DNA from: Eledone cirrhosa
Taxonomy: Eukaryota
Length of the DNA stretch: 64,000 bases
Reading direction: 5' to 3'
Assembly: GCA_964016885.1 (NCBI GenBank)
Contig: OZ024747.1
Coordinates: forward strand, 39,618,001-39,682,000
The translations under genes were made by a program, and so were the position numbers. Below the pieces are notes generated by a model. It saw only the letters and a list, made by a program, of their open reading frames with translations. It did no database searches and was not told the DNA's origin. Within the stretch, counting starts at the first letter, position 1. Every line of letters begins with the position of its first letter. Of this stretch, positions 1-64,000 are shown one piece after another.

Positions 1-54
1 CATACATACATACATACATACATACATACATACATACATACATACATACATACA
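1..54. repeat. (CATA)n microsatellite
   Basis: Perfect tetranucleotide run. Confidence 0.95.
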
Positions 55-1110
55 TGTGTGTGTGCATGAGTAAATGTATTTGTAAATCTGTCTTTCTGTT
101 CACTTGTTGAAACTACAATATTAAACTCATCAGTATATAGATTATACTTTTTTTTCTCTAATGTTAAATACTCATACATAAGTGTATTGAAGCAGACAAG
201 GAATGAGTCACTCCTGTATAGATATTGATCATTTTTGCATTGAAAATATACAATAAATTGAAGTAATTAATCGTTGATTTATAGAAAATCTTATTTATAT
301 TGTTGGTTTCCTTTGCAAAACTATACGCGGGGGAAGTTGCTAATTCTTGTACGTAAGAATTATTTCATTTTTGATGTATTTTATCCCCGTGTCAGTTCTA
401 CTCAAAATGAGGTATGATCAAAGCCGATCCAAATGTGAACATCAAATATTTATATATGTAGGTCCACATTGGGTAACATTTCCTTCCTTTTATAAAACGC
501 CACTATATGGTTTGAAGGACATTAGAATTTTAATTTACGCAGAACGACGAGAAATCATAGATTCCCTCTTTTTCTTGTTTATTACGTTAACATATTGTCT
601 CGTTTGATGCACATGTGCATATATATATGGCATGCGGGTTCCAGGTCTAAATATCTTTGATCGCCGAAAGATATAATCACCATCCATATTCATTTCGCGG
701 ATGACGCCATTCTTATGATGATATAGCCTGTTGGATAGAAATAGTAATTTTCTTATCTGATGTTGTGGAATAATCAAAGTAACACAGAGAACAATTGATC
801 AACACTGCAGGTGTTCAAAGGAAGCAGTGTGGTAGTAATAAAAGTAAATGTTATGGAAATGCATTTACTGTGCGAAAAAGGAAAATTATCAAGATTGTTG
901 GCTCAGATTATTTATCAGAATAGATAACAGACTGTATTCTACTGATTCTGGATTATACGTTACAAGCATACACCCTATAATATATGTGAGGTAGTACTGT
1001 ATTCCTGTGGCTTACACATACATATATATACTCACACACACACATATATGTATATATATATATATTAAAATACAAATATTAATAAAATAGATGTTCTTTT
1101 GATCAATTAC

Positions 1111-1163
1111 ATTTTATTATACATATTTCGGATGTACAACAGTACGTCCTCATCAGACAAAAT
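1111..1163 (-). ncRNA. Minimal type I hammerhead ribozyme
   Basis: Minus strand: ATTTTGT CTGATGA GGACGTAC-TGTT-GTACATCC GAAA TATGT ATA ATAAAAT. Confidence 0.85.
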
Positions 1164-3025
1164 ATAATGATATATGACATATATAGGATAAGATTTAATC
1201 AAGGTAGTGATTAACCTAAGAGAAAATTTAACATTTATACCCTAATAATGAGAAAATGCGAAAACGTAATAAATTCAATAGAGAATGTGTGAGTAAGAAA
1301 AACGTTGGTTAATGTGACAGCTATAGAGATTTTAAAATGTATGATACTACAAGTTATGTTTAACTAGGAAAACATCTCATGAATTATAACAGTCAATGAG
1401 AGCCACTGAAATAAGATTTATAGAGAGGGAAAGAGAAGGAGATTTTTTCCGAGAGTTAAACGGTTAAGTTTAAAAATACTTAATTTATGCTATTTTAGGG
1501 TGAAGAATCAAGATTTTAGGGTTTTTTTTTAAATTGCTGGTTATTTATATTTATTAGTTTTGTAAATTCTATAAGTGTGTTAACATTTCTAAACTTCTGA
1601 ATGTTATGAGGATAACATTTAAAGGATTTAGCTGGCCAGCGAAAAGGAAAGTTTACACTGTTGAATATTTTCCTAAATGTAAACTTTAACGAAGATAATC
1701 AATGTCAACATATTCAGTATGTTAAACTTATGAAGTACTTATTGTTAGAAATATTTAAATAAGGATTATGTATATAGAGATATATTAATGAGCCAGTATA
1801 TTTTAGGTAAATGATAACGAAAATAAAAATAAAATAATAGATTGAGGCATGCTAAAGTTAAATATATACCTATATATAACAGAGTGTAAATGCATTCATT
1901 ATTCATAGTTCAAAATAAATAATAATCACGAAATTTAGAAGTTAGCTAAAAATTATGTATAGAAAGATACAGGGAGGTATATATGGATATATATTAGGTA
2001 TTAGTGATAGAGTATACTTTAGGTAAATGATAACGGTTATAATTTTATATAATAAAATTCGACGTGTTACAGTTAAATACATACATATATATAAGAAAAA
2101 ACAATAATAAATGCATGGATAATTCAGAGTTCAAAATAAGGTCTATAATAATTTATATTTTGGATATTTCCTCTATATTTGAATCATGGATATAAAAATG
2201 CAGTAGGTATATTTAAAAACTTAGAATATATAATTACATACATATTATAAATAAGCGATCAAAAATGTAAACGCATGAAAGATTCACAGTTAGAAATAAG
2301 TTCCGTAAAAATGTATGGGTTGGATATTAAACTAAAATTTAAAACTTAGATAGGAAGATAAAGATAGAGAAATAAAGAAATAATGGTATGGATCAAAGTT
2401 AATAATATTATGTTATGTATATCAATGTCCCGGCGTGTTATTGAACAAGTGTCTTTCATAAGAGCGTTATTTCTTCTATAGATAGTTATAAGATAATGCA
2501 ATATTAAAGGCCATTAATGTTTTTCCCTGTTGATTATATACGTCTGACAACCAAGTTTTAATGGTTATACACCCTGTTTTATATATAGGTATATATTTAA
2601 CTTTATTTTCGTTATCATTTACCTAAAATAACTGGCTCATTAATATATATCTATATACATAATCCTTATTTAAATATTTCTAACAATAAGTACTTCATAA
2701 GCTTTACATACCGAATATGTTGACATCGATTACACTGGTCAACAAAAAAATATTCATTTCATGGTTCTGGTATAATTTAGTATGATTCTAGGGTAATCAA
2801 GTGTGCAGAATCTGAATATGACAACGGTTAAGCTGTATCGGGTTTAGTTTTCGAGAACCAGCATATCCATGTTTATGACCCATAGCTATGTGGCTCATAT
2901 TACTTCATCCAATTGTATCCACTATATTTAGTTGTTAACTAATTCATACTTACTGCTTTTGTTTCAGATCACAGAATTGTAACTATCCTCAGCTATTCTT
3001 GGATAATTCACAACAACTTTGACTA

Positions 3026-4349
3026 GTGGGAGAGATGGAACGCCGGAAATGTGTAAATGACTCGGACCGATTTTGCTATATTTGTGGACTCTTTACCCCA
3101 GAAAGCATAAAGAAACCAATCACAAAAGCAGTTCGAGTAAACTACAAATGCTACTTCAAATCTCCGTTAGGAGACCAGGACAATAAATGGGTGCCTCATA
3201 TAGCGTGTAGGTCATGTGTTAATCACCTAAGTGAATGGAAGAATGAGAAACGAAGCTCTGGTTTGCCATTTGCCGTACCAATGGTGTGGCGAGAACCAAA
3301 AGAACACGATAACGATTGCTACTTCTGCCATATAAACATCCAAGGAATAACTGTGAAGACACAAACTACACTTCAATACCCGATATCTCGTCAGCAATCC
3401 TGCTGAACACGAGCTAATCTCTGATTCTGATTCCAGTAGCACCCCTATTGATGATGACTATCAAGACGAACATAAGACAAGTGAACCCATACCATTTAAC
3501 CAGGAAACGCTTCACGATCTCATTAGAGACCTACATTTGTCTAAAGAAAAGGCAGAGCTCCTGGGATCAAGACTGAAGCAACGAAACCTGCTGGAACCTG
3601 GCGTCGGCATTACAACCGCTCGTCATCGTCATAAACAACTTAATTAGTCTACTTCTAGGTCTTCAGACTGGTTACACAAAGCATATGTGTTTTCTATGTT
3701 TGTGGAATAGTAGAGCAGATGCGGAGCACTACATGAAGAAGGATTGACCAACAAGACCAAAGGATGCACCCGGTAGATCCAACTGTCTGTACAAACCTCT
3801 TGTGGATCCAGAAAAAGTATTCCTCCCTCCATTACATCTCAAATTAGGCTTGGCCAAAAACTTTATTAAAAGCATGGATCATACGTGTAATGGGTTTCAG
3901 TACTTGTGTAAGAAATTGGGTAGAGTGGTATCTGAAGCAAAGTTAAAAGCAGGGTTTTTGAATGGTCCTCAGATTCGTATGCTGGTTAATGATGGTGAGT
4001 TTACGAAAATACTAAACCCTTTGGAGACTAATGCATGGAAATCATTTGTAGATGTGACACAGAACTTGGAAACCACCGTGCAGACAACTATAAAGAAATT
4101 GTTGAAACCATGATACAAAATTAGCGCGCTCTGGGTTCATGAATGTCGTTGAAGCTTCATTTCTTCCCAAGTAATCTAGGAGACATCAGTGATGAACATG
4201 GACAGAGGTTTCACCAGGACATTGCCATAATGGAGAGTAGGTATCAGGGTCGGTTCAATCCCAACATGATGGGCGACTACTGCTGGACACTGCAACGTGA
4301 GGAGAGCCAGCAAAACAAGCGTAAAAGCAAAATCCAGATATTTTTTTAG
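3026..4349 (+). pseudogene. Chapaev3 transposase, frameshifted and internally deleted
   Basis: Chapa-domain motifs FCYICG, LGDQDNKWVPHIAC, PMVWREPKEHDNDCYFC; later LPPLHLKLGL and SDEHGQRFHQDI. Confidence 0.88.
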
Positions 4350-4819
4350 AAATGTTTTGAAATATTTTCTTGTGTTCAGAATGTTGTTCAGAAATGTTTT
4401 GTTAATATACTAAGTGTTAAAAAAATAAATAAAAATATGTTTATATATCCAAAATTAAATTAAGGGTTGTCATGTCTGAGAGACATGCGCCATATCCACT
4501 ATGAGTAAGCTCAAAGATTCCAATGAATAGATCCGAGCATTTCATATCAACGAGAAATAGATTGACATATATATATATAAAATAAACATATGGAACAATC
4601 ACAGGGAATAATTTGCAAAGTATGTAAGCACACATAGCTAGGTAGGTAACCAGTTTAACTAGAACTTCAAATATAGATACCTTTTAAAATGATTAATCTC
4701 CTTTGTATATATTTCTATGGGATGACGCTGTGCGATGTGTGTATTTTTTAAAAATGCAACACGTGGTTCGAGTCATTCACAGATTTGCATTTGCTTTGTA
4801 AACGCAGATAGTTGGATCT

Positions 4820-4913
4820 TCTCCTTTGGTGACCATCCAGGATTTGACTACTATGATTTATTGATTAATTGGTGAAATATATTTTTTATTTAAAGAAATA
4901 TATACAAAGGAGA
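4820..4913 (+). ncRNA. Putative hammerhead, G3:C8 core variant (copy 1)
   Basis: TCTCCTTTG GTGACCA ... GAAA TAT ATA CAAAGGAGA; perfect 9-bp stem I; stem II weak. Confidence 0.55.
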
Positions 4914-5031
4914 ATAATCATTTTAAAAGGTATCTATATTTGAAGTTCTAGTTAAACTTTAACTGGTTACCTACCTAGCTATGTGTGCTTACATACTTTA
5001 CAAAGTATTCCCTGTGATTGTTCCATATGTT

Positions 5032-5072
<41 letters not shown>

Positions 5073-5381
5073 AATCTATTTCTAGTTGATATGAAATGCT
5101 CGGATCTATTCATTGGAATCTTTGAGCTTATTCTGCAGTGGATTTGGCGCATGTCTCTCAGACATGACAACCCTTAATTTAATTTTGGATATATATATAT
5201 AGCCCCTTAATTGTAGAGCTAACTCAGTTGAATGGACTCGGCTGCCATTTCTAGCTGTCGATAATCCTATTCAGGTCACTGGGATGACGCTGTGCGATGT
5301 GCGTATTTTTAAAAAATGCATCCCGTGGTTCGAGTCATTCACAGATTTGCATTTGCTTTGTAAACGCAGATAGTTGGATCT

Positions 5382-5475
5382 TCTCCTTTGGTGACCATCA
5401 AGGATTTGACTACTGTGATTTACTAATTAATTGGTGAAATATATTTTTTATTTAAAGAAATATATACAAAGGAGA
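5382..5475 (+). ncRNA. Putative hammerhead, G3:C8 core variant (copy 2)
   Basis: Same motif 562 nt downstream. Confidence 0.55.
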
Positions 5476-6392
5476 TTAATCATGTTAAAAGGTATTTATA
5501 TTTAAGTTCTAGTTAAACTTTAATTGGTTACCTACCTAGCTATGTGTGCTTACATACTTTACAAATTATTCCCTGTGATTGTTCCATATGTGTATTTTAT
5601 AAAAATATGTTTATATATTTTTATTAATAAGTTAATATGTTTATATCTAAGTCATCATATGTTACACAATGGATAAATAATGAAATACGAGGAATATATT
5701 TTCGATCTCATATTAAGGCATTCTGGTCCGATAGCAAAAAATGAATATTAAAACTGAATTTAGTGCTATGAAATTAGTAAGATGCACATATTCACATGTA
5801 AGAACCATTTTGGTTGTTGACCAGTGTTATCTTCGTTAAAGTTTACATTTTGGAAAATATTCAACAGTGTAAACTTTCCTTTTCGCTGGCCAGCTAAATC
5901 CTTTAAATGTTATCCTCATAAAATTCAGAAGTTTAGAAATGTTAACACACTTATAGAATTTACAAAACTAATAAATATAAATAACCAGCAATTTTAAAAA
6001 AAACCTAAAATCTTGATTCTTCACTCTAAAATAGCATAAATTAAGTATTTTCAAACTTACCCGTTTAACTTTCGGAAAAAATCTCCTTCTGCATATATTA
6101 CCCCCCTTATCTTTCCCTCTCTATAAATCTTATTTCAGTGGCTCTCATTGACTGTTATAATTCATGAGATGTTTTCCTAGTTAAACATAACTTGTAGTAT
6201 CATACATATTAAAATCTCTATAGCTGTCACATTAACCAACGTTTTTCTTACTCACACATTCTCTATTGAATTTATTACGTTTTCGCATTTTCTCATTATT
6301 AGGGTATAAATGTTAAATTTTCTCTTAGGTTAATCACTACCTTGATTAAATATTAACCATTTAACATCTCAGGGTATGTCATGTATCATTAT

Positions 6393-6445
6393 ATTTTGTC
6401 TGATGAGGACGTACTGGTGTACATCCGAAATATGTATAATAAAAT
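6393..6445 (+). ncRNA. Minimal type I hammerhead ribozyme
   Basis: ATTTTGT CTGATGA GGACGTAC TGGT GTACATCC GAAA TATGT ATA ATAAAAT. Confidence 0.85.
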
Positions 6446-6656
6446 GTAAGTGATCAAAAGAACATCTATTTTATTAATATTTGTATTTTAATATTAATAA
6501 CTCTGGAAAATTATTCACCGTAGAGTGCTTCTAATCTACTGTAAAACTCATTCTTTGATATACTCATTTAATCTTGTTTAACTATTTAATATATGTATAT
6601 ATATATATATATGAAAAAGAACACAAGAGCGTCTACAACATCAAAAGATTTTTATT

Positions 6657-6713
6657 GGCTTACAATGTTTCTTCCTTACGTAACCGTAGGATTCGTCAGA
6701 GCTATAAAAGGGG
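6657..6713 (-). ncRNA. Hammerhead ribozyme
   Basis: Minus strand: GCT CTGACGA ATCCTACG GTTA CGTAAGGAA GAAAC ATT GTA AGC. Confidence 0.7.
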
Positions 6714-7202
6714 TTTGATTGGTGTTATGGACTCTACCGACCAAACATTCAAGAACAAAGAGTAAAGAGAGTAAAGAGCAAAAGTAGGGGACGATAAGTC
6801 TAATTTTGGTGCGGGAGGGTGGGGTGTGGGTCCTTGTTTACTAGCTGCGGTCATATACATTCCCGGGAGTCGGGTGGTTATCTGAACCATAGATGGGGTG
6901 GCGTCGATAGTATGGTGCAGAGGGTGCGCAGAGGCTACACAAACACAAAGGGCATACAATATATATATATATATATAGCGGAGGAGAAAGTACATGAGGT
7001 AATTAGAAATGGAAAAAGAGTAATAATAATAATCTATAATTAATATTACTCTTTTTCCATTTAAAGTTGTTGGCATACAAGAAGTAAATATTTTTATAAC
7101 TGATATAAAGCATTCGACAAGTTTTTGGAGTAGATATACGATATTAATAAATGGATACGTCAAAGGGTACGTCAAAGCTATTTGTAAAACTGTTATATAT
7201 TA

Positions 7203-7267
7203 TATTTTGTCTGATGAAGGCATACCATAATTTAATATGGTATCCCTGAAATATGTATAATGAAATA
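7203..7267 (+). ncRNA. Minimal hammerhead in a fold-back repeat (inverted partial copy at ~7060-7155)
   Basis: TATTTTGT CTGATGA AGGCATACCATA ATTTAA TATGGTATCCCT GAAA TATGT ATA ATGAAATA; relatives at 38493 and 49410. Confidence 0.85.
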
Positions 7268-7306
7268 AATATGCTTTTATAAATATAGTTTCCATTTATT
7301 AATATC

Positions 7307-7384
<78 letters not shown>

Positions 7385-7543
7385 CAATAAAGAGAGATAA
7401 ACACAGATATATAAATATATGCGTTCAAATCACGGGAAAAAAAACGCCAGGTTGAGGTAAATATTGACTAAAGATAATACGGTTCGCAAGACTCAATGAA
7501 CAGGATAAATTAAGATTTACAAACCGATTATGATAACTATCAA

Positions 7544-7619
7544 CATCCAGACAGCTTTGGGTAGAACTGTTTCGCAATTCTGTGGAGGGGTTTAGAGATC
7601 CAATGGTCTTCAGTGGATG
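7544..7619 (-). ncRNA. Type I hammerhead with looped stem III
   Basis: Minus strand: CATCCA CTGAAGA ... GAAACAG TTCTACCCAAAG CTGTC TGGATG; 6-bp stem I, GUC triplet; stem II decayed. Confidence 0.72.
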
Positions 7620-7805
7620 TTCGGATCAGTAATCACCCCACTACTAATTTCATTAGAATGCGCATTTGTTAAGAGAGAGGAATCGCACATGGCACCGCGT
7701 ACTAAAACATTGCACCCATGTCCATTCAACATATTAAAGGCTCAACAGTGGGTTATGAGTTCAATTTATCAAAAGTATATATTGACTTCTTTAAACTCAA
7801 TATAT

Positions 7806-7890
<85 letters not shown>

Positions 7891-8204
7891 AAGTATATTT
7901 TGAGTTTAAAAAACTCAATATATACTCTTGATAAATTGAGCTCCTAAGCCATTGTTGAGCCTTTATTTTGGAAAGAGGGATGTATTTAATTATGTCTCAT
8001 ATAAAATAACACAACTGGCTATCCGCAAAATACGTATAGTTAGCACCCCAAACGTATAATTGGGATTATACTAAGGTATATCCTAATGTTTGTTGAGTGA
8101 GACGGAAGTCGGTCGGAGTATTGCTTAAAGCTTTCTCTGTTAATGCATATATATATATATATATATATATATGTGAGTGTGTGTGTGTGTGTGTTGGGGG
8201 GCTG

Positions 8205-8235
<31 letters not shown>

Positions 8236-8291
8236 ATATATAATATTATTCAAAATATTAATAAATGAGAAATATCGTAACCAAAGTATAT

Positions 8292-8350
8292 ATTTTATTA
8301 TACATATTTCAAAGGTACAATGGTGTTTCAGTACGTTTTCATCAGATAAA
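8292..8350 (-). ncRNA. Minimal hammerhead (same family as 6393)
   Basis: Minus strand: TTTAT CTGATGA AAACGTAC...GTACCTTT GAAA TATGT ATA ATAAA. Confidence 0.75.
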
Positions 8351-8538
8351 TATATAAGAGATTGGATATGCGACATCCCGCTACGGTATTTGAATCATCA
8401 ATTCCTGTAATGGCAGATACTCAGATATATAACTGATTCTATTCCATTTTATACTCCAGATAAATAATTGTCGAGTGCTTCTAATCTATTGTAAAATTGA
8501 ATTCGTTGAATAATCAACGGACCATATACACTTTTGGT

Positions 8539-8576
<38 letters not shown>

Positions 8577-9144
8577 AAGATGAAGAAGACACAAAACAGG
8601 CTTTGTTTACAGACTGTAAATAAAACCCTTTTTTGTACAGTTGCCCATGTTATTCTTCACTCTTTCGATATTATTACTCCAAGATATACTTATATTATAG
8701 GAATAGAAGAGAAATCATAAACTCGCCACCTACGTAAACCTCTTGTTGAGTCAAACAACGCCGTACGCTAAAACTATTCACAATACGAAGTATTCCTAAC
8801 CTCTAACTAGATTACCTATAACGATATTTTGTTAACCCTTATATATATATAATGTTATTTTGCCCGAGAAAATATCTGTGTGTGTCATCAAATGTTGTAC
8901 ACACATAGATATTTTTTCAATTCCCAATTGAGTTCTGAGCACGTGGCCTGAATTCCTTTTAGAGTTCATTGTCATGCGCATGCATTGTTTTTTTGGCGGT
9001 AATTTACTTCCTCATTTTTGAATCAGTTTGAGCATTTCTTTAGAACTGCTGCACTGGCAACCTGACAGATACCTCAGGCACAGATGATGATTATCGCTAA
9101 ATACTGATGTTGGTTAGATTATCAATATTAGTATTATTGGGGCA

Positions 9145-9271
9145 CCCACTGATGAATTATAGGAGCCCACTTGAATATATATCTATTGATGGTATACAAG
9201 GTCTTGCATAAATTGGTATAATTTAACCCAAATTGTATGAATCCTATAATGAAACGAGACGTCCGTCTGGG
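9145..9271 (+). ncRNA. Type I hammerhead with long stem II insertion
   Basis: CCCA CTGATGA ATTATAGGA [~77 nt] TCCTATAAT GAAACG AGACGTC CGTC TGGG; downstream 9290-9440 is related to 7990-8140. Confidence 0.85.
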
Positions 9272-9442
9272 AAGAGATATATTCGATATGTCTCATATGA
9301 AATAATACAGCCAATTTTCCACGCAATACTTTTAGTTAGCACCCCGAACGCATAATTGGGAATATAATCACTTATTTCCTAATGTTTGTTGAGTGAGTTG
9401 GAATTTGGCCGGAGTATCGCTAAAAAGCTTTCTCCGATACTG

Positions 9443-9445
<3 letters not shown>

Positions 9446-9532
<87 letters not shown>

Positions 9533-9560
9533 GAGAGAGAGAGAGAGAGTGAGAGAGAGA
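9446..9560. repeat. (TA)n(GA)n compound microsatellite
   Basis: Direct reading. Confidence 0.95.
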
Positions 9561-9605
9561 ATAAAAGAGAAAACACGAGTAAGCATTAAAAAAAGGATTT
9601 TATCC

Positions 9606-9712
9606 ACCTATTTACGACCGTTTCATTGGTAAGGGCAATCTTATATTGCTATACTACAAATAGAAGCCACTCAATAATAATTGTTGTTCACGTCCAAATT
9701 TTCAAAATAGTG
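9606..9712 (-). ncRNA. Putative U3:A8 hammerhead, long stem II
   Basis: Minus strand: CTATT TTGAAAA TTTGG...CCAAT GAAACG GT CGTA AATAG. Confidence 0.55.
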
Positions 9713-10312
9713 AATAAGTTACTCTTAAAAAGTTCTTAATATATAGAGAAAAACATTTTTTTTTTGGGGGGGGGGATTGTATTTACTAGTATAGAGAGAG
9801 AGGAAGAGGAATTAGAAAGTGGATTGACAAACGGAGTAGTATAGAGAGAGAGGGAGGGTAGAAGAAGTAGGAAGTAGAGTGACAAACTGAGATGGAGTGA
9901 GGGGTAGAGGTGGAAGGATTCCTCGATCAGTTTTCATTCGTAGACTTCATGTCGTCGATTTACAGTGTAGGGAGTTAAAGAGAATTAAATTGTTTATAGT
10001 GGGAGGGATGGAGAGAGAGAGAGCGAGAGAGAGAGAGAGACAGGGGGGGGGGAGAAAGAGAGATAAATATATATATAAAAAAAGTCTACGAATCAAAACT
10101 GATCGAGTAATCCTTCCACCTATGCCCCCCCCCTCCATCTCAGTTTGTCACTCTACTTCCTAAGACTTCTCCCTCTTCCTCTCTCTCTATACTACTCCGT
10201 TTGTCAAACCCTTTCTAATTCCTCTTCCTCTCTCTCTATACTAGTAAATACAATTCCAAATTAAAAAAAAGTGTTTTTCTATATATTAAGAACTTGTTAA
10301 GAGTAACTAATT

Positions 10313-10418
10313 CACTGTTTTGAAAATTTGGACGCGTACAACAATTATTATTGAGTGGCTGCTATTTGCAGTATAGCAATATAAGGTTGCACTTACCAAT
10401 GAAACGGTCGTAAATACC
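10313..10418 (+). ncRNA. Putative U3:A8 hammerhead, long stem II (mirror copy)
   Basis: TGTT TTGAAAA TTTGG...CCAAT GAAACGGTCGTA AATA. Confidence 0.5.
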
Positions 10419-10659
10419 TGGATAAAATCCTTTTTTTTTAATGCCTACCTGTGTTTTCTCTTTTATCCTTTATACTCCAAGATTGAACGTGATTCTTACA
10501 AACTTGTGGAGTCACCCCTAACCGTACGTTGAAACCGTCCATGAAACTGGCTTTCTTAACCAAGAACTGGATTACAATAAGCAATTTTCTACTTCCCTAA
10601 CTATATATATATATTTATATATATGTATATATATAATAATATATGTATATATATATAAC

Positions 10660-10800
<141 letters not shown>

Positions 10801-11308
10801 CTGTGTGTCTGTGTCTGTATATGTGTCTCTTTGCGTGAGACAGATTTTATCTGTTTGATTTTGTCTATGGCTGAATGCACCAACGGGTTATATTTTACCT
10901 TTTGAAAGAAAAATAAATATTCCAATTAATATCAATCACATTTGAAGTTAGAATATTATTAAATTATGAGTGTACGTAATGTGAAGTATATATTGCTATA
11001 GCAAGATTGAAATGTCATGTAATTATAATAAACGAGTTGTATAAATGTCAGAAAAGGATTTAGTATCAGGTTATATTATTTGTAAAACAGCAAAAGTAGT
11101 TAAATTATAAAACAAGAAATAAGAAAATAATACCCCATTATAATAGAAATATACCAGGACTTAGCTACTTGCCAGACAAAGATTATTGATGATGCCAGAC
11201 ATGGCTTTCTGTAAACTTGATTACAGAAAACTGTTAAATTAGTGATTGACTTTAGCAGCATTTTTTTCTTTATATAATGAGTTGAACGGAATAATAGTCT
11301 ATGTGTAT

Positions 11309-11351
<43 letters not shown>

Positions 11352-11531
11352 TCTCTCTCTATATATATACATTTTTATATAAATGTAAGCGTATATATAT
11401 ATATATATATATATAACACCAACAGTTTTGCAAGAGATCTCAACATGAATGGACCTATTATTTTTATCTAAAGACATTTTTTTCCAATTCCATCCCGCCC
11501 GTCCCCTCAATCTATCTTATTTCTCATTCTT

Positions 11532-11566
11532 TCTTCTGATGAAGGACTAGCGTCCGAAACGTTACT
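11532..11566 (+). ncRNA. Minimal hammerhead in a pLTR-like repeat (11420-11655) upstream of the PLE ORF
   Basis: TCTT CTGATGA A GGAC TAGC GTCC GAAAC GTT; stem I partner mutated; inverted relative at 32081-32310. Confidence 0.7.
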
Positions 11567-11742
11567 ATCCTCTTCCTGCTATATCAAGCGTTAACCTAAT
11601 ATATACCTTCCATATACTGTAACGATTGTGTTGTTATTTATGTTTACCTTTTACATACACACCCATACTCCCTCGTAAATACCTAATTAAAGAAATTGCA
11701 GGAGAGTCACAAGAAGAAACAAAACTCTGACGGGAACTTACA

Positions 11743-14700
11743 TTGAAAAAATTCAGGACCAACATCTCCATTACTCAATGTAAACAATCCCGCTACAAAG
11801 CCAAATATGAAGCTATCGATGACCAAATTGAAGTAGAAATTTCAAAGCTAACGACTGATATTATAGCTGAAAAACTACGAGAACTATGGATCAGAGATAT
11901 CTCAAAAGAAGAAAGCAAATCAAGAAAGTTATGGCAGCAGAAACAATTATTTCTCGACGAATATGCTGCAAATTACGGTAAAGACTCTGGAACTCTGAGA
12001 AAAAGCATGAAAAGTGGACAATCTCGCCAACACAATATACGCCAGAACACGAGGCAACACAAACACTCATCTCACCTTGAATCAAAGAAGTACTACGGTA
12101 AGAACTCTTCGCTTTTTCTAGAAAAACACCCTAACGCACACAACATGAATAAAAAGCACAAACACGATAGATATTCCTTTGACCAGACCATGGGAAGTAG
12201 AAAAACCAGGAGATTATTCTCAAGATCTCAAGAGAGACTACCCACAAGTAATGGGGAAAAACCGTAGAATAACCAGATCACTTTCAAGGTCTCAACAGAG
12301 ATTACCCACAAGAAACTGGGGGGAAAATGATCTAAACCTGAAAGCAAACCTGGGTCATTTTCCCAAATTGTTAAAAATAATGCCAACAAGAAATGGAAAA
12401 ATAATATAAATAATATACATAATACCAAAAATAGGACTAAAAACATAACGAAACTAAGTATAATATCACGACCAAAAGTTCATCAAGCAAACACCAACAG
12501 GAATATAAATCCTGAACAGAGAAAAATCCCTTTTTTTACGTCAGGACAACAAAAACCGGAAAAAGAAAAACTCCAGGAGGAATCATATCCAAAACAATTG
12601 AACAGGTAGATCCTAAAATAATTAATTTATCCAAAAGAGATCTTGACAATGATGAAATGCAAATTCTGTCAAAAGGACTGAAATTCACGCCGACTCCAGC
12701 AGTCAACCACCAAGAACTAAAGGAGGATACCCAAGAATTCTGTCGTAAATTACGACTTGTAGAATTCTTCGCTGATAAAGGTAATGAGAGAGATGAATCA
12801 CTAGTAAAGAATAAATATAATTTCACTCCGCCAAAAGCAAGAAATATTATCTCGACCAATACATTGATATCCTGTCTAAATTTCCTCTTAGACGTAATAC
12901 TAATGTTAGGCCTAACATTAACAAATCGGAAATGTCTGCACTTAAACGTATACAAAATAATAAAACAATAATAATTAAACAAGCAGATAAAGGGGGTGTA
13001 ATTGTTATAATGAATGCTGAATACTACAAAGATTTGGTTGAGGAACAACTGAAAGACACAACATTCTACCATGAAATACCGTCAAATATAGACCACAACA
13101 TCATGAAGAAGATCAAAACCTGGCTTCAAAATACTACAACTCACTTACTGATGATGAAAGAGACTACATCACCAATTTTGAGCCAAAACCCAGCAACTTT
13201 TATGGTTTACCAAAAATTCATAAGTCAAAAGAAATCCAACTGGCAGTAAAAGAACAAAAACGTGAGTACATTAAATTACTACACCCAAAAGACTTAAAAC
13301 CTAGACCTATTATAGCTGGTCCAACATGCCCTACCCACCGTCTAAGCAATTTTGTTGACATTAATTTGAAACCACTATGTATTCACATACCCAATTTCAT
13401 CCGGAATGATATCGATTTCCTGTCCCATCTTCCCAAATCCACGGAAACGAATTCACTTCTACTTAATGTTGATGTGGTAAGCCTTTACACCAACATTACA
13501 CATGATTTAGGAATAAAGGCGGTTAAATACTGGGTGGAAAAACATAGAGAAGTGATTCCCACCAGATTCACAGTGCCATTTATATCAGACTTATTCTGGA
13601 AAACAACACGTACATCCAAATTAGAGGCACACGATGGGACGAAGTTTGCTCCCGTTTACGCGAACTCTGTAAAGGGATACTTAGAACAACAACTCTACCA
13701 AGAAATAGAGGGAAAATATAGTACTGAATTTAGAAAGTACATTGGAAGAGATACATTGGCGACTGTTTTATCATCTGGACAGAATCTCTAGATACTCTGG
13801 ATGAGTTCAATATCCTCCTAAGTAGCCTACGCCCATCTCTCCAATTTACGAAAGAAATGACTAGAACCAAATTACCATTCCTGGATATAATGGTAATCAA
13901 AAACGACACCACCATTACCACGGATATATACTATAAACACACAGACACCCATCAATATCTGAATTTTAAGTTGTGCCATCCACTTCATACAAAACGCAAC
14001 ATCCCATGCTGCCTAGCCAGAAGAATGTGCACCATTGTAGAAGATACGAATACCAGGAACAAACGCCTAGCAGAACTGAGAGAATTTTTGCTTAAACAAA
14101 AATACCCATCTCTACTTATAGAAAATGGCATACAGCGGGTTATAAAAATACCTATACAACAATTTAGGACAACCCAAGGAAGAAGAAACCAAGAACTGGT
14201 CATACCATTTATAATGACACACAACCCATGTCACCAGAATATCTTCAACACTGCCAACGCAAACCTACCGATCATTGCTCAAAGTAATGACTTAAAAGGT
14301 TTAATCACAGACCGAGCTTTGATTCTTAGTTAAAGACAGCCGGAAAATTTGAAGCAATTACTAACAAAGGCAAAGTTTGACCTTAACAACAAAGTTCAAT
14401 CATTCACTGTATCTAAATGCAATGATAGTCGATGTGGCACATGTCAGTTCATACAAACTGGTCAATATATGAACACAAAAACTGGAAAAATATTCCCAAA
14501 TGCAAATATGATCTGCAAAAGCAGAAATCTAATTTACTGCATTAAATACCCGAATTGTGAAGAACTATATGTCGGTCAAACTGGAAATACACTATCGGAA
14601 CGTGCACGGTTGCACCGACGGCAAATCAGAGACCCAAATGTCCGTCAGATACCCCTGAGTAACCATCTAGCAACATGTGGTTAGAAAATATTTATAATAT

Positions 14701-14780
14701 TTCCATTCTACAAACTACACATCCCAAGTGAAATCAAGAGAAAATAATTTTATTGATAAATTCTAACCCAAGCTAAATGA
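11743..14780 (+). pseudogene. Penelope-like retroelement ORF (RT + GIY-YIG), Neptune-like, frameshifted
   Basis: LSKGLKFTPTP, IKQADKGG, FYGLPKIHK, DVVSLYTNI, WKRYIGDCF (YxDD decayed), LPFLDI, Cys linker CNDSRCGTC, NLIYCI...YVGQT. Confidence 0.9.
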
Positions 14781-15196
14781 ACAATATCATGCTTAGGGGT
14801 ATTACTTCTACTATGACTACGCCTACGACCATATCGACTACCACCACTAACAACAACAACAATAATAATAATAATAATAATAAAAGTGATGTTGATGTTG
14901 ATGATTACTGAAGATTTTTCATAAAAACCCTAGACAATACTATTTTCATCATTTCTAAAAATAGCAAAACAATTGATGCTTTGGATAGGGTCAAATAGAA
15001 GTACTTAGACATGCTCAACCAACCGTGACGCCTAAACCTAGCAGCTTTAGTAATCTAGTGAACCCACACACCAATTGGTGGAAATACAGTTTGCAAAACT
15101 TAGCATTTTGTAGCCCCTTTTTACTGTATATAAGGCACATATTTTAGCCATCTCATTGCAGTTGAAAATTGCAAACTTGTCTGTTACCACTGAATA

Positions 15197-15235
15197 TGAA
15201 CCTGAAGATTGCGAAAGCATGAAAGTACTTGTTCA
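15197..15235 (+). ncRNA. Minimal hammerhead in the 3' pLTR of the PLE
   Basis: TGAAC CTGAAGA TTGC GAAA GCAT GAA AGTACT T GTTCA; palindromic stem III. Confidence 0.75.
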
Positions 15236-15509
15236 ATCAACATTTAACATTTAATATTCTACCATACTATTTCATTATAATATCATTATCATTTTAAAGG
15301 ATTGTAAATAAAACGAGCAAATCAGACAAACTTGGAATTCCTTTTATCAATATATATATATAAGTATGTATGTATGTATACGTACATACATATATGTATA
15401 CAGACGTACAGTAGTATGTATATGTATACACACATGCACACATATATATATGCACGTATCGGTTTACCGAACATTTATTATAATGCTCGGTTTGTTTGTT
15501 TGTAAACAA

Positions 15510-15587
<78 letters not shown>

Positions 15588-15959
15588 TATATTATATTAT
15601 ACCATTTTGTATTATTTATGTTCATACACTGAACAAAAGATCTACCTAAGGTGTCAACGTCCAATATTGACCATATCTCAATAGTGTAAGAATGATCTAT
15701 CTAAGTCCCTGAAGATTGGGTCACAATTTGTATCCCGCCCTACAATCAGGAGATATGGTCAATATTGGCCCTTGAAACCACAATTGCCACAATTGCCACA
15801 ATTACTTCTCCTATAAATTAACTACATACATATGTATGAATACTCTTGTTATTTTGCCTACTATCCCTTGGCATGTGCAGCCATTTTCAATGCTTATTCC
15901 AATTCTCTACCCAACTGAACTGTATACCTGAGATATTTCTTATCTGTGTATGTGGGACA

Positions 15960-16201
<242 letters not shown>

Positions 16202-17214
16202 ACTGGTTGCCATGGATCCAAGTGGTTTTGCATAAATTCAGCCTCAGCTACTCAAATCCACTATATAAATATATCCAAGTATAATCGTATATATATCTAC
16301 TGAGTACTGGTATGTATTAATCCTTCTCTACTTTCTAATTTACTTTCTCAATCAAATATATTATGTAATTTATAATTCGTTTATTTGGAATGTTCAAACT
16401 GTCTAAGAAGTAATTAACTTCCCATCAACGTCTGTCTGGCGTATAATTAATGGAAGCAGAGGGAACGATAAACGTATTCTTACACTTCAATATACAGTGG
16501 CATTCTCAGATGTTGATGAACATTAATAGAAAGTAATTTAAGTGTAGATATGCATTCCAATATCTTAGTAACTACATTTATTGAAATGGGAAGAAATATC
16601 CGTTTCTGAGCTCTGTAAAATATCTGGATAGAATATTGATCTGTCTGACGTCAGTCGACGCTTGATATTGCTCAATGGTGCTTCATTGTATCCACTACCA
16701 ATTTATGTATGTTTTAAATTACCCTACCCACTGCATGTAGCTGTATATAGATGACATTTGTAACTCAAACCATTTCAGTGATATACACAGGGTATATTGC
16801 ATTTTCTGGCAGTTCTAAGTCTGGATTAGACACTAGACATGTTCTAAAGAGTTACTGCATTTAGTTATAACATGTTGTGTTGCACATTTTATAATTAATG
16901 ACATATTTTAAACGAACTAGCATTGACGTGAGAAGAGTTCAGTACGATCCAGTTTCAGAACCAACACCACACTTAGGTACTAATGTCAAAACTTATTTCG
17001 AACAATCCTACAATAATTTTATGTATAGACGTATTTTATTCATGTAGAGTAATTTTGTTTAACTGGCTGCCCCGTGCCGTCTAAAATGGCGGCTAACGGG
17101 TAAATGTGTATTTGTATATACCTTTCAACTGCGGGCGTTTTATATTCTTAATAATTTTAATTTATTTCGATATTGTTAGGGACTTGGCTTCTTGAACAAC
17201 ACATATATTCAGAC

Positions 17215-17846
<632 letters not shown>

Positions 17847-17984
17847 GTTGTGTGTGCATATATATACATTTATATGTATGAGTAACACTGGTGTAGCGAA
17901 CGCTGTTTTCTATAGTGTTTCACCAGCGCCCTGCCTTTCACACTTAACACATAGATGTGTGTGTATGTAATCATTGCAGAGAAT

Positions 17985-18628
17985 TGGCAGTATCGGTAGA
18001 GGGTCGGACGCCATGCTCTCCAGTATAGTTACATCCCTTTACGATCTGAGTTCAAATCCTGCCGATGTTAACTTTGCCTTTCATCCTTACGGGGCCGATA
18101 AAATAAACTACCAGTAATGCACTGGGTAATTGCTGGTCTTGTGCCTAAAGTAGAAACAATTATTTTGTATACTGTATCGGTAGAGGGTCAGACATGCTTT
18201 CCAGCGTGGTTACGTCCCTTTACGATCTGAGTTCAAATCCCGCCGAGATTAACTTTGCCTTTCATCCTTACGGGGTCGATAAAATAAAGTACCAGTAATG
18301 TACTGGGTAATTGATGGCCTTATGCCAAAAGTAGAAACAATTATTTTGTATAATGTATATGTTTATGTATATGTATGTATTTACATCCAAATATTGAAAC
18401 ATAGATGAGTTACCTCCCTTTGCGTTACGTACAAACACACAAGGGCATTGGCAGTATCGGTAGAAGGTCGGACGCCATGCTTTGCAGCCTAGAGTTACGC
18501 CTCTTTATAGTCTGAGTTCAAATCCCGCCGAGGTTCACTTTGCCTTTCATCCTTACTGGGTCGATGAAATAAAGTACCAGTAATGTACTGGAATAATTGA
18601 TGGCCTTGTGCCAAAAGTAGAAACAATT
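17985..18628 (+). mobile_element. Three near-tandem copies of a tRNA-derived SINE with a Nin/Deu-like core
   Basis: A box-like TGGCAGTATCGG, B box GAGTTCAAATCC, core GCCTTTCATCCTTACGGGGTCGATAAAATAAAGTACCAG; copies at 17985, 18175 and 18448. Confidence 0.85.
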
Positions 18629-18639
18629 ATATATTATTA

Positions 18640-18925
18640 GATGCTTCTTTCATCAGTCCCCAAATTGTTCAGCAATTTTCAGAGGAAGTGGAAGCTTTTT
18701 GCAACCTCTTCATATGGGTCAATCTTCTTGCATAACTGGATTATGAAGCAGTAATGGAGTTTATTTAGAACTTTCATCCTAAACACGCCAGCTCCTCTAA
18801 AAAAAAGCACTGCCACTTGTTCCAGCTGTAAATGTCTATGTAGTAATGCGTTTGGAAGCATACAAATAATTTGAGGTGATATCTTCTCCCAAACTTTTGT
18901 TTCTAATACATAAAGCTTTACCTGA
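18640..18925 (-). pseudogene. Possible degraded hAT/ZMYM1-like transposase fragment
   Basis: FRMKVLNKLHYCFIIQLCKKIDPYEEVAKSFHFL resembles a hAT C-terminal helical region; recognition from memory only. Confidence 0.3.
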
Positions 18926-19098
18926 TTTGTTTAATAAGCAAAAGCAAAATGATATAAAATGATATAAATGAGCTTCAAATAGATTAAAACTGAGGATATA
19001 AATTGTTTTAAACACTATCCCTGTAGAATGACTAAAAATAGTATATTACTACTTCGCTAAGTGTTAGTTTAAATCCAAGCTCATCTTCTAAGTTATAT

Positions 19099-19200
19099 AA
19101 TTGTTTCTACTTTTGGCACAAGGCCAGCAAATATCCAGTACATTATTGGTACTTTATTTTATCGACCCCGTAAGGATGAAAGGCAAAGTCAACATCGGCG
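19099..19200 (-). mobile_element. SINE (Nin-like), 5' truncated
   Basis: Reverse complement of the 17985 family. Confidence 0.8.
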
Positions 19201-19721
19201 TTATATAATGTTATATAATGTTATATAATGTATATTTACTCTGATCCCCTTCATTAATGATCATAATTATAATATGCTATTTAAATCTGAACCATTATTC
19301 TTTCATATTTATTTTTAAACAATTTGAGTATACAAATTGCTGATCTTGTAATGATTTTCAAATGTGAATTTGGGTACATAATATTGCTAAATCTGAACCT
19401 CAAAGACTAAATATGCTATTCAAATAGGAAAATATGATGCTGACATATTTATGAAGGCAATTATGCTGGTATTGCACAAACAATTAAAATACTATTAACA
19501 ATAAGATGCAGCTGCTTTTTACACAAACATACCTTAAATGATATGATTTTAAATGATTTAATTGACGGAGAAATATCTAATACCTAGCAATCGACTAATT
19601 CACAGATGCCCTGTTTCTCCTAACCGCCTTTTCTGAAATATCATCAGCTCAACTTAACTGAAAACACACCATTGCAGAAATATCAGTCTTTCATAAAATA
19701 TAGTGCTGTTAGAGATAATAA

Positions 19722-19910
19722 TTATTTCTAGTTTTGGCACAAGGCCAGCAATTACCCCAGTGTATTACTGCTACTTTATTTCATCAACCCCGTAATGATA
19801 AAAGGCAAAGGTAACCTCGGCGGGATTTGAACTCAGACCATAAAGGGCCGTAACTCTATGCTGCAAAGCATGGCATCCGACCTTCTACCGATACTGCCAA
19901 TCCACCGCCA
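19722..19910 (-). mobile_element. SINE (Nin-like), full length
   Basis: Reverse complement of the 17985 family. Confidence 0.85.
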
Positions 19911-20510
19911 ATCCACCGCTGCTAGGGATAATAATGATATAGTTTCGGTGAAGGCCTACAGAGGTCTAATATAAATGGGATGAATGTAAATAAGTAAAGA
20001 GACATTAAAACTCCAGATAGATAAAAAGATTACTAAATAAATATATATATAATGTGTAAAAAAACATAAATGAAATGATGGGTAAAAGTTTATTTAAAAC
20101 ATAGTTAAACTGATAGCAAAATGTATGGTTAGATATTATGTATCGACTATGACCTTAAAACTTCAAACGAAACGAATGAAACTGACTGAAGCTCTTAAAA
20201 TACAGACAGTAATAAGGCCCAAAAGAGTTTCTTTCAAACACTTTCAAACATTTTCAAACACTTTTCCATACTTTTTTTAATCTATTTTACACGGTCTCTA
20301 TTTATACATTAACTCAACACATCTCTGTTTATTGACTTTCTCCAAGTAGTCTTGATCTTCCTATTAATCTATCTTGCATCCATTTACCTATCAATTTATA
20401 TATCTTTGTCTCTGATTAAACACGCTTTGCTATAGCTACTTCCCAATCTGCATATTTGTTGATTTTGTCACTCTATGTCTTTCTGTCTCCATGTATGTAT
20501 CTATATATTT

Positions 20511-20910
20511 CAGGTCGCTCTCGAGTGCTACTGGTAACATGTAACACAGTACAACCTGTCTCATGGTCGGATCGTCGGTGACTAAATCGGCAACGCAAGC
20601 TATCTTGGTGAGAAGGGTGATATTTGGACACCCTGCGAGATGAAATGCAAGACCCGGCAAAGGGCGGAGTAACTCAACAGAGTCAACAGCCATCTAAATA
20701 GTACTTCTTTTTTTTTTCACCTGGGAGTGAAAGGTCCCGAGTGGTTGTCACAACACCTTTCTAAGAGAGGGAAACTCTAAGAAAAAAACCTACGGCTTCA
20801 GAAGCATGCGATGATGCTGACAAGTTCTCCTTTTCGTGTAGTGTTTTCGATGCTCAGAGAGTGGGGTTGGTCGAGTGCAAGGCCTTTCCCCGCTTAACAA
20901 ACCTTCAAAG
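20511..20910 (+). mobile_element. Probable structured 5' region of an RTE-type element
   Basis: GC-elevated non-coding block with hairpins; resemblance to RTE leaders is from memory. Confidence 0.35.
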
Positions 20911-21135
20911 AACACGCACATTGCTTATTCAGGATCTGTTATAGATGGCTGACCGTAGCCTGAAAGTGCACCATTTTCTGTAATCTGACAAGCGATCGCA
21001 ATATTCTTAGCAGTTTGCAGCCATCATATATATATATATGAAATACCAATGACCGTTGGCAAATCACTGATGAGGGACTCATTTTATAACATGTTATCCA
21101 TGTGCAACCATGCAGTATTCTTCTCCCCATATTTT

Positions 21136-21177
<42 letters not shown>

Positions 21178-21697
21178 ATAATAATAAATTTGAAGACTAA
21201 AATCCAAAGAGGGCTCGATAAGGATAAATAAATATCAAATATATAAGTACCGTAGAGCAAATATTTATTAAAATAATAGATTAAAGTTTAAGCAAAGAAT
21301 CGCTGCTTTCACCCTTAACGGGATCTTCTGAAACTAAAAAAGTCAATCTGGGAACGCATAAGTAAATATTTCAAAAAAACGTTGCAACCGGAGGAAGACA
21401 GGAAGACGATACTTGGTTCGTTGAAACGTTCCCTGACAAAGAACGGAAAAAAAAACGAAGATAATATGTCATTATTTGGAGCGGGGAAAAAAATTACACG
21501 CAAAGAAAAAACTACGTTTATGGTATAAATGAAGTCGTAGACTAATATTCTATTAGGCGGTTCATGGAGACGTTCTCTGGCAATGAACGGAAAAAACGAA
21601 GATAATACGTCATTATGTGGAACAATGAGAACAATTGCACACAAAGACAAAACCACGTAAAAAGACCTTTGTTTTTTCCGTTCATTGCCAGAGAACG

Positions 21698-22263
<566 letters not shown>

Positions 22264-22587
22264 TATATGCATGAATGTATGTATATATTTATATATTTGT
22301 TTTGCAAACATTACAATACAACGGGAGGAAACATTATATTACCCCTGATGTTATCACAGATGTGTGACAAAAGAACTTTGATAGACTATATATATTCATA
22401 TCTGTATTTCTAACAGTTGGTCAATCAATGACGAATTAACTACTGAGATATAAAAGATACAGAGCGAAAACCAATCCCAACCAAACAGTGAGTGTGTTTT
22501 ATTATTATTTCTGGCAATATTATAACAATATGACACTCCCCAAATATAAAAATATATATATATATATATAACGGCGATGAATTAGTT

Positions 22588-23121
22588 TTGCGAGGTTTTT
22601 TATATGAAATCGTGTGTCGAAACTTAAAAATTAAGGTGGTAGAAAAGCCAGGAACCACCATAAAATCCCTGATCAGCAAAATCTACCCTTTTAAGAAAAC
22701 CCACTGTACCAATAGGAAATGTATCATATGTAAGATAAACCCCCGAATAAACTGTAAAACTAGAAACGTAGTCTATAGCATAAGATGTACAGAGGGTACT
22801 TGCAGAAACATGACAACAGCATACATAGGTGAGACAGCTCGTAGCATAGGTGAAAGGATAGACCAACACTGGGGGGAACTAAAAGGACGGAAAAACGGGT
22901 CAGTACTATACGAACATGCTAGACAACAACATGACGGTGACATAGACAACATAGAAATTAGAATATTATCTAAACATAGAAATGACCCAGCAGATAGACA
23001 AATCAGAGAGGCCAGTGAAATAGAAATTAGAAGACCAAGACTATACAGAAAGAATGAATGGAATAACAACAACACCCAAACAAACAACACTGACCTAAGA
23101 GAAGTATCAATAAGTAAATAA
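22588..23121 (+). pseudogene. GIY-YIG endonuclease of a PLE (Naiad-like), 5' truncated
   Basis: KVVEKPG...C..C..C...C..RNVVYSIRC..C...YIGETARSIGERI.QH; direct repeats at 22440-22550 and 23490-23605. Confidence 0.85.
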
Positions 23122-23354
23122 AATAAAATAAATAAATAAATAAATAAATAAATACATACACTGCACAATAACAACAAGCACATAAACACACACTAGTCAC
23201 CCATCACACATCAAACAAAACACTATACACACACGCAAACGCATCCGCAAAGAAGATAAAATAAAATAAACAAACAAGCAAATAAGTAAATAAATATATA
23301 GACGGACTGAATAAAAATGGCGTAGACATACAATGCAACGGGAGGAAACGATAG

Positions 23355-23398
23355 CACCACTGACGATGTTGCAGATGTGCAACGAAAGGTTTATGATA
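23355..23398 (+). ncRNA. Minimal hammerhead downstream of the GIY-YIG ORF
   Basis: CTGACGA T GTTGCA GATG TGCAAC GAAA GGT TTA TGA. Confidence 0.7.
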
Positions 23399-23598
23399 AA
23401 CTATATATATGTGTTTGTGTCTATATTGTATCTGTATTATTTTTAACCGTCGGTCAGTCAATGGCAACATTGAGGACCGAGTAAGTTAGATTACCGATAT
23501 AAAAGACACAGAAGCGAGAAGCGAAAACCAACCAAGCAGTGAGTGTGTTCTGTTATTAATTCTGGCAATATAACACAAATATGACCCTCCCCAAGTAT

Positions 23599-23630
<32 letters not shown>

Positions 23631-23639
<9 letters not shown>

Positions 23640-24039
23640 TTAAAAAATAATGAATAAAACAATGAAACAGTTCCTTATATTAAACAAAAAAAGTTCATTA
23701 TTTAACGATCGTTTCTAGGACATATATGTGTTAGAATTGGCATGCATATTCAAAAGATCTATGTACAAAATTATACAAAATTATACAAACTATCAAATAG
23801 AATATACATACCAACACATACATATGCCGATTTCTGAAGACGGCATATGTATGTGTTGGTATGTATATTCTATTTGATAGTTTGTATAATTTTGTATAAT
23901 TTTGTACATAGATCTTTTGAATATGCATGCCAATTCTAACACATATATGTCCTAGAAACGATCGTTAAATAATGAACTTTTTTTGTTTAATATAAGGAAC
24001 TGTTTCATTGTTTTATTCATTATTTTTTTAATATTTTAT
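23631..24039. repeat. Near-perfect palindrome, 199-bp arms, 11-nt loop
   Basis: 23631-23829 is the reverse complement of 23841-24039; loop ATTTCTGAAGA. Confidence 0.92.
23830..23970 (+). ncRNA. Hammerhead with ~114-nt stem II region
   Basis: ATTT CTGAAGA CGGCATATGTATGTGTT...AACACATATATGTCCTA GAA ACGATCGT T AAAT. Confidence 0.75.
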
Positions 24040-24170
24040 CTTGACTCTGTATTCCGTTTATCTTTCACCGAAAGTGATTTTTGAATGCATCTCTTCTTTC
24101 CATGATATCCGGATTACATTGAGTTCTTCATACGGATTGGACACTACCGTAAACTTTTGGTAGATTTATC

Positions 24171-24201
<31 letters not shown>

Positions 24202-24407
24202 CCTAAACGGAGGGTAGTCCGTTTAGTAATATTGTTGTGGTCGTGTTTTCGTTGGCAATCGTCTGTTTACGACAGTACAGCGCGGCTCTACTTTATTTAA
24301 CTGAGATAAAACTTATATGAGCATGAACAGTGGATCATTACGCATATATATATATATATAAAATTAGAATTGGTGCTCTGAAATAGTGATATATATATGA
24401 ATGTATA

Positions 24408-24686
24408 TGTGGGTATGGTGTGGCGTGCGGTGGCCGGGGGCGGGGGGAGTGCTCGACCGGAAGGGGTTTTTGAGTGCTCGACTGGAAGGGGTCTTTGACC
24501 GGAAGGATGCTCGACCGGAAGGGCCAGGAGAGGGCCTCTCTCTAGTGGTGACCAGCATACGGTGAGGACGTGTTTTGGGCAGCTCCCGGTTTTAAGCAGT
24601 CGGACGCACGTGGAAGAGGAGTACCTGCAGTGGAATTTAGCGGCGCCTGTGAAAAGCGGTAAGTGAGATAGCTTTTTCTAACCACA
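24408..24686 (+). repeat. 5' LTR (279 bp)
   Basis: Last 16 nt GCTTTTTCTAACCACA recur at 28142-28157. Confidence 0.8.
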
Positions 24687-24753
24687 AGCTATTTCGGCGC
24701 CTGAAAAAAAAAAAAGAAGAAAAGAAAACACTTGCCGCAAAACAAATCAGAAG

Positions 24754-25515
24754 ATGGCGACAAGACTACGGATGAACGAAGCTATCAGGCCATTCACCGG
24801 GGAAGGTGATGTTGTCGCTTGGCTGCGGAAGGTTCGGCTGGTCGCGGGCTTGCAGAAGATAGAAGACGTGGCCGGTCTCATTGCATTGTACCTCGAGGGC
24901 GACGCGTTGGTACTCTTCCTTGAGTTGGACGAGCACAGCCAAAGAGATGTGCAGAAGATTGAGAGGCGCCTGATGGATGCATTCGCCGAGGGACCGTTGG
25001 CGGCTTTTGCTAAGCTGGCGAGAATCAGGTGGAATGGTGAGCGCGTCGACATTTTCGCAGCGGAAATAAGGCGGTTGGCTATGTTAGCGGGTTACCAGGC
25101 AGAATGTGAACGCACGGTGCGGTTGGCATTCATCAATGGATTTCCGGACGACATAGCGGTGAAACTGCAGCAAGTCCCGGGGTACAAGGATATGGAAATG
25201 CGTTCACTGGTGGAACAAGCCCGGATCATAGCGGAAGATGCCAAAAAGAGTGTCACAGCGAAAGCGACTACGAAGGCTCAGGACACCTGGCAGCGAAATG
25301 ATCAAAGGGAGGCAACCTCGGCACGCGGCCGTTCGCGAGAATTTAAGGGCCGCTGTTTTAGGTGTCAGGGCCCGCATATGGCTAGAGACTGTAGAGAGTC
25401 GAAGCCGGATATAATCTGCTACCGGTGTAAGCGACCAGGCTACATCGCTACTAACTGCGACCAGGGAAACGGTCCAAGGGGAACTACTGCGCCGGTAGTT
25501 GCCCCTTACGAGTAG
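24754..25515 (+). CDS. gag: Gag with two zinc knuckles
   Basis: CFRCQGPHMARDC and CYRCKRPGYIATNC; open 253-aa ORF. Confidence 0.88.
   Translation: MATRLRMNEAIRPFTGEGDVVAWLRKVRLVAGLQKIEDVAGLIALYLEGDALVLFLELDEHSQRDVQKIERRLMDAFAEGPLAAFAKLARIRWNGERVDIFAAEIRRLAMLAGYQAECERTVRLAFINGFPDDIAVKLQQVPGYKDMEMRSLVEQARIIAEDAKKSVTAKATTKAQDTWQRNDQREATSARGRSREFKGRCFRCQGPHMARDCRESKPDIICYRCKRPGYIATNCDQGNGPRGTTAPVVAPYE
25464..25507 (+). promoter_or_regulatory. -1 programmed ribosomal frameshift signal
   Basis: G GGA AAC in gag phase, 5-nt spacer, hairpin AAGGGG AACTAC...GTAGTT G CCCCTT; -1 frame is open into the protease ORF. Confidence 0.8.
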
Positions 25516-28140
25516 CGGCGCTGCCGGTGGTGGAAGTCTTCGTGAGGGGGAAGCCACAGCGAGCCCTCGTGGATACGGGCTGTACGACGACACTGGTGAC
25601 CGCGGGGGTGGCGCAGAGGTGGGGAGGGAAGAGCAGCGCAAGGGCAGTCGACGGCAGGAAAATTGAATGCCGAGGGCGCAGCGAGATGGAAATAGCGGTA
25701 CGGGGAAGGACGATAAGGCTTTCCGCCATCGTGGTAGATAGTGTGGTGGATGGGATCGGCGTGGTTATGGGCATGGACGCGATTGGCCGTCTAGGGGGCG
25801 TCACGGTGAACAATGTCGGTGTGTCGTTTGGCGCCGCTGCATCGGTATGCGCTGTGAGTGCACGTCATGAGAACCAGAAGGCCCACGAGGGGCAATACCC
25901 CGCTTACACTGTACAGGACAAGGACTTCAAGGCCGTGTTTGATGGGCAGCGATGGGTTGTTGAGTGGTACTGGAAGGGAGAACCACCAACACTGAAGACC
26001 AAAGTGGGCTGCTATCAACACACATTGAAGGGAAACGCTAGGGGCGAGTTCGAGCGAGAAGTAGAGAGATGGATCGAAGAGGGCATACTGCCCCTGGAAG
26101 GAGGAGGTGAAGTGCGGAGTATTGTCGTTGATGGCGGTGGTGCAACCCACGAAGAGCAAGGTGAGGCCGGTGCTGGACTACCGAGAGCTGAACGAGCACG
26201 TGTCATTCCACACGGGTGGCGAGGTCACGGATGTCTGTGGGGAAACCCTGCGTGAGTGGAGACGCATGACGGGGGGTTCAGCGATCGTGGATCTAAAGTC
26301 GGCTTACTTGCAGTTGCATATAGATGAGAAGCTCTGGTCAGGTATCAGCTGGTCAGGTATAAGGGCCGGACATATTGCCTGACCAGGCTCGGTTTCGGGC
26401 TGAGCTCCGCACCGAAGATCATGGCGGCGGTCCTCAATACCGCTCTGGGGAAGGCCGACAAGATAAAGAGGGCTACTAACTCCTACATTGACGACATCCT
26501 AGTGGACGAGTCGGTGGTGTCGACGGCGGAGGTCACGAGCCATTTGCGGAGGTATGGACTGACTGCGAAGCCATCAGAAGCATTGGAGGGAGGACCCGCG
26601 CTGGGACTTAGGCTACGGCGAGATAAGACGGGCGTTTTGGTGTTCCAGAGGGGAAACGAAGTTCCGGAACTGGGCCCAAGTATGAATAGGCGGGAGCTTT
26701 TCTCGGTGTGTGGAAAGCTGGTGGGTCACTACCCGATCGCTGGGTGGCTCCGGACGGCAGGCAGCTATGTCAAGAGACGAGCGGGAGGGGTGACTTGGAG
26801 TGACAGAGTGGGAGAGAGAACGGTGGCCATGATGCAGGAGATCGTGGGGAGGGTGAAGGCCGACGACCCAGTGCGGGGACGCTGGTACGTTCCCAAATCA
26901 CGGAGCGCGACCGTATAGTGCGATGCCAGCAGCATATCGCTGGGTGTCACGTTGGAGATAGGAGGTTTTGAGGTCGAGGATGCAGCCTGGCTTAGAAAGA
27001 AGGACGATTGCAGCCACATCAATGTGGCCGAGCTGGACGCGGTGTTGAGAGGGGTGAACCTCGCCCTGCGGTGGGGGCTGCGCACTATCGAGATACGCAC
27101 CGACTTGGCTACCGTACTCGGATGGGTAAGATCAGTGCTCACCAGTGAGAAGAGAGTGCGAACGAGAGGCGCGGCGGAGATGCTGATAAAGCGCCGCCTG
27201 GGAACGTTAGGAGAGCTGGCCACCGAGTTCGACCTGAAGCTGAGCGTAGTGTTCGTGCCTTCAGAGAAAAATAGGGCGGACATCTTAACTAGAGTGAAGA
27301 AAGCCTGGATGGAAGCGCCGGAGGAGGTAGAGGATGAGATAGCTGCCGTGTGTCGGCTGACGGAGTTAGACCTGAAGGGGATGCATGACATGCACCACAT
27401 GGGGGTGGATAGGAGCCTGTTCCTAGCCAGGAGAATCGACTCGGACGTTAGCAGACACAGTGTTCGGGGGGTAGTTAGAGGCTGCGTCCGATGTCAGTCC
27501 ATTGATCCCGCCCCGGGTGTACACGAAACGGGAAGCCTCCCGGTGGATCGCGACTGGAAGCGATTAGCGGTGGATGTGACGCACTACCGGCAGGGAACGT
27601 ACCTCTTGATGGTCGACTGTGGACCGGGTCGAATGGCGATATGGAGGGAGATGAAGACTGGAACGGCCGAGGAAATCGTGCGGACGTTGAGAGAGGTGTT
27701 CTTGGAGCGGGGCCCTGTGGATGAACTGCTGATGGACAACAGCGCAGCGTTCCGCTCGGAGGCACTGAGCGGGATGCTCGATGGATGGAAGGTGGACCGT
27801 TTCTTCAGAGCGGCGCACAGGCCGAGCGGGAATGGAATCGTGGAGCGACACCACCGGACGATCAAGGCAATGGCGGAGCGGGGCCACATCTCACCAATGG
27901 AGGCAGTGTTCTGGTACAATATGTCCCCTCGGGTTGGACAGGTCGAGGAATCGGTGCCACACAGAGCAGTATTCAAATACGAGTGGCGGCACCCGTGCAC
28001 GCCACCACAACGGCCAGTGGGGAGAGAGAGTGCATTCGTGCAGGTGGGCGAGAAGTCTGGGTTAAGCCCCCAGATGCACGGTGCACATCTCAATGGGGAA
28101 GGGGAACGGTGACGGCCGTAAATTCAAAGAACAATGTGTC
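25470..28140 (+). pseudogene. pol: Pol (protease, RT, RNase H, integrase), disrupted
   Basis: LVDTG, VDLKSAY, YIDD, CDAS, AEL, HxxxH..C..C, DVTH/DNS/VERHH; several frameshifts and a stop. Confidence 0.9.
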
Positions 28141-28279
28141 CGCTTTTTCTAACCACAGTATATATAGTGTATTTTGCAATACACTGTATGCTTAATTAAA
28201 AGCATTTTGAAGACCATACGCTATTGTTTTAAAGTAGCGACATTGTCGCTTACTTAAATTTTCGGCAGGCAGGGAGAGA

Positions 28280-28326
28280 TAAGTTGACAGCGCTGTTTCG
28301 TACTCTTTGGTACATGTCAATACTCA
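28280..28326 (-). ncRNA. U3:A8 hammerhead (inverted copy, A9 mutated)
   Basis: Minus strand: TTGACAT GTAC CAAAGA GTAC GAA ACAGCGCTGT C AACTTA. Confidence 0.7.
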
Positions 28327-28553
28327 GTACTCTCCCCGTTTTCAAAATGCTTTTAATTAAGCATAGTGTATTGCAAAATTGGTGCTCTGAAATAGCGATA
28401 TACATTCATATATATATCGCTATTTGAGAGCACCAATTCTAATTTTCAATTTCTGCTGGGCCGGCGACCGCTCTGTAAAATCAGTTCCTGATTGATACTG
28501 GAATTCTATAAGAATCCAACACATCATTTTCGGCAGACGTGTTTTCGGCAGAC

Positions 28554-28600
28554 TGAGTTTTGACAATTACCAATTAGTACGAAACAGCGCTGTCAACTTA
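28554..28600 (+). ncRNA. U3:A8 hammerhead
   Basis: TGAGTT TTGACAA TTAC CAATTA GTAC GAA ACAGCGCTGT C AACTTA. Confidence 0.78.
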
Positions 28601-28740
28601 TCTCCCCCTGTCTGCCGAAAATTTAAGTAAGCGACAAAGTCGCTATTTTAAAACAATAGCGTATGGTCTTCAAAAGGCTTTTAATTAAGCATGCAGTGTA
28701 TTGCAAAATACACTATATATACATTCATATATATATCGCT

Positions 28741-29894
28741 TTAGTGTTGGTGTAGAGCAGTGATATCAGGTCCACTAACTTCTTGGGGATTCCATAAGCC
28801 TGTAAGAAAACCATGACCGCAGGAAGGCACTTTGCTCTAGCTCCCTCTAATATCCTCCTCAGCATCAGGATGTGACTGGTGGTTGATCTTCCCTATCTGA
28901 AGCCGTTCTGGTTGTCCCTGAGCTTCTTCTCCATCTCAGGCTGGATCCTGTTAAGAATCATCCAGTTGAGGGTCTTTTCCACAAGTGACGTCAGTGAGAT
29001 TCCCCTGTAGTTGTTGGTGTTAGAGAGATCTCGCTTATTTGGCACTGGGACGATGTTACTAATCCTCCACTGATTCGGGGCAACTCCTTTCTCCAGTGCC
29101 TGGTTACAGAACCCCAGGATGATATCATCAAAATCACACCTCTTCATCACCTCTGATTCCACTCCATCTTCTCCATGAGTCTTATCCTCCTTGATCTTCT
29201 TCTTGGCTCTCTAAAGATCCTCTCTGGTGAAGTGCTCTGTCTCAATATTCAGTTCTTGAAACAGCCGCCTGATCTCCCCAGTGCTCTGGGCTGTGTAGGG
29301 CGGCTCTCCTCGTAGGGTCCTAAAATGGTCATTTCCTCTTCCTATCCTCAGGTCCTGTTCCCTGGATCTGACTCGAACACCTACTCTTCCTCCCTGTTAT
29401 CTGGTTGATGATCATCCAGCTCTCCTTACATCCAGACCTGTGAAACGCTCTCTCCACAATTTTTATCTTCTCTATCAGTGCCTCCTCTCTGGCCTCAGAG
29501 TTCTTCCCTCATCACCTCCACAGTCTCCATCTTCTCCTCCGTAGGATCAGCATAGAATTGCTCCTTGGCAGCTTTTAGGTGTTCCCTGGCTGCACACACT
29601 TTTTTGTCTGCAGAGCTGACGTGCTTCCTTTTGTTCTTTCTCCTCGGCACCAAGGTCTCACTTGCTTCCGCCACTGCATTGGTGAAGTGCCCGTACCTCC
29701 TCGTCACACTCTCCTAAGTCCATCCAATCTCTCTCACCTCTGTCTCTCCACACAGAGCACTGAACCTGTTCCTCACTTCCACTGTGAACCTCTCCTGTAG
29801 CTTATCATATTCCTTGAAAGCTCTCCAGTCATAGATTGCTCTCCGGGGCTGAGCCTTGCTCTTTCTTAAGCTCACCCGGACCTCACTCATAACA
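28741..29894 (-). pseudogene. RTE/RTEX LINE, inverted upstream segment
   Basis: QWRISNIVPVP, NYRGISLTS, NQNGFR, AYGIPKKLVDLISLLYTNT. Confidence 0.85.
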
Positions 29895-30785
29895 AGCCCA
29901 AGTCATTACACCTGATGGGATGACAGGGTGCTTTGAGATACTGGCTGGAGTGCTGCAGGGAGATACATTGACTCCCTACCTTTTTATCACCGTAGTGGAC
30001 TATTGTATGCGCCTTGCACTGGAGAAACACCAGGACTCTGGCTTTACTGTAGCACCCGCTCAGAGCAGGAGAGTTAAGGCGAAACAGATATCGGATGCTG
30101 AATTTGCCGACGACATAGTTTTGGTGACGAATACAGTGAAGGAGGTAGAGTATTTGATGCAGGAGTTTGAGACCGTGTCGATGAGTGTGGGGCTGAGAAT
30201 GAATGAGACTAAAATAAAATATCTGGTAGAGAATGTTGAGAAGCCAGAGGGGATCACTAATGTTGGCCGGAAGCCGCTAGAATTGGTTGAGGACGTCCTG
30301 TAGTTGGGAGTAAAGATTGGGAATACGGAAGATGATGTGGTTCAGAGGAAGAGCAAAGCCTGCGCGGCATGCCTCAGCTTGAGATCAGACCTGAAAATCC
30401 GCCTCTTCATTGCTGTAGTGGAGTATGTGCTGCTGTACGGTTCTGAGACTTGGACACTGACCAAGAAACCCACTCAGATGGTGGATGGGTGCTACGCGAG
30501 AATGCTGAGGATGGCTCTGAACATTAATTAGTATACACTGAGGATGAAAAACTCAGAGCTGTATGGGAGCCTCTCAAAAGTTAGCTCAAATGTGACACAG
30601 AGTAGATTGAGGTTAGCTGGACATGCCCACCGACATCCAGAGTTGACATTGCATTTAGTGCTCCTGTGGGAGCCCCATACATGGACACACTGGAAGATGA
30701 AGACCAATGTTAAAGTATGTTGATGGCCTAAGGACAGACACTGGTCTGTTGGAGACGCAGGACATGGCAGCGATAATTAGGGACA
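29895..30785 (+). pseudogene. RTE/RTEX LINE, non-inverted 3' segment
   Basis: AQVITPDG, GVLQGDTLTPYLF, FADD, LLYGSETW, RLRLAGH. Confidence 0.85.
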
Positions 30786-30889
30786 CAATTTCTGCTGGAC
30801 CGGCGACCGCTCTGTAAAATCAGTTCCTGATTGTTACTGGAATTCTATAAGAATCCAACAGACATCATTTTCGGCAGACGGGAGAGTAC

Positions 30890-30936
30890 TGAGTTTTGAC
30901 AAGTACCAATTAGTACGAAACAGCGTTGTCAACTTA
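30890..30936 (+). ncRNA. U3:A8 hammerhead (best-preserved copy)
   Basis: TGAGTT TTGACAA GTAC CAATTA GTAC GAAAC AGCGTT GTC AACTTA. Confidence 0.82.
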
Positions 30937-31049
30937 GCTCCCCCTGTCTGCCGAAAGTTTAAGTAAGCGACAATGTCGCTACTTTAAAACAATAGCGTAT
31001 GGTCTTCAAAATGCTTTTAATTAAGCATAGAGTGTATTGCAAAATACAC

Positions 31050-31090
<41 letters not shown>

Positions 31091-31228
31091 CTATATATAT
31101 ATATATGTGTCTATATACATATATATACCCATGATGGCGTGGAAGGTAGACGTTAAACGACAATGATGATGATGTATGTATGTATGTGTATATATATATA
31201 TACGTATATATGTATATATATATATGTA

Positions 31229-31278
<50 letters not shown>

Positions 31279-31303
31279 TGTTTGTGTGTATATATATAAT
31301 AGT

Positions 31304-31415
31304 AATTGTTTCTACTATTGGCACAAGGCCAGCAATTACCCAGTACATTACTTGTACTTTATTTTATCGACCCCGTAAGGATGAAAGGCAAAGTTAACCT
31401 CGGTGGGATTTGAAC
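31304..31415 (-). mobile_element. SINE (Nin-like), partial
   Basis: Reverse complement of the 17985 family. Confidence 0.8.
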
Positions 31416-31785
31416 TATTATATATTATATATTATTATTACTATTTTATAGGGCGGTGGATTGGCAGTATCGGTAGATATTATCTTTTATTGTCTCCTAC
31501 TCTCATTCGATTTATCTATTCTATAACCTCCCTCCCCCACTTCATACACTATCTTTAGAATCTGCTGTATACATGCCACTTTCAACGCTTGACCGCTCCA
31601 CTCAAACCTTTATTGTTTTACAAGCAAGTTCAGCCACCCTTACCTCCCACCAAATGCCATGATAGACTTATTTGTGTTTACAACAAATTTTAACCAATCC
31701 TCTTGACAACTACAATCTTCAAATATAAGGAAGTACCCCCCTTGACAAGTTCGCTATTTATTCACCAGGCTAAAAATTCTAATTT

Positions 31786-32023
<238 letters not shown>

Positions 32024-32169
32024 TAAAATAACAGATTAAAGTTTAAACAAAGAATCGCTGCTTTCCCTCTTATCGGGATCTTGTAAAAGGTAAACGGAAA
32101 TAACAACACAATCGGTACAGTATATGGAAGATATATATTAGGTTAAAGCTTGATATAGCAGAAAGGGGG

Positions 32170-32205
32170 CCTTAACGTTTCGGACGCTAATCTTTCATCA
32201 GAAGA
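32170..32205 (-). ncRNA. Minimal hammerhead (11532 family)
   Basis: Minus strand: TCTT CTGATGA AAGATTAGCGTCC GAAAC GTT AAGG. Confidence 0.7.
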
Positions 32206-32460
32206 AAGAATGAGAAATAAAATAGATTGAGGGGACGTGCGGAATGGAATTGGAAAAAATGTGTTTAGATAAAAATAACAGGTCCATTCATGTTGACATC
32301 TCTTGGAAAGCTGTTGGTGCTGGCGTTTTGTGTATGATTTGATTTTTAGAAAAGTGGATGATGGCAGGCGGCTACCTGAAATGGAAAAAGAACCGTTTTG
32401 TAAAAAGATAAAAAGAGCTATACTTGAGCACATGTGTAAGCATGTGTATGTGTGTGTGTG

Positions 32461-32507
<47 letters not shown>

Positions 32508-35500
32508 GGGGGTGCGTGTGTGTATACACCTGGGTATATGTAAATATATATTCATATATGCGTGAGAGTTTTAGCTTGTTTGTGTATGTGTGTAACTTGT
32601 GTTTGAAAATGTATATGCAATTATTGGTAGAGCAATAAATGTCAGTGTGGGCTTGTGTATCTGCCTTGTGAATGTGTCTTCACACGTTCACGTACTGAAA
32701 GCATTTGTGTAAGTGTATGGTTGTGTATGCAGCGTCAATTTTGTTCTAAATGTATCCAAATTGTCAGCGAATGCAAATTTGTTAGAAATAGAAATTTGCT
32801 CTGCTGTCTATATTCAGACAGAATTTTCAATATCGATCAAGTTTCAATTGGTGATAAAGAGAATTATGAGCGTTCTTTTTCTCGATCAAATTTAACGGAA
32901 TGGAAATAGAGATAAAATTTAAATCCCAGCATTATAATAAAGTTAATGAAGAATGCCGTTAGAATTATGAAATACCATTGTATTATAACTTTGGAAATAT
33001 ACTCCAATCTTATTTGTTATAATATTCTCTACTTTCTTGTTACTTGCACGATGAAATTTTGCAAAGCTATAGAGATAAGTATTTTACAGCGCATAAGAAG
33101 CACGTCATAGGTTGACTGTCTATATTAGATATTCATCTAATGTAGACAGTCAGCCTATGACACAATCCTACGCATTCTAGAAAAACATATTTTCATTTAG
33201 ATAAAACATTGTACTTAATTGCTTAAATGTAAGTGGCTTAAAGGAAAAATTGACCCCGGTATTATTTGAATTCAGAATCTAACCTAAACATATATCTCTA
33301 TAGATCAAGTTGATATGATCGATATTCTCTGAGCAGAAATAACACTTTAAATTAGTTTCCTGAAGAACTGTTAATAGCTTTACAACACATTGTCATCAGT
33401 TTCAACAATTAATTCATCAATGGCAATTTCTTCACGTCAAACAAATTGCCATTTTGTTTCCGTGGTACAGTTGAAATATACAGTCTAGACTGGGGTGTAA
33501 CCACGCCGTTCTTCCACCCTTCCCCTTACTTTCATTGTTTATTGCAAACATATAATTTAATTGAAATTTGTTGAACAAAATGCTTTCCATTACTTTTAGT
33601 AATAAATAGATAAATATTAAGAGAAAATGTGAGATAGAAAGAGAGACAATATATATATGTACATATATATATATATAAATAAATATTCATCGAGAATCGC
33701 ATTTTCGGCGGGCAGGAAAAGCGAAGCGAAACGCAAAAATCAGAAATGATACTGGCAAAGTGCTCAATAGTTAAAATCCAGAGCTAAACAATGTGTTAAG
33801 AAGCCATACAAAATTGAAAAGGTGGTCAGGAAAGCATTAACCACCCAAGCCAATATATATTTATATATATATATATATATTATTTAGAAAAAAAAAATAA
33901 TAATAATAATAAGTTGACGAGACTAGCATGGGTTTCACTGCTAGAACCGGCTCATCTCAGCGTACTCAATGTTAAGTAAACTCCCAGTGTAGATAAATAC
34001 TTATTCGCTTTAATACTACACACGTAAATGGGTACCCTTCAATCTATACCCGAACTTGATTTTCTGCCACACTTAATGCAGCAATAGTGTGCACAGCATC
34101 CTCTGTTTGCATTTATGATGCGCATGTGGTTTCATCAGCGGGTTTCGCCTAATCAATAACCAATCGATCGACAGAATTCGATTCCAGTTCGTGCCGGCTA
34201 TGACTGAATGTGACGGTCAACACGGTAAATCATTGGCCACTGAAATCCCTACGCGTCATCCCAATGCCGTCAGTCGTCTGGGCATTGATTCAGAAAAGTA
34301 TGTGACGGCAGGAGACGAAATTCAAATAGTTCAACTCCTACCATAAGCACTCAGCCAACGTGTCTCAAACACAAATTAACAAGATACATAAGCTATCTTG
34401 CAGTAGGTTCAGCATTGTTTTCATTAACCTTTATCCACGCATATCCTGCATAAAACACATACATACACATGCACCAAAGATATATATATATATATAAGGA
34501 GAGAGAAAGAATTAATTATTGAAATTTTGTTTCAACAAGATGCATTGGAGACTGATTGATCTTGTTAATCCTGCAAAACTGGACCGGGGAAAATGTATTG
34601 CTTGCTCGGATGTGTTACTGATTTCTGTAATGTCACACATCGATTGAGAAGCAAAATCACATTTGTCAATTAATTCGATAATTAATCACCACACACTCGC
34701 ATAGCTATATAATTTCCTCTTAATAGTTGGGATAAATTTGGTAAAAAGTAAACGTTCTCAACACGTTGTCTATCAATCCCTCTTACCATATTCCCACTCC
34801 TTTCCACCAGCCCCTCAGTTCCACTTCCCTTTTATTCCCCCACCCCCTCTATACATTTTCCTCTTCCGAAACGTTGCGCCCGATGATGAGCGATTTTATC
34901 AAATATTCACTTTGATGTCTAGACAGAGTTGCATTTCAAGATAATTAAATCTCTAATAGCATACATATTTAACTAGATATATTGTCTAAAATGTTTACAT
35001 GTTAACACTATCTCTGGCACTATATGCAATTTTTATGTTTTGCATTGCTGCAACAATGATATCACTGAGACATAATTAAAATACTCATCTGCCCTACCCC
35101 CAGGAAGTAGACTACTTTAATCATATTATTGATAAACAAGAGAATTAGTGTAGCTAACTTACCAAATATTTTGCAGCTTTGTATTTTGTGTTTTTTTTAT
35201 AACACTGTAAACTACATCTATATTTATTATTGTTATTATGGATCTAAATATTTTACTCTAAATCGGAAACGATTATTATTCTTGTTGTTTTTTTTTTCGG
35301 CTGCGATTTGGCAGACGCTTTAATGTTTCGTATTGAATGATTTGCTGTATGCAATTACAGTTGATAAAATATTATACCAATCAATTACTAAGGTTTGCTT
35401 ACTTTTCTATCAATTCCCATAGGGTTGATAAACTATAGTACCAGCAAAGTACTCGTGTTGACTTAATCGACTAACCTTTCTTTTTAGATATTTGACAATA

Positions 35501-37323
35501 TGCCAAAAACATTATGTTCAATTTTTTGGTAGTTTCTTGACATTTTTGAAATTTCCATTTCCCTCTTTCAGTTTGCCGACGGCCTTTCTTATTTGCATAT
35601 TTGAAGAACGCTCCTAGGTACATTTTTCCTAACCAGTTTGTTCTCATAAATTTATTTTGTTTGTCTTACGTCATTTTTAGTTGTATCTCTTTATTATTCT
35701 TACAGACGATATCTTTGTTATTTGACAGTACAGAAACCTATTCCATGCACATTTTCCTTCTTCATAACTTTTTATGATATCTGTTTAACCACGGGGACGT
35801 AACTTCATTATTTTGGGGGTTTAGCTTGCGTATCTTACTCAAATATTTCTTTAAATAAATCCCTTGCTTCCAAGATGCATTTATTTCCTTTACAGATTGT
35901 TCCTGCATTTGTGAATGACTTTCTAAGTGTTGTGCTATTATGTTTGCAATTATTTGGTTATGTGTTGTTCATATAACAAGTTGACTAATATTCAATGGTT
36001 CCTCAACTTTCCAATTTTCAACAATGGTTTCAATGAATCGTATTTCATGATGCGTTATATTCAGCCTAAATTGTTCTCTTGTGCTAGTAACAATATGTAT
36101 GTCGTGCTGCAAATGGTTACTTGATATGAATAAGAAAGCTGTGGATTTCAACTACAAATCCTTAGCTGTATAATTTCTCCGATCAATTATGAAGAATCTA
36201 TTCCGTATAAAATTATGATTGTAATTTTCAAGTTTGGTTTCTTCCTGCAATGTTAAGCTCTCGTTATTTCCATTGTATTAATCCTGTTATTATCTTATAT
36301 TCAGTGTCCTCAGCCCAGTCAAGCAAATGTTCGTCATTGTGTAAATTGATTTCGGTGTTATTCAATTTTTTTCATAACATTTGCTACATTTATATTATTT
36401 ATTACCAATTCATCTTTGTGTGATATCTATTCAGCTGATTCAAGTTTAATTTCCAAATGTGGGCGTTTTGGTTATTTCTGATTAAATCTAAGCGAATGTG
36501 GCTGGTGTTTAGCCACGTCAACGAGGATTGCTTACTTTTTAAATAAAGGCTTCTCATCCATAATGATCTTGTCTCCTTCGATAGATATCGAACTACATTT
36601 CCAGTATGTACGTTTCTTAGGATCGTAGTGATTCTAAGGAAATTTTACTGCACGTTTAGGGACCTCATGAATCCTATCCCACTGTCTCATGTAAAGAGAT
36701 TACGGGGTTAAAATTCGTACTAAATATAAGAATTTACCTGTCTTAGTATGAGAGCTATGATGTAGGATTATTCAATTATTCATTGCCCAATTAAAATTGT
36801 GGACATTACTTATGGACAGCTCTGGATATATATCTATCATATTATATTGTTGTATTGATTCTATTAAACATCATTTTAGGTTGCATATTATTGCACTGCT
36901 TTGTATTTCTATTACATAATCGTTACATACTCTGCAGTTATATTTATCACATCGATCATTGCATATTCTACCAAAATGTATGGCATTGCATTTATTAAAT
37001 AGTCCTACAAAATATGTCCTAAGGGTATATTTTTTTGTTTTATTTTTCCTGTAAGACTGTTATGTCTTCTCTAGCTGAGGAATTCTCAATTTCATTATTG
37101 GTTTGTAAATTATTTCACTATGTTGGCTTTGTTCCTCTTGTAATATTTTGCATTGCTTATAGTCCTTGCATTATAAAAGCCTGGATGTTTATTGCATGTG
37201 TATAGCATTGCATATATTGAAAAAATTATTTTACATTTACATTCGATGGTAATATTGTATTATCATCAATACTCACATACAGACACACAGACAGACAGAC
37301 AGGCAGTCAGACACACACGCACA

Positions 37324-37444
<121 letters not shown>

Positions 37445-37449
37445 TCTAC

Positions 37450-37519
<70 letters not shown>

Positions 37520-37952
37520 GAAATAAAAGTTAAGACCGAACTTTCACAATATTATTATGTAAATTCTGTCTTAAAGTTTATTTCATACATGGTAACTCCG
37601 CTACGTTTGATACGCCGCTTTACGCTGGATAGATACAATTAACGTGGAGTGTTCTTAAACTGTTTATAAACGAGACGTCATAACACAGCTCTTACGGATA
37701 AACAGCACAGTATTCAGAAACTATATATATATATATATATATATATTATCAAGAAAATGAAAAATCAGTGACGCATGTGGTCTTAGTTTATTTCGTGTTA
37801 CAAATGTTTCGCCGGCATGCAGCTCGAGTCATTGTCCTTGTATGGATCTGGCTGATTCTACTTCTGCGGTTTCTTTCAGCCACGGGTGTTATGTTCGGAG
37901 CAAATTTTATCAGATTTTATAGCTACCACTATACACAAATATATATATATAA

Positions 37953-37982
<30 letters not shown>

Positions 37983-37990
<8 letters not shown>

Positions 37991-38371
37991 GTAAAAGGAA
38001 AAGAAAATGCTGACAAATTGTTCCCAGTGAAAAATAGTTTAATTAGGAATAAGTAAAAATTAGTAATAATTATTGGTTAGTATTCAGTTTTAGTTTTAAG
38101 ATTTTACCTGTTGCGCATTTATAATGCTTTTCAAAAATAATTTTGAGATAGAGTACTCGTGATGTTTGCTCTAATCTGATTAGAGCAAACATCACGGGCG
38201 CTCTATCTCAAAATTATTTTTGAAAAGCATTAGAAATGCGCAACCGGTAAAATCTTAAAACTAAAACTGAATACTAACCAATACTTATTAGTAATTTTTA
38301 CTTATTCCTAATTAAACTATTTTTAACTGGGAACAATTTGTCAGCATTTTCTTTTCCTTTTACCAATATAT
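37983..38371. repeat. Palindrome, ~194-bp arms centred at 38177
   Basis: CTAATC T GATTAG centre; arms differ at several positions; preceded by (TA)n. Confidence 0.9.
38216..38253 (+). ncRNA. U3:A8 hammerhead-like motif with GCAA in place of GAAA (mirror at 38101-38138)
   Basis: ATTT TTGAAAA GCATT AGA AATGC GCA ACCGGT A AAAT. Confidence 0.6.
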
Positions 38372-38492
38372 CACCACTCGTGTGTTACACCTCTATTCTT
38401 TTAAAAATATATATATATATATCAACTTTTCAAATGCAAGTCGATGTTGAAAGGTATGTCGAATCTATTTATTTATAAGACTGTCTATATTG

Positions 38493-38558
38493 TATTTTGT
38501 CTGAAGAAGGCATAACATATTGCTAATATGATATCCCTGAAATATATATAATGAAATA
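38493..38558 (+). ncRNA. Minimal hammerhead (7203 family)
   Basis: TATTTTGT CTGAAGA AGGCATAACATAT...ATATGATATCCCT GAAA TATAT ATA ATGAAATA. Confidence 0.8.
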
Positions 38559-38685
38559 GATATGGTTTTATAAATATAATTTCCATTTATTTAATATCGT
38601 AAATATACTCCAAATACTTGTTGAGTGCTTTTATATCAGTTATAAGTATTTACTCGTTGTAACCCAACAATTTAAATATAACTTT

Positions 38686-38739
<54 letters not shown>

Positions 38740-38764
38740 GTATATAATATAATATATATAATTG

Positions 38765-38838
<74 letters not shown>

Positions 38839-38853
38839 CAATTATATATATTA

Positions 38854-38910
<57 letters not shown>

Positions 38911-38925
38911 CAATTATATATATTA

Positions 38926-39931
38926 TCTATATATATAAAACTGTGGTTGTCTGTCTGTCTATCGATTTTTGGCACACATCTCCTCTTAGAATCTCTCACG
39001 GAATTGCACCGAAATTGCTATACTAGTACATTGAGCCCTAGCGAAGACATCGGAATAAAAATATTTCAAATTGACCCACCCTATGTGACGAAATCGAATA
39101 TAATGTATCGATTTTTGAGCGTAAGTTATCAGTTATTTCCCTTTGTTCTGTTTACATTGAGCGTCTTACGTAAAAAATTACGCTGGCTTTCTCAGCGTTT
39201 AAAATGACATTAACACAATACACGAACAGTTGTCGAGCCAGCAAAATATTGACCTGCAAAATTCATCAGTTCGAACACTAAGCTTCCGTTTTGCTTCATT
39301 TCCATTTAAAAGCATTTTAAAACAATATTTTTACTTGAAAACAAGTCTATTTAATGACTACGTAAAACAAGCAAATATTTCGTCGTTAGGCGTGCAGGCA
39401 GACAGTCGTGCAGAGAGGTGATATACGCGTGCAGACAGACAGTCGTGCAGAGAGGTGATATAGGCGTGCAGACAGACAGTCGTGCAGAGAGGTGATATAG
39501 GCGTGCAGACAGACAGTCGTGCAGAGAGGTGATATAGGCGTGCAGACAGACAGTCGTGCAGAGAGGTGATATAGGCGTGCAGACAGACAGTCGTGCAGAA
39601 AGGTGATATAGGCGTGCAGACAGACATAACTGATAATTTGGTTACGCTAATGTTTTTCTCTGCGTTGCAGTGTTTACATTTTCGATCTTTGTTAATAAAT
39701 AACCAGTGCAGTTTCTATCCCCAGCATCCTCTTTTGTTATAACATTCGGGTTATCGTTATGTTTTCTTAACTTCATAAGGCATATTGTTGGTTGAGGGAA
39801 TATTAATCAAAAACACCACATGCAAGTCTGCATAGTAGACACTACAGTTTTTAAGCCAAGAAAGAAACTTAACATTGTAACTTTAACACAGCTACTGAGC
39901 GACCCCGAGCAACGCCGGGCTTTACTGCTAG
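38926..39931 (+). mobile_element. Non-autonomous Helitron
   Basis: A|TC start (TCTATATATATAAAA), 3' hairpin CCCGAGCAACGCCGGG then CTAG|T. Confidence 0.8.
39389..39625. repeat. 37-bp minisatellite, ~6 copies
   Basis: Unit GGCGTGCAGACAGACAGTCGTGCAGAGAGGTGATATA. Confidence 0.9.
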
Positions 39932-39941
39932 TATTATATAC

Positions 39942-40309
<368 letters not shown>

Positions 40310-41781
40310 TTCTACCTGGAGTTGCGACCGATAGATAGTATTAGCATTGTTCCCTCGGTCCGATTTGACGAAAGTCGATCGTTCCTTTTATATATATATA
40401 TATATATATAGGGAAATTCCAATTCCAGTTGTTCTTATCGCTATAGCTTAGGGTGTAGTTCTTCGAGTGTAGATTTCATTTATATATGTGTGTAATGTTA
40501 ATTCAGATGTCATCTCTCCTAGAGGTATGCATTACTAGCTGCCAACTTCGTGACATCCCAGACAAGGTCTCTTACAATATCGTCAGTTTGATCTGAGGGT
40601 GAAACTGTGTAGCCCTAGAAATAGACCGTGTATATAATTCAATGGGACAAACACATCTTGTTGTGTTACAAAGACAATTCCTGAGAATTATGTTTAATAT
40701 GCATTTGTACGTGTAATATTTACCTTCTTAGGTAGGTTTTTCTGTTGATCAAACACATAAATGACCATCGACAAACCGACGTAATTTCCCTCATGTCTAT
40801 CATTTTTGTATTTGTCTCTTATTCTACGTTTTCGTGATAGGCTGACCAAGATATACTCGTGGAATGACCAATGATGTACATTTGTCAATGTAGTCCATGG
40901 AAAGTAGCAATACAATTATTATTATGAACAATCGAAATTAATGCATGCAAGATTTCACAGCTCTAACATGACTCCTTCATAGTCAGCCTATGACCTTTTC
41001 AGCCCTCCTTCGTATAATAGCTTCAATTGCTATGACACATCTCTTTAAATCTCAGTATAAATTCATTTCTATGGTAATTTGTGTGTCATTGACTTGGTTC
41101 TGTTGACACTAGATTTGTTGCTTCGTGTACCTTGTTATTTATATTGCAGTAATAGAGTAAAACAATATTATTGATGAGGTTGTGTTGTTTTCATTTTGAA
41201 AGGCAAAGTACACCACGACTCTATAAATTGAATTCTGCCAGGCTGCACTGCTTTATCATTCCTACGTGTGCTATACTAAAATGACCCACTAATATTCTGG
41301 ATTTTAACTGAATTGAATATTTTGTCTGATAACGCATGATCGTCATTATCGATGCTCTATCTTTTTTATTGATTTCGATTTGATTACGTCTACAGGAAAT
41401 TTCAAAATTGAAAAGCGACGTCCTTTAACATATTTCACCATTTCAGAAATTGAGAACAGAAAGAAAAAATCATCAGTTGTATACTTTCAAAACGAAGCCA
41501 TGTTATCATATGTTTACACACTTGTTCACATTAATAAAAGAGCCAGATTACAGTTAATGGTGTTTATATTTAATATGAAATGTGTTTTTTTAATCAAATT
41601 TACTCATTTCTAAAGGCAGTTACAAAACAAACAAAACGCAAGTCAAACAATTAATGAAAGAAATATTTACAAAATTAACAAAACTATCCAAATTTTAACA
41701 TCTAAACGTATTTAAGAATTTAGCAGCAAGTCAGCTTATACGACTACATACGCGCTTGGTCTCACACACACAGGTATATAC

Positions 41782-41980
<199 letters not shown>

Positions 41981-43164
41981 TGCATGCGTATTTTTATTAA
42001 AGGTCTGTAAATTCTATGAAAATTATATTTTTATATTATTACAACGATAAACAATAAAAGTACATGAAATAATTTAAAAAGAATTTTCCACTTCTTTTCA
42101 CTTGAGATATTAATGAAAGTAAGAACGGGAAATATCCAAGTAAATTACCATAGCAGGTTCCAAAGATCTCTTAATATGATATAACACGCGAAGTCACTCA
42201 AAGTGGATTTATGTTTACAATAATTTCTTAATTAAACGAGAAAACTTTCGAACATTTTACGCCTAATCGTGCGTTGTATCAAAATCTTGAACATTAGAAG
42301 CACACGTATTATCCATCAGAGATGAAAAAGTGGTAAATACGTTCCCTGCAATTGTTGATTCATGTTTCGTGAAAATAAAGAAACTGGGTTTAAAGGCTTT
42401 TACATTTTTCATGTTTGTGACATTTTGAAACACAAAATCTATTTTTTTAAATATGCAACTATGTAGTGAATATTAATGTAATATTACACACAAACGAACA
42501 CTCGAGTGGTTTTAATTCTCAAATCTTGTGATTTTCTATCACATCTGTTTTCAATACTATTGGAAAAGGAACGGATGTCAAAGTGTCATATTACCATTTC
42601 TGGCATTACGCATTTTCAAAACAATAGATTCTAACAAATGTGATTCGTTATATCATATGTTGCATGGACGTGAAAGTATATTTAATACTATTGAATTTGA
42701 ATACAGAATACGTTTAGGGATTTCCTTATCTTTTCCATCAGAATTTCATTCAGATCAAAGTGGTGTCATAGGAATCGACAGCAGAATTAGACAGGTAACA
42801 AATTACCGAGCCAGCGAGGTTGAAAGACAAAGTTAACCTCGGTGGTATTTGAATTCGAAATGCAAATGTTCCTGAAAAAATAATTTAAAAGAAATAACGA
42901 TATCAGGAATCAATAAATATGAACCTCAATATAAAATAAATTGCCTCAGTTTGCTCCGCGTAATGCATTCCTATTTTACAAAACTGACTGAAATGTGAGC
43001 ATAGGTAAACATTCAAAATGGTGCGGCGCTTCAAAATGGGTACAATATGAAATATTCCCAGGGAACGTCAATGAGTAGTGGCAGTGGTGGATGTAGCGAA
43101 ACATTGAGATATCCAGACATCAGCTGAGGAAAGAAATATTTTACATATATATATATATATATAT

Positions 43165-43225
<61 letters not shown>

Positions 43226-43499
43226 GGTCGTATCGTCTGCTCCATACAGAGCTTGACCACTTCTTGCAGTTGACGTCAGCTCCTTTTTGGCACGAGATCT
43301 CAAATGGCTTTTGTACTATGAAAGACTGTGAAAGGCCGGTCCATGGATATTACAATAATTGCTCATTTCCTTCTTGTTTCCACTTTGAATTTGCTTATGG
43401 TGTATTTTCAGAGGCCGCTTCAATCCACCACCTGATTTGCAAAATTTCTTTCAAATATGGCACTGGAACTGATTCTCTTCAACCAACGAAGTTTGAATA

Positions 43500-44130
43500 A
43501 TAAACTTGAACTTTACCATCATGTGTTCATCGGTGTGACTTCAAGCCAGCGAGCGAAAGGCACACTCTAGGGCAAACAGGGCATTTGAAAACTAATGCTG
43601 GATAAGATTCGTCATTATTACTGTTGGTCTCATTCTTCACACTTTGATTCCAGTTCTGCATGTTTTACTCTCTCCATTTCATATGTAAATTCATTTTAAG
43701 TTCACTTTTAGAGAGTCTCTGTAATTCCTCCTTGGCTTACTATTTAACCGTTGCACAGTTTAAGTTCACTATGAAACATTTTCTTGAAAATGCGTCCGTC
43801 ACCCATACGAATCAAGTGACCTATCCATTTTACCTGATTTCTAACAAGCGTAGCTTGAGAAGATATTACATTTGCCCTAGCAAGAATCTCAGGTCCTGTA
43901 ACGAAAGTGTTCCAGCTTATTTTGAGTATATGCCAGAGGCATGTTTTGGTAAAACTGTTCCACCGTTTTAACTTGCCGTGAGTACAACGTCCTTGTCTCA
44001 GATGAATACAATAGTACGGAGAGATCAAATGAGACGTATATAGCAATCTGAGTCTCCACTTTAATGTGACGTTATGACCTGACTTTAATTTCTAGTACAC
44101 CAAAGGTTTTTGCTGCCTTTTGTAAATGAG
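43500..44130 (-). pseudogene. RTE LINE 3' fragment
   Basis: CLWHILKISW...EILARA...WIGHLIRMGDGRIFKKMFHSEL. Confidence 0.75.
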
Positions 44131-44336
44131 AAGTGATTTCAATATCCAATTTGCCATCTGGCAAGGTATACAAAGGAGGTCGCCATCCATAGCATCGTGT
44201 CCTGAAAGAGAATTTGAGGTGGAGTTGTCTGCTCCCCAGGAGCAGAGTGATACATTGCGACAGAGCCAGGGTGGTTTGCAGCGGCGTTAGTCCAGTCGTA
44301 TGCCTTGCGTTCCACGTGGTTCCACATGGACCACCA

Positions 44337-44397
<61 letters not shown>

Positions 44398-44400
<3 letters not shown>

Positions 44401-44594
44401 GAAAATGTTCAAGACCCTGACGGCAGAGCTCAAGCCGTTTCGACAGCTATTTCTGTCCAGAAATAGCCATCGAAACTGTTTGAACTCTGCCGTCGGGGTC
44501 TTGAACATTTTCCTATTACCCACTCTACTACGCTATGTATTAAGTACTCTGGTGCGTTATGGTCCACCTGATTCATTACCACACTTCCTTCGTT
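44398..44594 (+). repeat. Hairpin-headed ~195-bp element
   Basis: Diverged copy of the 45147 element. Confidence 0.8.
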
Positions 44595-44600
44595 ATATAT

Positions 44601-45016
44601 ATGTAAGTATGTATGTATGTATACGTACATACATATATGTATATAGACGTACAGTAGTATATATATACTTACATGCACACATATACATATGCACGTATCG
44701 GTTTACCGAACATTTATTATAATGCTCGGTTTGTTTGTTTGTAAACAAACAAACAGCCGAATTACGCCGTACAGTGTTTAGGCAACCACGTCACCTTTTT
44801 GTTCAACACTGACACAGGAACAATGTACTAGCTTCAAGCTTATTAGCTATCGTCAGTATCGCATACCTTCCTGCCAGATGGTTGAACGTCTGAAAGTATA
44901 TACTTTCCTTATGCATATTAACGGTAGAGCAGCCTAATTTGCATATATATATATACATACTACTGTACGTCTGTATACATATATGTATGTACGTATACAT
45001 ACATACATACTTACAT
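44601..45016. mobile_element. MITE-like element with ~75-bp TIRs
   Basis: 44601-44677 inverted at 44940-45016; partial copy at 15361-15510. Confidence 0.65.
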
Positions 45017-45094
45017 TTAAGAAAGTGCCGTACTAAGTGCCGTTCTAAGTGCCGTACTAAGAGTGAGAAACGAAATTTCGTTTCATTCTATTCC

Positions 45095-45146
<52 letters not shown>

Positions 45147-45151
<5 letters not shown>

Positions 45152-45338
45152 AACAAGTAAGACCCCGACGGCTGAGCTCAAGCCGTTTCGACGGCTAGTT
45201 CTGTACAGAATTAGCCGTCGAAACGGCTTGAGCTCAGCCGTCGGGGTCTTACTTGTTCCTATTACCCACTCTACTACCCTAAGTATTGAGTACTTTGGTG
45301 CGTTATGGTCCACCTGGTTCCTTACCACATTTCCTTCG

Positions 45339-45340
<2 letters not shown>
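45147..45340 (+). repeat. Hairpin-headed ~195-bp element in (TA)n
   Basis: 58-bp arms 45147-45204 and 45205-45262 plus a unique tail. Confidence 0.85.
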
Positions 45341-45387
<47 letters not shown>

Positions 45388-45819
45388 GGGGGGGGGGTGT
45401 TATAGTGTACCTATATAAGCTTTTTGTGAACAGAAGAATACAAGTACTTGCTTACTGTCATGTAATATTCATAAGCAATAACTTAAAAATAATTGCAGAA
45501 TAATATGTAAATCTCCTTATAGTGTTGGAAAGAGGCGTCTAAATATTAAATTTATATTATAATTTATAAGTTGTGTAGTGCATAAATATGTATTATCTAA
45601 TTAATTACACCAATACTAATGCATATTCAGAGCGAAAGTTTTGGTTCTCCCTCCTTTTCCCTCTCTCTCGTATATGTTTATGTGGGTACGTGCATACCTG
45701 TATGAGGATAGAGTAAAATACAGACAGAGAAACAGATTAAAAGAGAAAACTTGACAAATACGTGCATTGTGGAATTCAGTATATATATATACACAAGCAC
45801 GTATGCATAAATATGTATG

Positions 45820-45870
<51 letters not shown>

Positions 45871-45889
45871 ATATATATATATATATATA

Positions 45890-46084
45890 TAACGAAGGAA
45901 ATGTGGTAAGGAACCAGATGGACCATAACGCACTAAAGTACTCAATACTTAGAGTAGTAGAGTGGGTAATAGGAACGAGTAGGGCCCCGACGGCTGAGCT
46001 CAAGCCGTTTCGACGGCTAATTCAGTCCAGAATGAGCCGTCGAAACGCCTTGAGCTCAGCCGTCGGGGTCCTACTCGTTCCTAT
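45890..46084 (-). repeat. Hairpin-headed ~195-bp element, inverted
   Basis: Reverse complement of the 45147 element. Confidence 0.85.
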
Positions 46085-46085
46085 G

Positions 46086-46134
<49 letters not shown>

Positions 46135-46575
46135 ATTTATATATATATATATGTATATATATATATGTATATATATGTATATATATATATATATACGTAT
46201 ATGTATATGTATATATATATTTATATTGTATATAAATATATATAAATACATATATATATATATATATATATATGTATTTCTTTATGTGAGTTAACGTTCG
46301 TGCCGGTGGACGTGCCAAACAATATAAAATTAATTCAATCTAAAATGATTTTTCATTTGTAAACTAAATTAGACGCTGTTTAAATTATGAGGCAAAATAG
46401 AAATGTCTATTAGAATTACGAGGAAATTGTTAATAATGTAATTTTAGCTACCAACATAAAAACATATCCTCCTTAAACCATTATCAAATGTGAATATATA
46501 CACACACATTCAGACACAGGAACTCATGTAGATGCGTTTGTGTGTGTGTGTGTATTTGTGTGTGTGTGTGTGTGT

Positions 46576-46663
<88 letters not shown>

Positions 46664-46780
46664 TGCGTGTGTGTGTGTGTGTGTGTGTGCGTGTGTGTGT
46701 GTGTGTGCGCGCGCGCGCGTGTGTGTGTGCATATATGATGGTTTTGATAGTTTTATGTACAGAATAATCAGTGACGTTAG

Positions 46781-46846
<66 letters not shown>

Positions 46847-47112
46847 TAAAACATGTCTATAGAATCACAAGATAAAATATATACTATTTCCTCTCCCAAT
46901 TAGCATAATTAACTATATAAAAAATCGAATAGACCAGGCTATACGAATGAGGCTTCTATGAAGGAATCTCCAACAAATAACCAAAACTAGCGCTTCGCGT
47001 CGGCCGTAGTGGAATATTTATCGAATATTTCGACAGCGTAATCGCCTAGATACAGTCAACTAAGCAGAATTAGGTTTAAAATAAACTAGGAGAAAATAGA
47101 ATACACTTAAAT

Positions 47113-47200
47113 ACCTCTACCATGGTTTCGTCCGTGTTTTGAGTTATCCAATAATTATGTAATAATTATATAAACTCGAGCGCCGGATTTTTCAGGAAGC
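47113..47200 (-). ncRNA. Hammerhead of the 659-nt unit (G8A)
   Basis: Minus strand: GCTTC CTGAAAA ATCCG...CGGAC GAA ACCATGGT A GAGGT. Confidence 0.75.
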
Positions 47201-48104
47201 TCGGTCATATCTAGACATTAAATTTTCCAAAACGATCGCGTCAAGAATTCATTTCAAAATGGCTAAAAATCGTGACGTAGTCGCGGTCAAGTTGGAAAGG
47301 GTGTTGTAGTTGCTTACGACTGGTTGCATTTTTGCTAGAAAGCACAGCACAATACAGCCAAATTTGTATCTCAACCTAGTGAGAGATTATTACATATAAA
47401 AGTTTACATATATATATACATACACATACATATACGTGTTTTGCAACTGGTCACTTTTTGGCTCAATGAAAAATTAATAAATTAAACAATCAGAGCTATA
47501 TATCATAAAACATCTCTATAGAATCACAAGATAAAATATATACTATTTCCTCTCCCAATTAGCATAATTAACTATATAAAAAATCGAATAGACCAGGCTA
47601 TACGAATGAGGCTTCTATGAAGGAATCTCCAACAAATAACCAAAACTAGCGCTTTGCGTCGGCCGTAGTGGAATATTTATCGAATATTTCGACAGCGTAA
47701 TCGCCTAGATTGGTCTATTCGATTTTTTATATAGTTAATTATGCAAATTGGGAGAGGAAATAGTATATATTTTATCTTGTGATTCTATAGACATGTTTTA
47801 TGATATATAGCTCTGATTGTTTAATTTATTAATTTTTCATTGAGCCAAAAAGTGACCAGTTGCAAAACACGTATATGTATGTGTATGTATATATATATAT
47901 AAATTTTATATGTAATAATCTCCCACTAGGTTGAGATACAAATTTGGCTGTATTGTGCTGTGCTTTCTCGCAAAAATGCCACTAGTCGTAAGCAACTACT
48001 ACACCCCTTCCAACTTGACCGCGACTACGTCACGATTTTTAGCCATTTTGAAATGAATTCTTGACGCGATCGTTTTAGAAAATTTAATGTCTAGATATGA
48101 GCGA

Positions 48105-48192
48105 GCTTCCTGAAGAATCCGGCGCTCGAGTTTATATAATCATTACATAATTATTGGATAACTCAAAACACGGACGAAACCATGGTAGATGT
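48105..48192 (+). ncRNA. Hammerhead of the 659-nt unit (intact core)
   Basis: GCTTC CTGAAGA ATCCG...GAGTT...AACTC...CGGAC GAA ACCATGGT A GATGT. Confidence 0.85.
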
Positions 48193-48764
48193 ATTTAAGT
48201 GTATTCTATTTTCTCCTAGTTTATTTTAAACCTAATTCTGCTTAGTTGACTGTATCTAGGCGATTACGCTGTCGAAATATTCGATAAATATTCCACTACG
48301 GCCGACGCCAAGAGCTAGTTTTGGTTATTTGTTGGAGATTCCTTCAGAGAAGCCTCATTCGTATAGCCTGGTCTATTCGATTTTTTAAAATAGTTAATTA
48401 TGCTAATTGGGAGAGGAAATAGTATATATTTTATCTTGTGATTCTATAGACATGTCTTATGATATATAGCTCTGATTGTTTAATTTATTAATTTTTCATT
48501 GAGCCAAAAAGTGACCAGTTGCAAAACACGTATATGTATGTGTATGTATATATATATGTAAACTTTTATATGTAATACTCTCCCACTAGGTTGACATACA
48601 AATTTGGCTGTATTGTGCTGTGCTTTCTAGCAAAAATGCCACCAGTAGTAAGCAACTACCACACCACTTCCAACTTGACCGCGACTACGTCACGATTTTT
48701 AGCCATCTTGAAATGAATTCTTGACGCGATCGTTTTGGAAAATTTAATGTCTAGATATGAGCGA

Positions 48765-48852
48765 GCTTCCTAAAGAATCCGGCGCTCGAGTTTATATAAT
48801 TATTACATAATTATTGGATAACTCAAAACACGGACGAAACCATGGTAGAGGT
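48765..48852 (+). ncRNA. Hammerhead of the 659-nt unit (G5A)
   Basis: GCTTC CTAAAGA ATCCG...CGGAC GAA ACCATGGT A GAGGT. Confidence 0.75.
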
Positions 48853-49220
48853 ATTTAAGTGTATTCTATTTTCTCCTAGTTTATTTTAAACCTAATTCTG
48901 CTTAGTTGACTGTATCTAGGCGATTACGCTGTCGAAATATTCGATAAATATTCCACTACGGCCGACGCGAAGCGCTAGTTTTGGTTATTTGTTGGAGATT
49001 CCTTCATAGAAGCCTCATTCGTATAGCCTGGTCTATTCGATTTTTTATAGAGTTAATTATGCTAATTGGGAGAGGATATAGTATATATTTTATCTTGTGA
49101 TTCTATAGACATGTTTTAAGATATATAGCTCTGATTGTTTAATTTATTAATTTTTCATTGAGCAAAAAGTGACCAGTTGCAAAACACGTATATGTATGTG
49201 TATGTATATATATATGTAAA

Positions 49221-49270
<50 letters not shown>

Positions 49271-49409
49271 GAGGTTATATTTAATTTGTTGGGATTACTC
49301 TTACTCACTCATAAATTTGTATCACCCTCAATAAATGTACTATCTCCACTATCCAGGATGGTTGTCTTTTTTCCGGGTATGTCAATATTTATTTATAAAG
49401 CAAATCTGT

Positions 49410-49483
49410 ATTTTATCTGATGAAAGCTCACCATAATTTGCATTGGTTGCCCTTGAAATATGTATAAATATGTATAATAAAAT
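49410..49483 (+). ncRNA. Hammerhead (7203 family), degraded
   Basis: ATTTTAT CTGATGA AAG...CTT GAAA TATGTATA, with the stem III region duplicated. Confidence 0.6.
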
Positions 49484-49530
49484 AAATGTGGTTTTATAAA
49501 TATAGTTTCCATTTATTAATATATTGTATA

Positions 49531-49713
49531 CGGTGGATTGGCAGTATCAGTAGAGGGTCGGACGCCATGTTGCCAGCATAGTTACGTCCCTTTACGATCT
49601 GAGTTCAAATCCCACCGAGGTTCACTTTGCCTTTCATCCTTAAGGTGTCGATAAAATAAAGTACCAGTAATGCACTGGGTAGTTGCTGGCTTTGTGTCTA
49701 AAGTAGAAACAAT
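49531..49713 (+). mobile_element. SINE (Nin-like), full length
   Basis: Matches the 17985 family. Confidence 0.85.
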
Positions 49714-49719
49714 TAATAT

Positions 49720-49772
<53 letters not shown>

Positions 49773-49808
49773 TTTCTGAATTTGTTTAGCAAGACCCTCC
49801 CAAAGTAT

Positions 49809-49872
<64 letters not shown>

Positions 49873-50024
49873 ATATGTATTGATTATTCATTTATATATT
49901 CGTCTAGATATAAAATATATGTGGGTGTGGATGTGGGGGTGGGGTTGTGTGTGTGCGTGTGTTTGTGTAGAAAGTTCGGTAAATTCTAAGAAACCAGGTG
50001 AGAGAACCAAAGTATATATATATT

Positions 50025-50358
50025 GTCCCCACTCGGTCACGAATTACCATGGTTTTGCAGCTAGAAAGTTTCCCTCTGAGGCAAAAGCCTGGGCAAGGTT
50101 TGTTTTTGTGGAAGACCACCAGTCGCCCATACATACCAGCCTCCCCTCTCCACGCCACCGATGTTGTCCAAGAGAAAGGCAATGGCCGATAAACCTTGGC
50201 ACCAGTGGCGCCGCAACTCATTTCTGCAGCTGAGTAAACTGGAGCAACGTGAAATAAAGTGTCTTGCTCAAGGACACAACGCATTACCCGTTCCGAGGAT
50301 CGAACTCACAACCTCTCAATTGCAATCCCAAGGCTCTAACCACTAAGCCATGCGCCTT
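50025..50358 (-). mobile_element. tRNA-derived SINE, second family, full length
   Basis: Reverse complement of the 40192 head plus body and tail. Confidence 0.8.
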
Positions 50359-50864
50359 CAATCACATCAAGTCTGTGGACGACACAGCAAAAACACAAAC
50401 AAGCATACAGAATGACCAAAGAATTACAAGAAATAAACCCGTTATAAACAAAAGCAAAATTAACGGATATAAATAAAGAAATATATCCCCATATACACGA
50501 TCACACATATACACACATATACACACACGTGCATAAAAGGCCTACGCACACACACTCTCTAACATATAGAAATTGTACATATACATACATATACATAAAG
50601 ACATCCTCACACACACACACGCAGATATGCATATATACACACATGCATACACACACACACGCACACACACACACACACACACAGCTTTAGCTTTAATTGT
50701 CTGCACAATTTAGTGCGTTCGTACCCGCTACCAGTTTATGGTGAGATAATATACAGACGAAATGTTGCTGTCTCAAGAAATCACGATAGCTATCGTCATG
50801 GAAATACGTATAACGGCTCAATTAATAAAGGAACCTAACATCTTCAACTTCGCATGATCCTCTT

Positions 50865-50895
<31 letters not shown>

Positions 50896-50979
50896 GTGAG
50901 GTTTCTTTTACAAATTGAAAAATAACCGCGGTGTCCTACACGAGTGAAAGTATAAAGAAAAAGAGATGAAATCGAAAAT

Positions 50980-52833
50980 TTGCCACACAGTTGGATTGAA
51001 ATCGATAGTTTGCCACACAGTTGGATTGAAAAATGTTTACAGATTTTCAAAATATCCCCCGTTGTCAGGAGGTTTTTGTCATTCAGTATGAATACATGGA
51101 AAACGACACTCCTTTTGAATAGTGAAACAAAATCACTGGAAGCTGGAGAAGTCAATATTAATTGTGGAATTTTTCAGGGTGACTCTTTATCACCGCTTTT
51201 ATTCTGCATCGCACTTATACCATTAAGTAAAATGCTCAATGAAACAAAACATGGATATAGAGTCTATGACAAAACCATTAATCACTTGTTCTATATGGAT
51301 GACCTGAATCTATTTGCAAAAAATGATGAGCAATTGCAAGGGCTATTATCCAATGTGGAGCGGTTCAATGATGACATTAAAATGGAGTTTGGACAAGATA
51401 AATGCGCCAAAGCAACGTTCACCAGAGGAAAGCTGCTTAAGAGTTCAGACATTAATCTTGATCGGGGGAACGTGATAAGAGAACTTGATCAAGAAAAAAC
51501 TTACAAATATCTAGGTGTTTGTGAAGGAATCAAGCACTCGACAATGAGGGAAAGGATAAGGAAGGAATGTTACCGCAGAGTAAGAGCAATCTTAAGAACT
51601 GAATTGAATGCAAGGAATAGGATCGATGCCATAAACACGCTTGCTATACCAGTAGTAACCTACAGTTACAATGTCGACAACTGGTCAATCACAGAGATTC
51701 GTAGGCTCGATACAAAAATTCGAAAATTCTTAACCATGCACAGAATGCATCACCCTAAGGCAGATATAGATAGAATATATCTCCCTAGGAAAGAAGGAGG
51801 ACGTGGGTTAGTCCAGTTAGACATTGCGTTGAAAACTGCAACAATTGGATTATCTACATATCTAAGGGAATCACATGATTGGATGATCAAACTCGTTTTG
51901 AAACACGAAAGCATCAAAAGATCATATTCCATTACAAAAGATGCACAAAGATACAGTAATGGACTACAAATTTCAGAAGTCCCATTTACTGCTGAAATGG
52001 AAAACACAGAAAAAGCAAAGCAGGTAAAAGTAACTGCAAAGAAAGAACTGCTACAGAAACTGGCTAAGAAATGGCAAGAAAAGCCTCTGTATGGAAAATA
52101 CCCAGAACGAGCTAACAATCCTGATGTTGACAAAACTTTAACCCATCAGTGGTTGGCATCCTCTGGACTGAAATCGGAGACTGAAGGACTGATTATATCA
52201 GCACAAGATCAGTGTCTGCCAACAAAAAATTACCAAGCCAACATAATAAAATATGGATGCAACCCATTATGCCGTGTATGCAAAAAACAACCAGAGACCA
52301 TTGACCATATAATTTCAATGTGCAGTCCTATAGCTCCAACCGAATACCTAAACAGGCATGACAGAGCTGCACAATACATACATTGGATAATGTGTAAGCA
52401 TTTTGACCTGCCCCACAAAAGAATTGGTGGGAGCATCAACCACCTCCCATACTTGAAAAAGATCACATCTCAATCTTGTGGAACTTTAGCATCCAAACAG
52501 ACCGAAAAATAGATGCAAATAGACCTGATATAATATTGAATGACTTTATAAAGAGGGTATGCCTGCTAATTGATATGTCCGTTCCAATAGATAAGAATGT
52601 ATCTATAAAAACATTTGAAAAATTGAGCAAGTATAAGGACCTGGAGATAGAAATTGGAAAAATGTGAAAATTGAGAACTAAAACAATACCAGTGGTTGTG
52701 GGCGCTCTGGGATTGATACCTAAGGGTCTAATGATTACTTATCGCAAATCCCAGGAAACCCGCGTATAGGAGAAATACAAAAGATAGTACTAATTGGAAC
52801 TGCCCATATACTAAGGAAGATTCTGTCAATATA
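50980..52833 (+). pseudogene. R4/Dong-clade LINE 1 (RT + restriction-like endonuclease), 5' truncated
   Basis: GIFQGDSLSPLLF, YMDD, YKYLG, GGRGL, CRVC..ETIDHI, RHD, NRPDII, KLSKY. Confidence 0.9.
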
Positions 52834-52939
52834 AGTACATCACAAGTCTAAACACTAAAGATGCATGTGTGAGTATGTATGTTCTTTCTTGAACATGGCG
52901 GACCTTGTTGTCTCTTGAGGTCACTGGTTGTGACTTGGT

Positions 52940-55230
52940 GATAAAGCAAGATAAATGCAACTATATGGGAGCAGGATATTGAACATAATGACCAGGCAGT
53001 GTGGATTGAGACAGTACAGAAGGAGATTAGTGAACAGGTACACCAACAAACTGATTTGAGTATCACAGTTGAAACTCTTAAAGGGCAGGCCAAAAAACTA
53101 ACCAACTGGAAATCACCAAGCCCAGATGGTGAGCAGAGGTACTGGATTAAAAATATAACATCCCTCCACCCGAAACTGACAACCATGTTCAATGACTGTT
53201 TGATGTCAGGTGAGGTACCAGAGTGGTTGACAAAAGGTACCACAGTTCTGATAATGAAAGACCGAATCAAGGGTAATGATGTTACCAACTATAGACCTAT
53301 CACATGTCTGTCCGTAATGTGGAAACTGTTGACAAGCATTATGTCTGAGGAAATCTACCATCACCTCCACACAAACAACTTGTTACCGGACGAACAGAAA
53401 GGATGCCGAAAGAAGTCACGTGGTACAAAGGACCAGTTACTTATTGATAAGATGGTAATGAGGAATTGCAAGAGGAGACACACTGGTCTTGCCATGGGAT
53501 GGATAGACTACAAAAAGGCATTTGACATGGTGCCTCATTCTTGGATCACCAAAAGCCTGGAGATCTTCAAGGTGGCAGATAACATCAGACAGTTGTTGGG
53601 CAAAAGTATGAAGTCCTCGGAAACAGAGTTAACATCAACTGGAGAATCCTTGGGAAGCGTGAAGATCAAGAGAGGTATCTTCCAGGGAGATAGTATGTCC
53701 CCTTTGTTGTTTGTCCTTGCCCTGATGCCCCTGACCAGTGTACTGCGAAAAGTGAGGTTGGGAAAGGGAGGGCTTACCATCAATCACCTCCTCTTCATGG
53801 ACGATCTTAAGCTCTTCGGGAAGAGTGAGAAGGAGTTGGATGTGCTTGTTGACACTGTCAGTATTTTCAGCAATGAAATATGTATGCAATTTGGTATTAG
53901 TAAGTGTGGAGTCATTGTGATGAAGTGGAGTAAATTGAGCAGAAGTAACGGAATCCAGGTACCAACAGGTGAGATGATAAAGGAAATTGACACTGAAGAA
54001 GGATACAAGTATTTGGGTGTTCTGGAGGCTGATGACATCAAGAACAAAAAAATGAAGGAATTGATAAGATCTGAATACATTCGGAGAGTAAGGAGCGTAT
54101 TAAAGTCACATCTGAACAGTAGGAATGCCATAAGTGCAGTAAATTCCCGAGCTGTGTCTATTATTAGGTACAGTGCGGGAATTCTGAGATGGAATGTTGC
54201 TGAACAAAAAGAAATGGATAGGAAGACTAGGAAGCTATTGACTATCTACAACATGTTCCACAAGAGGAGTGATGTTGATAGACTCTACTTAAGGAGATCT
54301 GAAGGTGGAAGAGGTCTTATCAACATAGAGGACTGTGTTGAGATGGAGAAAACCAACCTACACAAATACGTGACTGATAGTAAGGAGCCAATGCTCAGAA
54401 CTGTACTGAAGGAGGGGACAATAGGTCAGGGGATGTCCAAGGAGGAAATAACATCAAGGAGAAAGAGCAGCCTTCAGGAAAAATCCCTTCATAGTACCTT
54501 CTTTGAGAAAACTGAATTTAGAGATCCACAGACATGGAACTGGTTGAAAAGAGGAGACCTTAAAAAGGCTACAGAAGGAATGTTAATGGCTGCGCAGGAG
54601 CAGGCCCTCAAGACGAAGTGGTTGAAACACCATATCTACAAGGAGGAGGCTAGCCCACTGTGCAGGATCGGTGGAGAAAGAGGAGTCTGTGGCTCACATT
54701 GTGTCCGAGTGTAAACACCTAGCCCAGACCCACTATAAGGGCTGGAGACACGATGTGATGGGCAGGGTGATCCACTGGCACCTATGCAAAGTAAACAATT
54801 TACCACATTCTGAGAAGTGGTATGAGCATAAGCCAGAGGCGGTGATAGAAAACGATCAGGTGAAGGTGCAGTGGGATTTTAGGATACAGACGGACAAGAA
54901 ACTGGAACACAATAGACCTGACCTGGTGGTTGTGGGCAAAGAAAAAAGATCGTGCCTGATTGTAGATGTGGCCTGCCCATTCGACACGAGAGTGCAAGAG
55001 AAGGAGAGAGAGAAAATTAACCGATACCAGGACTTAAAGTGGGAGGTAAAAAGGATTTGGAACTGCCATGAAGTCTAAGTGATCCCGATTGTCATAGGCG
55101 CACTAGGGACTATCTCAAAAAGTTTCCAGGGATGGTTAAAGAAAATTGGCCCCTTCACGCTTTTTGGAACGCTTGAAAAGGCATGGTTTCTGTGAACAGC
55201 AAGAACACTCCGATACAACCTGAATATCTG
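52940..55230 (+). pseudogene. R4/Dong-clade LINE 2, 5' truncated, followed by 3' UTR and (AAT)n
   Basis: NYRPITCL, DYKKAFD, QGD, FMDD, RHD, NRPDLV, DVACP; (AAT)n at 55308-55348. Confidence 0.9.
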
Positions 55231-55314
55231 AGGCTGCAGGTAGTGGCTTGATATTCATTTCAACAAACTTTCCAGTTAACTAACATCAATGACTGAGACT
55301 CAAAGAGTAATAAC

Positions 55315-55347
<33 letters not shown>

Positions 55348-55348
<1 letters not shown>

Positions 55349-55604
55349 GATCGTGCCTGATTGTGGATGTGGCCTGCCCATTCGACACGAGGGTGCAATA
55401 GAAGGAGAGGGAGAAAATTAACCGATACCAGGACTTAAAGTGGGAGGTAAAAAGAATTTGGAACTGCCATGAAGTCAGTGGTCCCGATTGTCATAGGCGC
55501 ACTAGGTACTATCTCAAAAAGTTTCCAGGGATCGTTAAAGAAATTGGCCCCGCCCCGCTTTTTGGAACGCTGAGACTCAAAAATCAATAATAATAATAAT
55601 AATA
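55348..55604 (+). repeat. Duplicated 3' segment of LINE 2 with internal deletion and a second (AAT)n tail
   Basis: Copies 54947-55172, then jumps to TGAGACTCAAA. Confidence 0.85.
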
Positions 55605-55847
55605 AATTTTCTATATTTTTTTAATGGAGAAGCGATTTTTAAAATAAATCTGTAAATCTGAATATAAATTTTGATATTCGGGCTTAAAGCCCGAATATTG
55701 AGAGGTTTCCCCTCCTTGGAACCAAGGTGGGTACCTTATGCTTTGTTATAGACAAGAAAATACAAAAAAAAAGTGATACTTTAAAACAGGTTAATGTTAC
55801 GAACCTTTTCGCACCTCAGACTTGTGCGGCTTCACACATGTGCGTCC

Positions 55848-55905
<58 letters not shown>

Positions 55906-57149
55906 TAATTTTCTTCATTAAAATAACGGACCACATGTGTAAATAAAGCACTGAATATCAGCCACACCACTACTCAGAATTTTAAATCTAAACAAAAAGA
56001 AAAACGATATATGTAAGTAACAAACTCTAGTGTTTATATTACACACACATGTATTAGAAACACAACGAAAAATGTACACAAAACAATCATGCAGATATAC
56101 AGACGTTCGTTTTTTTAACGTAAAGAAAAAACTATTTGAAGAATAGAAACAGTCGTAGATCGGAAAACACACGTTGCTTATGTCGAGAAGTGAGTTTTGT
56201 CTAATTTGGTATTCCCTAATACGAAAATTCGACAAATTATTTCACCACTTATCTCTACAAATAATCTGACACTAATTATTTGAAGAAAAGAAACAGACAT
56301 AGATCGGAAAACACACTGTTTATTTCGGGGGATAAGTTTTATTTATTCAAAAATCCGACTAATTATTATGCAATCATCTGTGGCTGAAGATGTGAAAGGT
56401 GCATATATATTTTTTAATATTTCCCCAATATACTTTTCTTTTTTTTTTACATTTTGGTCGATTGTGGCTAAATTTCAGATTTTGAAAGGAAAATGGACAG
56501 TTGAAAGATTACTTCTCTCTCCCACCACCACATTCACAACCACTCCTCACACATTCACACTAGTAAATCCCCAATCTATTTTTAGACTACTGTCACTGAC
56601 TGCTACCTACCTCCCTTCTCAGAGTCTAATGTGTGGGTATATATATATGTGTGTGTAAATACATACGTGAGTATAAGTATGCACGTGTGAGTGTATATTT
56701 ATGTATGTGTATGTAGCCCACATAAAGGACAAAACAATAGGGGAAGAAAAAAAGAATACTAGCACCCCATTTACCTCAAACTCAAAATAGACAGAAAAAT
56801 AACATCGGAGAAGCAACTCCTATAAGCTACAATGTCGCCCTACCCATACCACTCCCAGCACCCCCATCCCAGCATTAATCTCCCTGCCACCACCACCAAC
56901 ACCACTACAAGAACAGTTGAGAAAATTCTCGTACACCTGCAACCATAACAATATCACCTCAATCAACAACGGCAATGGCCATAACTATACTGTTATAATA
57001 GTAATAATGATCTCAGTGCCAGCCAACAAATGCACTACCCAAAGAGCCGGGCAACTTTCCATGTACGTCCAATACCATGCGTAACGCAAGCATGTACTGC
57101 GAGATAAACAAATAAAAATTAATACACAATACCATATCGCTTTACCTAT

Positions 57150-60100
57150 GGTTAATCAGGAAGCGCGTCCCTCAGGAAGGTGCCAACCTGAGATCGAAAA
57201 CTATTCTCCAATTATGGACTTGAATGGTCACTTGATCGGGGATTGCCCAACTCGAGCCCTCCAGATCCACCACCCAAACCACCTCAAAAAGAAAAACCTA
57301 ATAGGATGAAATGGACCCGAGAAGAGTATAAAGAAGTAATATATGCATATTACTATGCATTAGGTAAGCCATCACAAGACAGACACACTTTAAACTCCTA
57401 CAAAATCTGGAAAACTCGGAATTAAGCTAGCAGACGTGATATGGATGGAAATAAGTTGGCAAATGTAAGGAGGTATATCTTCAGAAATAATAGACTCACA
57501 GACACTTAACTAACTGCGATCAACAGGTTGTGGAGAATGACATAAATATAAATGATGAAAGAACTGAAGAATCTCCTGGAGATAGTAACCAGTCACAAGT
57601 CTTTACTGAAAGACGTCCATCTGACCAAATCACAAATAGGTTTGTAGAAAGGAGAAGCCCTATTGAACCCGCTGAAAATAGCCAGGAGAGAGACTTAGAA
57701 ACAATAATTGAAAACCAAACATCTGCTGAAGAACACAGGGAGACTATGAAGGAATTAAAGCAAAAAGTACAGAATGAGCTTACAGTAGTAAAACATTCTA
57801 GTATAAATGATAGAGAACCTCTCCCAAAACTCCCAAATGCAATCCAAAATAGAAAACAAATAATTGTTTCTACTTTTGGCACAAGGCCAGCAATTAACCA
57901 GTGCATTACTGGTACTTTATTTTATCGACCCCGGAAGGATGAAAGGCAAAGTTAACCTCGGCGGGATTTGAAAACAAATAATGATTGGTAATTCTGTGAC
58001 AAAAGAAATCATAGAAGTACTAGAACCTGATCTTAATGAGTTAAATGAAATCATTTATGCATCTGCTAGAGTAATTGAAACAAGTTGTCTACCACCAAAA
58101 AAAACAAAAAAAGTCGAATCTTCGAGGTAAACTAATTTGGAGAAGTACAATCAAAAAGGAGATTGACGTAATGAGAGGAGAAATATCTTTATTGAGTTAG
58201 TTAACCGCTGGAAATGATATAAGATCCAAGAAGGTAAGAAAGCTAAAGAGAACATATGGACTGTCTTCTAGAGAAGCAATAGTTTCAACAAAAGAATCTC
58301 TGAAATAAAAAGTCCAAGTAAAAGCCCAATGAATTCGTAGATTCGAGAAGCGAAACAACTTCTACAGGCAAAATAAGTTGTTCTCATCCAATACTAAGTC
58401 ATTTTATAGAGAAGTAGGGAAGAACAAAATAATTATTGAAGCCAGCCCCCCCCCCCTCATTCATAGAAGAAGTTGAAAACTACTGGAGTAAGATTTGGAG
58501 TGATGAGAAGACATATAATGCTAATGTAGATTGGATTAGTCGCCTAGAAAAATCCTACATAAATTTAGAAGAACAGGCGTGGGAATGCATCTCTATAGCG
58601 GACTTAAGGACAGCACTCAATAAATCTCATAAATGGAAATCTTCTGGTAGTTACAGGGTGCCACATTTCTGGCTTTCCTCACTCCCGTGCACTCACAATA
58701 TATTGGTCGCGCTGTTTAATGGAATTATGAAAGATCAAAAAAATACACCTGATTGGATAGCAGGTGGCATTACCTACCTTCTACCAAAGAACAACGAAAC
58801 CAAAGATAAAAAAACTGTCGGCCCATAACCTGCTTGTCCACCACTTATAAACTATTAACCTCTATTCTCATGGAAAAAGAATACGTATTTTTGGAGGAGA
58901 ACAATCTTTTCCCCATTGAACAAAAAAGGTGCCGACGAGGTTCATATGGTTGCAAATATCAACTTTTGATTAATCGTATGATCCTTGAGGACTGTCATAA
59001 TAAACACAGAAATCTCAGTTCTGCATGTATCGATTATAAAAAAGCCTTTGACAGCATACCACACTCATGGATTCTGAAATCACTGGACATCTTCAAAATC
59101 TCACCTGTGATCTCAAACTTCCTGAAACACAATATGCCATTGTGGGACACAACTCTCCTATTGTCTCATTACACTGGTGAATTGACAACAAAAAATAAGC
59201 CACCTATTTTATATGGATGATTTGAAGCTATATTGCAAAGATAATGACGAACTGGAAGGCTTTTGCGGACCTTAAAAACGTTTAGCCATGACATCAGGAT
59301 AGAGTTTGGACTTGACAAGTGTGCAAAAGCCACTTTCAAGAGGAGGAGCTTGTCAACTGAGACTCAGTTGACTTGGATGCTGAAACAATCATAAAGGAAC
59401 TTGAGCAGGAACAAACCTATAAATATTTAGGGATTAATGAGGGCTCTGGCATGCAGCATGCAAGTATGAAAGAGAGGATAAGGAAAGAATGTTACAGGAG
59501 AGTACGTGCAGTTCTGATATCAGAACAAAACGTTCGTAACAAGTTGCTGGCCATAAATTCCTTGGCAGTCCCAGTTGTCACTTATAGCTTCGGTGTGTTG
59601 AACTGGAATATGAGTGAAATCAAAAGAATCGACACCAAAGTCCGTAATCTACTGATCTGTAATAGGATGCACCACCCAAAAGCAGATGTGGATCGTCTTT
59701 ACCTTCCTAGAACTAAAGGAGGCCGTGGCCTAATCCAATTTGAACTTGCTTACAAGACCACCATCATTTGACTGGCCAAATACCTTGAAACAACTAACGA
59801 TTCTATGCTAGAGCTTGTTGGAAAGCATGATAGAAGTAAGAAGCTTCATTCTAACTTGAAGGAGAGCAAAATATATGCTACTGATCTCATGCTTCTAACC
59901 CAGGTTGGACAGACTAAAGAAACTGTTGCAACTGATGCTGCTAGGCACATAAAATCACTGGCAAAAGCAAAAGGTCAAGCACAATTAGCATCAAAGTGGG
60001 AGCAGAAACCTGTGCATGGCAAATATGTGGCCCGTAGCAAACAAGCTGATGTTGACCAAAAGCACACCCATCAGTGGCTACGTAGTTCAGGGCTAAAGAC

Positions 60101-60743
60101 GGAGGGTGCCCAAGATCAAAGCTTATTGACTCGTAATTACCAGGCCAATGTGATGAGAAACGGAATAAACCCAAAGTGCCGATTCTGCAATGCTGGGGCT
60201 GAAACAGTGGATCACTTAGTCTCTGGATGTAAAGTTTTAGCACTAGTAGAATACAAATATAGACATGACAGAGTTGGCCAATATCTACACTGGGTAATAT
60301 GTCGGCATTACAAAATCAAAGCTGAAGACAAGTGGTACAATCATCGCCCTGAGGCTGTAACTGAAGGAGAAAAAGTAACAATTCTCTGGGACTTTCCTGT
60401 ACATACTGACAGGACCATCAAAGCAAATAGACCTGACATCATTATAAAAGTTCAACATAACAAGGTCTGTTTATTGATAGATATGAGCACCCCAGGTGAT
60501 CACAATATCGCGGCAAATGAATATGACAAGCTACGAAAATATAAAGATCTGCTTATTAAAATTGAGAAAATGTTGCACCTCAAGGCCGTTACAATGCCAG
60601 TGATTGTAGGAGGACTGGGAATGATCAAGAAAGGAACAGAACAATATTTGCGAATCATTCCTGGTTTACCCTCTCTGCACGAGGTGCAAAAAATTGTTTT
60701 GACTGGTACTGCACACGTATTGAGAAGAGCACTATCTCTGTAA
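57150..60743 (+). pseudogene. R4/Dong-clade LINE 3, near full length, degraded
   Basis: RMKWTREE N-terminus, DYKKAFD, YMDD, CRFC..ETVDHL, RHD, NRPDII. Confidence 0.88.
57865..57969 (-). mobile_element. SINE (Nin-like) inserted in LINE 3
   Basis: 13-bp target duplication GAAAACAAATAAT at 57852 and 57970. Confidence 0.88.
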
Positions 60744-60945
60744 GATTGATACCCCTCCTTGTATTTACATATGCATATGCACATGTGTATATGTATATTT
60801 TCTTTGTTTGTTTTTTTAAATATAAACAATGTGCTGTATTAACTGGCTTAGCAATGCACACTGTGAATTTATTTGCCATAGGTGTCAGGAAGACACTCGG
60901 CGTATATCTCAGAAACAATAATGAAAGAAAATAAAAATAATAATA

Positions 60946-61061
<116 letters not shown>

Positions 61062-62037
61062 TGCATATATACATCTATATATATTGCGGTGAAGATAGAT
61101 GTACATGTTTACATGCATTGATTGAAACTATACACAGGATTGTTTATTGAATTATGATCAACAATAATGTGCCCATGACCTATATTGAATTCGAAGGACG
61201 TGTTTTCTTATTCTCATTATTGAATATGTGATCTGGCGGCAATTCATACATTGTAGAAAGATAATAGTTACTGAGCTAATTCCCTATACGAAAGTAAGTT
61301 AAACAGTTTTCCCACGAATGCCAATAAATTGCAGAACATTTTTCATTTCGAAATACATAAATACATACACTTAAAATGTCCACATTTTAATTATTCCAGC
61401 AAAATTGTGTGATAATTTCAGGAAACTCAAATTTAGTAACTCTCTGTCTTCTAAACACTAGGGAATAAGATATTGATATATTGATTTAAGTTTGTAGATC
61501 GACTCATATTTACAATTAATTAAGAAAATTAATTTTGACTCATAAAGAATAAAATTATGATAGGAATAGAAACCAATAGTCTTCCATGTGACCTGATTTC
61601 TACTGGTCTCACTAGAACCGAAAATGTTTTCAGTTATGAAGTATTTTTGTATTAAATTTTGATTGCATGTTTTCTTTGATACAAGACGTAGGTTTTTTTT
61701 CAGTTGGATGTCGGTTTATGCACCCAAGAAACCAATAAACAGATCTAGTTGCCACCACTGCAGCTCAAATGCTGAAATTTGAAAATAAGTGTACTATGAA
61801 GAGTCTCTCATGATAGATACATGGGAAAAAAAGGAATAAATATTTCGAAAATAGCAAAAGAGCTCCTCGTTAGTTTGGTCTAAAGAAAATCATGTTTACA
61901 TTGGACATTCCATTAGTGATATATTTTGCTGCTAGCAGTGTTAAACGTGCATTATTGTATAGATCCATGAAGGTAATACATACAAATATCCCTCTTTATG
62001 TCTTTTTCTCCCTATCTTTATGTTCAAATCTTTTTAT

Positions 62038-62084
62038 TGCTGACAATCGTTTCATCCAATCTTTCGTTTGGAATCATCGGAGCA
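62038..62084 (-). ncRNA. Minimal hammerhead (U4C)
   Basis: Minus strand: TGCT CCGATGA TTCCAAAC GAAA GATTGGAT GAAAC GATT GTC AGCA. Confidence 0.7.
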
Positions 62085-63649
62085 TTAGCAATGTTTGTAC
62101 AACTCGCACCTCCACTCTTTCAAAAATCACAATCTAGCCAGCACCACTTCTTTATCTAGCTAAATACACTCTCTGAAAACTAGGAATAGACCATATACAC
62201 TGCAATGGGAAGTACTAGGTAGGGCCGCATCGTATAAACCACCGAATAAATTGTGTAAACTCTGTCTTCTAGAGACCCGTACTATAATCTTTTAGAATCC
62301 TAAATAGAAAATCATAGGTGTTTTCCTCTTGCCAGCACCACTACCGACACTCGTTCCATAACTTTAAACCTAGCTGCTAGTATATAACAATGTCAGATTT
62401 GAATACCCCACCACCATTAACACTTCACCTCTAGGAGTTATCAGCCCCCACAGCATCACAATCTTTGATCTACAAAACTCCTATTTATCTCAAACCTTTT
62501 ACACTACAATAACTATTAGAAATAAAAATAAAGTTACCACCTTTTAATATAACTACTATAGGTTACTTATATTATATACAGTAATGGATATATAATATGT
62601 AGAGACATTTAATGTAATATGTGATAATAAATTATATATACATTTATAATTAAATATATGAATTAATATCATTTAATATAAAGGATTAACTTTTAACATA
62701 ATATAATGTATATTATTAACGCAAGAGATTTAACTAATTGGACCTGTAAACAGCTATACATTTTTTCCATAACTTATATCTTGTCCAGTAATGGATAGAT
62801 AACTATGTAATGAGACCTTTAATGCATTATAGGTAAATAGACTGTATTTAAAATTAAATATAAATAAATAACATTATATATAAGGAATTCATTAGAAACA
62901 CAATAAAATGTATATTAGAGCAAAGAATCTAAATAATTGTTACTTTGCTATATAATTTAATTTAATTTAATTAGCTAGTTACCTCACCTTACGCATTAGC
63001 TCCCCTTAATGTTGGATCTCATACTCACTTCCGGAAATTAAACCGATAGAAAAAATTGTTGTAGAACAACTCTAATCCAGCGATAAGAATACAATAAGAC
63101 CAATTTACAATGCATTGCTATAACTAACTAAAATCATTCAATATAAACATTAACTAAAATATAATTTAACATAAGTAATGGAAAAGATAACAATAACTTT
63201 GATAATCTCAGCACATACACATTTGAAAACTACAGAAACAATCATCACATAAATTTTAATACACTAACACCTTTACTTGGTATGCTTGTATACCTGTGTT
63301 ATTTTATGTCATACATTTGCCATACAGTATTTATTTATGACTAATACCTTTGCTTGCTTCCTTCATATATAAGACTAACGCATGTGCACTCTCTATACGC
63401 TTGCATATGTACTGCTAGTGTCCTCATTCTTCCTCAATGCCTCTTTAACTATCTGACTATTTTCTTGTATTATCTGTTGCATGTATTCCAGTCTGTGCTT
63501 TTAATTTTAATTTGAATCATTGTACAATTCTCGTATAATATATGTCGCATCCATTCTACCCTGTAAATACGAAACTGTTGTTCACAACATCAATATATAT
63601 GTATCTATATGATTGTTCAGTTGAATAGGAGGTTAATTATATGTACAAA

Positions 63650-63696
63650 CATTGATGATTCCAAACGAAAGTTTGGAAGAAACGATCGTCAGCAAT
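63650..63696 (+). ncRNA. Minimal hammerhead, stem I 5' strand deleted
   Basis: TGATGA TTCCAAAC GAAA GTTTGGAA GAA ACGATCGT C AGCA. Confidence 0.72.
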
Positions 63697-63885
63697 AAAA
63701 TGATTTGAACATAACTTTGATAATTGTGTAATTTATATTCCTGCTCTGTAAAACACCTAATGTTCTTACATTGAGCTATTTCTCTTACTGGTAATAAGTT
63801 AGTAAGAAATTACTGACATTTCCTATTTATAGTTGTTTATAGTATATACATAACTATAAATAGTATCATTATTATTATGTATATA

Positions 63886-64000
63886 ATAAAGTACCAGTAA
63901 TGCACTGGGTAATTGCTGGCCTTGTGCCTAAAGTAGAAACAATTATTATTATGTATATATATATAATAAGGGCGGTGGATTGGCAGTATCGGTAGAGGGT
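63886..64000 (+). mobile_element. SINE 3' fragment followed by the start of another copy
   Basis: Matches the 17985 family; runs off the window. Confidence 0.8.

Follow-up and report, generated by a model that had tools for sequence, protein, structure and literature searches.

The question raised by this locus is whether the repeats lying between its microsatellites carry hammerhead ribozymes (HHRs) and, if so, which elements brought them there. The window, a stretch of 64,000 nt from the Eledone cirrhosa genome (GCA_964016885.1, contig OZ024747.1, positions 39,618,001 to 39,682,000), had been described in a first-pass annotation as holding about 28 HHR motifs from over a dozen families. Using descriptor and scored scans, homology to intact genome copies, a scan for long stem II and sequence reading, we identified 31 whole type I HHR motifs belonging to 18 families and spanning positions 1106-63694, which bears out that description. 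Repeats were mapped by masked self-BLAST, a plain repeat search being swamped by microsatellites. Nineteen motifs have a standard core or a Watson-Crick 3:8 pair (one of them, at 11536, without stem I), three have a family-fixed variant core and nine are decayed; about eight additional half-motifs lie in inverted arms. HHRs are not present in every inverted repeat: none was found in the SINE-like repeats (the 17983 family and 40191/50241) or in the inverted repeat 9558-10469.

The abundance of these motifs was compared with that in dinucleotide-shuffled sequence, a check named in the first-pass annotation. Strict and loose descriptor scans of the window gave 6 and 10 matches versus 0.05 and 0.15 in 40 local dinucleotide shuffles, and the scored exact-core scan gave 13 versus 0.75 (score ≥18) and 9 versus 0 (score ≥24) in 12 shuffles. 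A 600-kb random genome sample contained 104 exact-core matches versus 7.8 in shuffles, and none of the 11 genome pattern counts gave any match in its reversed-pattern control. It is therefore highly improbable that chance hairpin formation in DNA so rich in AT and repeats explains the motifs, even if low scores are at background level when one core mismatch is allowed (107 versus 88.6 in shuffles at score ≥16), no hammerhead was among the 150 listed of 192 Rfam matches in the window, and none reached the gathering score at five loci with clear HHR motifs. Chance may account for two doubtful HHR-like motifs for which no homologue outside the window was found among the loci compared: 7613(-) (7542..7621), which has a long stem III and a predicted fold that is not an HHR, and 50772(+) (50767..50817), in which G5 is changed. 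Scan matches in LINE/Gypsy ORFs (26682, 51088, 52127, 52731 and 54503) and at 34138 were discarded as likely chance, and what looks like CUGACGA at 63692(-) is a palindromic stem III read as its reverse complement. Otherwise, Rfam returned microsatellite-driven miRNA matches or nothing.

Covariation and base-specific variation also argue against chance. In an alignment of the A-superfamily, which consists of related, hand-picked sequences and from which the structure itself was derived, 89.5% of cells are paired and 14 of 22 pairs show two-sided change, with both the paired cells and the covariation score exceeding all 500 shuffles. In copies gathered by homology, differences are rare at the 11 invariant core positions (32 of 2003 cells, 1.6%) and commoner at the free N7 (34 of 182, 18.7%) and in the flanks (4.9%). 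Stem II ranges from 12 to 114 nt, and C-G, U-A and G-C all occur at 3:8; the first 100 of the 148 family B matches, read by eye, have G-C in 86, C-G in 9, U-A in 1 and a mismatch in 4. The genome offers dozens of HHR architectures unreported by Rfam. The minimum-energy monomer folds of single motifs of the U4A, A13C and E families and of 15202 are not HHRs. By sequence, the motifs are type I HHRs, as had been proposed, and self-cleavage is predicted. Purifying selection on the cores, coding families included, argues that cleavage may matter in the long term.

Nine of the 18 families (16 motifs) form the 3' ends of coding Penelope-like elements (PLEs) of Hydra type, Neptune type and a third clade. 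These elements encode a reverse transcriptase (RT) followed by a C-terminal GIY-YIG endonuclease, with the HHR in the downstream pseudo-LTR (pLTR), so that the suggested linking of families to PLE ORFs succeeded for these nine. Pfam returned no match for the PLE fragments of the window, which were identified by homologues. Hydra-type 3' ends account for family A1, intact in an inverted 3' end (1065-2566; HHR 1106..1168, -) and a forward one (5815-6491; HHR 6389..6449, +); for family A2, intact at 7203..7267 (+) and 38493..38558 (+) and with a small duplication in stem III at 49409..49484 (+); for a family with fixed U4A at 21285..21335 (-), a decayed end of which was recognized at 32020..32088 (-) by masked self-BLAST and sequence reading; for an HHR with a 114-nt stem II at 23830..23970 (+), in the center of the palindrome 23633-24037; and for family D, with a U3-A8 pair and long stems II and III, at 31738..31830 (+). 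Three family D fold-back palindromes (44399-44593, 45150-45339 and 45892-46081, together 44399..46081) retain only 3' halves, without CUGANGA. A remnant of a Hydra-type GIY-YIG C-terminus (62095..62374, +; tblastn E 3e-8) lies beside a decayed inverted HHR with a changed U4 (62035..62087, -), whose forward copy at 63652..63694 (+), found by masked self-BLAST and sequence reading, lacks the 5' strand of stem I.

A decayed Neptune-type PLE occupies 11660..15347 (+), with RT and GIY-YIG pieces at 12537-14787, a minimal HHR in its 3' pLTR (15197..15235, +) and intact 775-aa relatives elsewhere. The HHR-like motifs at 38101..38138 (-), in an inverted arm, and 38216..38253 (+) have a U3-A8 pair and a family-fixed A13C, the latter motif lying in the pLTR of a Neptune-type PLE that measures 4.8 kb and has an upstream 455-aa frame. 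The third clade is represented by a GIY-YIG fragment (P0032-like; 22558..23061, +), an HHR with a weak stem I 299 nt behind it (23358..23395, +) and a decayed HHR with a broken core, recognized by homology and sequence reading (22340..22395, +). Further motifs are an intact family A3 copy of the A-superfamily (8294..8350, -); family C, decayed and inverted at 28271..28335 (-) and with U3-A8 cores at 28554..28600 (+) and 30889..30937 (+); family F, with an intact core and stem I lost at 11521..11578 (+) and minimal at 32170..32205 (-); and a motif with an intact core and one homologue in the sample (6658..6702, -).

Open PLE frames elsewhere in the genome measure 775-821 aa, and pLTR-ORF-pLTR units were found at L211 (3.3 kb, U4A), L223/L224 and L243 (4.8 kb, A13C). 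Because widely spaced pairs were picked for the ORF check, it establishes that coding copies exist without giving their share. The Hydra-type PLEs have AT-rich 3' UTRs of about 1-1.8 kb, because of which 5'-truncated copies look non-coding; A1 sequence runs on from the ORF for about 1.3 kb at six loci (L141, 154, 158, 160, 162 and 170), and ORFs 1-1.8 kb upstream ruled out A1, A2, D and U4A as non-coding elements. All six Hydra-type ORFs have a CxCX5C linker, CxxC..E is present in four, and DKT in two, the rest being mostly 5'-truncated; five ORFs form one long-branched group (100/100) in a tree without a named Hydra reference. The L179 ORF has the CX2-5CxxC linker and DKG of Neptune, and the A13C family has DKG and a CX2-5CxxC linker visible in the L237/L245 frames; both are also compatible with Nematis.

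Three further families, with 6 motifs, consist of short tandem units that are non-coding, and the other six are in neither class. Family B forms an approximately 550-nt unit (longest stop-free frame 73 aa) in the element 4449-5597, with a G3-C8 core and a 59-nt stem II region at 4819..4914 (+) and a second tandem copy at 5382..5475 (+). Family E has a 659-nt unit (50 aa), with an intact core at 48105..48192 (+), a changed G5 in the second unit (48765..48852, +) and a changed G8 in an inverted copy (47113..47200, -) within the element 46845-49222. Family T, decayed in the window (A15.1 changed; 44811..44871, -), is a tandem retrozyme with arrays of up to six or more units of 420-540 nt (53 aa). 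Each of the three carries its HHR in consecutive non-coding tandem units, as retrozymes do, and is also flanked by (TA)n, with inverted 5' parts. No such short unit was matched to the pLTR of a particular coding PLE among the loci compared, and no RNA dataset was listed as containing family E. A Neptune-type ORF beside a family E copy in L237 was rejected as the ORF of E; it belongs to an A13C element, with (TA)n in between.

The first-pass annotation had read the motifs as a non-autonomous ribozyme retroelement system mobilized by PLEs, a reading under which the bulk would be retrozymes parasitizing a few coding PLEs. The three tandem families fit this reading, as do the 23,743 exact matches of family T in arrays, further tandem spacings of 310, 562 and 592 nt, the presence of a PLE ORF within 1.5 kb of only 12 of the 104 sample matches and family F, whose 12 stretches compared showed no shared sequence farther than about 150 nt upstream of the core. 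However, the largest tested groups are ORF-linked: the A-superfamily (67,255 exact matches genome-wide), the U4A family (18,366), the A13C family (10,213) and the long-stem-II family (7,421), whereas E and B have merely 273 and 148. The sample likewise contains 43 matches in ORF-linked families versus 15 in short tandem ones, the remaining 46 being in neither class. Retrozymes as the bulk are thus unlikely, and largely refuted for the assigned families. We consider it probable that the motifs are the 3' pLTR HHRs of many PLE families, mostly coding, present as 5'-truncated or partly inverted copies in (TA)n, together with a minority of short tandem units that the same enzymes probably mobilize. 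The pLTR reading is based on how the motifs are built, on their covariation and conserved cores, on 3' ends that are fixed at (TA)n and on the linkage of nine families to RT/GIY-YIG ORFs; in the sample, the PLE ORFs within 1.5 kb lie upstream of the HHR in 12 cases and downstream in 0.

The surroundings of the motifs agree with PLE mobilization into (TA)n, as had been suggested. (TA)4 occurs within 350 nt downstream of 25 of the 31 window motifs versus 31% of control positions, and (TA)6 within 200 nt downstream of 68 of 99 sample matches versus 22% of controls; the genome itself is (TA)n-rich (3.0 Gb). In most of its 20 loci, family E stops at one and the same base ahead of (TA)n. The proposed common layout of (TA)n, inverted partial copy, forward copies and (TA)n was recovered at five window sites (4449-5597, 46845-49222, 1065-6491, 37989-38365 and 23633-24037). 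Partial tandems, an inverted 5'-truncated copy and a (TA)n target are hallmarks of EN+ PLE insertion, and both this layout and the TA bias match the published pattern (PMC8557442, from the part available). Following published PLE work, the endonuclease would nick (TA)n, and reverse transcription would start near the pLTR 3' end, copy the hammerhead first and often stop or fold back, because of which each insertion would leave one or two hammerheads and few would leave an ORF. The T, E and B units may be cut to unit length by their own hammerheads, circularize and be copied into tandem arrays in trans.

Genome-wide, at least 124,000 exact HHR pattern matches were counted, and the whole number of hammerheads is estimated at 0.3-0.5 million. 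Family D has 1,915 matches. DNA-search candidates (2356 for E, 1696 for B and 783 for U4A, versus 273, 148 and 18,366 exact matches) and protein-search candidates (49,430 and 29,061) are not copy numbers. The first-pass annotation knew of no such density in cephalopods, and we found no earlier description of one in the literature; the cephalopod hammerhead literature found includes the available part of PMC8557442 and the giant squid genome paper, which gives 235 Rfam Hammerhead_1 matches, and Repbase/Dfam and supplements may list octopus PLE families.

PLE hammerheads, their layout, TA targeting and retrozymes have already been published; within the literature searched, what is new is the scale, the massive amplification of Hydra-type PLEs and the fixation of core changes in coding PLE families. 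The gain is thus scale and test material, not a new kind of element. In the available part of Cervera and de la Pena 2014 (PMC4209133), the minimal HHRs of EN+ PLEs share with ours many families per genome, long stem II, U3-A8 cores, an extra base after A9, palindromic stem III, opposite-strand pairs and mostly truncated PLEs; counts there are about 2,000 + 1,300 in Schistosoma, 4,000 in coelacanth and 9,000 in Xenopus, whereas exact matches here number at least 124,000, stem II reaches 114 nt, and G3-C8, U4A, A13C and C3·A8 cores are fixed. Hydra clade PLEs, as far as covered in Craig et al. 2021 (PMC8557442), likewise have a C-terminal GIY-YIG, CxCX5C, DKT, CxxC and CxH around E/N, a canonical HHR and (TA)n insertion. 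They are generally under 3 kb, with 21 Repbase families and a few more, whereas the units here are 3.3-3.9 kb, with 1-1.8 kb 3' UTRs and at least five lineages, several with tens of thousands of copies each. The clade, little known so far, is a major constituent of this 3-Gb animal genome. The CX2-5CxxC linker before GIY-YIG, DKG, tandem units and an HHR near the 3' end match the Neptune type in the same source, one family here differing by A13C (Nematis being compatible as well). Metazoan non-LTR retrozymes, in the parts available of PMC7229834 and bioRxiv 10.64898/2026.07.22.740005, are non-coding tandem repeats of low GC content that co-occur with PLEs, each unit a few hundred bases long and bearing a single type I HHR, which fits the minority here (T, E and B), these having in addition inverted 5' parts and (TA)n flanks.

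The coding PLE families whose core changes are fixed, namely U4A (18,366 copies), A13C (10,213) and, within family D, a C3·A8 subfamily (by eye, some 44 among the first 100 of the 1,915 matches), lie outside the strict HHR core. They are homologous to standard HHRs by position, and A13C is also 83% identical to a GAAA sister. Contigs from three runs covering 37990-38365 listed no alternative letter at the A13C position; these runs may include the source sample and are thus non-independent. Both U4A and A13C are predicted to weaken or stop cleavage. Coding PLEs may spread without efficient cleavage, since the U4A, A13C and C3·A8 lineages have been amplified with cores that look broken, whereas a paired 3:8 core is kept in all three of the tandem families for which counts were made, in one as G3-C8. 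Such families would be the genomic counterpart of a report in which engineered HHR mutants left PLE insertion in vitro unaffected (PMC11167929, available part), that is, of cleavage being dispensable for insertion. We tentatively propose that a burst of Hydra- and Neptune-type PLEs drives the largest hammerhead load found on record (0.3-0.5 million versus 126,247 in axolotl), with coding PLEs spreading with dead A13C, U4A and C3·A8 cores while retrozymes keep working ones; if true, cleavage is needed by the parasite and not by the PLE.

It is also conceivable, if short of probable, that U4A and A13C motifs are functional hammerheads acting through tertiary contacts or a PLE protein, in which case they would say nothing about dispensability. 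A13C copies sharing 80-92% identity with the one in the window differ in 1 of 198 core cells versus 13% in the flanks, a weak comparison of essentially one subfamily; the U4A conservation figures, biased by locus fetching, were set aside. Natural variants with residual activity are known, including viroid U4C (PMC3088659), and in Anolis the PLE hammerhead requires protein for cleavage (PMC11167929). Conversely, A13 belongs to the strict consensus in the available part of PMC3088659, which does not mention a natural A13C, and it is unchanged in 182 of 182 cells across 15 other families; single 3:8 mismatches abolish PLE HHR cleavage in the available part of PMC11167929, yet C3·A8 is frequent in family D. 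No paper on inactive PLE ribozymes was found in the literature, and the supplements of PMC3088659 (Figs S6-S7), PMC8557442 and PMC4209133 may list variants. The role of the HHR in PLEs is called "still unclear" in PMC8557442, and young high-copy variant-core families beside standard-core sisters provide natural pairs for testing it. The PAc Poseidon element of Anolis (Frangieh et al. 2024, PMC11167929, from the part available) resembles the elements described here in its pLTR HHR, AT-rich target and "tail" extension, its core mutants being engineered in vitro whereas natural changes are fixed in amplified families here; U4A copies also have a "tail" extension at one end.

Type I hammerhead ribozyme (HHR) motifs were searched for in the window with a scanner that allows any Watson-Crick 3:8 pair in the core and scores stems I-III, with local dinucleotide shuffles as controls. 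A total of 6 strict and 10 loose descriptor matches were found, versus 0.05 and 0.15 in the shuffles, and 13 exact-core matches reached a score of at least 18 (0.75 in shuffles). Shuffled sequence, proposed as a check in the first-pass annotation, thus lies far below the real density. Scanning for motifs whose stem II measures 60-175 nt gave one match in the window and seven in a 600-kb genome sample, versus none in three shuffles. By combining both scans with BLAST using intact motifs from other loci and with reading of the sequence, we listed 31 whole motifs belonging to 18 families, plus about eight halves; the earlier count of about 28 motifs from over a dozen families was therefore right. 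Among the 31, 19 have standard or paired cores, three have a variant fixed in the family, and nine are decayed. The motifs at 7613 and 50772, both without homologues among the loci compared, are doubtful.

The contig carrying the window comprises 94 Mb of a 3.0-Gb assembly. We sampled sixty evenly spaced 10-kb stretches on 18 large contigs and found 104 exact-core matches at a score of at least 20 (7.8 in shuffles), present in 40 of the 60 stretches and falling into 37-43 clusters, the majority of which are singletons; the same rule gives 17 motifs in the window. The net density by bootstrap is 115-210 per Mb. Because one pattern counted both ways was found 21 times in the sample versus 13.5 expected, which suggests that sample density runs high relative to the genome, the genome total extrapolated from the 600 kb was set at an estimated 0.3-0.5 million motifs (range 0.2-0.6). 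Whole-genome counts of exact pattern matches, each with a reversed-pattern control of 0, were 67,255 for the A-superfamily (including A1, A2 and A3), 23,743 for family T, 18,366 for U4A, 10,213 for A13C (these two being named after their core changes), 7,421 for the long-stem-II family, 2,953 for F, 1,915 for D, 273 for E, 148 for B, and 19 for C. The seven patterns covering both core halves together have 124,464 matches, 93,970 of them with a standard or U3-A8 core.

Conservation of the core was examined in copies of 15 families gathered by BLAST instead of the core descriptor, excluding loci fetched by the same family. Departures from the commonest letter of the column occur in 32 of 2003 cells for the 11 invariant core positions, in 34 of 182 for N7, and in 497 of 10,060 for the flanks; as the copies are related, the p-values of this comparison are nominal. 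When 20 sequences of the A-superfamily and its relatives are aligned, 14 of 22 pairs display two-sided change, and the pairing is lost when partners are slid. Moreover, the 3:8 pair covaries in family B (G-C 86, C-G 9, U-A 1, and mismatched 4 in the first 100 of 148 matches). The motifs are under selection as hammerheads.

The proposed favouring of (TA)n also held in the sample: 68 of 99 motifs are followed by (TA)6 within 200 nt, versus 22% of controls, and 34% are preceded by it. Frames of Penelope-like elements (PLEs) encoding RT/GIY-YIG lie upstream of 12 of the 104 sample motifs and downstream of none. To link families to such ORFs, the genome was searched with two endonuclease domains, and widely spaced motif pairs were fetched. 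The A1 motif follows a Hydra-type ORF and a 1.5-kb AT-rich UTR, and Hydra-type frames, of 821 aa at most, are flanked by the A2 motif and by that of a sister family. Clear ORF matches were detected in 11 of 12 stretches for U4A (including one complete pseudo-LTR-ORF-pseudo-LTR element of 3.3 kb), 7 of 8 for D, and 5 of 6 for the long-stem-II family. The motif at 15202 terminates a Neptune-type element, many copies of which lie in 4.2-kb tandems and keep a 775-aa frame open, and the A13C motif flanks a 4.8-kb Neptune-type element (ORF matches in 7 of 8 stretches) whose body copies are 89-98% identical. The motif at 23360 stands after the GIY-YIG of a third PLE clade. A tree of 15 proteins has three deep groups, with long branches and named references absent from it; the putative Hydra label rests on motifs given in PMC8557442. 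The A13C element of two stretches (L243 and L247) also carries, ahead of its RT-EN frame, a frame of 455 aa that may be a separate ORF1 and weakly resembles window 11659-12024 (E 8e-12). A family-F copy elsewhere in the genome adjoins helicase frames (L260:1527-3200), which we take to be Helitron-like by their Pif1-type motifs.

According to PMC8557442 and PMC11167929, the GIY-YIG nuclease of PLEs cuts AT-rich DNA, RT begins within pseudo-LTR RNA, and insertions consist of partial tandems plus an inverted 5'-truncated copy. Every PLE insertion would then leave a hammerhead, often two facing outward, because a few hundred bases at most separate the motif from the 3' end, and the ORF would usually be lost. 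Family D illustrates this, with truncation and fold-back occurring in the stem II loop: the sample contains 26 of its 3' halves versus only three whole motifs, and truncation within the ribozyme is strongly concentrated at this loop. Family D is mostly seen as short 3' ends with a fold-back palindrome (window 44399-46081; 18 of 60 random stretches).

Three families in the window consist of short non-coding units repeated in tandem. Those of T measure 420-540 nt and form arrays at least 5-6 units long, those of E 659 nt, and those of B about 550 nt. By analogy with published retrozymes, they may spread by cleavage, circle formation and copying in trans; no partner PLE was identified for them among the loci compared. 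Six window families (A3, C, F, 6699, 7613, and 50772) have neither an autonomous nor a non-autonomous assignment. Of the 104 sample motifs, 43 fall in ORF-linked families and 15 in tandem families, which leaves 46 unassigned. Therefore, the non-autonomous class, to which the first-pass annotation had ascribed the whole system, is real but a minority among the assigned motifs.

Some coding families carry variant cores. U4A has 18,366 exact matches with A versus 181 with C, G or T, and A13C has C in 98 of the first 100 of 10,213 matches; the latter comprises two subfamilies with pseudo-LTRs about 77-85% identical, and a sister family retains GAAA. In family D, a C3·A8 mismatch was counted by eye in about 44 of the first 100 matches and C3-G8 in none. 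All three are coding PLEs, whereas the cores of T, E and B are paired, although the T pattern required a standard core; the proportions (3/9 coding versus 0/3 tandem families) are suggestive only. Changes at A13 and U4 strongly lower hammerhead activity in classical mutagenesis. Both positions belong to the strict core, and a viable U4C viroid variant exists (PMC3088659). PMC11167929 reports that cleavage of a PLE hammerhead is abolished by single 3:8 mismatches and partly restored by G3-C8, and that PLE insertion in vitro is independent of hammerhead cleavage. Since the A13C motif is conserved (1 of 198 core cells differ) while 13% of flank cells diverge, it may act as a structure or with protein assistance, which argues against a simple 'dead' reading. 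The variant cores make the open question of whether PLEs need cleavage testable.

PLE hammerheads and the diversity of their families have been published before, as have the U3-A8 core, pairs on opposite strands, retrozymes and the preference for (TA)n. The motifs described here are real and very dense; their elements are of a known kind and were in part misread as non-autonomous. The highest published count that we found is 126,247 hammerheads in axolotl, compared to the estimated 0.3-0.5 million in Eledone cirrhosa; Schistosoma may have a similar density. For the giant squid, 235 Rfam hammerhead matches have been reported. None of the window's motifs was among the matches listed in our Rfam scans. 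No published account of cephalopod PLE hammerheads was found in a literature search of main texts that covered few subscription journals.

Several other elements were observed in the window. An element at 2733-4440, inserted in an A1 element along with a family-B element, contains decayed ORF pieces (3023-3406 and 3748-4113) with a PPLHLKLG motif; no Pfam match was found for them, and by resemblance we presume a DNA transposon. A Gypsy-like LTR retroelement (24682-28112) has zinc knuckle, protease-like, RT/RNase H-like and integrase frames, and several decayed LINEs (50956-60743 and 28740-30780) match RVT_1 and zf-RVT. Two abundant SINE-like repeats (17983-19907, 31293, 49531, 57858 and 63881; 40191 and 50241) lack hammerheads, and the one of about 181 nt also occurs elsewhere in the genome in tandem and within PLE 3' UTRs. 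Between microsatellites at 9558-10469 lies an inverted repeat with arms of about 390 nt, in which no hammerhead was found and which has no homologue among the loci compared. Finally, a minisatellite at 39387-39626 (37 nt x 6.5, 98% identical) is also present in another stretch of the genome (L150).
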